Shown here: positions 1 through 41,308 of the stretch, one piece after another
How positions within the stretch are numbered: position 1 is the stretch's first letter
How the letters are laid out: each line of letters begins with the position of its first letter
Source of the DNA: Gemmatimonadota bacterium
GTDB lineage: Bacteria > Gemmatimonadota > Gemmatimonadetes > Longimicrobiales > Gaopeijiaceae
Length of the DNA stretch: 41,308 bases
Direction: 5' to 3'
Assembly: GCA_030618065.1 (NCBI GenBank)
Contig: JAUXEE010000001.1
Location: forward strand, 1 to 41,308
Position numbers and translations under genes: made by a program
The notes under the pieces: model-generated
Told to the model about the DNA's origin: nothing
Seen by the model: only the letters and a program-made list of their open reading frames with translations
Databases searched by the model: none

Positions 1-939
1 GGTCAGAGATCCCTCCGAGGAGCCCCGTTCGATCAAAGCCCCCCCCTGCCCAAAACGTCGTAGGATCCTGCCGAGATTCGCGAGCATGAACACGAGCATG
101 ACCAGGAGAATGGCACCCATGATCCACAACATGCCGGCCCCGAGGGAGCTAGCCCCCGTGAGTCCGATGCGGATCACCTGAACCGAGAACAGGGTCAGGA
201 AGACGCAGATGAAGAGTGCCATGCCACTCAACACATTGGCCATCAAGGCCCGGAAGGCATCCTGGGCCTCGGCGGATCGGCCTCCCGCACCCTCGCGCAG
301 GGAGCGTTTAGCCGTGGCAGTCATCATCGCCAGAAGGGCGAAGAGCTGGCCAAGAACCAGATTCCAGCTCGGGACGTACATCACGGTCAAGAGGGATTTG
401 TCGGTCCAGGCATCCGCCCCGCCGATTAGACTCCAGAGAGTCGGCATTCGAGCCGCCACGCTCTGGTAGCTCACCAAACCGTAGGTGATGGTGGCCAAGG
501 CTGCGACGAGACAGATGACCAGAGTGATTTTCGCAAAGGTCTCTCCCCCCGGTCCTCCAACCTGGAGCGGAGCCATGGCCCGCCCGGCTTGTCGAGCCAC
601 GTCCGGCCGGGCCAGAGCCCTGACTTTCGAGTACGATCGGAAGTAAAGCCCCGCCCCACCGAGAAGGAGGACAGCAGTACCCGTCAGGTTCCCCGCCACC
701 GCGTGCCCGGCCAGAGTGCCGACCAGTCCCACAAGGAGAGCGGACACCATCACCATCCCGCAACCACGGTCCCAACCTCGCAGCACCTCTCGGGCCGCGT
801 CTCCCGCGGCGAACTCCTCACCCACGTAGACGCCAAAGAGCAAGCCCTCGCGGGTAATGCGCGGAAGAAAGATGAAGATCCCTCCCACCAGGAGCACCCG
901 GACCCACAGAAAAAGGTTTACTACAACGGCTTCACTCAT
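1..939 (-). CDS. Polytopic membrane protein, DUF1648/SdpI-like (the gene's 3' end runs off the window)
   Basis: This is absent from the ORF track because there is no stop codon in the window. My reverse-strand translation from the ATG at 939 reads MSEAVVVNLFLWVRVLLVGGIFIFLPRITREGLLFGVYVG... and stays open to position 1 (313 codons) with several hydrophobic helices. Its ATG overlaps the upstream GntR stop (ATGAGTGA). The family name is recalled from the common GntR/YtrA + membrane-protein pairing and is not proven. Confidence 0.6.
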   Translation of the reverse strand, partial: MSEAVVVNLFLWVRVLLVGGIFIFLPRITREGLLFGVYVGEEFAAGDAAREVLRGWDRGCGMVMVSALLVGLVGTLAGHAVAGNLTGTAVLLLGGAGLYFRSYSKVRALARPDVARQAGRAMAPLQVGGPGGETFAKITLVICLVAALATITYGLVSYQSVAARMPTLWSLIGGADAWTDKSLLTVMYVPSWNLVLGQLFALLAMMTATAKRSLREGAGGRSAEAQDAFRALMANVLSGMALFICVFLTLFSVQVIRIGLTGASSLGAGMLWIMGAILLVMLVFMLANLGRILRRFGQGGALIERGSSEGSLT

Positions 940-1336
940 CGCACTTCTCCGTACTTCGACCACCCAAGGCCAGGACCTCACGTCGTACGACCCCCAACAG
1001 CTCGTCGGTGGTCGCCCCCGCCTGCCGAAGCCGTACAAGGGTAGTACGCAACTGTTCCAGAAGCTTGGCGTGCGCCGGCCCCTCGACCTCCCGAGCGGGC
1101 TCCGCGACCGTGACGCCCGATCGGCCGCGGATGGAGAGGAAGCCTTCACCCTCCAGAAGCCGATAAGCGCGTGCGATCGTGTTGAGGTTGACCCCCAGGT
1201 CTCCCGCGAGCCGGCGCACCGATGGAAGAGTCATTCCGGGAGCGAGAGCACCCGCGGCGATGAGCTGCCGTATTTGGTGGGCCACCTGCTCGTAGACCGG
1301 CTCTTCCAGACCGCGGTCGATGGTGATCGTAAGCAT
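932..1336 (-). CDS. GntR/YtrA-family transcriptional regulator
   Basis: The product begins MLTITIDRGLEEPVYEQVAHQIRQLIAAGALAPGMTLPSVRRLAGDLGVNLNTIARAYRLLEGEGFL, which is a typical GntR winged-HTH. The track ORF starts at a TTG at 1375. I prefer the ATG at 1336 because GntR proteins normally begin just before the 'I.IDR...PvY.Qv' motif. Confidence 0.85.
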   Translation of the reverse strand: MLTITIDRGLEEPVYEQVAHQIRQLIAAGALAPGMTLPSVRRLAGDLGVNLNTIARAYRLLEGEGFLSIRGRSGVTVAEPAREVEGPAHAKLLEQLRTTLVRLRQAGATTDELLGVVRREVLALGGRSTEKCDE

Positions 1337-1347
1337 GATGAGGAAAC

Positions 1348-1367
1348 TGTATACTGAACGGTATACA
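1348..1367. promoter_or_regulatory. Candidate GntR operator: TGTATAC-N6-GTATACA inverted repeat
   Basis: tgtatac tgaacg gtataca is a perfect 7-bp inverted repeat, and each arm contains the self-complementary GTATAC. It lies 12 bp upstream of the preferred GntR start codon. It fits the GT-Nx-AC core described for GntR-family operators. Confidence 0.5.
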
Positions 1368-1427
1368 GATGTCAAGTCCGGCCGGCTTCAGCTCCCCGCT
1401 TCCCGCAGCAGCTTCTCACTTCCCTCC

Positions 1428-3875
1428 TCACTCCGATCGCAACGCTTCCACTGGATCAACCCGCGCGGCCCGCCGGGCCGGAATCCATGTCGCCATCAAT
1501 GCCACCACCCCAAGCAACAGCGCGGTCCCTCCGAACGTCACCGGATCGGTCGCGGTCACTCCGTAAAGGAGCGACGCGAGCACGCGGCTCAGGCCCCACG
1601 CACCAAGGAGCCCCACGACCAGGCCGATACCCGTAAGCGCCATGCCCTGACCCACCACGGACCGTAGCACGACCTTGCCAGGGGCGCCGAGGGCCATGCG
1701 CACGCCGATTTCCTGCGTGCGCCGGCTCACGATGTACGAGATCACGCCGTAGATCCCCACCGTGCCCAGCAGGAGCGCGATCCCTGCGGCGATCGCCAGG
1801 AGCAAGACCGTGAAGGAAGTGGAGGCCATCGACTGCTCGACCACACTGTCGACGGTCCGGGGGTTGATCATGGGCAGACGGGGATCGACGGCCCGAAGCG
1901 CCTCTCGCACCATCGCGATGGCCTCCAACGGATCCCCAGCCACCCTCACCACAACATCCATGGACAGGGAGGGGCTGAGTTCTTCGGGACTCCCGCTCAG
2001 GACCGGGAAATACGCAAGCGCCATGGGCTCGTCTTCGACATCGTCGAACCGCACGTTGCCCGCCACCCCCACCACTTCCCAGGAGTGATCACTTCCCTGG
2101 CTTCGGATCTGGCGTCCCACCGCGCTTTCGTTCGGCCAGAACGTCTGTGCCAACGTCTGCGAAATGACGATACCACGGAACTGATCCGCCTGGTCTTCCC
2201 AATCCGGAGCCCGCCCCTCGAGGATCGGAATACGCATGGCCTCCAGGTAACCGGGCGTAATGCTCCTCTGCTCCACAATTGGCCCGAGTTGACTCTCGGG
2301 GAACGGGCGATCTACCGGCTCCATCGGCCCCGCCCTCTTCGCGTCGGTAAGGGGGAGCCCGCTTATCATCCCGACGCCCTCGGCCCCCGGCGTCGCGGCC
2401 AGCTTGTCACTCAGCTCCCTGTGGAAGTCCAGCACCTGCCAGGGACTCTCGTACTCGGCGCCAGGGAGGCCGAAGCGGAAGGTCATCAGCCCGGCAGCCT
2501 CGAAGCCGGGATCCACCTTCTGTAAAGCCACGAAACTCCTGAGCATAAGCCCCGAGCCCACCAGCAGCATAAGGGCCAGCGCCATCTGGGCCACGACGAG
2601 GGCGCTCCGGGCTCGGTGCCGCTCCCTGCCGATTGTCGAGGATCGGCCACCATCCTTCAAGGCGTTCGAGAGATCCGCGCGCCCGTACCCGAAGACGGGA
2701 AAGACGCCGAAGGTGATTCCCGCCGCAACTGAAATCATGGCGGTGAACACCAGCACGCTCCCATCGATGCCGATGTCAAAGGCGGCGGGAAGGTCAGCGG
2801 GCGCAAGCGCCAGAAGCCCCTTGACCCCGAACGCGGCGAGGCCCAGGCCGAGGAGCCCTCCACCCACAGCAAGGGTGATGGACTCCGTCAGATACTGCCG
2901 TATCACATCGGCGCGGCTCGCGCCCAAGGCCGTGCGCAGCGCCTGCTCCCGCTGGCGGGTTTCGGCCCGGACCAGAAAGAGATTCGCTACGTTGGCGCAC
3001 GCGATGAGCAGCACGAAGCCCACCGTGCCAAGGAGAACCCAGAGGGCCTGCCGCACGTCCTGAACGAATATCTCTTTGAGAGGCTTCACGTCCGCCGCGA
3101 GGCCCGCTTGTTCCAATATCTCCGGGCCCAGCTCGTCGGGGTTCGCTTCGGCGAAGCGCACAAGCAGATCCTGCATCTCCGCCTGGGCCGCCTCGATGGT
3201 CATGCCCTCGCCCAGTCGCGCGGCACCAATGAGGCCCAGGGAGCCCGCGTCCGGCACGACCACATCGATCTCAAGGGGAACCCAGAGGTCCTCATCCATT
3301 ACAGCGAAACCCCGGGGCATGATGCCGACCACGCGGCGCTGTACCCCGTCCATCTCCACCAGGCGCCCCACCACCGCAGGATCCCCCCCAAAGGTCTGCT
3401 CCCACAGTGGATAGCCGAGGATGGCGACGGGCTCCGCACCCGAGCGATCCTCCCCCTCGACGAAGGCCCGCCCCAGGAAGGGTTGAACGCCCATCACGTG
3501 GAAGTACTCCTGGGTGACCTGGCTCGCGGTCAGTTGCTGCGGTTCACCGTCCGTTATGAGGTTGATGTTCTCGTCGCTGAACACGGCGAAGTATTCGATC
3601 GTCCGCGCGTTCTCGAGGTAGTGCAGGTACATCGCCTGGGAGTGGGGAATCACCGGCACCTTCACGCCCAGGCCGGGAGCCTCGTGGTTGTAGCTGAGCA
3701 GCCGCTCCGCCTCCGGAAAGGGGAGCGGGTTGATCAGCACACCGTCCACCACGCTGTAGATGGCCGTGTTGGCTCCGATGCCGATGGCCAGGGTCAGACC
3801 TGCCAGGGCCGTGAAGAAAGGCCGGCGAACGAGCCCCTTCACCGCCATTCGTACATCTCGCCACATCGCATCCAT
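1428..3875 (-). CDS. ADOP-family duplicated MacB-like/FtsX ABC-transporter permease
   Basis: The N-terminus from M41 reads MDAMWRDVRMAVKGLVRRPFFTALAGLTLAIGIGANTAIYSVVDGVLINPLPFPEAERLL, a classic ADOP start. There are two FtsX-type 4-TM blocks with large periplasmic loops, and the C-terminus is RAARVDPVEALRSE. A GGAAGG Shine-Dalgarno sits 7 nt before the ATG at 3875. Confidence 0.85.
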   Translation of the reverse strand: MDAMWRDVRMAVKGLVRRPFFTALAGLTLAIGIGANTAIYSVVDGVLINPLPFPEAERLLSYNHEAPGLGVKVPVIPHSQAMYLHYLENARTIEYFAVFSDENINLITDGEPQQLTASQVTQEYFHVMGVQPFLGRAFVEGEDRSGAEPVAILGYPLWEQTFGGDPAVVGRLVEMDGVQRRVVGIMPRGFAVMDEDLWVPLEIDVVVPDAGSLGLIGAARLGEGMTIEAAQAEMQDLLVRFAEANPDELGPEILEQAGLAADVKPLKEIFVQDVRQALWVLLGTVGFVLLIACANVANLFLVRAETRQREQALRTALGASRADVIRQYLTESITLAVGGGLLGLGLAAFGVKGLLALAPADLPAAFDIGIDGSVLVFTAMISVAAGITFGVFPVFGYGRADLSNALKDGGRSSTIGRERHRARSALVVAQMALALMLLVGSGLMLRSFVALQKVDPGFEAAGLMTFRFGLPGAEYESPWQVLDFHRELSDKLAATPGAEGVGMISGLPLTDAKRAGPMEPVDRPFPESQLGPIVEQRSITPGYLEAMRIPILEGRAPDWEDQADQFRGIVISQTLAQTFWPNESAVGRQIRSQGSDHSWEVVGVAGNVRFDDVEDEPMALAYFPVLSGSPEELSPSLSMDVVVRVAGDPLEAIAMVREALRAVDPRLPMINPRTVDSVVEQSMASTSFTVLLLAIAAGIALLLGTVGIYGVISYIVSRRTQEIGVRMALGAPGKVVLRSVVGQGMALTGIGLVVGLLGAWGLSRVLASLLYGVTATDPVTFGGTALLLGVVALMATWIPARRAARVDPVEALRSE

Positions 3876-4115
3876 GGTCCAACCTTCCGTTCTCAGGTAC
3901 AACGCGTCGGCCAAGGCATCCCACGCCTCGGCCGCGTCTTCCCACCGGGACTCGAGGAGCCCTTCCTTCTCCAGCCGCCGAGGCGATTCGGGCACTTCCT
4001 TTCCACCCCCTGCTCCTTGCTACACCAACCTCCCCCAGCCTAATCTGAAAGAGACTCAGGGGTCCCAGAGGATTCCCGCCCCAGGGGGAAGGCCATTCCT
4101 ATGGAGGTCTTTCAG

Positions 4116-5807
4116 ATGAACAGAAGATCCCTGTTGAAAAATCTCGCAAGTATCCTCAGCGGCGCGATTCTCCCGTCGTTTCTCCGGCCACAAAACGCAC
4201 TCGGATGGGGTGCTATCTCCGGACTGGCTCCGACGCACCAATTCATCGTCGACCGCGCCATGCGCCTCCTGTCGTTGGACCCCATCGCCCAGCACTTCAA
4301 CTTTCCCACCACCGAAGAGATTCAAAGCAGAGACTTTGTCCAGGTGAGCTTGAGCGGCCTCATTGGCCCAGGGCCTGACGCCACCGGCAACTCGGATTAT
4401 TCATGGCACTACTTCAATCCCAGAACAGGAAAAGGCAACGCACCCATCAAGGCGGCAGAGTATTTCGGGCAAATGATGACCCAACGCGTTTGGAACGGAG
4501 ACCAGACTTGGGGCGCCGCGTGGTCAGCCCATTTCCTCGCCGACATGTTCGTGCCCTACCACACCGTGGGATTGCCCGCCGTGGAGGTCGAGAGATTGAA
4601 CGATCGCCGACAGTACGTCCTGAGCAGGGATATCTGTGGCGATTGGCAGATCATGTTTTCCTTCTTCCGTCAGCCTCCACATCAATGGGGCCGAAATCAT
4701 GATCACACGGCGAACATACAGAGGTTTTGTGCGAACTTCTGGCCGGGACACCCAGACCGGGTGGATTGGTTCGATCCCTGGTACTGGAACGGTTTTGGGG
4801 AGGGGACCCCTGGGGTCGTATCCGGGAGCCACGGGGCATGGGAAGGCATGGCTTCGGCCGGACTTGAATTCATCAACTACGAAGAGCAAAGCCAACGAAT
4901 CCAAATGGAATCGTGGTATGATCCGATGTGGATGAATCAGAAGCCGGCTTTGGTCGAACAGTTCTGGAGCAACCAATCCGGAGCGGTTCGGGCCTTCACC
5001 GAGGCCTGTGCGAGGCGGACGAGGGATAACACCAGGGAAATCCTCGGAAATCCTGTGTTAGGCATGGCAATGGCCGCGCGGGCCATCCTCACCCTATACC
5101 GGGCCTCCATGACCGCGCTGGGCCTGTCCTATTCCCAGGAACTCCTGCCCCAGGGGGGATACCGGATTGTCGGCAATGTCTTCAATGGCAGCCCTCACGA
5201 TTATGTAGATTTCGTTGAGGTGAGTCTCCGTTTCGAGGGCCAGAGCGGTTCGGAGGCCGCCGTTCTCCGGCTGATTGGCCCTCTCCCCCCGGGCCAGTCC
5301 GCGTCGGTGTACTGGGATGTTCCGAGCGGTGCGCCCGTGAACGGCCTCATGGAGGTTTCGGGTCTATTCCGGAATACCCCGGATATGGGCTACGCCAGAA
5401 TGAATTGCACCGCCCAAGGAACGGAGCTACAACAGACCGACCCGGAGAGAAGGGAAGAGGAACGAGTTGACGCGGAGGGGTTGAAGAGGTGGGAGGGGCA
5501 GTGGACCATGAGCAGTCGAGTACTCGACGGACCCGAGGTAGGAAAAGAAGAACAACTCCCGACCTTGATCGTCACGGTAAACGGTGCAACGGCAACAATG
5601 AGGCAGGGCTCCGGATCCGCGGATTCGCCGGTTTCGGTGAGCGAGAGGGGTAGATGCATCGAGTTCAACGAGTCCAACCCGAACGGGCCCGAATATTGGA
5701 GAGGGCGATTCTGCCTCGAGCCAGACGGAAACTCCTACAGGGGCCGGCTCGAGGGGCATAACGGGAGTTTCTCCAGCGCGGCAGAAGTTTGGGGCAGCAG
5801 GATGTAG
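4116..5807 (+). CDS. Tat-exported zinc-dependent phospholipase C-like protein with a C-terminal beta-sandwich extension
   Basis: The start MNRRSLLKNLASILSGAILPSFLRPQNALG|WG carries a twin-arginine motif. The predicted mature N-terminal Trp is followed by THQFIVDRAMRLL. Further in are SWHYFNP and AHFLADMFVPYHTVG, matching the W1/His/HxxxD zinc ligand motifs of the Bacillus/Clostridium PLC family. A GGAGG sits 8 nt upstream of the ATG at 4116. Confidence 0.7.
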   Translation: MNRRSLLKNLASILSGAILPSFLRPQNALGWGAISGLAPTHQFIVDRAMRLLSLDPIAQHFNFPTTEEIQSRDFVQVSLSGLIGPGPDATGNSDYSWHYFNPRTGKGNAPIKAAEYFGQMMTQRVWNGDQTWGAAWSAHFLADMFVPYHTVGLPAVEVERLNDRRQYVLSRDICGDWQIMFSFFRQPPHQWGRNHDHTANIQRFCANFWPGHPDRVDWFDPWYWNGFGEGTPGVVSGSHGAWEGMASAGLEFINYEEQSQRIQMESWYDPMWMNQKPALVEQFWSNQSGAVRAFTEACARRTRDNTREILGNPVLGMAMAARAILTLYRASMTALGLSYSQELLPQGGYRIVGNVFNGSPHDYVDFVEVSLRFEGQSGSEAAVLRLIGPLPPGQSASVYWDVPSGAPVNGLMEVSGLFRNTPDMGYARMNCTAQGTELQQTDPERREEERVDAEGLKRWEGQWTMSSRVLDGPEVGKEEQLPTLIVTVNGATATMRQGSGSADSPVSVSERGRCIEFNESNPNGPEYWRGRFCLEPDGNSYRGRLEGHNGSFSSAAEVWGSRM

Positions 5808-5815
5808 TCGCCCCC

Positions 5816-7087
5816 CTAAACCATCCTGAACCCCTCGTAGTGGTCCCTCAACGCCTCCTTGAGCACCTCCTCAAAGGCTAGGAGTTCGAAGGAGAGTTGG
5901 TCGGCCAGAGATTGGGCGAACCGGGTCCGGTGGAAGCAGCGGGCGAAAACCCTGGGTTCGACCGACCGGCCGCGAAGAAGCATGGCTGCGCGGAAGTTCA
6001 CCACCTCTTCCTTCGCCGCGAGCAGATATACTGGTTCGACTTCGGCCTGCCGGAGGAGTTCCTCGACTTCCGCCCACGTCCCCGGATCCTCCAGATCACC
6101 ATCCACGGTCGAATAGGTGAGAGCGTCCAGAGGGACATCAGCTTCGAATTGTCGGACCTTCCGGGCAGCATCCGGGTCCACGATTACGACCCTCTCCAGC
6201 TCATTCGCCGCCGATACGCGAAGCAACTCCAGGATGGTTTCAGAGAACCGGCTGAAGCCCCCGATGACCAAGACATCCAGCTGGCCGGTATCCTGGAAAT
6301 GGGGGTACAGATGCTCCTCGAATAGGTGGAGGGCTGCAATGCGATCGGTGTTGAAAATAAGAGGCGGGCTGTTCGGTTCCTTTTGATCCTTGATGATCCG
6401 GTTCACGGGCCGGAGGAGAGTGAGGTCAGCCACGTGCACGGCAATGGGGAGATCCGGAACCCGCTCCCGAGCCCCCCACGCCAACTCCAGGTTCGCCATG
6501 TCGTCATTGGAGAGGACTACCATCCGATCGGCTCGATGGAGACAGAGAGCGCCAAGGGTGCCAGGGCGGCGGATGTCGCCTCGAATGAGTTCCGTTCTCC
6601 CATGGTCCAGGAGCTCCGAATCCGTGGCCAGGCTTTCTCCCGAGTCCACCAGGGCAACCGTCCGATCCGGATCGATGGACCGGATAGCGTCCAGGTAGGC
6701 GAGGGCGACCCGTCCCGATCCTGCCAAAACCAGGTGGTCCTTCAGAGCCCGGCGCTGGAGCCAGTCAGGGCGGACCAACCGGAGGAGCGCCTCCACCACG
6801 GCCGTGGTCGTGATGAGCGGGGCCAGGAAGTAGGCGATCCAGAGAGCTGCCCGACCCAGAAAGGGACCTCCCACAGGAGACCCCAGATCCATCCCGCCGA
6901 ACACGAAGAGCCCGCCCGAATAGTAGAGCCAGGCCAAGAATTGCTGATCCTGGGGGTCGGAAATCCCCGTGGTCCTGACACCCGCGAGGAAGGCTCCCAC
7001 CGCCAGGAAGAAGACGAGCACGATTCCCAGGATCCTGAGCTGATTGATCCGACTTCCCCGGCGTGGGACCCGATGTTCCGGACTCAA
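5816..7087 (-). CDS. 2-TM channel-like membrane protein with two RCK/TrkA_N NAD-binding-type domains
   Basis: TM1 is ILGIVLVFFLAVGAFLAGV, followed by the re-entrant-like segment WLYYSGGLFVFGGMDLG and TM2 AALWIAYFLAPLITTTAVV. Two Rossmann GxGxxA/G motifs follow (LVLAGSGRVALAY and LVIGGFSRFSETI). The TTG start overlaps the upstream stop (TTGA). Confidence 0.7.
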   Translation of the reverse strand: MSPEHRVPRRGSRINQLRILGIVLVFFLAVGAFLAGVRTTGISDPQDQQFLAWLYYSGGLFVFGGMDLGSPVGGPFLGRAALWIAYFLAPLITTTAVVEALLRLVRPDWLQRRALKDHLVLAGSGRVALAYLDAIRSIDPDRTVALVDSGESLATDSELLDHGRTELIRGDIRRPGTLGALCLHRADRMVVLSNDDMANLELAWGARERVPDLPIAVHVADLTLLRPVNRIIKDQKEPNSPPLIFNTDRIAALHLFEEHLYPHFQDTGQLDVLVIGGFSRFSETILELLRVSAANELERVVIVDPDAARKVRQFEADVPLDALTYSTVDGDLEDPGTWAEVEELLRQAEVEPVYLLAAKEEVVNFRAAMLLRGRSVEPRVFARCFHRTRFAQSLADQLSFELLAFEEVLKEALRDHYEGFRMV

Positions 7088-7998
7088 GAGTCACCTCCCA
7101 ACGCGGCCCGAGAGATCTCCGCCACCTTCGTCCGGGCTTTCGCCGACAGGCCCGCCACAAAGGGCCCCGAGTGGCTGAGGGTATCGATGGGAGATCCCTC
7201 CAGATTTACCACATCCCCACCGGCCTTCCGGACAATCTCCACCCCTCCCACCAGGTCCCACGGCTCGGCAGGACGGCGACTCCAACGGTTCACGTAAACG
7301 AAGTGACCTTTGGCGGCCTCGACCAGAGCCCAGGCCGGGGACCCCCCGGAAGACCGCACCATCTGGATAGTCCGGGCCTCCCAGGCCCTTTGGAAAGCTG
7401 AGGAAATGGCGCCCCCCCCGGGACTGGGCTGGAGGTGGACCAGAATCTTCTTTTCATCCGGGGCTTGGAAGGGAAGGTCCACTGCGCCGTCTGGTGCATT
7501 CAAGAGCCCCAGGCGGATCAACCGGGGCCGGCCAATGGGAGCTACGTAGGCCACTTCACCGGATGCCGGATTGGCCACGACACACACCATAGGGACCCCA
7601 TCCCGGAAGACACTGATGGTGACCGAGTAGCTCTCGGTCTGAGTCAGAAAGGCCCAGGTCCCGTCGATGGGGTCCATGGCCAGAGAATCCCCCTCGGATC
7701 TCATCCGGCCCCCGCTCTCTTCCCCGGTCATCTCGGCATGAGGGGCGAATTCGGCGAGAGCCCGCCGCACCGTGTCTTCCATGTCCCGTTCGAGCTCGGT
7801 GGCGGGCGATCCGTCTTCCTTCAGCTTGGCCCGGATTCCCACGGCATGGATCAGATTCCGTGCTTTCAAGGCGGCCGAAAGAGCGGCATGCACGCTGAAC
7901 TCGAGCCAGGCATCCGGGTTGGTGGGGTCCCTGGGGGGGAACGGCCTAGCCTCCCGGAGACGGGTCAGGCACCGCGCTTCAAGTGGGCTTAAGTCCAT
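7084..7998 (-). CDS. Inositol monophosphatase-family (IMPase/CysQ/FBPase-like) phosphatase
   Basis: Motifs seen are KEDGSPATELERDMED, TGEESG, AMDPIDGTWAF and PWDLVGG (the family motifs are DPIDGT and WDxxxG). The track ORF begins at a TTG at 8010. The ATG at 7998 lies 4 nt after the upstream stop, so the start is uncertain within 12 nt. Confidence 0.85.
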   Translation of the reverse strand: MDLSPLEARCLTRLREARPFPPRDPTNPDAWLEFSVHAALSAALKARNLIHAVGIRAKLKEDGSPATELERDMEDTVRRALAEFAPHAEMTGEESGGRMRSEGDSLAMDPIDGTWAFLTQTESYSVTISVFRDGVPMVCVVANPASGEVAYVAPIGRPRLIRLGLLNAPDGAVDLPFQAPDEKKILVHLQPSPGGGAISSAFQRAWEARTIQMVRSSGGSPAWALVEAAKGHFVYVNRWSRRPAEPWDLVGGVEIVRKAGGDVVNLEGSPIDTLSHSGPFVAGLSAKARTKVAEISRAALGGDS

Positions 7999-8002
7999 TC
8001 CA

Positions 8003-10594
8003 TTACCCAATGGTTGCCAGAAGGCGATCAGCGAGTTCTTGATCCACGCGGTGGCTTTCTTTCATCCGTTCCAAGGCACTCCGGATCATCGCCGCTTGTG
8101 CCGAGGGCATCCGGTTCACGGCATCGGCGCTCAGCGGCCACCAGCCCACTTCCTGGAAATGGTCCGGCGCCTCGAAGAGGTCCGGGGCCTCGTCGGAATC
8201 GGGACTCACCAGGAATGCACGACTCTCAACCCAGGCGTGATCGGTCTGCCTGGGATCATAGACATAGCCCCCCCCGATGGCATCTGCCGAGGGAGGATCC
8301 TGCCACCCGGCCTCACCTCTCAGGACTCTCTGCAATCCAGCCTCGGCCTCCTCCCCCGGAAGGAGGAAGCCCTTGGGAAGCTCGAGGGAGGGAGAGTCCT
8401 CCACCGAGCCCAGGAGGACCTCGAGCCCTCGTGTCACGCTGCTCTCCCGGAGCACCACCGCCGCCACGGAGAGGTTGGCCCCCCACAACCCCAGGAGCCC
8501 CCGACCCGCGATCCCCGTTCTTCCTCGTGGGTTCAGAGGACGGCCCTGGTCGTCTCGGAACTTGGCCTCACGAGACCCCAAGATTCCAGCCATCCCCTCC
8601 AACTCTTCCGGATCTGCCCACCCACCCTCGGTCTTCGTGCGGTCCTGTGCGAGCACCAGGGGATCGACGTGGTAGGGGGGAGAGTACTCCTCAGGCTCCA
8701 GCATCCACGGCACTTCGTCGATGGAGATCCGCTGTCTGGGCGGGTAGGATGCGGGCCGTTCCGCCCGAATTTTCAGGTGGAAATCATCGGAAACCAGATC
8801 CAGGAGGAGAGCCTCCACGCTGAAGAGGGCGAACATGAGTTGCACTTCGTGGCACTCCCCACGTCCCCGCCGCTTATCGAAGCTGAGGGAGTGGCTGGCG
8901 TACCTGAGCATGGCCACCCTGTACACCAGCCAGTCGTCGTCCTCCTTCAATTCAAAGCAGGCTTTCCGGATCCTCCTCACCGCTCCCAGCATCTTCCGGA
9001 ACCGAAGATCCCATTTAGCGAATCTGAGGTTGTCGGGAAGCTCATCCACGGTCCCTGGGATCCGTTGGCTGAGGAGGTAGTCACTGAACTTTTGAAAACG
9101 GGGGAGATCCTCGAATTCAAAAGCCTTGCTCATGACAAACTTCACATCGTTTTCAAGCTTCGCGAAGTCCAGCTCCACCGGATAGGAACCCGTGTGGGTC
9201 CAGTCGATGAACCAGACATTGTCCCCTTCGTCGCAGATCACATTGGCAAAGTTCAGGTCTCCATGCTGAAGGCAGATCTCAGACTCCAAGGAATCCTCGT
9301 TCCGCGTGGCCAACCGAAACAGTGCCACCAGCTGGTCGAGGTCCACCGAGTTGGGATCTCCGCCGAATTCCTCGATGTACCGTAGGATGTGCTCCCCGTT
9401 CATGCGGAGATATTCCTGCTGCCGCTCCACATGCAGGCCGAAGCTGCGGTAAGGGACAAGGGGGGCCCGTTCCCTGGTGTTCCCGTAGAGCTTCTTAGAG
9501 ACCAGGTCCAGGGTCTTATCCAGAAGCTCGAAGAAACGGGCCACGGATGCCTCGTCCTCGGCTTCCTCGAAATGATCCTGAAGAGTCGTGGGCCGTCCCT
9601 CCATAGCGGCCAGGTCCATCCCCACTCCAAGGGAGTCCCCCTCGGTGACGGGGTACCCGAATGTGGGGACGTGCTTGCCGAAGAAATCCTTCACCTGGTG
9701 GTAGCCGTCCAGCTCCCGCCGCATTTGGCCAAAAACGTCGATCTTTACCACTAAGGGCTCGGTTCGGGCCTCACCCTTCCACCCGTCGGCGATGAAGAGA
9801 AGGCTGCCGCTGTACCCGCCAGCCAAGGGGTGAAGGTAGGTCCGGCTCCAATTCATGCAGATGAGTTGGATGATCCGGGTGGCCTCGTCCGAGAGCCGGT
9901 CCCTAGCCTCCGGGGGATCGATTCTGCAAGGCGTCGCCGCCGGATGCATGAGGGAATCCAACTCGAACCCCACCCACCGAGCCGCTTCCGATAGGTCCAG
10001 GAGCACGTGGACTCCCGAACGTGGGAGATTATGTCGGAGGGTCGCGAAATGGGCTTCCTGGGTGGAACTTCCAACCAGGTGGGGGCAGACGGCGACCTGA
10101 GAGAATCCAAGTACATTGCGGAGGAAGGTGGCAAGGATCTGGACCCGTTTCTCGGTGTGGCAACCCAGGACCAGGAAGGAGAGGGGGGCCTCCCCGGACT
10201 CGACCTGACCTGGCTCAAAACCGGAGACGTCTGCGATGGCCTCCACCAGCGCCCGCCATGCGATCCTGTCGGGAGTGCAGGCCACGACCCGTGCCTTCTC
10301 GGCAATCTCCTCAAGCGGCTCGACCCACTCGGCCATGACCGCTTCCAGCTCTGGGGGCTCTTCTTCTTCCCCGATGGCAACGGCCAGGTCTTGGAGAAGG
10401 ACCAGCTTTGGCCCTTCGGGGCCCGCATCCGCCACCGAGCGGAGAAAGGAGGGCAGTGGGCCTTTACCAAAGGCGCGTCCGGCCCCCATGAGTCGCCCGA
10501 TCTCCCGGGCCCCCAGGTTCATCTGTATTCCCAGGAACTGTTTCTCGGGGCTCAAGATCCCCCGGGTGAGTCCGTCTCCTATTACGATCTGCAT
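8003..10594 (-). CDS. 863-aa multidomain protein: unassigned N-terminal alpha/beta region, APH-like (aminoglycoside/choline kinase fold) kinase domain, and a C-terminal NUDT9-homology (ADP-ribose pyrophosphatase-like) Nudix domain
   Basis: The kinase catalytic loop is LQHGDLNFANV (residues 443-452, nt 9239-9268), followed by FIDW. The NUDT9-like part contains GRPLNPRGRTGIAGRGLLGLWGANLSVAAVVLR (human NUDT9 has [33 protein letters not shown]) and GYVYDPRQTDHAWVESRAF (NUDT9 has GYVDDPRNTDNAWMETEAV). The Nudix box is GFLLPGEEAEAGLQRVLRGEAG. An AGGAAG Shine-Dalgarno sits 4 nt before the ATG. Confidence 0.8.
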   Translation of the reverse strand: MQIVIGDGLTRGILSPEKQFLGIQMNLGAREIGRLMGAGRAFGKGPLPSFLRSVADAGPEGPKLVLLQDLAVAIGEEEEPPELEAVMAEWVEPLEEIAEKARVVACTPDRIAWRALVEAIADVSGFEPGQVESGEAPLSFLVLGCHTEKRVQILATFLRNVLGFSQVAVCPHLVGSSTQEAHFATLRHNLPRSGVHVLLDLSEAARWVGFELDSLMHPAATPCRIDPPEARDRLSDEATRIIQLICMNWSRTYLHPLAGGYSGSLLFIADGWKGEARTEPLVVKIDVFGQMRRELDGYHQVKDFFGKHVPTFGYPVTEGDSLGVGMDLAAMEGRPTTLQDHFEEAEDEASVARFFELLDKTLDLVSKKLYGNTRERAPLVPYRSFGLHVERQQEYLRMNGEHILRYIEEFGGDPNSVDLDQLVALFRLATRNEDSLESEICLQHGDLNFANVICDEGDNVWFIDWTHTGSYPVELDFAKLENDVKFVMSKAFEFEDLPRFQKFSDYLLSQRIPGTVDELPDNLRFAKWDLRFRKMLGAVRRIRKACFELKEDDDWLVYRVAMLRYASHSLSFDKRRGRGECHEVQLMFALFSVEALLLDLVSDDFHLKIRAERPASYPPRQRISIDEVPWMLEPEEYSPPYHVDPLVLAQDRTKTEGGWADPEELEGMAGILGSREAKFRDDQGRPLNPRGRTGIAGRGLLGLWGANLSVAAVVLRESSVTRGLEVLLGSVEDSPSLELPKGFLLPGEEAEAGLQRVLRGEAGWQDPPSADAIGGGYVYDPRQTDHAWVESRAFLVSPDSDEAPDLFEAPDHFQEVGWWPLSADAVNRMPSAQAAMIRSALERMKESHRVDQELADRLLATIG

Positions 10595-10602
10595 TTGGCT
10601 TC

Positions 10603-11931
10603 CTAAAGAAGAACCCCTTCCATGACCAACTCAGCCATTCTCTCGGTCTTCTCCGACGACACTTTCTTCAGCACATCTCTAAACTCCTCGTACTCCGTCT
10701 TCAGCCGCTCGAACTCCCGGGCCGGGAGGAGGAATACGTCGGAGTACGTGAGAGCATGAACCGACGCGGTCCGGCGCTCTCCGAGAAGGAGGGAAAGGTC
10801 ACCGAAGTAGTCTCCAGGACCCAACGTGCCATGACTTTCGCCCTCGGGACCGGAGGTGATCTCTAGCGTTCCCCGGCTCACGAAATAGATCCCGTTTCCA
10901 GGCTCACCCTCTCGGGCAACGATGCTTCCCGGCACGTGGACCTGTGGCTCGAGGGACATGAGGAGGGCATTCCTGAGAGCCGGCCCCGTGTGTCGGAAAA
11001 GGGGCACCTGGTCCATGAGCTCCCGTGTGAGATGAAAGAGCACCTCCAGCCGGATGGACTCGGGAAGATCCTTCAGGAGAGCCGGAGCACTGATCCCCCG
11101 GTAACGATCCCAGATGTAGTCGTAGTAGTTCTGGATCTGCTCGGTGAGATCCTGCGGCAGGTCCCGGCCCCGGAGGTATTGGTTCACTCCCTCTACCCGG
11201 TTCCAGAAAGCGGCTTTGGACGAGTCGATGCTGCTGACCAGGGAGGCGACGCTCCCGATGATGAGGGCATACATGGAGGCCCCCACCACCATCACCACGA
11301 TGGCGTACACGTATTCGATCGTTCCAGTGGGGACGATATCCCCATACCCCACCGTCGTGGTGGTCACAAAACTCCAATAGATGGAGCGCAGGTACTGCTG
11401 GCCGATTCCCAGGTCGGTTATGCCGGCCTGGGCAGCCCAGGAATCAGCGGACAAACCTTCCATGACCGCGATTGCGAACCACCCGCAGGCCACCCAGTGG
11501 ATGAGAAGAAACACAACGACCAGGAGACGGGAGATGCGCAGGTACCCCGCATTGGTAGTTCTGGACCGTTGCCACCTGCGGAAGATGACCTGGAGACGGA
11601 TCACACGACCAAGACGAAGGAGCCTCAGGAGGAGGACGACGGGGAGACCTCCCAGAGCCAGGCCAGCCCAGGGCAGAAGAAGAACATCAAAGGGAAGGGT
11701 GGAGATCAGGTCCCAGGGGAGCATGCCCCTTCGGTACCGGCTGGAGATTCGACTCGGTTCACGAACCTCAGAGCCATACTCCCTGAAGGTCGTTCTGAAG
11801 TTGAGCCGAATATCCAGGAAGAACACCAGATCCAGGGCGTACACCAGGAGGCTGCCCCATAGGCCTACCTCCCTCACGAAGGCCAGTTGGAAGGGGACAA
11901 GCAGCCCGGTGACCACCACCAGAACGGCCAC
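10603..11931 (-). CDS. Voltage-sensor-type, cyclic-nucleotide-binding-domain potassium channel (SthK/KAT1-like 6-TM + C-linker + CNBD)
   Basis: The selectivity filter is TTTVGYGD and the S4 segment is LLLRLLRLGRVIRLQVIFRR. A C-linker is followed by a CNBD with phosphate-binding cassette FGDLSLLLGERRTASV. The listed start is a GTG, but conserved N-terminal sequence continues upstream of it (see findings), so the 5' end is uncertain. Confidence 0.9.
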   Translation of the reverse strand: MAVLVVVTGLLVPFQLAFVREVGLWGSLLVYALDLVFFLDIRLNFRTTFREYGSEVREPSRISSRYRRGMLPWDLISTLPFDVLLLPWAGLALGGLPVVLLLRLLRLGRVIRLQVIFRRWQRSRTTNAGYLRISRLLVVVFLLIHWVACGWFAIAVMEGLSADSWAAQAGITDLGIGQQYLRSIYWSFVTTTTVGYGDIVPTGTIEYVYAIVVMVVGASMYALIIGSVASLVSSIDSSKAAFWNRVEGVNQYLRGRDLPQDLTEQIQNYYDYIWDRYRGISAPALLKDLPESIRLEVLFHLTRELMDQVPLFRHTGPALRNALLMSLEPQVHVPGSIVAREGEPGNGIYFVSRGTLEITSGPEGESHGTLGPGDYFGDLSLLLGERRTASVHALTYSDVFLLPAREFERLKTEYEEFRDVLKKVSSEKTERMAELVMEGVLL

Positions 11932-12023
11932 GAGAATGTCCCATCGAGCCCGGAAGTTAGACCCCTCCTGGATCAGCCTGCCACCGGCCTCATCGGCCTC
12001 AGGCGAAAGACCACTCGAGGGGG

Positions 12024-12356
12024 TCAGAAGCCCTCCAGCGCCTCGGCCTCGGTAGAGAACACCGAAAAGATGGTGCTGAAGCCGGAGATCTCGAAGACTT
12101 CCTGAACGGTGTCGTTGAGTCCGAACATCCTCAACTGTCCACCCACGCCCTTGAGCTTCTTGGCCGTGGCCAGGAGAATCCTGAGGCCGGCACTGCTGAT
12201 GTAGTTCAACTTTTCAAAATCCACCACGATCCGGACTTGGCCCCCATCGGCCAGGGCGTCGAAATGGGCATGGGCGTCCGGGGCGGTGTTGGTGTCCAGA
12301 TTCCCTTCCAGCTGGACGATGGTCACCTCTCCTGCGCTGCGATCATGGATTTCCAT
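12024..12356 (-). CDS. Single-domain STAS protein, RsbV/SpoIIAA-like anti-sigma-factor antagonist
   Basis: The product is MEIHDRSAGEVTIVQLEGNLDTNTAPDAHAHFDALADGGQVRIVVDFEKLNYISSAGLRILL..., with a phosphorylatable Ser in the ISSAGL motif. A GGAGGA sits 5 nt before the ATG at 12356. The track ORF starts at an upstream GTG at 12383. Confidence 0.85.
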   Translation of the reverse strand: MEIHDRSAGEVTIVQLEGNLDTNTAPDAHAHFDALADGGQVRIVVDFEKLNYISSAGLRILLATAKKLKGVGGQLRMFGLNDTVQEVFEISGFSTIFSVFSTEAEALEGF

Positions 12357-12414
12357 AACTGTCCTCCGCTCGTCGGTTGTCACGCAAATGTCTTCTGGGG
12401 CAGAGTCCCGCCCG

Positions 12415-14106
12415 CTAGCTCTCGATGTACTTCACCACGGTCACGACGTTTTCGTTGATCCGTCTATGGTAGTCGACTTCATCCATAATCTTTTCCACCA
12501 AATGAATCCCCAGGCCTCCCACTTCCCTCTCCTCCAGCGATTCGGAGGTGTCCGGATTCACGCTCCCAAAGGGGTTGAACGGATGGCCATCGTCACGGAT
12601 GGTCGCAGAAATCCTCTTCTCGCCCAACTCGATATGAACGTGGATCTCATGTTCGGTCTCGTCTTCGTATGCGTACGAGACCACGTTGTTCAGAAGGTCG
12701 TCCAGAGCCAGATTCATGGCCCGCATGGCGGGGACCGGGAGCTGGTTCCGCTGGGAGAACTCCTCGAAGGCCTCGACGGCCCTCCCAATCTCCTGAACCT
12801 GGTTCTTCAGGACCAGATCCAAGCGCCGCTGGTCTGCGTCTCCCGTTGGGTCACCAAAATAGTGGACGGCCAGGACGGTAACGTCATCGGCCTGATCGGC
12901 CTCGGCCTGAAATCGCCAGACGTCGTTGGCCGAGGCTTTCACCATGTCCTCCACCGTGACGAAGTCGGTTGACTCCAGGACCGTCACGAGGCGGTCTTCC
13001 TCGTACAGCTCGCCCTCCGGGTCCATGGCTTCCGTCACCCCGTCCGTGTACAGGAAGGCTTTGTCGCCACACCCCAGCTCCTCTTCGTCCTCCCCGTACG
13101 CCATTCCCTCCACGGCCCCCACCACGGGCCCGTGCCGCTTGTCCAACCGAACCAGGGTCCCGTCGGCCCGCTTCAGGTAGGGTGGATTATGGCCTGCGTT
13201 GCAGTACTTGAAATATCCCGTCTGAAGGTTCAGAACGGCCAGCCAGAGCGTCACGAACATGGACGAGTCGTTTTTGAAGGCCAACTCGTCGTTCACGTGG
13301 GTCATGATGCTGGCGGGGGAGAGGTCGTTGGTCGCCCTGGACTTGATGAGGGTTTTGGTGACGGCCATGAAGAGTGCGGCGGGAACACCCTTTCCTGAAA
13401 CGTCGCCCACACAGAAGAGGAACTGGTCATCGTCCACCAGAAAGAAGTCGTAGAAGTCCCCGCCCACCTCGCGGGCCGGTTCCAAGGTGGCGAAGACGTC
13501 GAAATCCGTCCGATGGGGGAAGGCCGGGAAGTCCAGCGGGAGCATGCTCAGCTGGATCTCCCTGCCGATGTTCAGCTCTCCCTCCATGCGCTCCTTTACC
13601 GAGGTAGTGCGCCGGAGATTGTCCAAGGACTCCTGGAGTTCGAGGTTCTTGACCTCTAGCTCCTCGGCCTTGGCCTGTATCTCGGCCGTCAACTCGTCCT
13701 TGCTCTTGCTCGAAAGGACCGCTCGGACGGCAGAGAGTTGGTCCTGTCTGGGGAGGCTCTCCATGGGGAGCCTGATGATGGCCGTGAGGGTGGGATCCCC
13801 CTCGGCACCATTGTCCTGCTCGACCGAAGAGCAGAACCGCTCCACGAGCCCGGGGATCTCGGGGGAGTACTTTCCCTGAAACCGGAAGGCGAGGCGGGAA
13901 CCGATTCGCTCGTCGTCGACCCTGATCTCCAGGGAGGGTGAGGTGTTGTGACCCAAGAGGTCCCGGCCCACCATGGAGACCATGGTGGCCAGCCGGGTGG
14001 CCAGAAGTTCCTGCTGGGTAAGGGACAGGACTGCCGACCGGACTTTTCGGCGAGCCTCCAAAACCTCGTGAAGGTTCCCGATCCTCAGGGTGCCCAGGGA
14101 CGTCAT
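12415..14106 (-). CDS. Fused RsbU-like PP2C (SpoIIE-family) phosphatase and RsbW-like HATPase_c_2 serine kinase, with a degenerate N-terminal partner-binding domain and a coiled coil
   Basis: The PP2C part reads GREIQLSMLP...AREVGGDFYDFF...CVGDVSGKGVPAALFMAVTKTLI...NAGHNPP...LYTDGVTEA. The C-terminal kinase part has N-box LDDLLNNVVSYA, G1 RDDGHPFNP and G2 GGLGIHLV. The start ATG overlaps the RsbX stop by 1 nt. Confidence 0.85.
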   Translation of the reverse strand: MTSLGTLRIGNLHEVLEARRKVRSAVLSLTQQELLATRLATMVSMVGRDLLGHNTSPSLEIRVDDERIGSRLAFRFQGKYSPEIPGLVERFCSSVEQDNGAEGDPTLTAIIRLPMESLPRQDQLSAVRAVLSSKSKDELTAEIQAKAEELEVKNLELQESLDNLRRTTSVKERMEGELNIGREIQLSMLPLDFPAFPHRTDFDVFATLEPAREVGGDFYDFFLVDDDQFLFCVGDVSGKGVPAALFMAVTKTLIKSRATNDLSPASIMTHVNDELAFKNDSSMFVTLWLAVLNLQTGYFKYCNAGHNPPYLKRADGTLVRLDKRHGPVVGAVEGMAYGEDEEELGCGDKAFLYTDGVTEAMDPEGELYEEDRLVTVLESTDFVTVEDMVKASANDVWRFQAEADQADDVTVLAVHYFGDPTGDADQRRLDLVLKNQVQEIGRAVEAFEEFSQRNQLPVPAMRAMNLALDDLLNNVVSYAYEDETEHEIHVHIELGEKRISATIRDDGHPFNPFGSVNPDTSESLEEREVGGLGIHLVEKIMDEVDYHRRINENVVTVVKYIES

Positions 14107-14690
14107 CAGGCGTACCTCATGGCGATACAGGACACGTCGTCGAAGGTCCGCCCGAAACGCTTCACCATGGTCCGGACGATGGTCTGGACCGAGTGGATCC
14201 GCATCTCAGGGTATTCGGATACCGGCGTCCGGTCGCTGATCCCGTCGGAGTGCAGGATCAAGATGTCATCGTCGCGCAAGGTCATCCGGTCTACTCTGGG
14301 GACCCTCATCTGCTTCCCCAGGGTGCCCGGCACCGACGAAAAAGTGCGGGCCTCTTTCCCCAGAATCCGGAATACCGTATTCCCGACCCCCGAATAGGCG
14401 AGATTACCGGTCTTCTCGTCCACGATGCAGACGGCTCCGACGGCCCCGATGGTCTTCTTCAATCCTTCGTGAAGAAGGGTCATCGTCGTTCCGGGGTCGT
14501 CTGTCCAGCGCCCTTTCACCGCTGCCAGCCCGGCAGAGCAGGCTTCATGGGCATGGCGACCGTGGCCCAGGCCGTCAATGAGGATGGCACAGGTGAGCCC
14601 CCCCCTTTTCTCGATGAGGGTGCCATCTCCACTCAACCTCTCACCCACACACGGGCGGACGAACGCTGCGGCGTGGAGAGTGAGCTCCAT
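14106..14690 (-). CDS. rsbX: RsbX-like small PP2C feedback phosphatase
   Basis: The 194-aa product contains GDG...LIDGLGHGRHAHEAC...AVCIVD...LHSDGISD, which are SpoIIE/PP2C metal-binding motifs in a single-domain protein. It sits directly after RsbT, as in RsbRSTX modules. Confidence 0.8.
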   Translation of the reverse strand: MELTLHAAAFVRPCVGERLSGDGTLIEKRGGLTCAILIDGLGHGRHAHEACSAGLAAVKGRWTDDPGTTMTLLHEGLKKTIGAVGAVCIVDEKTGNLAYSGVGNTVFRILGKEARTFSSVPGTLGKQMRVPRVDRMTLRDDDILILHSDGISDRTPVSEYPEMRIHSVQTIVRTMVKRFGRTFDDVSCIAMRYA

Positions 14691-14693
14691 GGC

Positions 14694-15083
14694 CTATGCC
14701 CAGATCCGAGCCGTCACCGTGGTCCCGGAACCCGGCTCGGATCGGATACTGAACTCGTCCATCAGTCGGCGCACGCCGGGAAGGCCGAGGCCCAGCGTTC
14801 CGCTGGAGCTGAAGTGGTCTTCCAGCGCTTCCTTCACGTTCTCGATTCCGGGCCCCCGATCCGTGGCAACGACCTCCAAGCCCTCCCGACCGGACTCGGT
14901 CACCGTCCTGATGATCACCGCCCCCTTACCGCCGGCGTACTTGATGATGTTCCGGGCAAGCTCTGAGATCGCGGTGGACACCTTTTGCTGCTTCACCTGA
15001 TCGAATCCCAATTCGGCGGCCCGGCGGTTTCCCTCCAGGACGGCCCGGGCGACGTCCCGATCTTCAGTAATCGGAATTCTCAT
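14694..15083 (-). CDS. rsbT: RsbT-like stressosome serine kinase (HATPase)
   Basis: The product is MRIPITEDRDVARAV...ISELARNIIKYAGGKG...ATDRGPGIEN...GTLGLGLPGVRRLMDEF. The ATG at 15083 forms an ATGA overlap with the RsbS stop. Confidence 0.85.
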   Translation of the reverse strand: MRIPITEDRDVARAVLEGNRRAAELGFDQVKQQKVSTAISELARNIIKYAGGKGAVIIRTVTESGREGLEVVATDRGPGIENVKEALEDHFSSSGTLGLGLPGVRRLMDEFSIRSEPGSGTTVTARIWA

Positions 15084-15484
15084 CTGTCCGAGTCCCAAGA
15101 GTCACCCGCATCGACGTCCCGCAGTTCATCGAGCTTCTCGAAGGCATCGTCCAGGGTCAAGACCCCGTTCAGCCCATCCACGTCCGCATCGAGATCCACA
15201 AGGGCTGATACCATCCCCGGCCTCATGCCCGCCAAAACGGATCGGGCCCCCAGTAGGGAAGCCATGTTCATGGTGTCTCTGAGATCGGCCAGGTCTCCTG
15301 GATCGAGGACCCCCAAGGCGGAAAGGTCGATAATGACCCCCGTGGCCTGGGATCGCTGGACGGCCCCCAGGAGGTCGTGTCGGAACTGGGCAAGGACAGC
15401 GGGCTCGAAGTCCACCTGGACCGAGGCCACAACGGTCCCCTGAGACACCCGCAAGGGAACCCGGGGAACCGAATCACCTGACAT
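15080..15484 (-). CDS. rsbS: RsbS-like single STAS stressosome scaffold protein
   Basis: The 134-aa product contains VPRVPLRVSQGTVVASVQVDF...GVIIDLSALGVLDPGDLADLRDTMNMASLLGARSVLAGMRPGMVSALVDL. This is collinear with B. subtilis RsbS ([49 protein letters not shown]). Confidence 0.85.
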   Translation of the reverse strand: MSGDSVPRVPLRVSQGTVVASVQVDFEPAVLAQFRHDLLGAVQRSQATGVIIDLSALGVLDPGDLADLRDTMNMASLLGARSVLAGMRPGMVSALVDLDADVDGLNGVLTLDDAFEKLDELRDVDAGDSWDSDR

Positions 15485-16397
15485 CGCCGTCCGTGGCCGG
15501 TCGGATTTCCAGCCCCTGTCTACGGAAGGCTCCAGCCAGAGCGTCTTGCATGGTGGCGGTGGTTTTCATGCGTCCTACATCGATCCCGAGTTCCACGATG
15601 GTCTGGGCAATGGCGGGGGACACCCCGGAGATGGTGGCCTCACATCCCATGAGCCGGGTTGCCCGGGTAATGTTGATGAGGTAATTAGCCACCGCCGTGT
15701 CCACCACCCCCACGCCGCTGATGTCCAGGATAAAGATTCGGGCCCGGGTTTCGGCAATCTTCGTCAGACCGGCGTTCATGATGTCCTGTGCCCGATGGGA
15801 ATCGATGATCCCGACGATGGGGAGGAGAAGGACACCCTCCCAGATCTCCGTCACGGGAGTGGACATCTCCATGAGAGATTTGGCCTGGGCTGTAAGCGCT
15901 TCCTCGGTCACGGCGTTGTAGGTATGCACGACCACCGCGGTTTCCAGGTGCATCAGTTTGGTGATAATGGATGAGATTTGGACCCACTCTTCGGATGGGA
16001 CCCCCAGTTGACCGGCCACTTCACCAATCACGATCAAGAAGTGATTGATTCCGGCGAAATATGCACTTAGAGGGAGTCCGATTCGGGCATGCACCTCCCC
16101 GATTTCCACCCGACGCCGGACGTAGTTTTCATCGATCTTCCCCGATAAAAAGACCTCCCAAGCCCTCTCCTGGAGACCCCGGGCCCGTTCCATGACTGCC
16201 GGATCGGAGAAGAAGAGTTCAAACTCCGGGTAGGTCTTTAGCCAGCCGTACCACTGGCTGATCATCTCATCCAGATGGTCCCCCACCCGCTCTCCGAAGG
16301 TCCGGAGAACCTCCAGCTCTTCCTGCTTCAGACCGTAGAGGGCCAGCAGACCCTCCGGGGTCATGGTGTCCATTCCTGAAGCATGGGATCCGGTCAT
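15474..16397 (-). CDS. rsbR: RsbR-like stressosome sensor: N-terminal globin-coupled-sensor/protoglobin-like domain plus C-terminal STAS
   Basis: The N-terminal part reads ISQWYGWLKTYPEFELFFSDPAVMERARGLQERAWEVFLSGKIDENYVRRRVEIGEVHARIGLPLSAYF, a protoglobin signature with a candidate proximal His. The C-terminal part reads LLPIVGIIDSHRAQ...ILDISGVGVVDTAVANYL, an RsbR-type STAS with Ser/Thr at both known phospho-sites. The start forms an ATGA overlap with the upstream gene. Confidence 0.8.
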   Translation of the reverse strand: MTGSHASGMDTMTPEGLLALYGLKQEELEVLRTFGERVGDHLDEMISQWYGWLKTYPEFELFFSDPAVMERARGLQERAWEVFLSGKIDENYVRRRVEIGEVHARIGLPLSAYFAGINHFLIVIGEVAGQLGVPSEEWVQISSIITKLMHLETAVVVHTYNAVTEEALTAQAKSLMEMSTPVTEIWEGVLLLPIVGIIDSHRAQDIMNAGLTKIAETRARIFILDISGVGVVDTAVANYLINITRATRLMGCEATISGVSPAIAQTIVELGIDVGRMKTTATMQDALAGAFRRQGLEIRPATDGDVR

Positions 16398-18322
16398 TCT
16401 CCTTCTCCTCCATTCTCGGTGCTTTCAGATTCGACGTACTTGCCTTCCAGCATCCTCAGGGCCAGTTCGAAGCCTGCCTGTAAGGTCCCTTCGGCGTGGA
16501 CGTTCTCCAACTCCAGCCCCGCGTCCACAAGACCTCCCGCAGCGGCAGCCTGCATTCCCGTGATGATGACCCGACAACCCAGCAGTTGGGCGGCCCGAGC
16601 GGTCCCTTGCAACCCCTCGGCCACTTCGGGCGAAATATCCGGGACTCCGGTGAGGTCCAGGATCGCCACCCTTGCACCCCATTCGTGGATACGAGCCAGG
16701 AGTCGTTCCCGGGTGGAAGCGATCCTGTCAGCGTCCATTTCACCCACTAGAGGTACCATGACGGCGTCATCCCGCAGGGGAATGACGGGGGTGGAAAGAG
16801 CATCGATGGCACGGGCCTGCCGGTCCACCAATTCCTGGATGGAGCGGCGCATCTGATCGAAACTCGACGCCAGTTCCCCGATCTCGTCACCGCGGGTGAC
16901 GTCGACCTCGATATCCAGACGGCCTTGGGCCAGATGGGCGGCGCTAGCGGACAGGACCTTGATGGGTCGTGTCAGACTTCCGGCGAACCAAAAGGCCAGG
17001 ACCCCCAGGAGCGGAATCAAAATCGCCAGCCAAATCATCATTCTCACCCTGAGCTCGGCGACGGCCTGGAGGGCTTCTGCGGCGTCGATCTCGCTCATCA
17101 GCACCCAGTCCAGCTCCGGGAGGTTCAGAGGCCTGAAGCTGGAGAAGACCCTCACTCCCCTGTAATCCTCGAAGGAGGCCGTGCCCGATTCCCCCCTTTG
17201 CGCCAGTTCGGTACCCTCGGTTCGAATCTCCTGAAGTCCGATGGCGCTCTCCAACGACTCGATGGCCCGGATGGTGGGCTCGGGGACCCCGGCCTCCCGG
17301 ATCATGGCCGTGTACCCCTCCGGATCCTCCAGGAGGAAACGGGACTCGGTGCGGAGCCGGTGGTCGCCGCCCACCAGATAGGTCTCCCCCGTTTCCCCCA
17401 GTCCCATGGACGACCAGGCGCCCCCGCTAGTCATGATGTCGTTGATGCGGCCGATGGGGAGTTGGAAGATGAGGACGCCGACGGGCTCATTCCCGTCGAA
17501 GACCGGTGACGACACGAAGGAGGCTCGATCCGAGTAGGAAGGGATATAGGACTGGAAGTCCTCCACCCGGATGAAGTCCCTGGCCCCGGAGCCGACAGCC
17601 GCACGGAAAGCGTCGGCGATGTTCGCATCCCGATACGGGCCGTTCAGAAGGGAGGTCCCGAAGTCCACTTCCTTGAAGACCGAGTAGACGATGCGCCCCG
17701 ATTCCCGGTCTACCAAGAAGATATCGTAGTAGCCGAATCGCTCCAGATAGGACCGGAATATGGGATGGTACCGCCCGTGGGCCTGGTTGTAACCTGCCGC
17801 CTCCGGAGCACGGTCCTGCAAGTGCTTCGAACCCACTTCGTAGGGGTTCGAGCTGACGTAGAGACTCTGGAGGGCCCGTCCCGTCTCATCCTCGGGCCAG
17901 AATTCCGAGAGGTTTCGGGGCTCCAGGAGGTTGGCATTGAGGCGGGGGAGGAACTCGTCCTGGTAGTAGAGCCTGAGCTCCTGCTCGCCCTCGGATCGGT
18001 TCCAACCGGACCGGGAGAGATTCCGGGTCAATTCTTCCGCAGCCCCCGAGAACTCCCGAAGGGCCGAGGCGACGGTGGGGTCCTCGGAGAGGGTCACCAT
18101 CTGATCGACGATAAGCTGAAGGTAGTCTTCGATCCGGTCTCCCTTCAGCTCCCGGATCGACGTGAGTTGATCGAAAGCCTGCTCTTCGAGAGTGGTGACC
18201 CCCAGACCGTAGGACAGGGCCCCCATTGCCCCCATGGAGATGAAGGCCACAGCGGCCAGGACCGAAAGAACCCTGGCCCGGATCGAAACTCCTCGCTTTT
18301 CCACCGATGAAGCTCGAGTCAT
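16394..18322 (-). CDS. Membrane-bound RsbR paralogue: TM, dCache-like periplasmic sensor, TM, HAMP, RsbR-type STAS
   Basis: The N-terminal TM is VLSVLAAVAFISMGAMGAL. The Cache-type core is GYYDIFLVDRESGRIVYSVFKEVDFGTSLLNGPY. The second TM is MIWLAILIPLLGVLAFWFA. The HAMP segment is LTRPIKVLSASAAHLAQGRLDIEVDVTRGDEIGELASSFDQM. The STAS segment STPVIPLRDDAVMVPLVGEMDADR...ILDLTGVPDISPEVA...LLGCRVIITG is collinear with the STAS of the adjacent RsbR. Confidence 0.8.
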   Translation of the reverse strand: MTRASSVEKRGVSIRARVLSVLAAVAFISMGAMGALSYGLGVTTLEEQAFDQLTSIRELKGDRIEDYLQLIVDQMVTLSEDPTVASALREFSGAAEELTRNLSRSGWNRSEGEQELRLYYQDEFLPRLNANLLEPRNLSEFWPEDETGRALQSLYVSSNPYEVGSKHLQDRAPEAAGYNQAHGRYHPIFRSYLERFGYYDIFLVDRESGRIVYSVFKEVDFGTSLLNGPYRDANIADAFRAAVGSGARDFIRVEDFQSYIPSYSDRASFVSSPVFDGNEPVGVLIFQLPIGRINDIMTSGGAWSSMGLGETGETYLVGGDHRLRTESRFLLEDPEGYTAMIREAGVPEPTIRAIESLESAIGLQEIRTEGTELAQRGESGTASFEDYRGVRVFSSFRPLNLPELDWVLMSEIDAAEALQAVAELRVRMMIWLAILIPLLGVLAFWFAGSLTRPIKVLSASAAHLAQGRLDIEVDVTRGDEIGELASSFDQMRRSIQELVDRQARAIDALSTPVIPLRDDAVMVPLVGEMDADRIASTRERLLARIHEWGARVAILDLTGVPDISPEVAEGLQGTARAAQLLGCRVIITGMQAAAAGGLVDAGLELENVHAEGTLQAGFELALRMLEGKYVESESTENGGEGE

Positions 18323-18529
18323 GAAACGCCTCGGATTGTTCCTTGAGCCTTGAATGTTTCAGGTAATCCGTGTTCGAGTCAACCCGTCACAGGTAGTGGA
18401 CATTCTGTTCGTGTGGGCAAATCCGGTCGGGACCTGCCTCCGGACCAAGGGTAGATTCGGCGCCACCACAATTCTACCTTCAACGCTCCCCGAACCATTC
18501 AGGAACGGAGCGCTCGATCGGCGTGTCGG

Positions 18530-18895
18530 TTGTGGCGGGCCCGGAACTCAGGATCTAAGACATTGGATAGACCACTGAAACTCGTGCAAGGTAGCCTTGC
18601 CCTCCTCATTCTCCGAGCCGTTTCCCAGCGCCCCCTTCACGGGTATGGGATCATGGCCTGGATCAGGGCCATTGGCGGTGAGGAACTGGAGCTGGAGGAA
18701 GGCGCCCTCTATCACGCCTTGCACAGGCTTGATCGAAAGGCCCTCATCAAAGGGGAGTGGCGGCGTTCCCCCGACACCGGCCGGAAGGCGAAGTTCTATA
18801 GCCTCACCAAGAAAGGTGTGGAGCAACTGGCGGAGGAGACCGCGCAGTGGGAGGGTTACATCCGGCTCCTCCAACGGGTCATGGCTCCCGGTTGA
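18530..18895 (+). CDS. PadR-family transcriptional regulator
   Basis: The product contains LVQGSLALLILRAVSQRPLHGYGIMAWIRAIGGEELELEEGALYHALHRLDRKALIKGEWRRSPDTGRKAKFYSLTKKG, a PadR winged helix. The start is uncertain: TTG at 18530 or an in-frame TTG at 18563. Confidence 0.85.
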   Translation: MWRARNSGSKTLDRPLKLVQGSLALLILRAVSQRPLHGYGIMAWIRAIGGEELELEEGALYHALHRLDRKALIKGEWRRSPDTGRKAKFYSLTKKGVEQLAEETAQWEGYIRLLQRVMAPG

Positions 18896-18908
18896 AGGTT
18901 TCGGACCG

Positions 18909-21569
18909 ATGAGGACCTTTTCTCACCTCTGGAAGCGTCTTGCCCCGGACATTGCCGCCCGTCACGCGGAAGAAGAGCTGGACGAGGAGATCCAGGACCA
19001 CATCGATCGGCTCGTCCGGGACCTCGTCATCAAGGGAATGTCCCCGAAGGAAGCGGAGGCGGAGGGGTGGAGGTTGGCCGAACGCCTCGGGGCCGCGAGG
19101 GCCCCAATCTCCCGCGAGGACCGGAAGGGGATCCTCAGAGAGCGGCTCGGTGAGAAATGGATTTCAACCGTCGTCCTCTCCCGGGAAGTGATGAGAATCC
19201 TCAGAACCCGGTGGAAGACCGTCACGATACTCTCCCTCATATATGCTTTTGGCCTGACCGTGGCAGGAGCCGGGTTCGGGCTGGGGTATGCCGTTCGGAA
19301 CTGGCTTCCCGGCGCCCGGGATCCTGAATCTTTGCACGTGGTAATTCAACCCAATCCCACCGCTCCGTCATCCTATACCTACGAAATCGATTTCGAGACC
19401 GCCCGGGCTCTCAACGATCACCCGGAAGAGCACCACATGTTCGCGGAGAGCTGGGCACGGGCGTTTCCCGTCCGAGGGCCCTCGGGAGCCCCCCTGCCAA
19501 TAGGGCCTGAATCGGCCCGGACATCCTTCGTCTCACCCCACTACTTCGAACTCATGGGGCTGAAACCGTCCATGGGGGGACTTTTCGGCTCCGGCATCTC
19601 CCTTTCCATGCCCTTTCCCGCCGTGCTGACCATGGAGCTTTGGCGTAGTGCTTTTCAGGGAGACCCAAACGTGGTCGGCAGAGATCTGCTGGTGGGCGGG
19701 CTGGCTCTTCGAGTGGTCGGTGTTCTCCCCTCCGCCTTTCAAGGCGTTTCTCCTCATGGGTTCGAAATCGCCATTCCTCTGGCCCTTGAACCAAGGGAAA
19801 CACAGGCATTCCTAGCCAGAAACGGGCTCCGCCCCCGAGACTTCCGACCCATGTTGCTGTTCCGGGATCCCGGAGGCGAGAAGACCGTACCCGCTCTCGC
19901 TGAAGGTCGTCAGTTGATCGCCAGCCTCGAGGGGCGGGACCGGGAGTTGGCTCTCAGAGGGGTGGTTCTGGGCTTCGCCGGGGGGGCGTCGCCCCTCTAC
20001 TTCCTTCTGGTGGTTTCGGTGCTGGTCCTGCTCCTTTCGGCTGCCACCGGAAAGGGCCTCCTGGTCCTGGCCGGGGTGCGGAATGCCCGGAACGATGCTG
20101 TGGCTAAAGCTATCGGAGCCACGGCGGCCCATCTGCGAGTGAAGGTTTTCTTAATGGGGCTGATTCCGATCCTGGTCGGGTTTGCCCTTTCCGTCCTCCC
20201 CACCTCATTGATGATGGAGGCCCTGCGCTCCGCCACCCTGGAGTGGAGAGTCCCTGCTGACCGACTCGTCTCCCAGCCCACCCTTATTTCCCTCTTAGCC
20301 CTTTCCGGGGCGGTGCTGTTGTTAGGGACCACCCTTCGCCTGCGAAAGGGGAGTGGAAGGTGGATGACCCACCTCGGGATGGGTGGTGGGGTTATCTCGA
20401 GTCGGGGGCGTGGCTCGGAACGGGCCCTCTCCACCGCCCTTTGGATTCAGCTTCTCGTCTCGGGATGCCTTTTGGCCACCACAGGTTTATTCTGGAGGAG
20501 TTGGACGACTTTTGCCTCCCAAGATATCGGATATGACGCCGAACGGCTCTGGGTAGCTCCCGTTCAATCCAGCCTCCTCCCTCCCTCCCAGGAAGGTCTC
20601 GGCGAGGCCCGGTTGGATTCTCTGGCCCAGAGGGTAGGGGAAATGCCCCAGGTCGAATCTGTGGCCTGGACCGACTCCCGGCCTACGGACATGGTGATCC
20701 GAGCAAGGGTGTTCTTCCAGGACGGAGATCGGGTCATCCTCGAGGAGGACCGGGGCCCCTTCGGAGAGAGAGTGGACAGCGCCTTTTTTTCCACGGTGGG
20801 GCTCGAGATTCTGGAGGGCCGGAATTTCATGGGCGCTGGTGAGATCATGGTCAGTGAGGCCGCAGCCTCCTTGATCTGGCCTGAAAAGGACCCATTCAGT
20901 CAATGCCTCTTCCTCTCCGATCTGGATGGTCCATGCTCCCGAGTGGTCGCGATAGTGGAAGACGCCCGCAATTACCTATTTGGTCCACTGGCTCCCATGA
21001 TCTACTCGCAAATTCCGAAAGGCTCGGGCTATCGAGTTGGACTTGTAATTCGCACGGAGCCCGGGGTGGGAGCAAGTTTCGCCGGTCAACTCGATGCTCT
21101 AGTGGCACCCCTATTTCCCGAGGCGCGATCGGTCTTTCGGGTAAGGGAGAGAAGCCTGGAGTCCATCGCCGAACAGCGGTCTGGTTATCAGATTGCCGGG
21201 ATCTTTGCTGCCATCGCCCTCTTCCTTGCGACGGCCGGGTACTTTGGGCTCTTTTCTCTTAAAGTGGCCAGGTCGAAGGGAGAGTTGGCCGTGAAGGTCG
21301 CCCTCGGCGCCAATCCGAAAGTGCTGTACAGAGAGGTGGTGACGGCGGCGGTATCTCATCTCTTGCCGGTTCTGGTCCTGACGGCCGCAACGCTCTATCT
21401 GGGTGGTTTCTTTCTGCGGCCTATGTTGCTTGGCTTTCCCTTAGTTGATCCTTGGGTGATCTCCGCGACGGTGGTGATTCTCTTAGTCGTTTCCCTTCTC
21501 TCCGTCACCCTCCCCGCCCTGGAAGCCATGAGGGTAGACCCCGCCGAGGCTCTCAAAACCGAGGCTTAG
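18909..21569 (+). CDS. ADOP-family duplicated FtsX permease with a PadR-associated N-terminal prefix domain
   Basis: The true start is judged to be MRTFSHLWKRLAPDIAARHAEEELDEEIQDHIDRLVRDLVIKGMSPKEAEAEG (ATG at 18909, 13 nt after the PadR stop). The part of the track ORF upstream of this is out-of-frame read-through across padR. Two FtsX blocks are present and the C-terminus is LEAMRVDPAEALKTEA. Confidence 0.85.
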   Translation: MRTFSHLWKRLAPDIAARHAEEELDEEIQDHIDRLVRDLVIKGMSPKEAEAEGWRLAERLGAARAPISREDRKGILRERLGEKWISTVVLSREVMRILRTRWKTVTILSLIYAFGLTVAGAGFGLGYAVRNWLPGARDPESLHVVIQPNPTAPSSYTYEIDFETARALNDHPEEHHMFAESWARAFPVRGPSGAPLPIGPESARTSFVSPHYFELMGLKPSMGGLFGSGISLSMPFPAVLTMELWRSAFQGDPNVVGRDLLVGGLALRVVGVLPSAFQGVSPHGFEIAIPLALEPRETQAFLARNGLRPRDFRPMLLFRDPGGEKTVPALAEGRQLIASLEGRDRELALRGVVLGFAGGASPLYFLLVVSVLVLLLSAATGKGLLVLAGVRNARNDAVAKAIGATAAHLRVKVFLMGLIPILVGFALSVLPTSLMMEALRSATLEWRVPADRLVSQPTLISLLALSGAVLLLGTTLRLRKGSGRWMTHLGMGGGVISSRGRGSERALSTALWIQLLVSGCLLATTGLFWRSWTTFASQDIGYDAERLWVAPVQSSLLPPSQEGLGEARLDSLAQRVGEMPQVESVAWTDSRPTDMVIRARVFFQDGDRVILEEDRGPFGERVDSAFFSTVGLEILEGRNFMGAGEIMVSEAAASLIWPEKDPFSQCLFLSDLDGPCSRVVAIVEDARNYLFGPLAPMIYSQIPKGSGYRVGLVIRTEPGVGASFAGQLDALVAPLFPEARSVFRVRERSLESIAEQRSGYQIAGIFAAIALFLATAGYFGLFSLKVARSKGELAVKVALGANPKVLYREVVTAAVSHLLPVLVLTAATLYLGGFFLRPMLLGFPLVDPWVISATVVILLVVSLLSVTLPALEAMRVDPAEALKTEA

Positions 21570-21583
21570 AAAACAGCTGCCCT

Positions 21584-21629
21584 TCTCCAGTCTCCAGTGC
21601 CCCGAGTCAAACCTCCGAGTCAAACCTCC
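21584..21629. repeat. Two adjacent tandem duplications in the amtB upstream region: (TCTCCAG)x2 and (GAGTCAAACCTCC)x2
   Basis: Read directly from the sequence. tctccag occurs at 21584-21590 and 21591-21597. gagtcaaacctcc occurs at 21604-21616 and 21617-21629. Both pairs are perfect copies. Confidence 0.9.
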
Positions 21630-21714
21630 CCTTGAAACCCTGAATCATTCAAGTACATTCTTTACGACTTTGCTGAATTCCTTATCAAGAATCGTTTTCT
21701 GATCGAGGACTGCC

Positions 21715-22971
21715 ATGCAAGCAGACCCCGTTTTCAATGGTTTGGACACCTTCTGGATTCTCTTTGCGGCCTTCCTGGTATTTTTCATGCAGGCCGGCTT
21801 CGGAATGCTGGAGGCAGGTCTGGTTCGCACAAAAAATGCCGCGAATGTCCTCACCAAGAACGTCCTGGACTTCTCCTTCGCGGCCCTCGGCTACTTCGCC
21901 TTCGGTTACGCCATCATGTATGGGACCGAAGGCCTCCTGGTGGGCACCGAGGGCTGGTTCCTTTCTGGCGTAACGTCTCCGGTGGACGGCGTACCGGTGG
22001 AGGCTTTCTGGCTATTCCAGGTCGTTTTTGCCGGGGCTGCAGCCACAATCGTGGCCGGGGCAGTTGCCGAGCGGATGAAATTCGTCGCCTATCTGATCTA
22101 TTCATTCATCATCAGCGCCTTCATTTACCCGGTCGTGGGCCATTGGGTATGGGGTGGTGGCTGGCTGAGCAGTTTGGGATTCCACGACTTCGCCGGCTCC
22201 ACGGTGGTCCATGCCGTCGGGGGAATCAGCGCACTGGTAGGCGCCTGGCTCCTTGGCCCCCGCATTGGACGCTTCAACGAGAATGGCACACCCAACGTCA
22301 TCGCCGGCCACAGTCTCCCTCTGGCTACCATCGGAGTCTTCATCCTCTGGTTTGGATGGTACGGCTTCAACGCCGGGTCCACTCTAGGATTTGGAGAACC
22401 AGATGTGGTGGCGCGAATAGCCGCCAACACCACTCTGGCACCGGCAACCGGGGCGCTGGCTGGCCTCATGACTGCTTGGGTGAAATGGGGTAAGCCCGAC
22501 CTGACCCTGGCCCTGAACGGGGCCCTGGCCGGCCTGGTGGGAATCACCGCTCCCTGTGCAGTGGTAGGTATGGGATCTTCAATCTGGATCGGCTTGGTCG
22601 GTGGGGTCCTGGTGGTCTTCGGGATCGACTGGATGAACCGAATCCGCATCGATGACCCGGTTGGCGCTTTCCCCGTCCATGGTCTTGTGGGCATCTGGGG
22701 CACGCTTGCCGTGGGGATCTTCGGCCAGGCCTCCCTGGGGGCTCCCGCCGACGGCCTCTTTTACGGGGGTGGATTCGGACAGCTGGGCATCCAAACCCTT
22801 GGCCTGGCAGCCTGTCTGACATTCACAGCCGTGTCCATGTGGATCGTGTTTAAGGGCATCGAGGCGGTGGTGGGTTTGCGGGTCTCTCGGGAAACGGAGT
22901 TGAGGGGCCTAGATCTCGACGAACACGGTCTGGAGTCCTATAGCGGCTTCCAGATCTTCACCACGGAATAG
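21715..22971 (+). CDS. amtB: Ammonium transporter (Amt family)
   Basis: The product contains FWILFAAFLVFFMQAGFGMLEAGLVRTKNAANVLTKN...DFAGSTVVHAVGG...GWYGFNAGS...AFPVHGLVGIWGTL, which are canonical Amt motifs. A GAGGA sits 5 nt before the ATG. Confidence 0.95.
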   Translation: MQADPVFNGLDTFWILFAAFLVFFMQAGFGMLEAGLVRTKNAANVLTKNVLDFSFAALGYFAFGYAIMYGTEGLLVGTEGWFLSGVTSPVDGVPVEAFWLFQVVFAGAAATIVAGAVAERMKFVAYLIYSFIISAFIYPVVGHWVWGGGWLSSLGFHDFAGSTVVHAVGGISALVGAWLLGPRIGRFNENGTPNVIAGHSLPLATIGVFILWFGWYGFNAGSTLGFGEPDVVARIAANTTLAPATGALAGLMTAWVKWGKPDLTLALNGALAGLVGITAPCAVVGMGSSIWIGLVGGVLVVFGIDWMNRIRIDDPVGAFPVHGLVGIWGTLAVGIFGQASLGAPADGLFYGGGFGQLGIQTLGLAACLTFTAVSMWIVFKGIEAVVGLRVSRETELRGLDLDEHGLESYSGFQIFTTE

Positions 22972-22987
22972 CGGAGAGGATCAACTA

Positions 22988-23320
22988 ATGAAGATGGTCG
23001 TCGCCGTACTCCGCCCCGAGCAGCTTCCCACAGTAAAGGATGCGCTGTTCGAAGCGGATTTTCAACATCTCACCGCGACCTCGGTAATGGGAACGGCTCC
23101 CAAAACGGAACAGCAGATGTTTCGTGGCGTGCGCCGGGAGGTATCCCTTTTCAGGCGGGTCCGAATCGAGGTTGCCGTTACGGACGCCCTGGTCGAACGG
23201 GCCATCGAGGCCATTACCCGGGGAGCCAAAGAGACCGGGGGATGGGGTCACATCTTCGTCACCGAGATTAGCGAGGTGGTGAAGATCTGGACCGGCGAAC
23301 GCGGTCCTCGAGCGTTGTAG
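22988..23320 (+). CDS. glnK: PII-family nitrogen signalling protein (divergent T-loop)
   Basis: MKMVVAVLRPEQLPTVKDALFEADFQHLTATSVMG...RVRIEVAVTDALVERAIEAI...HIFVTEISEVVKIWTGE is collinear with E. coli GlnB. The gene lies 16 nt after amtB and 8 nt before glnA. Confidence 0.85.
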   Translation: MKMVVAVLRPEQLPTVKDALFEADFQHLTATSVMGTAPKTEQQMFRGVRREVSLFRRVRIEVAVTDALVERAIEAITRGAKETGGWGHIFVTEISEVVKIWTGERGPRAL

Positions 23321-23328
23321 GGGGTGTT

Positions 23329-24765
23329 ATGAGCAAAGAGCCCAGTAGCACCCGGAAGATCCTCCAAAGGATCAAAGACGAGGAGATCCGTTTCCTGGAT
23401 CTGAAGTTCGTCGACCTCTTTGGACAACTCCAGCATCTCACCATGCCGACGGAGGTGGTGGATGAAGGCACATTCCGGAGAGGGCTGAACTTCGACGGCT
23501 CGTCGGTCCGGGGATTCCAGAAGATCAGTGAAAGCGACATGATCCTGCTTCCCGATCCTTCCTCCGTCTTTCTGGATCCGTTCTTTGACGACAAAGCTCT
23601 TTCGGTCTTCTGCGATATCATCGATCCCAACGGATTCCAGCCCTATAGCAGGGACCCCCGGGGGGTGGCGCGGAAGGCACAAAGGCTCATTCAATCCCTG
23701 GGGATCGCGGATGACGCATTCTTCGGACCCGAGATCGAGTTCTTCATCTTCGATGACGTCCGCTTCGGCCAGGAAACCCAACAGGGTTACTACTTCCTGA
23801 ACAGTGACGCGGCCTTCTGGAGCACGGGGAAGGAGGGAGGGAAACCCAACCTCGGCCACCAAGCGGCCCAGAAGCACGCGTACTTTGCGGCTCCCCCGGT
23901 GGATCAGTACAACAACCTTCGGTCGAAGATTTCCAACGTACTGAAGGACACCGGGATCCAGACCGAACTTCACCACCATGAGGTTGGGGCTGCCGGCCAA
24001 TGCGAGATCGGGTTCCAGTTCGGTCCCCTTCTCCATCAGGCTGATGCAGCCATCAAGTACAAATTCGTGGTGAGGAATGTGGTGGCCCGGTACGGAAAGA
24101 GCGTCACCTTCATGCCCAAGCCCCTCCTTCATGAGAATGGCTCGGGGATGCACGTGAACATGAGCCTTTCCCAAGGCGGGAAGAACCTCTTCTTCTCCTC
24201 CGGGGGCTATGGGGACCTGAGTGAGTTGGCGCTGAACTACATCGGGGGCATCCTGGCTCATGCCCCTGCTCTGTGCGCGATCTGCTCTCCCACCACCAAC
24301 TCGTACCGGAGGCTCGTTCCGGGCTATGAAGCCCCCATGAACCTCTTGTATTCCATGCGGAATCGGAGTGCCTGCGTGCGGGTGCCCCTTTCTTCGGGGA
24401 ATCCCAAAACCACGCGGATCGAGTTCCGGACACCTGACGGGGCGGGGAATCCCTATCTGACCTTCGCGGCCATCCTCATGGCTGGCCTGGACGGAATCAG
24501 GAAGGGGATCACTCCGCCGGAACCGGTGGATCAGGACCTTTATGCCTGGGCTGAGACTGAAGCCGGGCGGTCCATTGGCAGAACCCCGGCCTCGTTGGAG
24601 GAGGCCATCGACGCCCTCGAAGGAGACCACGAGTTCCTGAAAGAGGGCGGAGTGTTTACGCAGGACCTGATCGAAACCTGGATTGACCTGAAACGGCGGG
24701 ATGAAATCGACTACATTCGCCTCCGGCCGCACCCGGGTGAATTCTCCCTTTATTACAACGTGTAG
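23329..24765 (+). CDS. glnA: Glutamine synthetase type I
   Basis: The product contains IRFLDLKFVDLFGQLQHLTMP, FDGSSVRGFQ, FGPEIEFFIFD, GSGMHVNMSL, NSYRRLVPGYEAP and RIEFRTPD, which are all GSI signatures. Confidence 0.95.
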   Translation: MSKEPSSTRKILQRIKDEEIRFLDLKFVDLFGQLQHLTMPTEVVDEGTFRRGLNFDGSSVRGFQKISESDMILLPDPSSVFLDPFFDDKALSVFCDIIDPNGFQPYSRDPRGVARKAQRLIQSLGIADDAFFGPEIEFFIFDDVRFGQETQQGYYFLNSDAAFWSTGKEGGKPNLGHQAAQKHAYFAAPPVDQYNNLRSKISNVLKDTGIQTELHHHEVGAAGQCEIGFQFGPLLHQADAAIKYKFVVRNVVARYGKSVTFMPKPLLHENGSGMHVNMSLSQGGKNLFFSSGGYGDLSELALNYIGGILAHAPALCAICSPTTNSYRRLVPGYEAPMNLLYSMRNRSACVRVPLSSGNPKTTRIEFRTPDGAGNPYLTFAAILMAGLDGIRKGITPPEPVDQDLYAWAETEAGRSIGRTPASLEEAIDALEGDHEFLKEGGVFTQDLIETWIDLKRRDEIDYIRLRPHPGEFSLYYNV

Positions 24766-24799
24766 GCGCACGATTCGAGGCTAGAGAGGACGAAGGGCC

Positions 24800-26092
24800 A
24801 TGGACCAGGCGCAAATGGTAGGCATCGGAATAGGGCTCGGAGCCCTCGCCATTTTCCTGTTTTTCGCCTTCATCAAGGCGAATATCATGATTTGCCACCC
24901 CAACGAGGTTCTGATCCTCTCGGGGCGGAAGAGGCGGGGTGCCGATGGGAGTGAAGTGGGATACCGGGTCATCCGGGGCGGCAGGGGTTTCAAATGGCCC
25001 TTCCTGGAATCCGTGAGCCGGCTATCCCTGAACACGCGGACCATCGATATACGCCCCCATAAGGCCCTTTGCGCCGGGATGATTCCGGTGGAGATCGAGG
25101 GGCGGGCCAACATTAAACTGGCGGGCCGTGAGGAATTAGGGCTGGAGAACGCCATCGAGCGATTCCTGGGGAAGGGCCCTGACGCCGTGGACAAGACAGC
25201 CCAACAGGTGCTGGAGGGAGCCCTTCGCGGCGTCATCGCCAAGGTGAGGCCAGAGGACGCCAACACCCAGCGCCTGGAGTTGGCCAAGGAGGTGAAGGAG
25301 CAGGCTCAGGCCGAGATGGCCCAACTCGGGATTGTCCTGGACTTCTTTCAGATTCACGACATCTCCGATGAACATGGCTACCTGGAAGCGATCGGACGGC
25401 AGCGGAATGCCGAGGTCCGACGGGATGCCAAGATCGCCGAGGCCGAGTCGGATGCCGACGCCCGGGTAGTTGCCGCCGAGCAGAAGATGAAAGGCCGGGA
25501 CGCAGAGATCGCGTCCGAGATGGAGATCATCCAGAAAGAGAATGCCCTGGCCGTAGAACAGGCGGAACTCCTGGCCAAGGTCAATGAGGCCGAAGAAAGG
25601 GCAGCTGTGGCGGGCCGTATCGCCCGGATCGAGGCTGAGGTAGAGGCTGAAAAGAAGAGGGTCGACCGGGCCGAGAAGCGCGAAGAGGCAAACACTCTCA
25701 TTCCCGCCCGGGCCAGGAAAGAGGCCCTTGCGCTGGAGGCCCAGGGCCTGGCCGCCAAGATCCTGGAGGACGGAAAAGCTACCGCCGAAGCGGTGAAGTT
25801 CATGCGGGCACAGTGGGAAGACGGTGAGACACAGGAGCTCTTCCTCATTCGCATGTTCCCGGAGCTCATGGACAAAGTGACCAGCACGTTGGCCGACAAC
25901 CTGAACGTCGAGCGTCTCACAATCCTGGATAGCGGAGAAGGAAACGGCATCCCCAGCTACGTCAAAAACATCACCAACAGCGCCATAATGATGATGGAGC
26001 AAATGAAAAACGCCACCGGGGTGGACCTTGCCCGCATCGCGAAACGGGCAGAGGATGGGAGATCCGAGGAACTACCGAAGGAGCTGGGGTAA
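24800..26092 (+). CDS. Flotillin-like SPFH/band-7 domain protein
   Basis: An N-terminal hairpin TM (IGIGLGALAIFLFFAFI) is followed by an SPFH core (VIRGGRGFKWPFLESVSRLSLNTRTIDI) and then a long Ala/Glu-rich coiled coil (EAESDADARVVAAEQKMKGRDAEIASEMEIIQKENALAVEQAELLAKVNEAEERA...). Confidence 0.85.
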   Translation: MDQAQMVGIGIGLGALAIFLFFAFIKANIMICHPNEVLILSGRKRRGADGSEVGYRVIRGGRGFKWPFLESVSRLSLNTRTIDIRPHKALCAGMIPVEIEGRANIKLAGREELGLENAIERFLGKGPDAVDKTAQQVLEGALRGVIAKVRPEDANTQRLELAKEVKEQAQAEMAQLGIVLDFFQIHDISDEHGYLEAIGRQRNAEVRRDAKIAEAESDADARVVAAEQKMKGRDAEIASEMEIIQKENALAVEQAELLAKVNEAEERAAVAGRIARIEAEVEAEKKRVDRAEKREEANTLIPARARKEALALEAQGLAAKILEDGKATAEAVKFMRAQWEDGETQELFLIRMFPELMDKVTSTLADNLNVERLTILDSGEGNGIPSYVKNITNSAIMMMEQMKNATGVDLARIAKRAEDGRSEELPKELG

Positions 26093-26152
26093 GCCTTTCG
26101 TGAACGCCTGATCAACCCCTGTGGGGCACCTTCCCCTTCAAATGCGCGGAAA

Positions 26153-26536
26153 ATGAAGAAAGAACTCGAAGAACTGATGAAAGCCCACGGGCTGACCGAA
26201 GACACCCTTCTGTACAGGGAAACCCTGAGTGAGTTCTTGAAGGATACCCCCTACCCGGGCATGTACGGTCTTTCCGCGAATGACGACCCGACTGAGGCAG
26301 TCGTTGACCTTTACGAGGGAGGCAGCATCGCCCTCGCGGCCCAGATCGGGCAGGGGCTTGGCTTCGCCGAGGCCCGAGAAAACCAATGGCAAGGTGAGGA
26401 CCGGGTGACCGTAGCCGTGCGACTGGGTGATGTCCTCGCCCAGGGTGGCTTGATCTACCCGGTGGAGTCTGTGATCACCGAGAAGATCTGGTATCTCACG
26501 ATTCCCGAGGGCCAGGTGATCGTTCGGAAGATCTAG
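26153..26536 (+). CDS. Hypothetical cytoplasmic protein (127 aa)
   Basis: The amino-acid composition is balanced (MKKELEELMKAHGLTEDTLLYRETLSEFLKDTPYPGMYG...) and third codon positions are GC-rich. The overlapping minus-strand ORF is Arg/Gly/Pro-rich junk. I did not recognise any family. Confidence 0.5.
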   Translation: MKKELEELMKAHGLTEDTLLYRETLSEFLKDTPYPGMYGLSANDDPTEAVVDLYEGGSIALAAQIGQGLGFAEARENQWQGEDRVTVAVRLGDVLAQGGLIYPVESVITEKIWYLTIPEGQVIVRKI

Positions 26537-26590
26537 GACCTCCGCATAACCCTCGCCCCGCTTTCTCCTCCTCCGCCCAGGGCCGAGCCT

Positions 26591-26621
26591 CCAGTCAGGC
26601 CACGGCCCCTGGGGTCTTTTT
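26591..26621 (+). terminator. Possible intrinsic terminator after the 127-aa ORF
   Basis: CCAG-tca-GGCC-ac-GGCC-c-CTGG forms an imperfect GC-rich stem, followed by ggtcTTTTT. This is the only clear T-run after a stem that I saw in the window. Confidence 0.4.
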
Positions 26622-26642
26622 GCATCATAGGATCCGCTTGAC

Positions 26643-27803
26643 ATGAAGAGCCCAAGACAGCTTCTTTTGCGCCCCTCAGACGTGAGCCTTTTGGTGGGAT
26701 TAGCCATACTCCTGCCTATGCACGGCCTAGCCGCTCAGGAGTCATCCTCCGAACCGGAGCCAAGCCTGGATTTGGGTGGGGCTCTTCGGCTCAACTACTC
26801 CTGGCAGGACTACAACCCGGAGCGGAAAGACCGGTACGGGGACTTCGGCCTCGAGGTTTTCATGGCCACCGTAGAGGCGGACTACGGCGACATCTTCCTC
26901 TCCGCCCAGTACCGGTGGTACGCCGACTTCGAAGCCATCAAGTGGGGGTATGTGGGGTTCAGGGTGGATCCCGACCTGGAAGCCCATCTGGGAATATCCC
27001 AAGTGCCCTTTGGGATCCTCCCTTGGGCCTCCCACAGCTTCTGGTTTGGTGCTACGTATTACATGGGTTTCGAGGACGACTACGACGCAGGCGTGAAGGT
27101 CCTCTACCGAGATGGCCCCTGGGACCTCCAGGCAGCATTCTACAAGAACGACGAATATGTGGATGCCTCCAGGGCGGACCGATACTCCTTCGACCTCGTG
27201 ACGGGGGAGGATCAAGCAAACAGGGAGATAAATCAGGTTAACCTTCGGGTAGCCCGGAAGTGGACGCTGTCTGACGCCTCCTTTATCGATGTGGGAACCT
27301 CCTTCATGTTGGGCGGGATCTACAACGAGACGACAAAGGAGACCGGACGCCGCCACGCCGCAGCTGTCCATGCCGATGGTCGATTCGGGAATTGGAACCT
27401 TCAGATCGAGGCCATGCGATACCAGTTCAATCCGAAGAACCCTCCGGAGGTTGATTCCCGGTTCGTTCAGTTGGCTGGTTTCCGCTTCCCTTTTCTAATG
27501 GCTGCAGAGGGCTCCGAGCTCACCCTGAACCTCGCCAGGGATTTCAAACCCGGCCGTCGCTTTCTGGAGGACGCAACCTGTTACACCGACTTTAGCGCGG
27601 TGGCTCCCAGGGCATCGGAATTGGACTCGTCCATCCAGATCGTCACCGGATGCCTCTTCATGAAGGGCGGCCTGTTTACTTATGTGGACTGGATCACAGG
27701 CCGTAACATGTGGTTTGCCGGGGGCCCAGGGATTGGCCTGGAGTCCGTGGACCCTGATCCTTGGAAGGGTCGACTCAACATCAACCTGGGCTTCTACTTC
27801 TAG
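26643..27803 (+). CDS. Porin-like outer-membrane beta-barrel protein
   Basis: The signal peptide ends LLVGLAILLPMHGLAAQ. Alternating hydrophobic/aromatic beta-strand patterning runs throughout, and the C-terminus is NINLGFYF (the terminal Phe is typical of BAM substrates). Confidence 0.6.
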   Translation: MKSPRQLLLRPSDVSLLVGLAILLPMHGLAAQESSSEPEPSLDLGGALRLNYSWQDYNPERKDRYGDFGLEVFMATVEADYGDIFLSAQYRWYADFEAIKWGYVGFRVDPDLEAHLGISQVPFGILPWASHSFWFGATYYMGFEDDYDAGVKVLYRDGPWDLQAAFYKNDEYVDASRADRYSFDLVTGEDQANREINQVNLRVARKWTLSDASFIDVGTSFMLGGIYNETTKETGRRHAAAVHADGRFGNWNLQIEAMRYQFNPKNPPEVDSRFVQLAGFRFPFLMAAEGSELTLNLARDFKPGRRFLEDATCYTDFSAVAPRASELDSSIQIVTGCLFMKGGLFTYVDWITGRNMWFAGGPGIGLESVDPDPWKGRLNINLGFYF

Positions 27804-27819
27804 GAGTCGGGAACCTGAC

Positions 27820-30800
27820 ATGAACCGCATCGCCTCTTTGCTTGGCAGGCTGTTCCTAGCGGTCCTGATCCTTTTGCCGGGCCAGAGTGCCTTTGGCCAG
27901 GAGGCCAACCAGCTTGGCCTTACGGCTGAGGAGCAGGGATGGCTTCAGGCGAACACGGTCCGGGTCGGCCCCGCCCCCAACTTCCCACCCGTGGAATTTT
28001 TCCACGCCGATGGGGTGTATCGGGGGATCGTCGCGGACTACGCCGCCCTCATCCAGGAGAGGCTGGGAACGACTTTCCAGATCGAGCAAAGAGCCAACTG
28101 GAGTGAGGTCGTTGAGGGAACCCTCCAGGGGGAGATCGACGTCTGGTTCGAGGCTGCGGCCACGGATGAGCGCCGGGAGTACATGCTCTTCACCGAGCCC
28201 TACCTCAGGCTTCCTTCCGTGATCATCGTCCGGGACTCTGATAGGGGGTCCCTGACGGTGGATGACTTGGCCGGACTTCGGGTAGCCGCCGTTGAGGGTT
28301 ACGCCGTGGTGGACTACCTCCGGGAGCGGACGCCTGGCGTCGAGTTGGTGATGGTGGAGAGCATCGCTGCCGGCCTTGAACGCTTGGCTTTCGGGGGGGT
28401 GGAAGCCCTGGTGGCCGGCAGTGCCCAGGCCAGCTACTACATCGAAGAGCTGGGCCTCACCAACTTGAGGGTCGCCGGCGAATCAGGGTGGGAATGGGAG
28501 CTGTCTATCGGGGTTCGGCGGGAACTTCCCCTTCTGTTCGAGGCCCTTGGAAAGGCCCTGAACTCCATCAGTCCAGACGAACGCCGGGCCATCTTCCGCA
28601 GGTGGGTCTCCCTCCAGGCCGAAGAGTCCACAGGGACCGGAATCCCCCCCTGGGTATTGGGCTTGGCCGGGTTGGCTTCTCTCTTTCTCCTCTTCCTCCT
28701 GTTCGCCCGTGGAGGAAAAGACACCGACCTCCGCATCCGAAAGAGCCGGGGAGACTGGATCGTCCACGGCGCGGGTTTGGCAACCATCATCATCGTGGTC
28801 GTAGTCGCCTTCTGGGCGCGGACTCGCATCTCGGAGCGGATGACCGAGGACGTAGGGGACGCCCTCCAGACCGTGTTGAATACCACCAGTCAGGCGGTAA
28901 ACCAGTGGCTGCGGGGGCTCGAGACCGAAGTGGAGATCTGGAGCAGGGACGCCAGCACCCTCATGGCCTGTCGGGCTACGGCCGGCTCCGTGAGCGTTGG
29001 AGGAGGCATCGTCAACGCTGAGGAACAGACGCTGGCCGAGCACCTGAGTCCAGTGATGGATGCTCGGGGGCTCAAGGGGTACCTCCTCCTCGATGCTGAC
29101 GGGACCGTATCGAGCGGATACCCGACGGAGCTGATTGGGTCGCCCTTCTCCGCAGGGCCTTCGAGGGAGTTCCTGGACCGAGTGAGTCAGGCGGTGGGAG
29201 GCAGCGTTGTCGCGCTCCCTGATTTTTTCGATTTCTGGGAAGAACGGGTGGAAGCATCCGATGCCCTCGTGTTGATTGGATCGAGAGTCGGAGGCGATCA
29301 GCTCGGGCCCTCCTGCACCCTGGTGTTCCTTGTGGATCCGGAAGACGACTTCAGCGCCATTCTCCAGAGGGGCCGGATCGGAGAGTCCGGTGAGAGCTAC
29401 GCCTTCGATGGTGAAGGTCGTCTTCTCAGCGCCAGCCGGTTCGAGGACGATCTCCGGGCCATCGGGCTCGTTGAGGGTGGAGATCATGGAATCCTGGGAG
29501 TCCAGATCCGGGATCCCGGTGGAAACATGGTCGGTGGCTTCCTGCCCGAGACCCCCCGGAGTGAGCAACCTCTGACGCTCATGGCCGAGAGCGCCATGAG
29601 CGGAGGGCGGGGGTCCAATCTGGAGGGGTACCGGGACTATCGGGGGGTTCCTGTCATTGGTGCCTGGACCTGGGATGAGATCACCGGTCTCGGAATCGCG
29701 ACAGAATTGGATGTGAGCGAGGCGTACGCGTCTCTGTTTTGGGTCCGCCGCACCTTCCTCACAGGAGCTGCTGTGGTATCCTGCCTTATTCTCCTGCTCA
29801 TGGCCACTTTCCGGGCCGATAGCCTCAGGCGGCACAGAATGGGTTCGCGCCTCAGGCGCCAATCCACGGCCCTCGAGGCGGCCGTTGATGGCATCGTCAT
29901 CACGGAGACCGACGGGGCCATAGTCTGGGTGAACCCGGCATTCGAGGCTCTCACGGGTTACACCTTCGACGAGGCGGTAGGCGGGAATCCTCGGGTTCTC
30001 AAGTCCGGGACCCACGACGAAGCTTTCTACAAACAGATGTGGGAAACGGTCTCCAGAGGGGATGTCTGGACCGGGGAAGTAGTGAACCGGAGAAAGGACG
30101 GATCTCTCTACACCGAGGAGATGTCCATCACCCCTGTGGAGGACCATCGGGGTGAAGTCGTGAACTACGTGGCCATCAAACGAGACATCTCAGAGCGGAA
30201 GGCCATGGAGGCCGAGCTGGAGCAGGCTCGTCATCGAATGGAGGATGAACTCAACGTGGGTCGTGAGATCCAGATGAGCATGCTCCCTCTCATCTTCCCT
30301 CCCTTCCCCGACAGGCCTGAGTTCGAAGTGCATGCCGCCCTCCAACCGGCCCGAGAGGTGGGTGGTGACTTCTACGCCTTCTTCTTGTTGGACGAAGACC
30401 ACTTCTGTTTCTGCGTCGGTGATGTGTCGGGTAAAGGTGTGCCCGCAGCGCTCTTTATGGCTGTCACCAAGACACTCATCGAATCCCGAACCCGCACCGA
30501 CTACTCTCCGGCGAGCGTGCTGACCCACGTGAACGACGAGATCAGCCGAAACAACGACGCGTGCATGTTCGTGACCATTTTCCTGGGCATCCTGGACCTC
30601 AGGTCCGGGACCGTGGTCTTCACCAATGCTGGGCACAATCCTCCGTATATTCGGCGACCGGACGGCTCCGTGGAGTGCCTGGCCCAACGTCATGGGCCGG
30701 TGGTGGGAGCGGTGGACGGCACGGTCTACTCCGAGGATTCCATCACTCTGGCCAGCCAGGACCAGTTGGTCCTCTTTACCGACGGCGTTACGGAGGCCAT

Positions 30801-31404
30801 GGACCCCGCGGGGGCTCTCTACGGAGAGGGTCGCCTCGAAGAGCTGCTGCGGTGTGAGGGCCTGGACTCGACCCAGGCGGCGGTATCTGCGGTGATGAAG
30901 GGTGTCGAAGCTTTTGAGGGGTCCGCGGAACAGGCCGATGACATCACCCTCCTCTCAGTCCAGTTCGCCGGCAGGAGCAACGCGGGGGAGAAAGCAGTCC
31001 TGGAGGTTACGCTCAAGAACCGACTGGACGAGTTGGAAAGGGTGAGGGTAGCAGCCGAAGAGTTCATGGGAACCAGTGGGGTTCCCGTAGCCGCCCAGAG
31101 GTCGGTGGCAATCGCCCTCGATGAACTCCTGAACAACACCATCTCGTACGGATACCCGGACGATGCCGATCGAGAAATAGACGTGCGGATGGAGGTGGAC
31201 CGATCCAGGCTCTCCATCGTCATCCGGGACGATGGCATCCCCTTCAATCCATTGAACGCACCTGAACCCTCCACGGCCCTCTCCCTGGAGGATCGTGAGC
31301 CAGGGGGTTTGGGTCTCCACCTTGTTCGGAAGATGATGGACGACGTGTCTTACCAGAGGCTCCCTAACAAGAACGTCGTCACCTTGGTGAAGCGGTTCGA
31401 CTGA
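27820..31404 (+). CDS. Transmembrane sensor: periplasmic SBP_bac_3 domain, 2 TM, Cache-like periplasmic domain, TM, PAS, PP2C (SpoIIE) phosphatase, RsbW-like HATPase_c_2 kinase
   Basis: The start is MNRIASLLGRLFLAVLILLPGQSAFGQ. The SBP3 part reads VRVGPAPNFPPVEFFHADGVYRGIVADY...LFTEPYL. The Cache-like part reads YRDYRGVPVIGAWTWDEITGLGIATELDVSEA. The PAS part reads LEAAVDGIVITETDGAIVWVNPAFEALTGY...VNYVAIKRDISERK. The PP2C and kinase portions are collinear paralogues of the 12415-14106 protein (for example CVGDVSGKGVPAALFMAVTKTLIESR and LDELLNNTISYG). Confidence 0.85.
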   Translation: MNRIASLLGRLFLAVLILLPGQSAFGQEANQLGLTAEEQGWLQANTVRVGPAPNFPPVEFFHADGVYRGIVADYAALIQERLGTTFQIEQRANWSEVVEGTLQGEIDVWFEAAATDERREYMLFTEPYLRLPSVIIVRDSDRGSLTVDDLAGLRVAAVEGYAVVDYLRERTPGVELVMVESIAAGLERLAFGGVEALVAGSAQASYYIEELGLTNLRVAGESGWEWELSIGVRRELPLLFEALGKALNSISPDERRAIFRRWVSLQAEESTGTGIPPWVLGLAGLASLFLLFLLFARGGKDTDLRIRKSRGDWIVHGAGLATIIIVVVVAFWARTRISERMTEDVGDALQTVLNTTSQAVNQWLRGLETEVEIWSRDASTLMACRATAGSVSVGGGIVNAEEQTLAEHLSPVMDARGLKGYLLLDADGTVSSGYPTELIGSPFSAGPSREFLDRVSQAVGGSVVALPDFFDFWEERVEASDALVLIGSRVGGDQLGPSCTLVFLVDPEDDFSAILQRGRIGESGESYAFDGEGRLLSASRFEDDLRAIGLVEGGDHGILGVQIRDPGGNMVGGFLPETPRSEQPLTLMAESAMSGGRGSNLEGYRDYRGVPVIGAWTWDEITGLGIATELDVSEAYASLFWVRRTFLTGAAVVSCLILLLMATFRADSLRRHRMGSRLRRQSTALEAAVDGIVITETDGAIVWVNPAFEALTGYTFDEAVGGNPRVLKSGTHDEAFYKQMWETVSRGDVWTGEVVNRRKDGSLYTEEMSITPVEDHRGEVVNYVAIKRDISERKAMEAELEQARHRMEDELNVGREIQMSMLPLIFPPFPDRPEFEVHAALQPAREVGGDFYAFFLLDEDHFCFCVGDVSGKGVPAALFMAVTKTLIESRTRTDYSPASVLTHVNDEISRNNDACMFVTIFLGILDLRSGTVVFTNAGHNPPYIRRPDGSVECLAQRHGPVVGAVDGTVYSEDSITLASQDQLVLFTDGVTEAMDPAGALYGEGRLEELLRCEGLDSTQAAVSAVMKGVEAFEGSAEQADDITLLSVQFAGRSNAGEKAVLEVTLKNRLDELERVRVAAEEFMGTSGVPVAAQRSVAIALDELLNNTISYGYPDDADREIDVRMEVDRSRLSIVIRDDGIPFNPLNAPEPSTALSLEDREPGGLGLHLVRKMMDDVSYQRLPNKNVVTLVKRFD

Positions 31405-31431
31405 GGGAGGTATGACCCACCCCGGAGAACC

Positions 31432-31455
31432 CCAGAAGACCGATCGGCCTTCTGG
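31432..31455. terminator. Hairpin in the 55-bp convergent gap (candidate bidirectional terminator)
   Basis: CCAGAAGaCCGATCGGcCTTCTGG is a near-perfect 24-nt palindrome with one mismatch. It lies between the stop at 31402-31404 (+) and the stop at 31460-31462 (-). There is no U-tract on either side. Confidence 0.4.
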
Positions 31456-31459
31456 ACCC

Positions 31460-32572
31460 TCAGCCTCCCGGCAGGAATGTCGCCAGCACCGCATCGCTCA
31501 GACGGCTGGAGTTCCCCCTGTATCGGTTCGCGAAAACGATGATGGCCACCTCTTCTTCAGGGACGCGGAAGAATCTCGCCACAAACCCTGCCACCATTCC
31601 GCCGTGTCCCACGGTCCGATGCCCTTGATACTCCCCGATGCTCCAGCCGAACCCATAGGTGGTATTCCGCCCATCCGGCAGGATGGTCGGAGTCCACATG
31701 GCCTCCTTGGATTCGCCTGAGAGGAGCCGGGTGCCGTAAAGCGCTTCGTCCCACTTCACCATGTCATGGACGGTGGAGACGATGCCCCCTGCGCCCAGGG
31801 TGGAGGAAGTCTGGGTGGGATCGCGGTTCACCAAATGCCCCGTCCCGTCCACATGGTAGCCAGCGGCCCGATGGGCGATGATGCGCTCCGGATCGGCCAT
31901 GCGAGTCTGGGTCATCCCCAGGGGTCCGAAGATCCGGGTCTGGAGTAGCTGCCCAAGGGGACGACCCTCGATGCGCTCCACGATGAGGCTCAAGAGGAAG
32001 TAGCCGGTGTTGGAGTAGTACCATCCGGTTCCCGGCTCGAAATCCATGGGTCTTGTGTGAGCCACCCGGATGATCTCCTCCGGCGTGAAGCGGAACCGGT
32101 ACGCCTCGTAGGTCTGGATCTCCTCGTAGTCCGGGATGCCGGAGGTGTGGGTGAGGAGCTGTCGGATCGTCACTCCCAGCCACTCGCTGGGGAGGTCTGC
32201 CAGGTACTCATGAATGGGATCGTCCAGCCCCAGCCTCCCCTCTTCCACCAGGAGCATGGCGGCAGCGGCGACGAACGCCTTGCTGATGGACCCTATCTCG
32301 AAGACGGTGCTGTCCGTGGCGGGAACCCGGAGTTCCACGTTCGCCAGCCCGTAACCTTTCCAGAATACCAACCGCCCCCTCGAGGCCACCCCGATGACCA
32401 CGCCGGGAATGTTGAATTCCGCCATGTCGGCCTCGATGCGCCGGTCCAACTCCGCCAACCCGTCCGCTGTGGGCTGGATGAGCTGCGCTGAAAGGGGAGA
32501 TGTGAGACCTGCGGTGATGACCAATAGTGCCGGTGCATAGGAAAGGATTCTGCCTGCGAAGTTCCTGAACAT
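31460..32572 (-). CDS. Serine hydrolase of the beta-lactamase/PBP4* (class C-like) family, secreted
   Basis: The product starts MFRNFAGRILSYAPALLVITAGLTSPLSAQ (signal peptide). It carries SxxK (GSISKAF), YxN (YSNTGY) and HGG (VGHGGMVAGF) motifs. The ATG at 32572 is preferred over the upstream track start. Confidence 0.85.
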   Translation of the reverse strand: MFRNFAGRILSYAPALLVITAGLTSPLSAQLIQPTADGLAELDRRIEADMAEFNIPGVVIGVASRGRLVFWKGYGLANVELRVPATDSTVFEIGSISKAFVAAAAMLLVEEGRLGLDDPIHEYLADLPSEWLGVTIRQLLTHTSGIPDYEEIQTYEAYRFRFTPEEIIRVAHTRPMDFEPGTGWYYSNTGYFLLSLIVERIEGRPLGQLLQTRIFGPLGMTQTRMADPERIIAHRAAGYHVDGTGHLVNRDPTQTSSTLGAGGIVSTVHDMVKWDEALYGTRLLSGESKEAMWTPTILPDGRNTTYGFGWSIGEYQGHRTVGHGGMVAGFVARFFRVPEEEVAIIVFANRYRGNSSRLSDAVLATFLPGG

Positions 32573-32666
32573 GAGATTCGACTCCGAGTTGGAGACGGGG
32601 TGTTTGTCCAGGATGTTAGGTGTATCGGACCACAACGGCCACTCGATCTCACCCGGTGAAAGACCA

Positions 32667-34622
32667 ATGATCTCTTGGCCGATGGGGGCTTGGCCACCCC
32701 AACCTTCTTCTCACCTTCCTGACCCACCGACCTGGACTCCTCTTCGCCTCGTTTGCCCTTCTGGGTATCATCTCCCCCGCTGGATCGACCCGGTCACCGG
32801 CTTTCGCCAACGCTGGCCTGTAGATGGCGCCCCTGCCACGGAAAGGACGGAGGTGAGAGTAGCCTACGATGACGGGACCATCTATTTCGGCATGATCATG
32901 TTCGATTCCGAGCCGGACCGAATCATGCGCAGCATCCTCCACCGAGAGGGGCGAATCGATAAGGATGACTCTTTCATCATCGCTCTGGACACATATCATG
33001 ACCGCCGAAGCGCCTACATCTTCGAGTTGAACCCCCTCGGAACCCAGGGCGACGCACATTTCACCAACGAGGAACTGGTCTTCCCCGACGACTGGATGTG
33101 GGAGGGTGTCTACGAAAGTGATGCCCGCATCACGGATCGGGGGTGGGAGCTGGAGGTAGCGATCCCCCTTACCACGATCCGGTTCGATCCGGCGAATGTC
33201 GAGACCATGGGGATAGCGTTTTATCGATCTATCCGAAGGAAGAACGAAGAGGTCACCTGGCCCCATATCCCTCTAGCCTATACAGGAAAAATGCAGGGAG
33301 GAATGGACCAGGCCTCCCAGTTCGGGACCCTCACCGGGCTGGAGGGCCTGAGGCCGGGTCGACATGTGGAGGTGAAACCTTTCGGAATCCTGGGGAGTCA
33401 GAAACGGACCGGGGACGAAGAGGCGACCGTGACCGATGAAGTGGGGCTGGATGTGAAGTGGAGCGTCACGCCGAGTCTCACGGCGGACCTCACGTTGAAC
33501 ACCGATTTTGCCCAGGTGGAATCCGACAACGTTCAGATCAACCTCACCCGGTTCGGCCTTTTCTATCCTGAGAAACGAGAGTTCTTCCTGGAGCGCTCCG
33601 AGCTATTCCAGTTCGGGAACAGCCGAGAGACTGAGGTCTTCTTCAGCCGAAGAATCGGCCTCACGAACGACATCATCGGAGGTGGGCGCCTTACCGGTCA
33701 GGCTGGGCCCTTTTCCATCGGATTTCTCAATCTCCAAACGGACGACAACGCCGCTGATGACATCTCCGGCGCCAACAACACGGTGCTTCGTTTGAGGGGT
33801 GATGTGGGTCCAAGGGCCACGGTTGGGGGAATCATCACCAACCACCAGAATTCCGAGACCTATAACCGTGCGGCAGGCCTCGACCTGCGCTACCGATTCC
33901 TGAGCAGCAGCAGCTTCGGGGCTTGGTTTTCCAAGACCTGGGAGGAGGACGGTCCGGAAGAGGGTACGGCGGGCGGGTATGTCGGGCTACAGCTTCGGAA
34001 CGACCGATTCTCCTTTACGACCGACTACACGAACATAGGGGAGAACTTCCGCCCGGCCCTCGGCTTTGTTCGCCGACGGGATATGGTTCGCTACGGAGGC
34101 ACTGCATCCTGGACCCCCCGGTTCGAGGAAAGCACCTGGGCCCGGCAGGCTTCCTTCCAGTTCGTAGGGAAGTACATCGAGGGGCAGGATGGAGCCAGGC
34201 AGTCGGACGAGGCCATCTTCTACCCGAGCCTCACCTTTCAAAACGGCAACTACGTTCTCGTCGGCCTGACCCACCACTGGGAGCGACTCGAAGCTCCCTT
34301 TTCGATCCGACCGGGCGTTGTGATTCCAGCAGGCGATTACCCCTACAACTATGCAGGTATCCTTTTTCGCACCAATGACTCCCGGGTTCTCTCGGCCCGG
34401 GGAGTCACGCACAAGGGGGAGTTCTGGAGCGGGGACTGGTTCCAGTACGGAGGTGCGGTCACCTGGAAAACCGGCCCACACCTTGAACTCACTGGCAGCT
34501 TCGACCGAAAGGAGATCGACCTCTTCCTGGTTCTGAACACCGGATACTTCCAGGGTGACCTCATGGATCCCCACGACGAGCGGTGGGTGAACCGAGCCGG
34601 GGTCATCAAGCTGAGTTCTTGA
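32667..34622 (+). CDS. DUF5916/CBM9-like outer-membrane-associated protein
   Basis: GFRQRWPVDGAPATERTEVRVAYDDGTIYFGMIMFDSEPDRIMRSILHREGRIDKDDSFIIALDTYHDRRSAYIFELNPLGTQGD matches the conserved N-terminal module of this family as I recall it. The long C-terminal region is beta-rich. The start is uncertain because frame 0 encodes no signal peptide (see findings). Confidence 0.6.
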   Translation: MISWPMGAWPPQPSSHLPDPPTWTPLRLVCPSGYHLPRWIDPVTGFRQRWPVDGAPATERTEVRVAYDDGTIYFGMIMFDSEPDRIMRSILHREGRIDKDDSFIIALDTYHDRRSAYIFELNPLGTQGDAHFTNEELVFPDDWMWEGVYESDARITDRGWELEVAIPLTTIRFDPANVETMGIAFYRSIRRKNEEVTWPHIPLAYTGKMQGGMDQASQFGTLTGLEGLRPGRHVEVKPFGILGSQKRTGDEEATVTDEVGLDVKWSVTPSLTADLTLNTDFAQVESDNVQINLTRFGLFYPEKREFFLERSELFQFGNSRETEVFFSRRIGLTNDIIGGGRLTGQAGPFSIGFLNLQTDDNAADDISGANNTVLRLRGDVGPRATVGGIITNHQNSETYNRAAGLDLRYRFLSSSSFGAWFSKTWEEDGPEEGTAGGYVGLQLRNDRFSFTTDYTNIGENFRPALGFVRRRDMVRYGGTASWTPRFEESTWARQASFQFVGKYIEGQDGARQSDEAIFYPSLTFQNGNYVLVGLTHHWERLEAPFSIRPGVVIPAGDYPYNYAGILFRTNDSRVLSARGVTHKGEFWSGDWFQYGGAVTWKTGPHLELTGSFDRKEIDLFLVLNTGYFQGDLMDPHDERWVNRAGVIKLSS

Positions 34623-34770
34623 AGGCATTCTGAAGAAGCGTAGCACTCCAACCCCCTCGGCATTCCCGGTTCGGAAGGTGGCACAAAGACGGTCCGGCGC
34701 CCATTCTCTTCTTGTTGGAGTTGTCGGACCTTCCCGGCCTGACATCCGGGCACTCATGGAGGCGATCCCC

Positions 34771-37700
34771 ATGCACACGACCTCGACCCGCGTAGCCCTG
34801 GTTTTGGCCTTTCTCGTTACCTCGGCATCCTTTGCCGCGGCCCAGTCCCCGGAGCTGTACTCCGACATGCACTGGCGCTCCATCGGACCGACAAGGGCCG
34901 GACGCACGCGGGCGCTGGCGGGCGTGGCCGATCAGCCCAACGTCTTCTACATAGGGTTCGACAACGGAGGAGTGTGGCGCTCCACCGACTACGGATCCAC
35001 CTGGCACCCGATCTTCGACCGGGAATCTACGGGCTCCATCGGCGCCATCGCCGTGGCGCCCTCCGACCCAAACATCATCTACGTGGGGAGTGGGGCCGGT
35101 ATCATCCGGCCGGACCTGTCCACCGGCGACGGCATGTACAAGTCCACGGATGCCGGGGCAACGTGGACACACCTGGGGCTACGGGACAGCCAGATGATTG
35201 CCGACGTGGTAGTCGATCCCACCGACCCGGACCGCCTCTTCGTCGGTGTTCTGGGACACCCCTACGGGCCCAATGAGGAGCGGGGGATCTTCCGTTCAAC
35301 CGACGGCGGTCATTCCTTCGAGAAGGTGCTCTACCGCGACGAGTATACCAGCGGGAACGACCTGGTCATCGACCCGTCGGATCCCAACATCGTCTATGCC
35401 ACCCTCTGGCAACAGCAACAGAGCTTCCGAGAGAGCGGCGAGTTCGGCGGTTTCGGGGAGGGCATCTTCAAGTCAACGGATGGCGGCACCGCATGGAAAC
35501 CACTCACTCAGGGCCTGCCCAGCGTCATCGAGGCGAACCTGGCCCTCGCTCCCAGCAATCCGAAGGTCCTTTACGCCATCGTGGCGGGTCTCCCCAAGGG
35601 AGCGGAGGGAGGCAGCACCACGGGAGTCGTGGGTATCTACAAATCCACCGACGCAGGTGAGCACTGGACCGCTCTCAACGTTCCCGCGGGACCCATGGGC
35701 GAGGCCACACCCTACGTGGATACGCGGCCATTGGCCCGCATCGGTGGTGGGGACCTGCCCACCCTTACGGTCGACCCGCAAAACGAAAACATCGTCTACA
35801 GTTCAACGGTGGTCCTCTGGCGGAGCGAGGATGGCGGCAATACCTGGTCGGCAATTGTCGGTGCGTATGGAGGAGATGACTACCAGAAGACCTGGATCAA
35901 CCCGAACAACACGGACATCATCCTGACCGTGTCGGATCAGGGTGCGCTGGTCTCCGGCAACCGGGGCGAGTCCTGGAGCACCTGGTACACCCAACCCACC
36001 GGGGCCATGTACCACGTCACCACCGACAACGACTTCCCCTATCGCGTTTGCAGTGGCCAGCAGGACTCGGGCTCGGCGTGCGTACAAAGCCGCTCCATGG
36101 ACGGCATGATCACCTTCCACGATTGGCATCCCGTAAACATCCAGGAGTACGGCATCGCAGCGCCGGACCCCCGTGATCCGGATATGGTCTTCGGGAGCAG
36201 CCGGTCGGATGTCACCCTCTACAACCGGAAGACCGGCCAGACCACCCGGGTTGGACCCGACATGGGACCTCGGGGCGGACCCTTCAACCGTAACGTCCGC
36301 ACCATGCCCATCCTCTGGTCACCTATCGACCCCGACCTTCTCTTCTACACGTCCAACGCAGTGTGGAAGACCAGGGACCGTGGCCATAGCTGGACCCGCA
36401 TCAGTCCCGACCTGTCACGCCCCACCTGGGAAGTTCCGACCAACGCGGGCAAGTACGCCGAACAGGTCACGCCAAGCCAACAAGGCACCATCACGGCCCT
36501 GTCGGCTTCGCCTCTGGACGTGGATATCCTCTGGGCCGGCACCGACGACGGCAACATCCAGGTCACTACCGATGGCGGCGCAAACTGGAGGGATGTGACG
36601 CCGCCCGAGATCAAGCCGTGGACGCGGATCTTCAACATCGAGGCGGGCCATTTCGATAAGGGCACCGCTTACGCCGCAGCCAATACCATGCGGATCGACG
36701 ACATGAATCCCCACTTCTGGCGCACCCACGATGGCGGCGAGACGTGGACGGAGATCAACAACGGACTGACGCCGGGCGCCGTAGCCAACGCCATCCGAGA
36801 GGATCCACGGAAGCCGGGGCTTCTTTACGCTGCGACGGAGACCCAGGTCTGGACCTCCTTCGACGACGGTGACCACTGGCACTCTCTGCGGCTGGACATG
36901 CCGGCGGTCTCGGTGCGAGACATCCAGGTAAAGGACGATAGCACGTGCATGTGCTCGGACCTGGTGGCGGGCACGCATGGGCGGGGCTTCTGGATCCTGG
37001 ACAATGTGACACCGCTGCGGCAGGCGGCTGAGGCCCAGGCAGCGACCGAGGCCTACCTGTTCGAGCCGGCCACGGCGCTGCGTGTCCGCTTCGGCACCAA
37101 CGACCCCACAGAGTGGACGCCTTCGCTTCCGGCGGGCGAGAACCCACCCCCGGGAGGCATCATCGACTACTACCTGGCCACCGACGCACCGGAGCCCGTC
37201 ACCCTTGATATCCTGGACGCCGACGGGAAGACCATACGCTCCTACTCGAGCGACGACCCGGTGTTGGATCCCGATCCCGCCTTGGATCCGGAAGGATACG
37301 ACCGAATCTGCAGAAAGGACCCGACAGCCCCGAACTGCAGAGTTCCTTTGTACTGGCCGGCTCCTCAGATGGTGATTTCCACTCGGAAAGGCATGCATCG
37401 CATCTCGTGGGACCTGCACTTCGATCCCATCGGCGATGAGCCCAGAGCGGGAGGTGGCGCAACCGGTGCGGTGCCTCACCGCACCTACCCGCGGGTGGAA
37501 GCCCCCTGGGCGCCTCCAGGCGAATACACGGTGCGCCTCACCGTAGATGAGGAGCACTTCACCCAGCCCCTGTCCTTGCGCCTCGACCCGAGGGTGACGA
37601 CACCGGCTGCCGACCTGGCCCTTCTCGCATCCCTCTCGAGGAAGATGTGGGAGGGAGCCGTCTTCGCGAACTCTGCCTACCAGGACGCTAGAGCACTCGT

Positions 37701-38001
37701 GGCTGAACTCGAAGCCGTAGGGAGTGCGGAAGCTGCCGCCCTCAGAGCCGAAGTCGAGGCGATGGCGCCCGCGCCTCGCCCTCAAACTTCACGACGGTTC
37801 CGTAGGGGTGGGCCCTCAGCTCCACCCAACCTGCAGAGCGTGAGTCAGGCCATGATGAGCGCCGCCATGTCCATGCAGGGCGCCGACGTCGCACCGACGA
37901 TGCGGCAGGTGGCCGCCTGCGAAGCGGCCGAGGCCCACTTCCTGGAGGTAATCAAGCGCTGGATCACCCTTCGAGAGTCGGTCGGCCTCCGACTGATGTA
38001 G
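34771..38001 (+). CDS. Secreted BNR/Asp-box repeat protein (sortilin/VPS10- or GH74-like tandem beta-propellers)
   Basis: The signal peptide is MHTTSTRVALVLAFLVTSASFAAAQ, with a GGAGG 8 nt upstream. There are at least 10 SxDxGxTW-type Asp boxes, including STDYGSTWH, STDAGATWT, STDGGTAWK, STDAGEHWT, SEDGGNTWS, TRDRGHSWT, TTDGGANWR and THDGGETWT. Confidence 0.8.
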   Translation: MHTTSTRVALVLAFLVTSASFAAAQSPELYSDMHWRSIGPTRAGRTRALAGVADQPNVFYIGFDNGGVWRSTDYGSTWHPIFDRESTGSIGAIAVAPSDPNIIYVGSGAGIIRPDLSTGDGMYKSTDAGATWTHLGLRDSQMIADVVVDPTDPDRLFVGVLGHPYGPNEERGIFRSTDGGHSFEKVLYRDEYTSGNDLVIDPSDPNIVYATLWQQQQSFRESGEFGGFGEGIFKSTDGGTAWKPLTQGLPSVIEANLALAPSNPKVLYAIVAGLPKGAEGGSTTGVVGIYKSTDAGEHWTALNVPAGPMGEATPYVDTRPLARIGGGDLPTLTVDPQNENIVYSSTVVLWRSEDGGNTWSAIVGAYGGDDYQKTWINPNNTDIILTVSDQGALVSGNRGESWSTWYTQPTGAMYHVTTDNDFPYRVCSGQQDSGSACVQSRSMDGMITFHDWHPVNIQEYGIAAPDPRDPDMVFGSSRSDVTLYNRKTGQTTRVGPDMGPRGGPFNRNVRTMPILWSPIDPDLLFYTSNAVWKTRDRGHSWTRISPDLSRPTWEVPTNAGKYAEQVTPSQQGTITALSASPLDVDILWAGTDDGNIQVTTDGGANWRDVTPPEIKPWTRIFNIEAGHFDKGTAYAAANTMRIDDMNPHFWRTHDGGETWTEINNGLTPGAVANAIREDPRKPGLLYAATETQVWTSFDDGDHWHSLRLDMPAVSVRDIQVKDDSTCMCSDLVAGTHGRGFWILDNVTPLRQAAEAQAATEAYLFEPATALRVRFGTNDPTEWTPSLPAGENPPPGGIIDYYLATDAPEPVTLDILDADGKTIRSYSSDDPVLDPDPALDPEGYDRICRKDPTAPNCRVPLYWPAPQMVISTRKGMHRISWDLHFDPIGDEPRAGGGATGAVPHRTYPRVEAPWAPPGEYTVRLTVDEEHFTQPLSLRLDPRVTTPAADLALLASLSRKMWEGAVFANSAYQDARALVAELEAVGSAEAAALRAEVEAMAPAPRPQTSRRFRRGGPSAPPNLQSVSQAMMSAAMSMQGADVAPTMRQVAACEAAEAHFLEVIKRWITLRESVGLRLM

Positions 38002-38033
38002 CTGACCGGCGTCGATTCCCGGATCCGCTCCTT

Positions 38034-38059
38034 CCTCCACGCCGGTGAGGGCGTGGAGG
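38034..38059. terminator. 10-bp perfect stem hairpin in the convergent gap (candidate bidirectional terminator)
   Basis: CCTCCACGCC-ggtgag-GGCGTGGAGG lies between the TAG at 37999-38001 (+) and the TAA at 38082-38084 (-). There is no U-tract. Confidence 0.45.
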
Positions 38060-38081
38060 ACCAGAAGGAACCGGCGTCCAC

Positions 38082-40991
38082 TTACCGGATCGCCTTCAGT
38101 CGCTTCAACTCCGCATCGCGTGCGAGGAAGCTCTTGCCCTCGGTGATCCATGGCTCTGCCGGCTCACCTTTCAGGTAGTGTCCGAACCAGGCCAGGATGC
38201 GGCGCTGGTAATCCTTCTGATTCTCCTCCTGTCGTAGGCCGTGGTCTTCACCGATGTAGGCGAGCATCACTACGTTCCTTTTTGCCCTCCGGGCGATGTT
38301 GTAGAGCTCGATGCCCTGGTACCAAGCCACAATCCCGTCCTCGTCGCCGACCTCCAGGAGGAGCGGTACTGTCATTTCATGGGCGTTGTAGACCGCGGAG
38401 TTGTCGATATAGGCCTGGAGGTCTTCATAGAGGGCGACCTCCATTCGTTCCTGGCCCGTCTCGATGTGATCGGTCTCGGCAATACCCGAGCCCCAGTGAT
38501 GGTCGCCGTAGTAGCTGACCAGATCGGTCATGGGTGCGCCTGCGACCGCGGCAGCGAACATGCCATGTGTGTTCGTCGCGACGAAGGAAGTGTTGAAACC
38601 GCCCATGGAGTGCCCGACGATGCCGACGCGCTCGGGATCCACGAGGCCCATCTCGATCACCTCCTCCACGGCCGCCCCGATGCACTCCACCACCGACCAT
38701 CCCGGCTGCCGGATTCTGAAAACGATGTCCGGCTGCAAGACGAAGTAACCATGGGTCATGAAGACCGCGGTGTTGTAGTAACTGCGGTCGGAAGGCGACA
38801 CGTAGCGGTGGACATTTTGGGAGAGCAGTTCGTAGTTGTAGACGATCATTGGATATTTCTTCCCCGGATCATACCCGGCCGGGTAGATCAAGGCGCCCTG
38901 CATCTTACGACCTTTATCGGTCACGTAATCGATGAGCTCGCTGTGCCCCCAAGCATAGTCGCTCTGGAAAGCATTGGTCGTCGTGACCTGCCTGGCATCT
39001 CCCAGCTCTGGCCCACCCACGAAGATGTCCGGTGAGTCGTCATAGTCCTGTGCGATGTAGCCGTACACATCGGATTTCTCAGCCTTTGCGAGGGATCCCA
39101 CCCTCTTGTCGAGCCACACGAGGCGTTCGACGCCCCCATTAGGCTTGAGCACCCCGTAGCCCGACTTCTTCGTCCATTCCCCGTATAGACTGAGGTACAC
39201 GGGCTCGTCGAGATCAATCCACTCATAGCCTCGGGCAGACGAGCCAGGACCTCCCCCCCCTCCCCTGCCTCCCCGGTCGGGTCGGACCACCCGGTGCCGA
39301 ACCTCCTCGGAAACGCCGTCGGTCAAGCGCTCCGCCCCCGATCCGTCCGACGCGACAGACCACAAGTCGTACTTGTCATAGAGGAGAACCGCAGCGTCGT
39401 CCTTCGTCCAACCCGCGACCCCGAAGGGCGGCTTCTGTAGTTGATCCGGATACACCTTGGACGTTTGGTCCGACTCCTGGTTGATGAACGAAATGGGAGC
39501 GGACTCCGTGATATTCACGATCTCCCGCGTGGCGAGATCGATGGTCCAGTAGTGGCCATCGTCCAGGAAGAGCAGGTACTCTCCACCGGGGCTCGCCTGG
39601 AGGTAACGGTCGTTGATGTTCTCCTTGAGTTGCGTCCGGGCCCCGGTCTTTATGTCTTGAATGAAAAGATCAGCCCCCCTGCGGCCAATCGACCGCTCAA
39701 AGGCGTACTTGGACCACTCCGCAACGAAGGCCAGCTCCGTGTGCCGAATGGACGTTACTCTCTCCTCGATCAGGTCCTGGCCGAGTTGTACGAACCGGCC
39801 GCTCTCGATATGCCAGGCAGCCAGCATGTTCCTTTGCCGATCCTGAGCTGCGTGGACCTTCTGCCAGGGCATGACGAACACGTCGGTCCAATGCCAGATC
39901 TCGACGGTGGAGGGATCATCCGCTTCCTCCGAAGCGTCACTTTCTTCCGCATCGTCCCCTTCCACCGCATCATCCCCTTCCTCCCCTTCTCCCCCCTCCT
40001 CAGGTGGGAGGGCTTTGTTCTCCCATTCCGCGATCCCGAGAAAGAGCACGCTTCCGTCCCCGGACCAGGAGAGTGGTCGGAAGGGGACGGTCCTCATCCC
40101 CTCCGGGAATGTGGGATCCGAAGTGGGGTCATAGCTGCGCGTGTCCTCATTTCCGCCCAGGCCGGTCCAGGCGAGAACGACATTCGTCGAACCCTCCTTG
40201 CCATCGTCGGTCTTGGTGCGGAGCACGGCGAGATCGGCAGCATCGTCCCGCCACACAAGATTCCTGTAGATGGAATTCGATGATTCCAGCACCCGCAGCT
40301 CGGCGGTCTCCGCGTCAAACAGGTGGACGGCATTACCTATCTTGTCTTCGGCGCTGATGACCATTGCCAGAAGGTGGCTGCTCTCCACCTTCTGCCAGGC
40401 AAAGTGGGACACGTTTCCGAACGTCATGTCACGCCCGGTCGCCAACTGCCTGAGGATGATGGTCGTTCCGAGGCTCCCTTCATCGGTTCCGGCTTGGCCG
40501 CCTCCCGAAGATCCTCTCGCCCTCTCTGGTGCGTAGCGCCTCATCACCAGGAAGGCGGCGTCGGGGCTGAAATCGAACGAGTCGATACCGTCCACCGTCC
40601 ACGACTCACCCGTCTCCAGATTCCGCAGGCCGAGTTTGTTCTGAACCGGTCTTTCCTCGCTTCTCAGCTTCTCCTGATCAGCTTCGGACTGACCGATGCG
40701 GTAGGCGATCCACCTCGAATCGGAGGAGTAGGCCGGCTGGGCACCGAAGGCGATCACCTCTGTGACGCCGTCGGCGAGCTTCGTGATGCGCAGCTCATTG
40801 TCCCTATTGGTACGATTGATGGCGTAGGCGATCCATTGGCCGTCGGGGGAGAAGCCTCCACGGCTCCCCGCCGGTGAGAGCGTCTCCCATTGGCCGTAGT
40901 CGGCGAACCCTGGCGGCGGTTTGGTCTGAGCCGCCAGCGTGGTGGTCAGGGCAAAGAAAAAGACGAGGCTGGTTGCGGTGGCCCGTTTCAT
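38082..40991 (-). CDS. S9-family (prolyl oligopeptidase/dipeptidyl peptidase-like) serine peptidase with an N-terminal beta-propeller, secreted
   Basis: The product starts MKRATATSLVFFFALTTTLAAQ (signal peptide), with a GGAGGAG Shine-Dalgarno before the ATG at 40991. The nucleophile motif is VGIVGHSMGGFNT. The catalytic Asp and His lie in LEVGDEDGIV and IGEDHGL. Confidence 0.85.
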   Translation of the reverse strand: MKRATATSLVFFFALTTTLAAQTKPPPGFADYGQWETLSPAGSRGGFSPDGQWIAYAINRTNRDNELRITKLADGVTEVIAFGAQPAYSSDSRWIAYRIGQSEADQEKLRSEERPVQNKLGLRNLETGESWTVDGIDSFDFSPDAAFLVMRRYAPERARGSSGGGQAGTDEGSLGTTIILRQLATGRDMTFGNVSHFAWQKVESSHLLAMVISAEDKIGNAVHLFDAETAELRVLESSNSIYRNLVWRDDAADLAVLRTKTDDGKEGSTNVVLAWTGLGGNEDTRSYDPTSDPTFPEGMRTVPFRPLSWSGDGSVLFLGIAEWENKALPPEEGGEGEEGDDAVEGDDAEESDASEEADDPSTVEIWHWTDVFVMPWQKVHAAQDRQRNMLAAWHIESGRFVQLGQDLIEERVTSIRHTELAFVAEWSKYAFERSIGRRGADLFIQDIKTGARTQLKENINDRYLQASPGGEYLLFLDDGHYWTIDLATREIVNITESAPISFINQESDQTSKVYPDQLQKPPFGVAGWTKDDAAVLLYDKYDLWSVASDGSGAERLTDGVSEEVRHRVVRPDRGGRGGGGGPGSSARGYEWIDLDEPVYLSLYGEWTKKSGYGVLKPNGGVERLVWLDKRVGSLAKAEKSDVYGYIAQDYDDSPDIFVGGPELGDARQVTTTNAFQSDYAWGHSELIDYVTDKGRKMQGALIYPAGYDPGKKYPMIVYNYELLSQNVHRYVSPSDRSYYNTAVFMTHGYFVLQPDIVFRIRQPGWSVVECIGAAVEEVIEMGLVDPERVGIVGHSMGGFNTSFVATNTHGMFAAAVAGAPMTDLVSYYGDHHWGSGIAETDHIETGQERMEVALYEDLQAYIDNSAVYNAHEMTVPLLLEVGDEDGIVAWYQGIELYNIARRAKRNVVMLAYIGEDHGLRQEENQKDYQRRILAWFGHYLKGEPAEPWITEGKSFLARDAELKRLKAIR

Positions 40992-41097
40992 CACATACTC
41001 CTCCAAGAGAGCTTCCAATCACCAAATATGCCTAAGAATTCTCGCGAAGTGTGCGGTTGCTGAGGTGGGATCCGCAAGACTGGAGGGAGCCAATTTG

Positions 41098-41308
41098 ATG
41101 AAGCGGACTCGGGCCGGCGCCAACCTCTTCCTGGGTCTCGTGCTCGTGGCCGGGTGCGCTGAGACAGATGAGGGTGAAATTCAGGCCTTCCTGGACGACA
41201 TGGAAACGCCCATCCTCACCGCTTCCGACACTACCCTTCCCCACGGACTCGTCGGCGTCGGTTCGTTCGACGATACCGGTTCGTTCGACGATCTCATGTT
41301 GTGGGGGA
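41098..41308 (+). CDS. Putative lipoprotein (the gene's 3' end runs off the window)
   Basis: This is absent from the ORF track because there is no stop codon in the window. A GGAGGGAG sits 8 nt upstream of the ATG at 41098. The product begins MKRTRAGANLFLGLVLVAGCAETDE... and has a lipobox (LVAGC). Confidence 0.5.
   Translation, partial: MKRTRAGANLFLGLVLVAGCAETDEGEIQAFLDDMETPILTASDTTLPHGLVGVGSFDDTGSFDDLMLWG

Follow-up and report, generated by a model that had tools for sequence, protein, structure and literature searches.

The minus strand between positions 5816 and 18322 of the window, by which we mean the whole stretch of 41,308 nucleotides analyzed here, carries eleven genes (g1 to g11, Table 1) that form a genuine signalling cluster of three layers, namely input, switch and output. 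Among related loci, the three-domain protein g9 and an IMPase-family phosphatase, not the channels, form the constant partner of this switch.

Table 1. Genes of the cluster and of its wider neighbourhood, with positions in the window
Gene	Predicted product	Position	Strand	Domain evidence
g1	Membrane sensor RsbR paralogue, dCache_1-HAMP-STAS, 642 aa	16394..18322	-	Pfam HAMP 57.6 bits, dCache_1 48.2, STAS 35.4
g2	Globin-coupled RsbR, Protoglobin + STAS, 307 aa	15474..16397	-	Pfam Protoglobin 91.5 bits, STAS 49.8 bits
g3	RsbS-like single STAS protein, 134 aa	15080..15484	-	NCBIfam YtvA-type STAS E = 4.7e-6
g4	RsbT-like GHKL serine kinase	14694..15098	-	Pfam HATPase_c_2 55.9 bits
g5	RsbX-like single-domain PP2C phosphatase, 194 aa	14106..14690	-	Pfam SpoIIE 30.5 bits
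g6	N-terminal domain + PP2C phosphatase + RsbW-type serine kinase, 563 aa	12415..14106	-	Pfam
g7	RsbV/SpoIIAA-type single STAS protein, 110 aa	12024..12356	-	Pfam STAS 67 bits
g8	Voltage-sensor-type CNBD K+ channel	10603..11976	-	Pfam Ion_trans 81.9 bits, cNMP_binding 68.4 bits
g9	Nicotinamidase-fold + APH/ELK-type kinase + NUDT9-homology, 863 aa	8003..10594	-	Pfam TCAD9, APH, NUDIX
g10	IMPase-family phosphatase, 308 aa	7084..8010	-	Pfam Inositol_P 79.7 bits
g11	Membrane protein with RCK (TrkA_N) domain(s), 423 aa	5816..7087	-	Pfam TrkA_N 49.6 bits, two stretches
amt	Ammonium transporter	21715..22971	+	Pfam Ammonium_transp 427.6 bits
PII	PII-family protein, 110 aa	22988..23320	+	Pfam P-II 66.7 bits
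glnA	Glutamine synthetase	23329..24765	+	Pfam Gln-synt_C 408.6 bits, Gln-synt_N 101.8 bits
SPFH	SPFH/Band-7 (flotillin-like) protein, 430 aa	24800..26092	+	Pfam Band_7 92.1 bits
c12	Small HopF/AvrPphF-like protein, putative ADP-ribosyltransferase family, 127 aa	26153..26536	+	Pfam AvrPphF-ORF-2
Second fusion	Sensor PP2C-RsbW-kinase fusion, SBP_bac_3-dCache-PAS-PP2C-HATPase_c_2, 1240 aa	27682..31404	+	Pfam

An earlier note made from the sequence had described eleven same-strand genes, and its ORF coordinates and all of its junctions match ours. Genes g1/g2 overlap by 4 nt, g2/g3 by 11 nt and g3/g4 by 4 or 19 nt with ATG 15083 or TTG 15098 as the start; a 3-nt gap (g4/g5), a 1-nt overlap (g5/g6) and a 58-nt gap (g6/g7) follow, with GGAGG preceding the g7 ATG at 12356. 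Genes g7 and g8 are 92 nt apart when counted to GTG 11931, the first canonical g8 start. Further downstream are an 8-nt gap (g8/g9), an 8-nt overlap or 4-nt gap with TTG 8010 or ATG 7998, respectively (g9/g10), and a 4-nt overlap (g10/g11). Neither a terminator-like nor a sigma-70-like site was found in the 58-nt and 92-nt gaps, the latter separating the STAS gene from the channel gene. The domain calls of the note essentially match Pfam and NCBIfam, with corrections to the g8 start, the g9 N-terminal domain and the g11 filter. The g8 reading frame remains open 5' of GTG 11931. The closest g8 relatives have their GTG start at the position aligned with CTG 11976 in the window, the intervening codons are conserved as protein and most homologues have 457-460 aa, which argues that g8 probably starts at CTG 11976 and that the true g7-g8 gap is probably no longer than 47 nt.

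The input layer is predicted to be a stressosome composed of two sensor RsbR paralogues (g1, g2), RsbS (g3), RsbT (g4) as kinase and RsbX (g5) as reset phosphatase. The STAS region of g1 fits the YtvA/RsbR-type model. The protein shares 52-59% identity with its counterparts in Gemmatimonadota-labelled and unclassified MAGs whose locus bears a stressosome, and 44-49% with those in L041 and L054. RSTX modules, including ones with globin-coupled RsbR, have been surveyed (PMC9237108); g2 is of this same type, and g5 directly follows the RsbT gene as it does in those modules (PMC9237108). The Pfam STAS match of g3 is weak (18.3 bits versus a cut-off of 22.6), and its slot between RsbR and RsbT is kept in 13 loci. 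Depending on the start, g4 has 134 aa (TTG 15098) or 129 aa (ATG 15083), with recognisable N-box and G-box motifs.

In the switch, g6 combines SpoIIE (172.9 bits, residues 225-416) and HATPase_c_2 (83.1 bits, residues 437-559) with an N-terminal domain (approximately residues 1-135) that yields no match to Pfam RsbU_N. This domain was matched in 15/15 stressosome loci and in 0/23 PP2C loci lacking a stressosome and, being confined to stressosome-bearing loci, is a putative RsbT receiver. Protein g7 scores 82.7 bits against the NCBIfam anti-sigma-factor antagonist model, over the model's cut-off, carries a Ser within 'NYISSAGL' and is predicted to be a phosphorylatable STAS substrate of g6. In all loci with sufficient flank the STAS gene comes with an RsbW-type kinase, either fused or as a separate protein, and 30 of 39 g7-like matches lie at most 2.4 kb upstream of g9, a zone making up 17% of the sampled space.

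The conserved output would be the pair g9-g10, in which a kinase that retains its catalytic residues is closely juxtaposed to a phosphatase with intact motifs. The earlier note had recognized the kinase and, correctly, the NUDT9-homology domain of g9 (PDB matches to NUDT9 1q33, E = 8e-15, and TRPM2, 3.5e-11) but had omitted a third, N-terminal domain. This region (residues 1-245, followed by the kinase at about 250-600 and the NUDT9-homology domain at about 605-863) has a nicotinamidase/isochorismatase fold with Arg where the catalytic Cys is expected; its model (pLDDT 90) matches PncA nicotinamidases in Foldseek with E about 1e-5, while the full-length model is of moderate confidence only (mean pLDDT 65). 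Kinase residues K284, H444, D446, N451 and D464 are invariant in 120/120 sequences. The Nudix box has Val in place of the 'RE' Glu in 102/120 sequences and retains this Glu in 0/120, a degeneration resembling that of human TRPM2 and found family-wide, which backs the suggestion that g9 is a sensor rather than a hydrolase. The nicotinamidase-fold and NUDT9-homology domains, both from NAD-metabolite families, are apparently non-catalytic. In g10, the motifs DPIDGT and WD..GG are intact, and no NCBIfam equivalog reached its cut-off.

We surveyed 65 loci from about ten phyla, each encoding a g9 relative, with tallies on subsets (n=49, 43, 39); these loci are MAG-derived, with possible mis-binning of some, and lack phylogenetic independence. 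The linkage of stressosome and partner switch to downstream genes, as originally proposed, is repeated across these loci, and its recurrence in about ten phyla speaks decisively against a gene order without conservation in any relative. An IMPase-family gene immediately follows g9 in 37/49 loci, 39/49 contain a g7-like STAS or g6-like PP2C gene, and the full RsbR/S/T set occurs in 13/43, sometimes rearranged, for example as channel-IMPase-g9-RsbR-S-T-X-PP2C/RsbW in L041 and L044. The stressosome genes of L010 run divergently from its channel-g9 block, as do the STAS or switch genes of L008, L010, L013 and L059 from channel-g9-IMPase-RCK; the linkage therefore does not depend on co-transcription. 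A PP2C-kinase with SBP/dCache/PAS sensor domains replaces the stressosome in L002, L008 and L059; input modules are swappable. Where flanks of 5 kb or more are available, about 20% of the loci have neither a STAS nor a PP2C gene, such as L046 with amt-glnA-SPFH-g9-IMPase, and the switch is therefore an optional input and not an obligate partner.

The view that ion channels are the conserved output does not hold up in this survey. Only 24/49 loci include a CNBD K+ channel and 12/39 the RCK protein, the latter all from Gemmatimonadota-labelled MAGs, and g8 relatives at 48-50% identity occur in unrelated contexts without g9. At least 12 loci place the STAS gene immediately 5' of g9, without an intervening channel gene. 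Direct STAS gating of the channel, as considered in the note, is less likely than control of g9, because g9 and the IMPase-family gene are the constant partners. The channel g8 itself carries a TVGYG filter and the cassette FGDLSLLLGERRTASV. Protein g11 matches TrkA_N in two stretches; it has neither TVGYG nor another K+ selectivity filter, and 'WLYYSGGLFVFGGMDLG' sits between two hydrophobic segments. We regard g8 and g11 as lineage-specific additions to the output.

A sigma factor as target of the switch may be encoded elsewhere in the genome, outside the 41-kb window. None was a recurrent neighbour across the 65 g9 loci and, in line with the earlier note, the large window ORFs scanned lacked sigma factor, response regulator, GGDEF/EAL and cyclase domains, in a scan that covered small ORFs in part. 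STAS proteins serving as output on non-sigma or unknown targets have been described, with SypE/SypA and BtrUVW (PMC8256260) and an Anabaena glycosyltransferase (PMC13555669) as precedents. Our best model, on which we consider the balance about even, is that a swappable sensor acts through the partner switch to control g9/IMPase, the channels being lineage-specific effectors. A stress, gas or ligand signal would free RsbT, which would activate the g6 phosphatase and lead to dephosphorylation of g7. Judging from gene neighbourhood, g7 or the freed RsbW-type domain may then bind g9 and alter its kinase activity. Proteins g9 and g10 would form an opposing kinase/phosphatase pair acting on a protein or a small molecule, possibly ADP-ribose- or NAD-derived, and channels, where present, would adjust K+ flux within the same response. 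In this cluster the stress-sensing complex and its phosphorylation switch lie next to an uncharacterised three-domain kinase with its paired phosphatase, joined in some lineages by K+ channels, and not next to a gene regulator. The literature searched yielded no description matching the model.

The original eleven-gene context is sound but overlooked the neighbouring amt, PII, glnA, SPFH and HopF-like genes and the second fusion, homologues of which stand in for the stressosome beside STAS-channel-g9 in L002, L008 and L059. Homologues of amt occur in 17 g9 loci (13 at 68-95% identity, four at 43-44%), of the PII gene in 15, of glnA in 14 and of the SPFH gene in 19, directly upstream of g9 in L046 and L048. 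The HopF-like protein (26.9 bits against AvrPphF-ORF-2, cut-off 25; matched by 13/15 family members; family profile versus PDB 1s21, E = 7.6e-7) has homologues in 16 loci, adjoining g9 or the IMPase gene in eight. Each of these five genes is thus found in 14-19 loci, whereas seven control genes taken from the window are found in 0-2. From this location of the module, its physiological target is most likely the stress-time coordination of ammonium assimilation with K+ and ionic homeostasis. The set recurs near genes of ammonium assimilation across many phyla, which is indicative of a signalling route not described so far. In L069 the supercluster is complete and co-directional.

The eleven genes g1 to g11 between positions 5816 and 18322 were all recovered by ORF calling as minus-strand reading frames with the junctions described in the earlier note, and Pfam and NCBIfam agree with the domains that it had assigned to them. 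In the 5' part of the operon the genes are joined by a 4-nt overlap, an 11-nt overlap, a further 4-nt overlap (if ATG 15083 is taken as the start of g4), a 3-nt gap and a 1-nt overlap. The small STAS gene g7 is flanked by gaps of 58 nt and 92 nt, g8 and g9 are separated by 8 nt, g9 and g10 either overlap by 8 nt or lie 4 nt apart, and g10 and g11 overlap by 4 nt. An operon split by an internal terminator or promoter at the 58-nt or the 92-nt gap was considered and dismissed: simple consensus scans yielded neither terminator-like nor sigma-70-like sites in the two larger gaps, and overall site counts did not exceed shuffled expectation. Rfam returned no RNA element at gathering thresholds in the whole window.

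Genes of the operon and its surroundings in the window, with domains of g1 to g11 as found by Pfam/NCBIfam
Feature	Position	Strand	Domains and description
g1		-	dCache_1 + HAMP + STAS
g2		-	Protoglobin + STAS
g3	15080-15484	-	single STAS, weak; RsbS-like
g4		-	HATPase_c_2, RsbT-like
g5		-	small PP2C; RsbX-like
g6	12415-14106	-	PP2C + HATPase_c_2
g7	12024-12356	-	RsbV-type STAS
g8		-	Ion_trans + cNMP_binding
g9		-	APH/TCAD9 kinase + NUDIX; 863 aa
g10		-	Inositol_P
g11	5816-7087	-	TrkA_N
MacB-like gene	18597-21569		
amt	21715-22971	+	recurrent g9 neighbour
PII	22988-23320	+	recurrent g9 neighbour
glnA	23329-24765	+	recurrent g9 neighbour
SPFH/Band-7	24800-26092	+	recurrent g9 neighbour
c12	26153-26536	+	recurrent g9 neighbour; 127 aa, HopF-like
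Barrel-like gene	26643-27803	+	386 aa, no Pfam match
Second PP2C + RsbW-kinase fusion	27682-31404	+	1240 aa; periplasmic SBP_bac_3 and dCache sensors, PAS domain

The upstream half of the operon, i.e. globin-type RsbR, RsbS, RsbT and RsbX followed by a PP2C-type protein, is a module of an already known kind. The RsbR-type layout of an N-terminal sensor and a C-terminal STAS domain occurs twice, in g1 with dCache and HAMP and in g2 (Protoglobin 91.5 bits, STAS 49.8 bits), and the STAS regions of both proteins match the YtvA/RsbR-type model. g3 scores 18.3 bits on Pfam STAS, under the cut-off of 22.6, and is detected by NCBIfam at E = 4.7e-6; its position between RsbR and RsbT is kept in 13 of the loci compared below. 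RsbT and RsbX are encoded alongside (g4, HATPase_c_2 55.9 bits; g5, SpoIIE 30.5 bits), and the order R-S-T-X is that of RSTX modules. The globin-coupled RSTX modules of Gram-negative bacteria such as Vibrio vulnificus and V. brasiliensis share with the window the globin-STAS RsbR, RsbS, RsbT and an RsbX directly after RsbT, the absence of an adjacent sigma factor and a downstream signalling protein only a few bases away (PMC9237108, PMC4976288). Unlike these modules, the window has an additional membrane-bound dCache-HAMP-STAS paralogue, and its PP2C protein is continuous with an RsbW-type kinase domain and has a STAS gene of its own downstream. A survey of globin-coupled RSTX systems names PP2C phosphatases, c-di-GMP enzymes and phosphorelays as downstream modules (PMC9237108), and neither g9 nor the IMPase, the CNBD channel or the RCK protein is among the described outputs. 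Read by eye, g3 has 'VLDPGDL' at the usual position of the phosphorylatable Ser of RsbS (residues about 57-64), and its homologue in locus L005 (6262-6756) has 'VMDREEF'; if this reading is correct, a stressosome clade would lack the RsbS phosphorylation site yet retain RsbX. RsbT and RsbX appear fused into one protein of about 368 aa in L005 (6753-7856) and in L069.

The reach of the linkage beyond the window was followed in 65 loci (handles beginning with L) that were found by a profile scan for g9 relatives, with one genome per species, and onto which the eleven window proteins were mapped by tblastn at thresholds that miss divergent STAS proteins. All of these loci are MAG contigs, labelled as Gemmatimonadota, Acidobacteriota, Planctomycetota, Gamma-, Delta- and Alphaproteobacteria, Myxococcota, Bacteroidota, Acidimicrobiia and others; among them are many related Gemmatimonadota, and taxonomic labels may in some cases be wrong. 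Conserved gene-order linkage in relatives, the main test set by the earlier note, was found in loci labelled as many phyla. An IMPase gene follows g9 directly on the same strand in 37 of 49 loci, in most cases within a few bases, and is present anywhere in the locus in 49 of 59. A g7-like STAS gene was detected in 34 of 48 loci and a STAS or PP2C gene in 39 of 49, while the full RsbR/S/T set is confined to 13 of 43. Ion channels, which had been proposed as the output, are not conserved in this role, with the CNBD channel in 24 of 49 loci and the RCK protein in 12 of 39; the constant partners are g9 and the IMPase gene. STAS matches are located at most 2.4 kb upstream of g9 in 30 of 39 cases, a zone that makes up 17% of the sampled space (binomial P about 4e-16, uncorrected for relatedness).

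The order of the genes varies. Loci L041 and L044, labelled as Deltaproteobacteria, show the rearranged order channel-IMPase-g9-RsbR-RsbS-RsbT-RsbX-PP2C/RsbW. The stressosome genes diverge from the channel-g9 block in L010, and in L008, L013 and L059 it is the STAS gene that is transcribed divergently from channel-g9-IMPase-RCK. The link is thus independent of a single transcript. Pfam gave no match for the immediate g9 neighbours in L023, L045 and L055, three loci without a switch. Two loci carry additional copies: a second, divergent g9 paralogue (26% identity) occupies the place where the IMPase gene would be in L011 (12897-14330), and L069 has an extra GAF-PP2C gene between channel and g9 as well as a second IMPase gene (11353-12612, 16420-17358).

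The trio of a partner switch is present in g6 (PP2C 172.9 bits, HATPase_c_2 83.1 bits) and g7 (STAS 67 bits), and its PP2C, GHKL kinase and STAS parts co-occur across the loci. Inspection of the sequences revealed intact PP2C and GHKL motifs in g6 and a Ser in a phosphorylatable context ('ISSAGL') in g7. Residues 1-201 of g6 gave no Pfam match at all, to RsbU_N or any other family, even at E <= 1, and Pfam found no Response_reg (REC) domain in the protein. Nevertheless, the N-terminal domain follows the stressosome: full-length g6 matches including the first ~130 residues occur in all 15 stressosome-bearing loci and in none of the 23 PP2C loci without stressosome, where matches start at residue 111-189 or, if the gene is truncated by a contig end, further downstream. 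This is the pattern expected if the domain receives RsbT. Other loci, namely L002, L008 and L059, have a large sensor PP2C-kinase fusion in place of the stressosome. It is homologous to the second fusion protein of the window and adjoins the STAS-channel-g9 genes, so that in the window organism the single g7 may integrate two phosphatase/kinase inputs. The inputs are swappable, while the output, g9 and the IMPase gene, is constant. In the window, the second fusion gene is preceded by one for a protein with a signal-peptide-like N-terminus and the C-terminus '...GFYF', resembling outer-membrane beta-barrels; the pair recurs in L008, L059 and L061.

HsbR and HsbA of Pseudomonas aeruginosa are a dual kinase/phosphatase and the STAS protein that forms its output. 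With SypE from Vibrio fischeri, g6 shares the presence of RsbW-type kinase and PP2C in one polypeptide acting on a single-domain STAS protein, which in the case of SypE is SypA; the output of that system is the STAS protein and not a sigma factor (PMC8256260). SypE and HsbR are REC-controlled via phosphorelays, whereas g6 has the N-terminal domain that co-occurs with the stressosome instead, and they steer biofilm or flagellar regulators, whereas the candidate targets in our case are an enzyme pair and channels. SypE/SypA and BtrUVW have been reviewed as systems in which STAS proteins act on non-sigma or uncharacterised targets (PMC8256260), and a STAS-regulated glycosyltransferase has been described in Anabaena (PMC13555669).

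Against this background, a canonical partner switch, in which a sigma factor from another part of the genome would be sequestered by the RsbW-type domain of g6 and g8 to g11 would be merely co-transcribed or regulon genes, appears rather improbable. Residues 463-562 of g6 match RsbW models, albeit below their cut-offs, g7 exceeds the cut-off of the NCBIfam model for anti-sigma-factor antagonists, and the window comprises only 41 kb of the genome, all of which would be in keeping with a remote sigma factor. On the other hand, no sigma factor was found among the scanned ORFs of the window, just as the earlier note had it, nor is there one among the 17 most widely shared neighbour clusters of the 65 loci, which were checked by Pfam, tblastn or sequence inspection. 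Regulon membership furthermore does not explain that the adjacency of the switch to g9 and the IMPase gene outlasts rearrangement and change of input across phyla, and PP2C/RsbW fusions are known to act via STAS proteins on targets other than sigma factors (PMC8256260).

The arrangement is built around an uncharacterised protein family, that of g9. We found 353 homologues at E <= 1e-5; the 120 listed among these matches share at least 50% identity with g9, in most cases along its whole length. A library clustered at 50% identity contributed 98 representatives at E <= 1e-30, of which some 25-30 are full-length. The shared architecture is TCAD9/APH, NUDT9_N and NUDIX. The kinase part (Pfam TCAD9 84.1 bits, APH 31.1 bits) has the beta-3 Lys, the H-x-D-x-x-x-x-N loop and the metal-binding Asp, and its catalytic residues K284, H444, D446, N451 and D464 are invariant in all 120 sequences among the matches listed; Foldseek places it nearest to maltokinase (4u94) and APH(3'')-IIb.

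The C-terminus of g9 is a NUDT9-homology domain. It was recognized by phmmer against 1q33 (E = 8e-15) and TRPM2 (E = 3.5e-11) and by Foldseek with the TRPM2 chanzyme and NUDT9 on top (1qvj and TRPM2 at E = 1e-10 to 1e-9). Both the NUDT9 cap region and the Nudix core are present, homologues carry PF25969 (NUDT9_N) and PF00293, and the motifs 'NPRGRTG..GRGLLG.WG.N' and 'DPRQTDHAW' are shared with NUDT9 and TRPM2. The Nudix box consensus (G x5 E x7 R-E-U-x-E-E-x-G-U), including its catalytic glutamates, is not preserved intact. Where NUDT9 reads REFGEE, g9 has RVLRGE and shares the pattern of human TRPM2 (RILRQE); none of the 120 listed homologues retains the Glu of 'RE', which is Val in 102 of them, and the position of the first 'EE' Glu varies. 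The NUDT9-H domain of human TRPM2 binds ADP-ribose without hydrolysing it. In g9 the domain is not fused to a channel as in TRPM2 but to a kinase and a nicotinamidase-fold domain, and channels are separate, optional genes. Some g9 relatives of about 600-650 aa (P0269, P0271, P0279, P0282 and P0285) match residues 3-600 of the query only and do without the NUDT9-homology domain, which may therefore be accessory to a core of N-terminal domain and kinase.

The full-length model of g9 is of moderate confidence (pLDDT 65). The N-terminal 245 residues were modelled well (pLDDT 90, pTM 0.88) and adopt the alpha/beta fold of nicotinamidases and isochorismatases. Of the top 40 Foldseek matches, 30 are PncA nicotinamidases and the others further isochorismatase-like hydrolases, with E of about 1e-5 to 5e-4 and target-normalised TM scores of 0.51-0.76. 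A relationship to the N-terminal ADP-ribose site of TRPM2 (SLOG/MHR1-2), an idea that arose from long Foldseek alignments with TRPM2, was abandoned since the confident model matches the nicotinamidases/isochorismatases instead. Inspection of the motif G-x-A-T-D-x-C-V showed that its catalytic Cys is absent; g9 reads G144-C-H-T-E-K-R150-V, and Arg150 is at least 90% conserved. Judged by these motifs, g9 is an apparently active kinase between two probably non-catalytic domains. The families of the flanking domains handle nicotinamide and ADP-ribose, two products of NAD+ cleavage, and we infer that this is what connects them.

The neighbouring g10 scores 79.7 bits on Pfam Inositol_P and contains the metal and substrate motifs 'DPIDGT' and 'WDLVGG'; none of the specific NCBIfam equivalogs (HisN, CysQ, SuhB) reached its cut-off. 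As far as can be read from the two proteins, the features of g9 and g10 would fit an opposing kinase/phosphatase pair. The STAS protein as substrate of g9 was considered and put aside: in every locus with sufficient flank the STAS gene comes with an RsbW-type kinase, either as a fusion or as a standalone protein, the switch is thus complete without g9, and a second kinase for the STAS protein would be superfluous.

MloK1, SthK and LliK are bacterial CNBD-family K+ channels. Besides its Pfam domains, g8 has in common with them six transmembrane segments, an Arg-rich S4, the TVGYG filter, a C-linker-like segment and the conserved Arg in the phosphate-binding cassette (FGDLSLLLGERRTASV). Throughout the g8 family, however, this cassette has GD instead of GE, and one g8 sub-clade differs from these channels in being embedded in the partner-switch/g9 cluster; the earlier note's statement that the channel has no cyclase partner in the window was confirmed for the large ORFs scanned. 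The 92-nt distance to g7 given there is correct for the first canonical start codon of g8, GTG 11931, but the gene probably starts at a non-canonical CTG at 11976. The frame is open upstream of the GTG, in the two closest relatives (L002 and L003) the codon aligned to the CTG is the GTG start, and L007 also has CTG at this position. The 15 codons in between are conserved at the protein level (I-x-E-x-S...R-x-x-W-D, with 'FRxxWD' as the start of S1), and most homologues have 457-460 aa and cover the extended query fully. The real gap between the STAS and the channel gene is therefore probably 47 nt or less.

Such a short spacer, devoid of terminator-like sites, would suit a mechanism in which the CNBD K+ channel and/or the RCK protein are gated directly by g7 according to its phosphorylation state, so that stress is converted into changes of membrane potential or K+ flux, an idea that goes back to the earlier note. 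In 10 of 48 loci the STAS gene immediately precedes channel-g9 in the same orientation, and a further channel in the gammaproteobacterial locus L028 (5210-7237), where an MscS-type mechanosensitive protein fused to a cNMP-binding domain is encoded between a GS-like gene and the IMPase gene, hints at CNBD-regulated ion flux as a real output. We nonetheless regard direct gating as unlikely. The channel is absent from about half of the g9 loci, and in at least 12 of them the STAS gene directly abuts g9; the RCK protein is restricted to Gemmatimonadota-labelled MAGs. At 48-50% identity, channel relatives found on long contigs lack both g9 and STAS neighbours; a relative at 55% identity sits in a complete cluster. 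The cNMP cassette is identical in cluster-recruited and stand-alone channels and thus gives no indication of a dedicated regulatory interface. The idea of a specialised ligand cassette in the recruited channels was given up for the same reason. The pore type of the MscS-CNBD protein is unlike that of g8, yet a CNBD is again present; as a recurrent alternative effector it was not retained, as it is found in one locus only.

For g11, TrkA_N is the sole domain detected, and the protein contains no K+ selectivity filter (T-V-G-Y-G) but 'VFGGMDLG' between two hydrophobic segments. In the region of residues about 50-100, the stretch between these segments (WLYYSGGLFVFGGMDLG) resembles the pore helix of K+ channels, with a degenerate filter, and g11 may be related to RCK-gated channels but non-selective or non-conducting. 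Among the loci that encode it there are two without CNBD channel (L005 and L025).

Clustering of all ORFs from the 65 loci uncovered further recurrent neighbours of g9: an ammonium transporter, PII, glutamine synthetase, an SPFH/Band-7 protein, a standalone RsbW-type kinase and c12. The genes amt, PII, glnA, SPFH and c12 each occur in 14-19 g9 loci, compared with 0-2 for seven control genes of the window. In the other loci, which span several phyla, amt-PII-glnA-SPFH are usually co-directional with the stressosome and switch genes, whereas in the window they are found on the opposite strand a few kb away, a layout that looks like an inversion, with the MacB-like gene in between. A single-strand arrangement (amt)-PII-glnA-SPFH-c12-g1...g7-g9-IMPase is realized in L005, L016 and L025, and L069 has the L005-type layout with amt and channel but without a called c12 gene. 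Further arrangements are amt-glnA-SPFH-g9-IMPase in the absence of the switch (L046), g9-IMPase-amt-PII (L023) and, as a single case, amt, a short GS-like gene, the MscS-CNBD channel and the IMPase gene with g9 ~1.9 kb beyond (L028). A Band-7 protein directly abuts g9 in L046 (8684-9976) and L048 (8538-9830), and so does a protein with major-vault shoulder and repeat domains in L065 (6631-9165); these SPFH and SPFH-like neighbours hint at a recruitment of g9 to membrane microdomains.

The small protein c12 matches Pfam AvrPphF-ORF-2 with 26.9 bits (cut-off 25), as do 13 of 15 members of its family, and the family profile finds HopF1 (1s21) at E = 7.6e-7 over a 'YRxT' Arg motif and 'RLGD.L.QGG'. 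HopF proteins are mono-ADP-ribosyltransferases whose activity requires a conserved Arg and Asp (PMC8150971). HopF1 needs R72 and D174; in c12 the invariant Arg R22 lies within the aligned 'YRxT', while the counterpart of the Asp is not fixed by the alignment. Unlike HopF, a secreted type III effector, c12 is shorter, is cytoplasmic and occurs in free-living bacteria, where its gene has housekeeping genes as neighbours. It adjoins g9 or the IMPase gene in L017, L020, L022, L027, L029, L030, L042 and L044. Together with the nicotinamidase-like and NUDT9-like domains of g9 it points at an NAD+/ADP-ribose theme in the neighbourhood.

The same theme could be accommodated by an anti-phage or conflict system in which the HopF-like protein and g9 would sense or produce a nucleotide signal and the CNBD channel would act as a depolarising abortive-infection effector. 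The TCAD9 domain was first described in conflict systems and is matched by g9, the CNBD of g8 weakly resembles those of Pycsar effectors, and a member of an ADP-ribosyltransferase family is present in the neighbourhood. We consider this very improbable. The TCAD9 match spans positions 300-428 of the 429 of the profile, i.e. the C-terminal part of the model, and a known defence system was rejected because PADLOC gave no match for g6, g7, g9, g10 and g11 and weak ones on the CNBD of g8. No integrase or transposase domain was found among the scanned ORFs of the window, and surroundings dedicated to housekeeping ammonium assimilation, with a synteny that is stable across phyla, are unlike a variable defence island. 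Strongly disfavoured, finally, is a coincidence of three unrelated units (stressosome and switch; channel-g9-IMPase-RCK; amt-glnK-glnA) that became neighbours in one lineage: many of the 65 loci are indeed related Gemmatimonadota MAGs and the nitrogen genes of the window are on the other strand beyond the MacB-like gene, but the association recurs with differing gene orders under Acidobacteriota, Planctomycetota, Gamma- and Deltaproteobacteria, Myxococcota, Bacteroidota and Acidimicrobiia labels, and the seven control genes reach 0-2 loci only.

Architecture, conservation of the linkage, the state of the motifs and the co-variation of the g6 N-terminal domain with the stressosome are established by these data. 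Building on them, we propose as the most likely mechanism that sensing of stress, gas or a ligand would lead to the release of RsbT, which would activate the g6 phosphatase and thereby cause dephosphorylation of g7. Either g7 or the liberated RsbW-type domain would then engage g9 and alter the output of its kinase, and g10 would counter this output. Channels and RCK protein, where present, could carry out or accompany a K+ response, and the nitrogen-gene context would assign to the whole a role in coordinating ammonium assimilation with ionic homeostasis. As stressosome outputs, sigma-B, PP2C phosphatases, c-di-GMP enzymes and phosphorelays have been described, and to our knowledge the final stressosome targets outside the Firmicutes are largely unknown. 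The same output genes following the switch in many phyla, despite changed sensors, constitute a concrete candidate for a non-transcriptional stressosome output. In the open-access and bioRxiv literature searched, we came across no description of a g9-IMPase output, of its optional CNBD/RCK partners or of the link to amt, PII, glnA, SPFH and HopF-like genes.

A more far-reaching version, to which we assign a low probability, would have c12 consume NAD+ and g9 sense both products of the cleavage by means of its two inactivated domains, the nicotinamidase-like and the NUDT9-like one, as a bacterial counterpart of the ADP-ribose logic of TRPM2, and phosphorylate a target that the IMPase resets; partner switches with stressosome or ligand-sensor input would gate the process, and its output would be ammonium assimilation (Amt, PII and glutamine synthetase) along with K+ channels where present. 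Independently of such detail, g9 combines an intact kinase with two apparently inactivated domains of nicotinamide- and ADP-ribose-handling families, one of them degenerate like the ADP-ribose-binding domain of human TRPM2. From the tie to amt, PII, glnA and SPFH one may suspect that nitrogen or ion homeostasis is also controlled at a post-translational level in poorly studied phyla such as Gemmatimonadota, Acidobacteriota and Planctomycetota, and one clade of bacterial CNBD K+ channels is given a physiological setting.

Two features of the nitrogen genes deserve mention. Canonical GlnB and GlnK proteins have a Tyr in the T-loop that is uridylylated. The PII protein of the window reads 'QMFRGV' in the T-loop region, which may point to a non-uridylylatable variant. 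The ammonium transporters encoded in L001, L010, L023, L024, L046, L048, L056, L059 and L061, loci with labels of different phyla, are 73-78% identical to that of the window, while identity between the g9 proteins of the same loci and that of the window amounts to 40-65%. This contrast could arise because Amt is strongly constrained, because the cluster was transferred horizontally or because contigs were mis-binned.

Follow-up and report, generated by a model that had tools for sequence, protein, structure and literature searches.

A gene on the reverse strand of the 41,308-nt window analysed here (the whole stretch of DNA) codes for an 863-aa protein that ends in a Nudix domain and lies beside a K+ channel gene, which raises the questions of whether this domain hydrolyses ADP-ribose (ADPR) or binds it as a signal, and whether it acts on the channel. 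The initial annotation had favoured an ADPR sensor functionally tied to the neighbouring channels, as a split prokaryotic analogue of TRPM2. The reading preferred here, which is regarded as reasonably probable, is that a dead NUDT9-homology (NUDT9H) domain binding an adenine diphosphate nucleotide forms the ligand module of a three-domain signalling kinase encoded in a partner-switching operon.

Domain architecture and NUDT9 ancestry

The 863-aa ORF is present as had been described and combines, from N- to C-terminus, a putative pseudo-isochorismatase domain, an APH/TCAD9 kinase and a degenerate NUDT9H (Table 1), with Pfam matches to TCAD9 (1.5e-23), APH (2.6e-7) and NUDIX (5.6e-7). This three-domain architecture is common to more than 350 full-length homologues, and the family sequences, likewise more than 350, are distributed over at least eight phyla, with metagenome-assembled genomes as their sole source. 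An RsbW-like HATPase_c_2 domain is fused onto the architecture in the homologue P0125, while a paralogue carries an active DSP/PTP phosphatase in place of the NUDT9H, the inositol-monophosphatase (IMPase)-family gene being missing from that locus. The initial annotation had overlooked this N-terminal domain as well as the partner-switching context. Literature searches (TCAD9; NUDT9 and bacteria; pseudo-Nudix and partner switching) returned nothing on this family, and it is not described in the source paper of the TCAD domains (eLife 2020). A defence-system reading, prompted by the TCAD9 name, was dropped because the PADLOC defence models showed no match to the target, the IMPase-family protein, the TrkA_N protein or the STAS protein, and matched the K+ channel via its cNMP domain only.

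Table 1. Features of the target gene and its operon (positions in the window)
Feature	Position	Strand	Basis and details
Target gene, 863-aa ORF	8003..10594	-	ORF call and translation
Putative isochorismatase-like domain, residues 1-~235	9890..10594	-	AF2, weak Foldseek match, Pfam on relatives
APH/TCAD9-type kinase, residues ~240-600	8795..9877	-	Pfam; catalytic motifs intact
NUDT9-homology domain, residues ~612-863 (from ~606 at the widest; about 250 aa)	8006..8761	-	NUDT9_N cap, then Nudix core
W659 codon	8618..8620	-	Equivalent of adenine-stacking W1264, choanoflagellate TRPM2 NUDT9-H
F743 codon	8366..8368	-	Equivalent of adenine-stacking F1372, srTRPM2
Nudix box G742-G763, GFLLPGE-EAEAGLQ-RVLRGE-AG	8306..8371	-	Read from translation
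Inositol-monophosphatase/CysQ-family phosphatase	7084..8010	-	Inositol_P 3e-22; DPIDGT and WDxxGG motifs
Two-TM membrane protein with TrkA_N/RCK domain	5816..7087	-	Pfam TrkA_N 6e-13
Cyclic-nucleotide-gated, voltage-sensor-type K+ channel	10603..11931	-	Ion_trans 5e-23, cNMP_binding 5e-19
STAS (RsbV-like) protein	12024..12383	-	Pfam STAS 1.4e-18
Partner-switching cascade, upstream part of operon	12415..18322	-	Pfam

The NUDT9 homology of the C-terminus, proposed by eye in the initial annotation, is confirmed at a level far above chance, the last ~250 aa matching human NUDT9 (1q33) at E=2.6e-14 and the NUDT9H of human TRPM2 at E=2.4e-11 in phmmer. When a family profile was searched against the PDB, NUDT9 was the best match (E=1.5e-24, spanning residues 13-276 of 292), followed by TRPM2 orthologues (1e-18 to 4e-20), and all ten top matches were NUDT9 or TRPM2, with the next Nudix protein at 6.5e-5. 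The structural comparison that had been suggested alongside the profile search agrees with it, Foldseek ranking NUDT9 (1qvj, E=1.3e-9) first and the TRPM2 chanzymes next for an AF2 model in which the Nudix core has a pLDDT of 80-94 and the cap is poorly modelled (below 50 over about 60 residues). The cap motif GRPLNPRGRTGIAGRGLLGLWGAN, of the GRPxNPxGRTGxxGRG type, is present in the translation, and NUDT9_N (PF25969) is precomputed for every homologue listed, among them P0001 with 95% identity; a local Pfam scan of the target did not report it. The C-terminus is thus a genuine member of the NUDT9 subfamily, with alignments to TRPM2 that stop short of hsTRPM2 Y1485. Human mitochondrial NUDT9 and the invertebrate and choanoflagellate TRPM2 chanzymes, which are active ADPR pyrophosphatases and the best matches in both sequence and structure, share with the target the motifs GRPxNPxGRTGxxGRGxLGxWGxN, WADP and R-x-T-D-x-A-W, but their REFxEE box, terminal-ribose Asp and catalytic-base Asp are all altered in the target. 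Foldseek also finds NrtR (3gz8, E=3.5e-8), a bacterial degenerate-box Nudix domain that senses ADPR without catalysis and so provides a bacterial precedent. The likeness is limited to the Nudix fold, however, as NrtR belongs to another Nudix subfamily, lacks the NUDT9_N cap and has a winged-helix DNA-binding domain as its output, where the target has a kinase and no HTH was found.

The AF2 model of the N-terminal domain has a pLDDT of 84, and its first Foldseek match is the isochorismatase-like hydrolase 3hb7, although this match is weak (E 0.085, TM 0.45-0.57). There is no Pfam match to this domain in the target itself and its profile retrieved nothing significant from the PDB sequences, while Isochorismatase (PF00857) matches the divergent relatives P0228 (35.5 bits, cut-off 27) and P0153 and the L003 paralogue. 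With the motif register assigned by eye, the target reads G-C-H-T-E-K-R-V where G-x-x-T-x-x-C-V is expected, and the catalytic Cys is missing, its position being occupied by R, K, H or I in the family members as well as in the paralogue. Isochorismatase-like hydrolases include the nicotinamidases.

The kinase motifs HGDLNFAN and IDW, which the initial annotation considered intact, are indeed present, in agreement with the Pfam APH and TCAD9 matches. No variation is seen in the motifs GGxSGS, VxK, RELxGY, HGDLNxxN and IDW, whether in the members that diverge furthest or in the paralogue. K284, E294, H444-G-D446, N451 and D464 are likewise invariant, both in a 40-sequence alignment and in divergent members, and by these residues the kinase looks active. 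It shares the HGDLNxxN loop, the IDW metal-binding motif and the Lys-Glu pair with the APH/choline-kinase-like kinases, but has no close solved structure and is flanked by two apparent pseudoenzyme domains. Its PDB matches, to APH(9) and RIO2, are marginal and restricted to the surroundings of the catalytic loop (E about 0.7), and so point to no particular substrate; a protein, for instance the STAS partner, may be phosphorylated.

The Nudix box and the predicted nucleotide pocket

The replacement of the REF-EE signature by RVLRGE, reported in the initial annotation for nt 8306-8371, is correct, and no alignment brings back the canonical glutamates. The R-V-L-x-x-E of the family falls on R-E-F-G-E-E of NUDT9 in the profile alignment, and HMMER places LQRVLRGE of the target opposite LKRILRQE of TRPM2, V757 being the equivalent of NUDT9 E230, srTRPM2 E1386 and hsTRPM2 I1405. 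At this position of the Mg-coordinating Glu, V, I or T is found, and Glu in none of the 113 full-length homologues, among which the second Glu of REUXEE is also variable. The likeness to the RILRQE of human TRPM2 therefore holds for the Glu-to-aliphatic change, while the remaining resemblance is coincidental, since the family as a whole follows the pattern R-V-[LM]-x-x-E, in which the two middle positions vary freely. Degeneration of the box tracks kinase fusion: among 1.84 billion representatives searched, all 25 kinase-fused NUDT9-like domains have a non-canonical box, which in some is entirely eroded (QKLGSM, NLLGEF), and RExxEE is kept in 101 non-fused domains, the canonical NUDT9-like representatives retaining all three REUXEE glutamates in 101/101 cases. 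In a neighbour-joining tree the kinase-fused domains group together as one clade when assessed with an unrooted bipartition test, which replaced an uninformative midpoint rooting, and by this criterion the clade evidently has a single origin.

The residues of the pocket show a different pattern. W659, mapped to srTRPM2 via the profile alignment, and F743 correspond to W1264 and F1372, which stack the adenine in srTRPM2 (PMC11479946), and each is retained in 113/113 homologues. D780 (111/113) and R782 (112/113) are the equivalents of D1431 and R1433 of hsTRPM2, which are among the pocket residues with described binding roles (PMC11479946, PMC6759353), and T784, D785 and the GRPLNPxGRTGxxGRG cap motif are also kept across phyla. 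D1330 of srTRPM2, which binds ADPR at its terminal ribose (PMC11479946), has Ala711 as its counterpart, and this position is Asp in 0/113 homologues, while the target has His812 at the position of the catalytic base D1460 (PMC11479946). The loss of the Glu together with the retention of the binding residues, including an invariant phosphate-binding Arg, supports the signature of a ligand-binding pseudoenzyme, and the sensor or binding role predicted in the initial annotation over that of a hydrolase fits this conservation, with the catalytic Glu in none and the adenine Trp and Phe in all of the 113 homologues. Because the terminal-ribose Asp is replaced by Ala, it is uncertain that the ligand is ADPR, and a relative of ADPR may bind instead. 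No NAD-consuming enzyme that could supply ADPR (ART, TIR, sirtuin, macro) was found in the 41,308-nt window.

Two alternatives bear on the pocket. The NUDT9H could still be a hydrolase with a rearranged site (E748, E761, E790 and residue 812) and another substrate or chemistry, the protein being a bifunctional kinase/pyrophosphatase. Some Nudix enzymes with atypical boxes stay active, and residual or altered hydrolysis is possible because several residues mostly persist: E748 (the Glu of GX5E), the Nudix Arg R756 and E790 are nearly invariant, the position of E761, the last Glu of the box, is E or D in 102/113 and position 812 is acidic in 81/113. The name 'ADP-ribose pyrophosphatase' given to the family by JGI pipelines also points this way, but such automatic names derive solely from the Nudix match and this one is probably wrong. 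The Mg-coordinating Glu is nevertheless missing in every member, with its neighbouring Glu unconstrained, and the divergent fused members include those with the whole box eroded, the last Glu having become Lys in 11 of the 25 kinase-fused representatives. NUDT9 and nvTRPM2 lose their activity when given the equivalent substitutions, and binding of ADPR persists without activity in NUDT9 mutated to RILGEE, as it does in human TRPM2 with its RILRQE domain (PMC6461439). Hydrolysis is hence considered unlikely.

The second alternative is a NUDT9H that no longer binds a ligand and would serve the kinase purely as a scaffold, either structural or for oligomerisation. Pseudoenzyme domains are frequently scaffolds, and a domain that has lost its catalytic residues as well as its ribose-binding Asp would be in keeping with such a role; it is disfavoured, and judged very unlikely, because the invariance of W659, F743, R782, T784 and D785, along with the cap motif, across phyla is not readily accounted for if nothing is bound.

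Vertebrate TRPM2 is the textbook example of an ADPR hydrolase domain turned ligand sensor, and a comparable conversion from enzyme to nucleotide-binding module is presumed for the target, which belongs to the same NUDT9 subfamily, has both cap and Nudix core and, like human TRPM2, shows an aliphatic residue for the Mg-coordinating Glu and equivalents of D1431 and R1433. The differences are considerable, as the Glu was lost independently in a bacterial clade of single origin, the target keeps the ancestral adenine Trp and Phe that human TRPM2 has lost, and the ribose-binding Asp is Ala in the target and Tyr in human TRPM2. It thus appears from the alignments that a widespread bacterial clade turned a NUDT9-type hydrolase domain into a probable sensor independently of TRPM2. 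Its distinct pattern of loss, with the Glu gone, the adenine sandwich kept and the ribose Asp gone, constitutes an informative natural comparison, which helps to tell which residues of NUDT9-type domains decide between binding and hydrolysis.

Phosphatase and channel genes of the operon

The IMPase-family gene overlaps or abuts the stop codon of the target and is found directly downstream in 42/53 loci. The initial annotation correctly placed a K+ channel gene 8 nt from the target, on its upstream side; the channel translation contains the TVGYGD filter, an RRTASV phosphate-binding cassette and an intact cNMP domain. Such a channel adjoins the target in 18 of the 53 loci, occurs within 10 kb in seven more and is absent within 10 kb in 28. 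Two genes below the target, the TrkA_N/RCK protein has a conserved pore-like loop, AWIYYAAGLFVFGGLDLG, between its TM helices and is considered a putative nucleotide-regulated channel; its gene is found downstream in 14/42 loci, and the protein had no matches in the PDB.

These channels are central to the proposal of a split prokaryotic TRPM2, in which the ADPR-bound NUDT9H would dock on and gate the neighbouring K+ channel or channels. It gains from the position of the channel gene in the same operon, from the recurrence of this adjacency in Gemmatimonadota, Acidimicrobiia and Planctomycetota, from the second putative channel downstream and from a Glu-to-aliphatic change as in vertebrate TRPM2. 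The tie is weak, however, given the limited adjacency, the cNMP-binding domain that the channel has of its own and the lack of MHR-like docking domains in what is here a separate CNG K+ channel. Furthermore, the fusion partner of the NUDT9H in the best 150 representatives is always a kinase and never a channel, the target NUDT9H being joined to a kinase and a putative pseudo-isochorismatase rather than to a TRPM channel, and the IMPase and partner-switching genes are more constant partners of the target than the channel. Direct gating of this type is, like the scaffold, very improbable.

The partner-switching cascade and the proposed signalling role

The STAS gene is found upstream of the target, no more than 1.6 kb away, in 26/53 loci, and partner-switching genes are present in 28 of the 36 long loci. 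In the window, the region beyond it encodes dCache-HAMP-STAS, protoglobin-STAS, small STAS, HATPase_c_2, SpoIIE and SpoIIE+HATPase_c_2 proteins, and the same gene order is seen in the loci L006-L008 and others.

Under the preferred reading of a ligand-binding kinase, the catalytically disabled NUDT9H would still bind an adenine-containing diphosphate nucleotide, either ADPR or a close NAD-derived relative, and would serve the signalling enzyme as an allosteric sensor controlling the kinase or as a substrate holder feeding it. The target would stand at the distal, output end of an Rsb-like partner-switching operon. It would work with the downstream IMPase-family phosphatase, the two probably adding and removing phosphate on a small metabolite as a kinase/phosphatase pair. 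Since the operon of Gemmatimonadota and some other lineages also carries the cNMP-gated K+ channel and the RCK-domain membrane protein, an output through ion flux is plausible in those lineages.

A more far-reaching and rather unlikely extension is an unrecognised pathway of NAD/ADPR-derived nucleotides, in which the two dead enzymes, the nicotinamidase-like domain and the NUDT9H, would sense NAD-breakdown products and control the small-molecule kinase. The kinase would write a phosphorylated nucleotide messenger, the IMPase-family phosphatase (the DSP-type phosphatase in the paralogues) would erase it, and the RCK and CNBD K+ channels, acting downstream of the stressosome-like partner-switching cascade, would be set by it. 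As part of this picture, the cascade has a genomic link to ammonium uptake and to glutamine synthetase. If true, this would represent an independent bacterial invention of NUDT9H nucleotide sensing for the control of ion flux, comparable to vertebrate TRPM2.

As in Rsb and stressosome cascades, the operon contains sensor-STAS, RsbW-like and RsbU-like domains and an RsbV-like STAS protein, but it encodes no sigma factor and its distal genes instead code for the kinase-NUDT9H protein, the phosphatase and the channels. A three-domain kinase is proposed to be what this large and conserved partner-switching operon acts through; with ion channels and no sigma factor, the operon opens an unfamiliar kind of Rsb-type output to experiment.

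Homology of the C-terminal domain to NUDT9 and degeneration of its Nudix box

A phmmer search matched the C-terminal ~250 residues of the 863-aa target protein to human NUDT9 (PDB 1q33; E=2.6e-14) and to human TRPM2's NUDT9-H domain (E=2.4e-11), with the HMMER alignment placing LKRILRQE of TRPM2 opposite LQRVLRGE of the window. A profile of 22 homologues (A3) recovered NUDT9 from the PDB at E=1.5e-24, covering residues 13-276 of 292, as well as the choanoflagellate TRPM2 chanzyme (4e-20) and Nematostella and human TRPM2 (1.4e-18); the best ten matches were all NUDT9 or TRPM2, and the next Nudix protein reached merely 6.5e-5. The AlphaFold2 model of residues 606-863 (mean pLDDT 71) is good in the core but poor in the cap, and Foldseek returned NUDT9 first (1qvj, E=1.3e-9) and the TRPM2 chanzymes next. 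The NUDT9 homology proposed in the initial annotation is thus borne out, and its sequence, cap and fold all place the domain (NUDT9H) in the NUDT9 subfamily. The Nudix box (G742-G763) also maps exactly where it had been placed, and R-V-L-R-G-E of the window aligns with R-E-F-G-E-E of NUDT9 in the profile alignment, in agreement with the degeneracy described.

More than 350 full-length homologues, ~840-880 aa in length, came from a search of 5.8 billion proteins, and all have one architecture, TCAD9/APH + NUDT9_N + NUDIX. In 113 full-length members the residue aligned with the Mg-coordinating Glu of NUDT9 (E230) is V in 98, I in nine and T in three, and never E; the Glu position after it is unconstrained, and the last Glu position of the box is filled 90 times by E and 12 times by D. 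The likeness to RILRQE of human TRPM2, stressed in the initial annotation, holds insofar as the Mg-coordinating Glu is replaced by an aliphatic residue, while the further agreement at the Arg and final Glu is incidental, since the family consensus is R-V-[LM]-x-x-E. Among 1.84 billion cluster representatives, the A3 profile gave 2488 matches at E<=1e-3. Within the best 150 of these, the box is non-canonical in 25/25 kinase-fused domains, in some of which it is wholly eroded (QKLGSM, QTVQEA, NLLGEF); R-E-[FL]-x-E-E is retained by 101 non-fused domains, and 28 more non-fused domains, mostly short fragments with the same pattern or giant-protein repeats, have a non-canonical box. All 28 kinase-fused domains fall on one bipartition of an unrooted neighbour-joining tree, together with four short or odd sequences, pointing to a single origin of the kinase fusion and the catalytic loss. 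Giant proteins of 2000-4000 aa (P0128, P0130, P0186, P0188, P0217, P0226 and P0227) contain several tandem NUDT9-like domains, with canonical and degenerate (RRLGxK) boxes within one polypeptide.

Residues of the nucleotide pocket

NUDT9 carrying RILGEE or REFGKK has no activity, Nematostella TRPM2 loses catalysis but not ADPR affinity through the same substitutions, and ADPR is bound but not hydrolysed by human TRPM2's RILRQE domain (PMC6461439). In the active choanoflagellate domain, Mg2 is coordinated by E1386, water is activated by D1460, adenine is sandwiched by W1264 and F1372 and the terminal ribose is held by D1330 (PMC11479946), while in human TRPM2 R1433 binds the alpha-phosphate and D1431 helps adenine stacking (PMC6759353). 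These residues were mapped via the A3-profile alignment and counted in the close family and in canonical NUDT9-like domains.

Reference pocket residues, their window equivalents and counts in the close family (n=113) and canonical NUDT9-like domains (n=101)
Reference residue	Role	Window	Close family	Canonical
Choanoflagellate E1386	Mg	V757	E 0/113	E 101/101
Choanoflagellate D1330	terminal ribose	A711	D 0/113	D 100/101
Choanoflagellate D1460	catalytic base	H812	E or D 81/113	D or E 92/101
Choanoflagellate W1264	adenine	W659	W 113/113	W 84/101
Choanoflagellate F1372	adenine	F743	F 113/113	mostly M
Human D1431 / R1433		D780 / R782	D 111/113, R 112/113	D 92/101, R 96/101

The cap motif GRPLNPxGRTGxxGRG is likewise conserved. 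Purifying selection on the nucleotide pocket, combined with freed metal and catalytic residues, is the signature of a ligand-binding pseudoenzyme, and the domain lacks the catalytic features that define active ADPR pyrophosphatases. The best-supported reading is that the NUDT9H is a putative non-catalytic binder of an adenine diphosphate nucleotide, ADPR or a relative. The earlier prediction of a sensor rather than a hydrolase is consistent with the retained pocket residues and the missing Mg-coordinating Glu, and less so with the lost ribose-binding Asp and the persistence of several acidic residues; these acidic residues make a residual or altered hydrolase activity possible. The loss of the ribose-binding Asp and the replacement of DDPRNTDNAW by YDxRQTDHAW suggest a ligand unlike ADPR at its far end. 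By analogy, dead Nudix domains are likewise used as ADPR sensors in vertebrate TRPM2 and bacterial NrtR, from which the target differs in having neither a TRPM channel nor a DNA-binding domain. Literature searches found no paper on the target family, the members of which are named 'ADP-ribose pyrophosphatase' or 'NUDIX domain-containing protein' in the databases.

Kinase and N-terminal domains

Residues ~240-600 form an APH/TCAD9 kinase (Pfam), for which a PDB search gave no close solved structure. Even the most divergent members share the motifs GGxSGS, VxK, RELxGY, HGDLNxxN and IDW without change, so the kinase is probably active, in keeping with the apparently intact small-molecule kinase initially annotated. 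Residues 1-235 are confidently predicted (AlphaFold2, pLDDT 84) to adopt a Rossmann-like fold, with a weak best PDB match to the isochorismatase-like hydrolase 3hb7 (E=0.085). Pfam Isochorismatase is matched by the same domain in divergent members (35.5 bits in the relative P0228, cut-off 27) and by the N-terminal domain of a neighbouring paralogue at locus L003; an ADSLTNDF-type first-strand motif is kept in the relatives with this match, and the catalytic Cys is replaced throughout, by Arg or another residue. The apparently active kinase would thus lie between two pseudoenzymes, nicotinamidase-like and ADPR-pyrophosphatase-like, both of NAD-metabolism families, and the NUDT9H may regulate the kinase or present substrate to it.

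The L003 paralogue (11615-13924 of that locus; same as L019) shares the kinase and N-terminal domains of the target at 26% identity (E=4e-28) and carries a DSP/PTP phosphatase with intact HCxxGxxR (HCVGGLGRSG) in place of the NUDT9H. It directly follows the target orthologue in an Acidobacteriota MAG, at a locus where the usual inositol-monophosphatase/CysQ-family (IMPase-family) gene is absent, and its phosphatase may be a substitute for IMPase.

Operon and genomic neighbourhood

The target gene is one of the last in a long operon on the minus strand (18322 to 5816), the gene order of which is seen again in other genomes.

Features of the target operon and its neighbourhood
Feature	Position	Strand	Remarks
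Gene 1, dCache-HAMP-STAS		-	
Gene 2, protoglobin-STAS	15474-16397	-	
Gene 3, small STAS		-	
Gene 4, HATPase_c_2	14694-15098	-	
Gene 5, SpoIIE	14106-14690	-	
Gene 6, SpoIIE+HATPase_c_2		-	
Gene 7, STAS		-	
Gene 8, cyclic-nucleotide-gated K+ channel	10603..11931	-	Ion_trans + cNMP_binding, TVGYGD filter
Gene 9, target	8003..10594	-	863 codons
Nudix box of target	8371-8306		G742-G763
Gene 10, IMPase-family phosphatase		-	
Gene 11, TM + TrkA_N protein	5816-7087	-	
Amt-(P-II)-GlnA-Band7/SPFH block	21715-26092	+	
Multi-sensor protein	27682-31404	+	1240 aa

All 65/65 genome matches are MAGs, the closest belonging to Gemmatimonadota (74% identity), and further members come from Acidobacteriota, Planctomycetota, Gammaproteobacteria, Myxococcota, Acidimicrobiia, Bacteroidota and Verrucomicrobiota. 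No defence-system model matched the target. Neighbours were counted over 53 non-redundant loci with sufficient flanking sequence: the IMPase-family gene immediately follows the target in 42 and lies nearby in four more, and the channel immediately precedes it in 18 and lies within 10 kb in seven more. The TrkA_N membrane protein follows in 14/42 loci, and partner-switching genes occur at 28 of the 36 loci that span at least 14 kb. The relative P0125 (1014 aa) is a 'Rosetta-stone' fusion, with an RsbW-like HATPase_c_2 domain N-terminal to the TCAD9 kinase and degenerate NUDT9H. The target is probably an output of a partner-switching cascade, paired with the IMPase-family phosphatase, and channels would be an additional, lineage-specific output. 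The family should be of real interest to research on TRPM2/Nudix and on partner switching. The channel gene ends 8 nt before the target start codon, as initially annotated, and the sensor had been predicted to be functionally tied to the neighbouring channels, as a split prokaryotic analogue of TRPM2. The case for a direct 'split TRPM2' is weak, as the channel is missing from most loci and has its own intact cNMP-binding domain (FGDL...RRTASV), TRPM docking domains are absent, and the fusion partner of NUDT9H in the representatives examined is the kinase, never a channel.

In Gemmatimonadota and other phyla (L006-L008, L049, L052, L062) the operon has kept the protoglobin-STAS protein, in which a haem-based gas or redox sensor is linked to an RsbR-like STAS domain. 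HATPase_c_2 and SpoIIE form one gene (351-368 aa) in the homologous loci L006-L008 and are split in the window (14106-15098) into two in-frame ORFs separated by TAG-GCC-ATG; a natural split of the gene, pseudogenisation and a sequencing error are all possible causes. In the TM + TrkA_N protein, two TM helices surround a strongly conserved pore-helix/filter-like stretch, AW(I/L)YYA(A/G)GLFVFGG(L/M)DLG, followed by an RCK Rossmann motif. It has no Pfam Ion_trans_2 match and no PDB relative, and resembles a 2-TM P-loop channel whose filter is non-canonical, VFGGLD rather than TVGYGD.

The Amt-(P-II)-GlnA-Band7/SPFH block recurs near the target in several phyla (L009, L019, L032, L049, L054, L056, L064 and L069), with varying order and orientation, and is present at 16 of the 36 loci that span at least 14 kb, suggesting that the target system is linked to ammonium assimilation; in L054 and L056 Band7 ends 31-171 nt before the target. 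The multi-sensor protein combines SBP_bac_3, dCache, PAS, SpoIIE and HATPase_c_2 and constitutes a second partner-switching input/phosphatase-kinase fusion in the neighbourhood.
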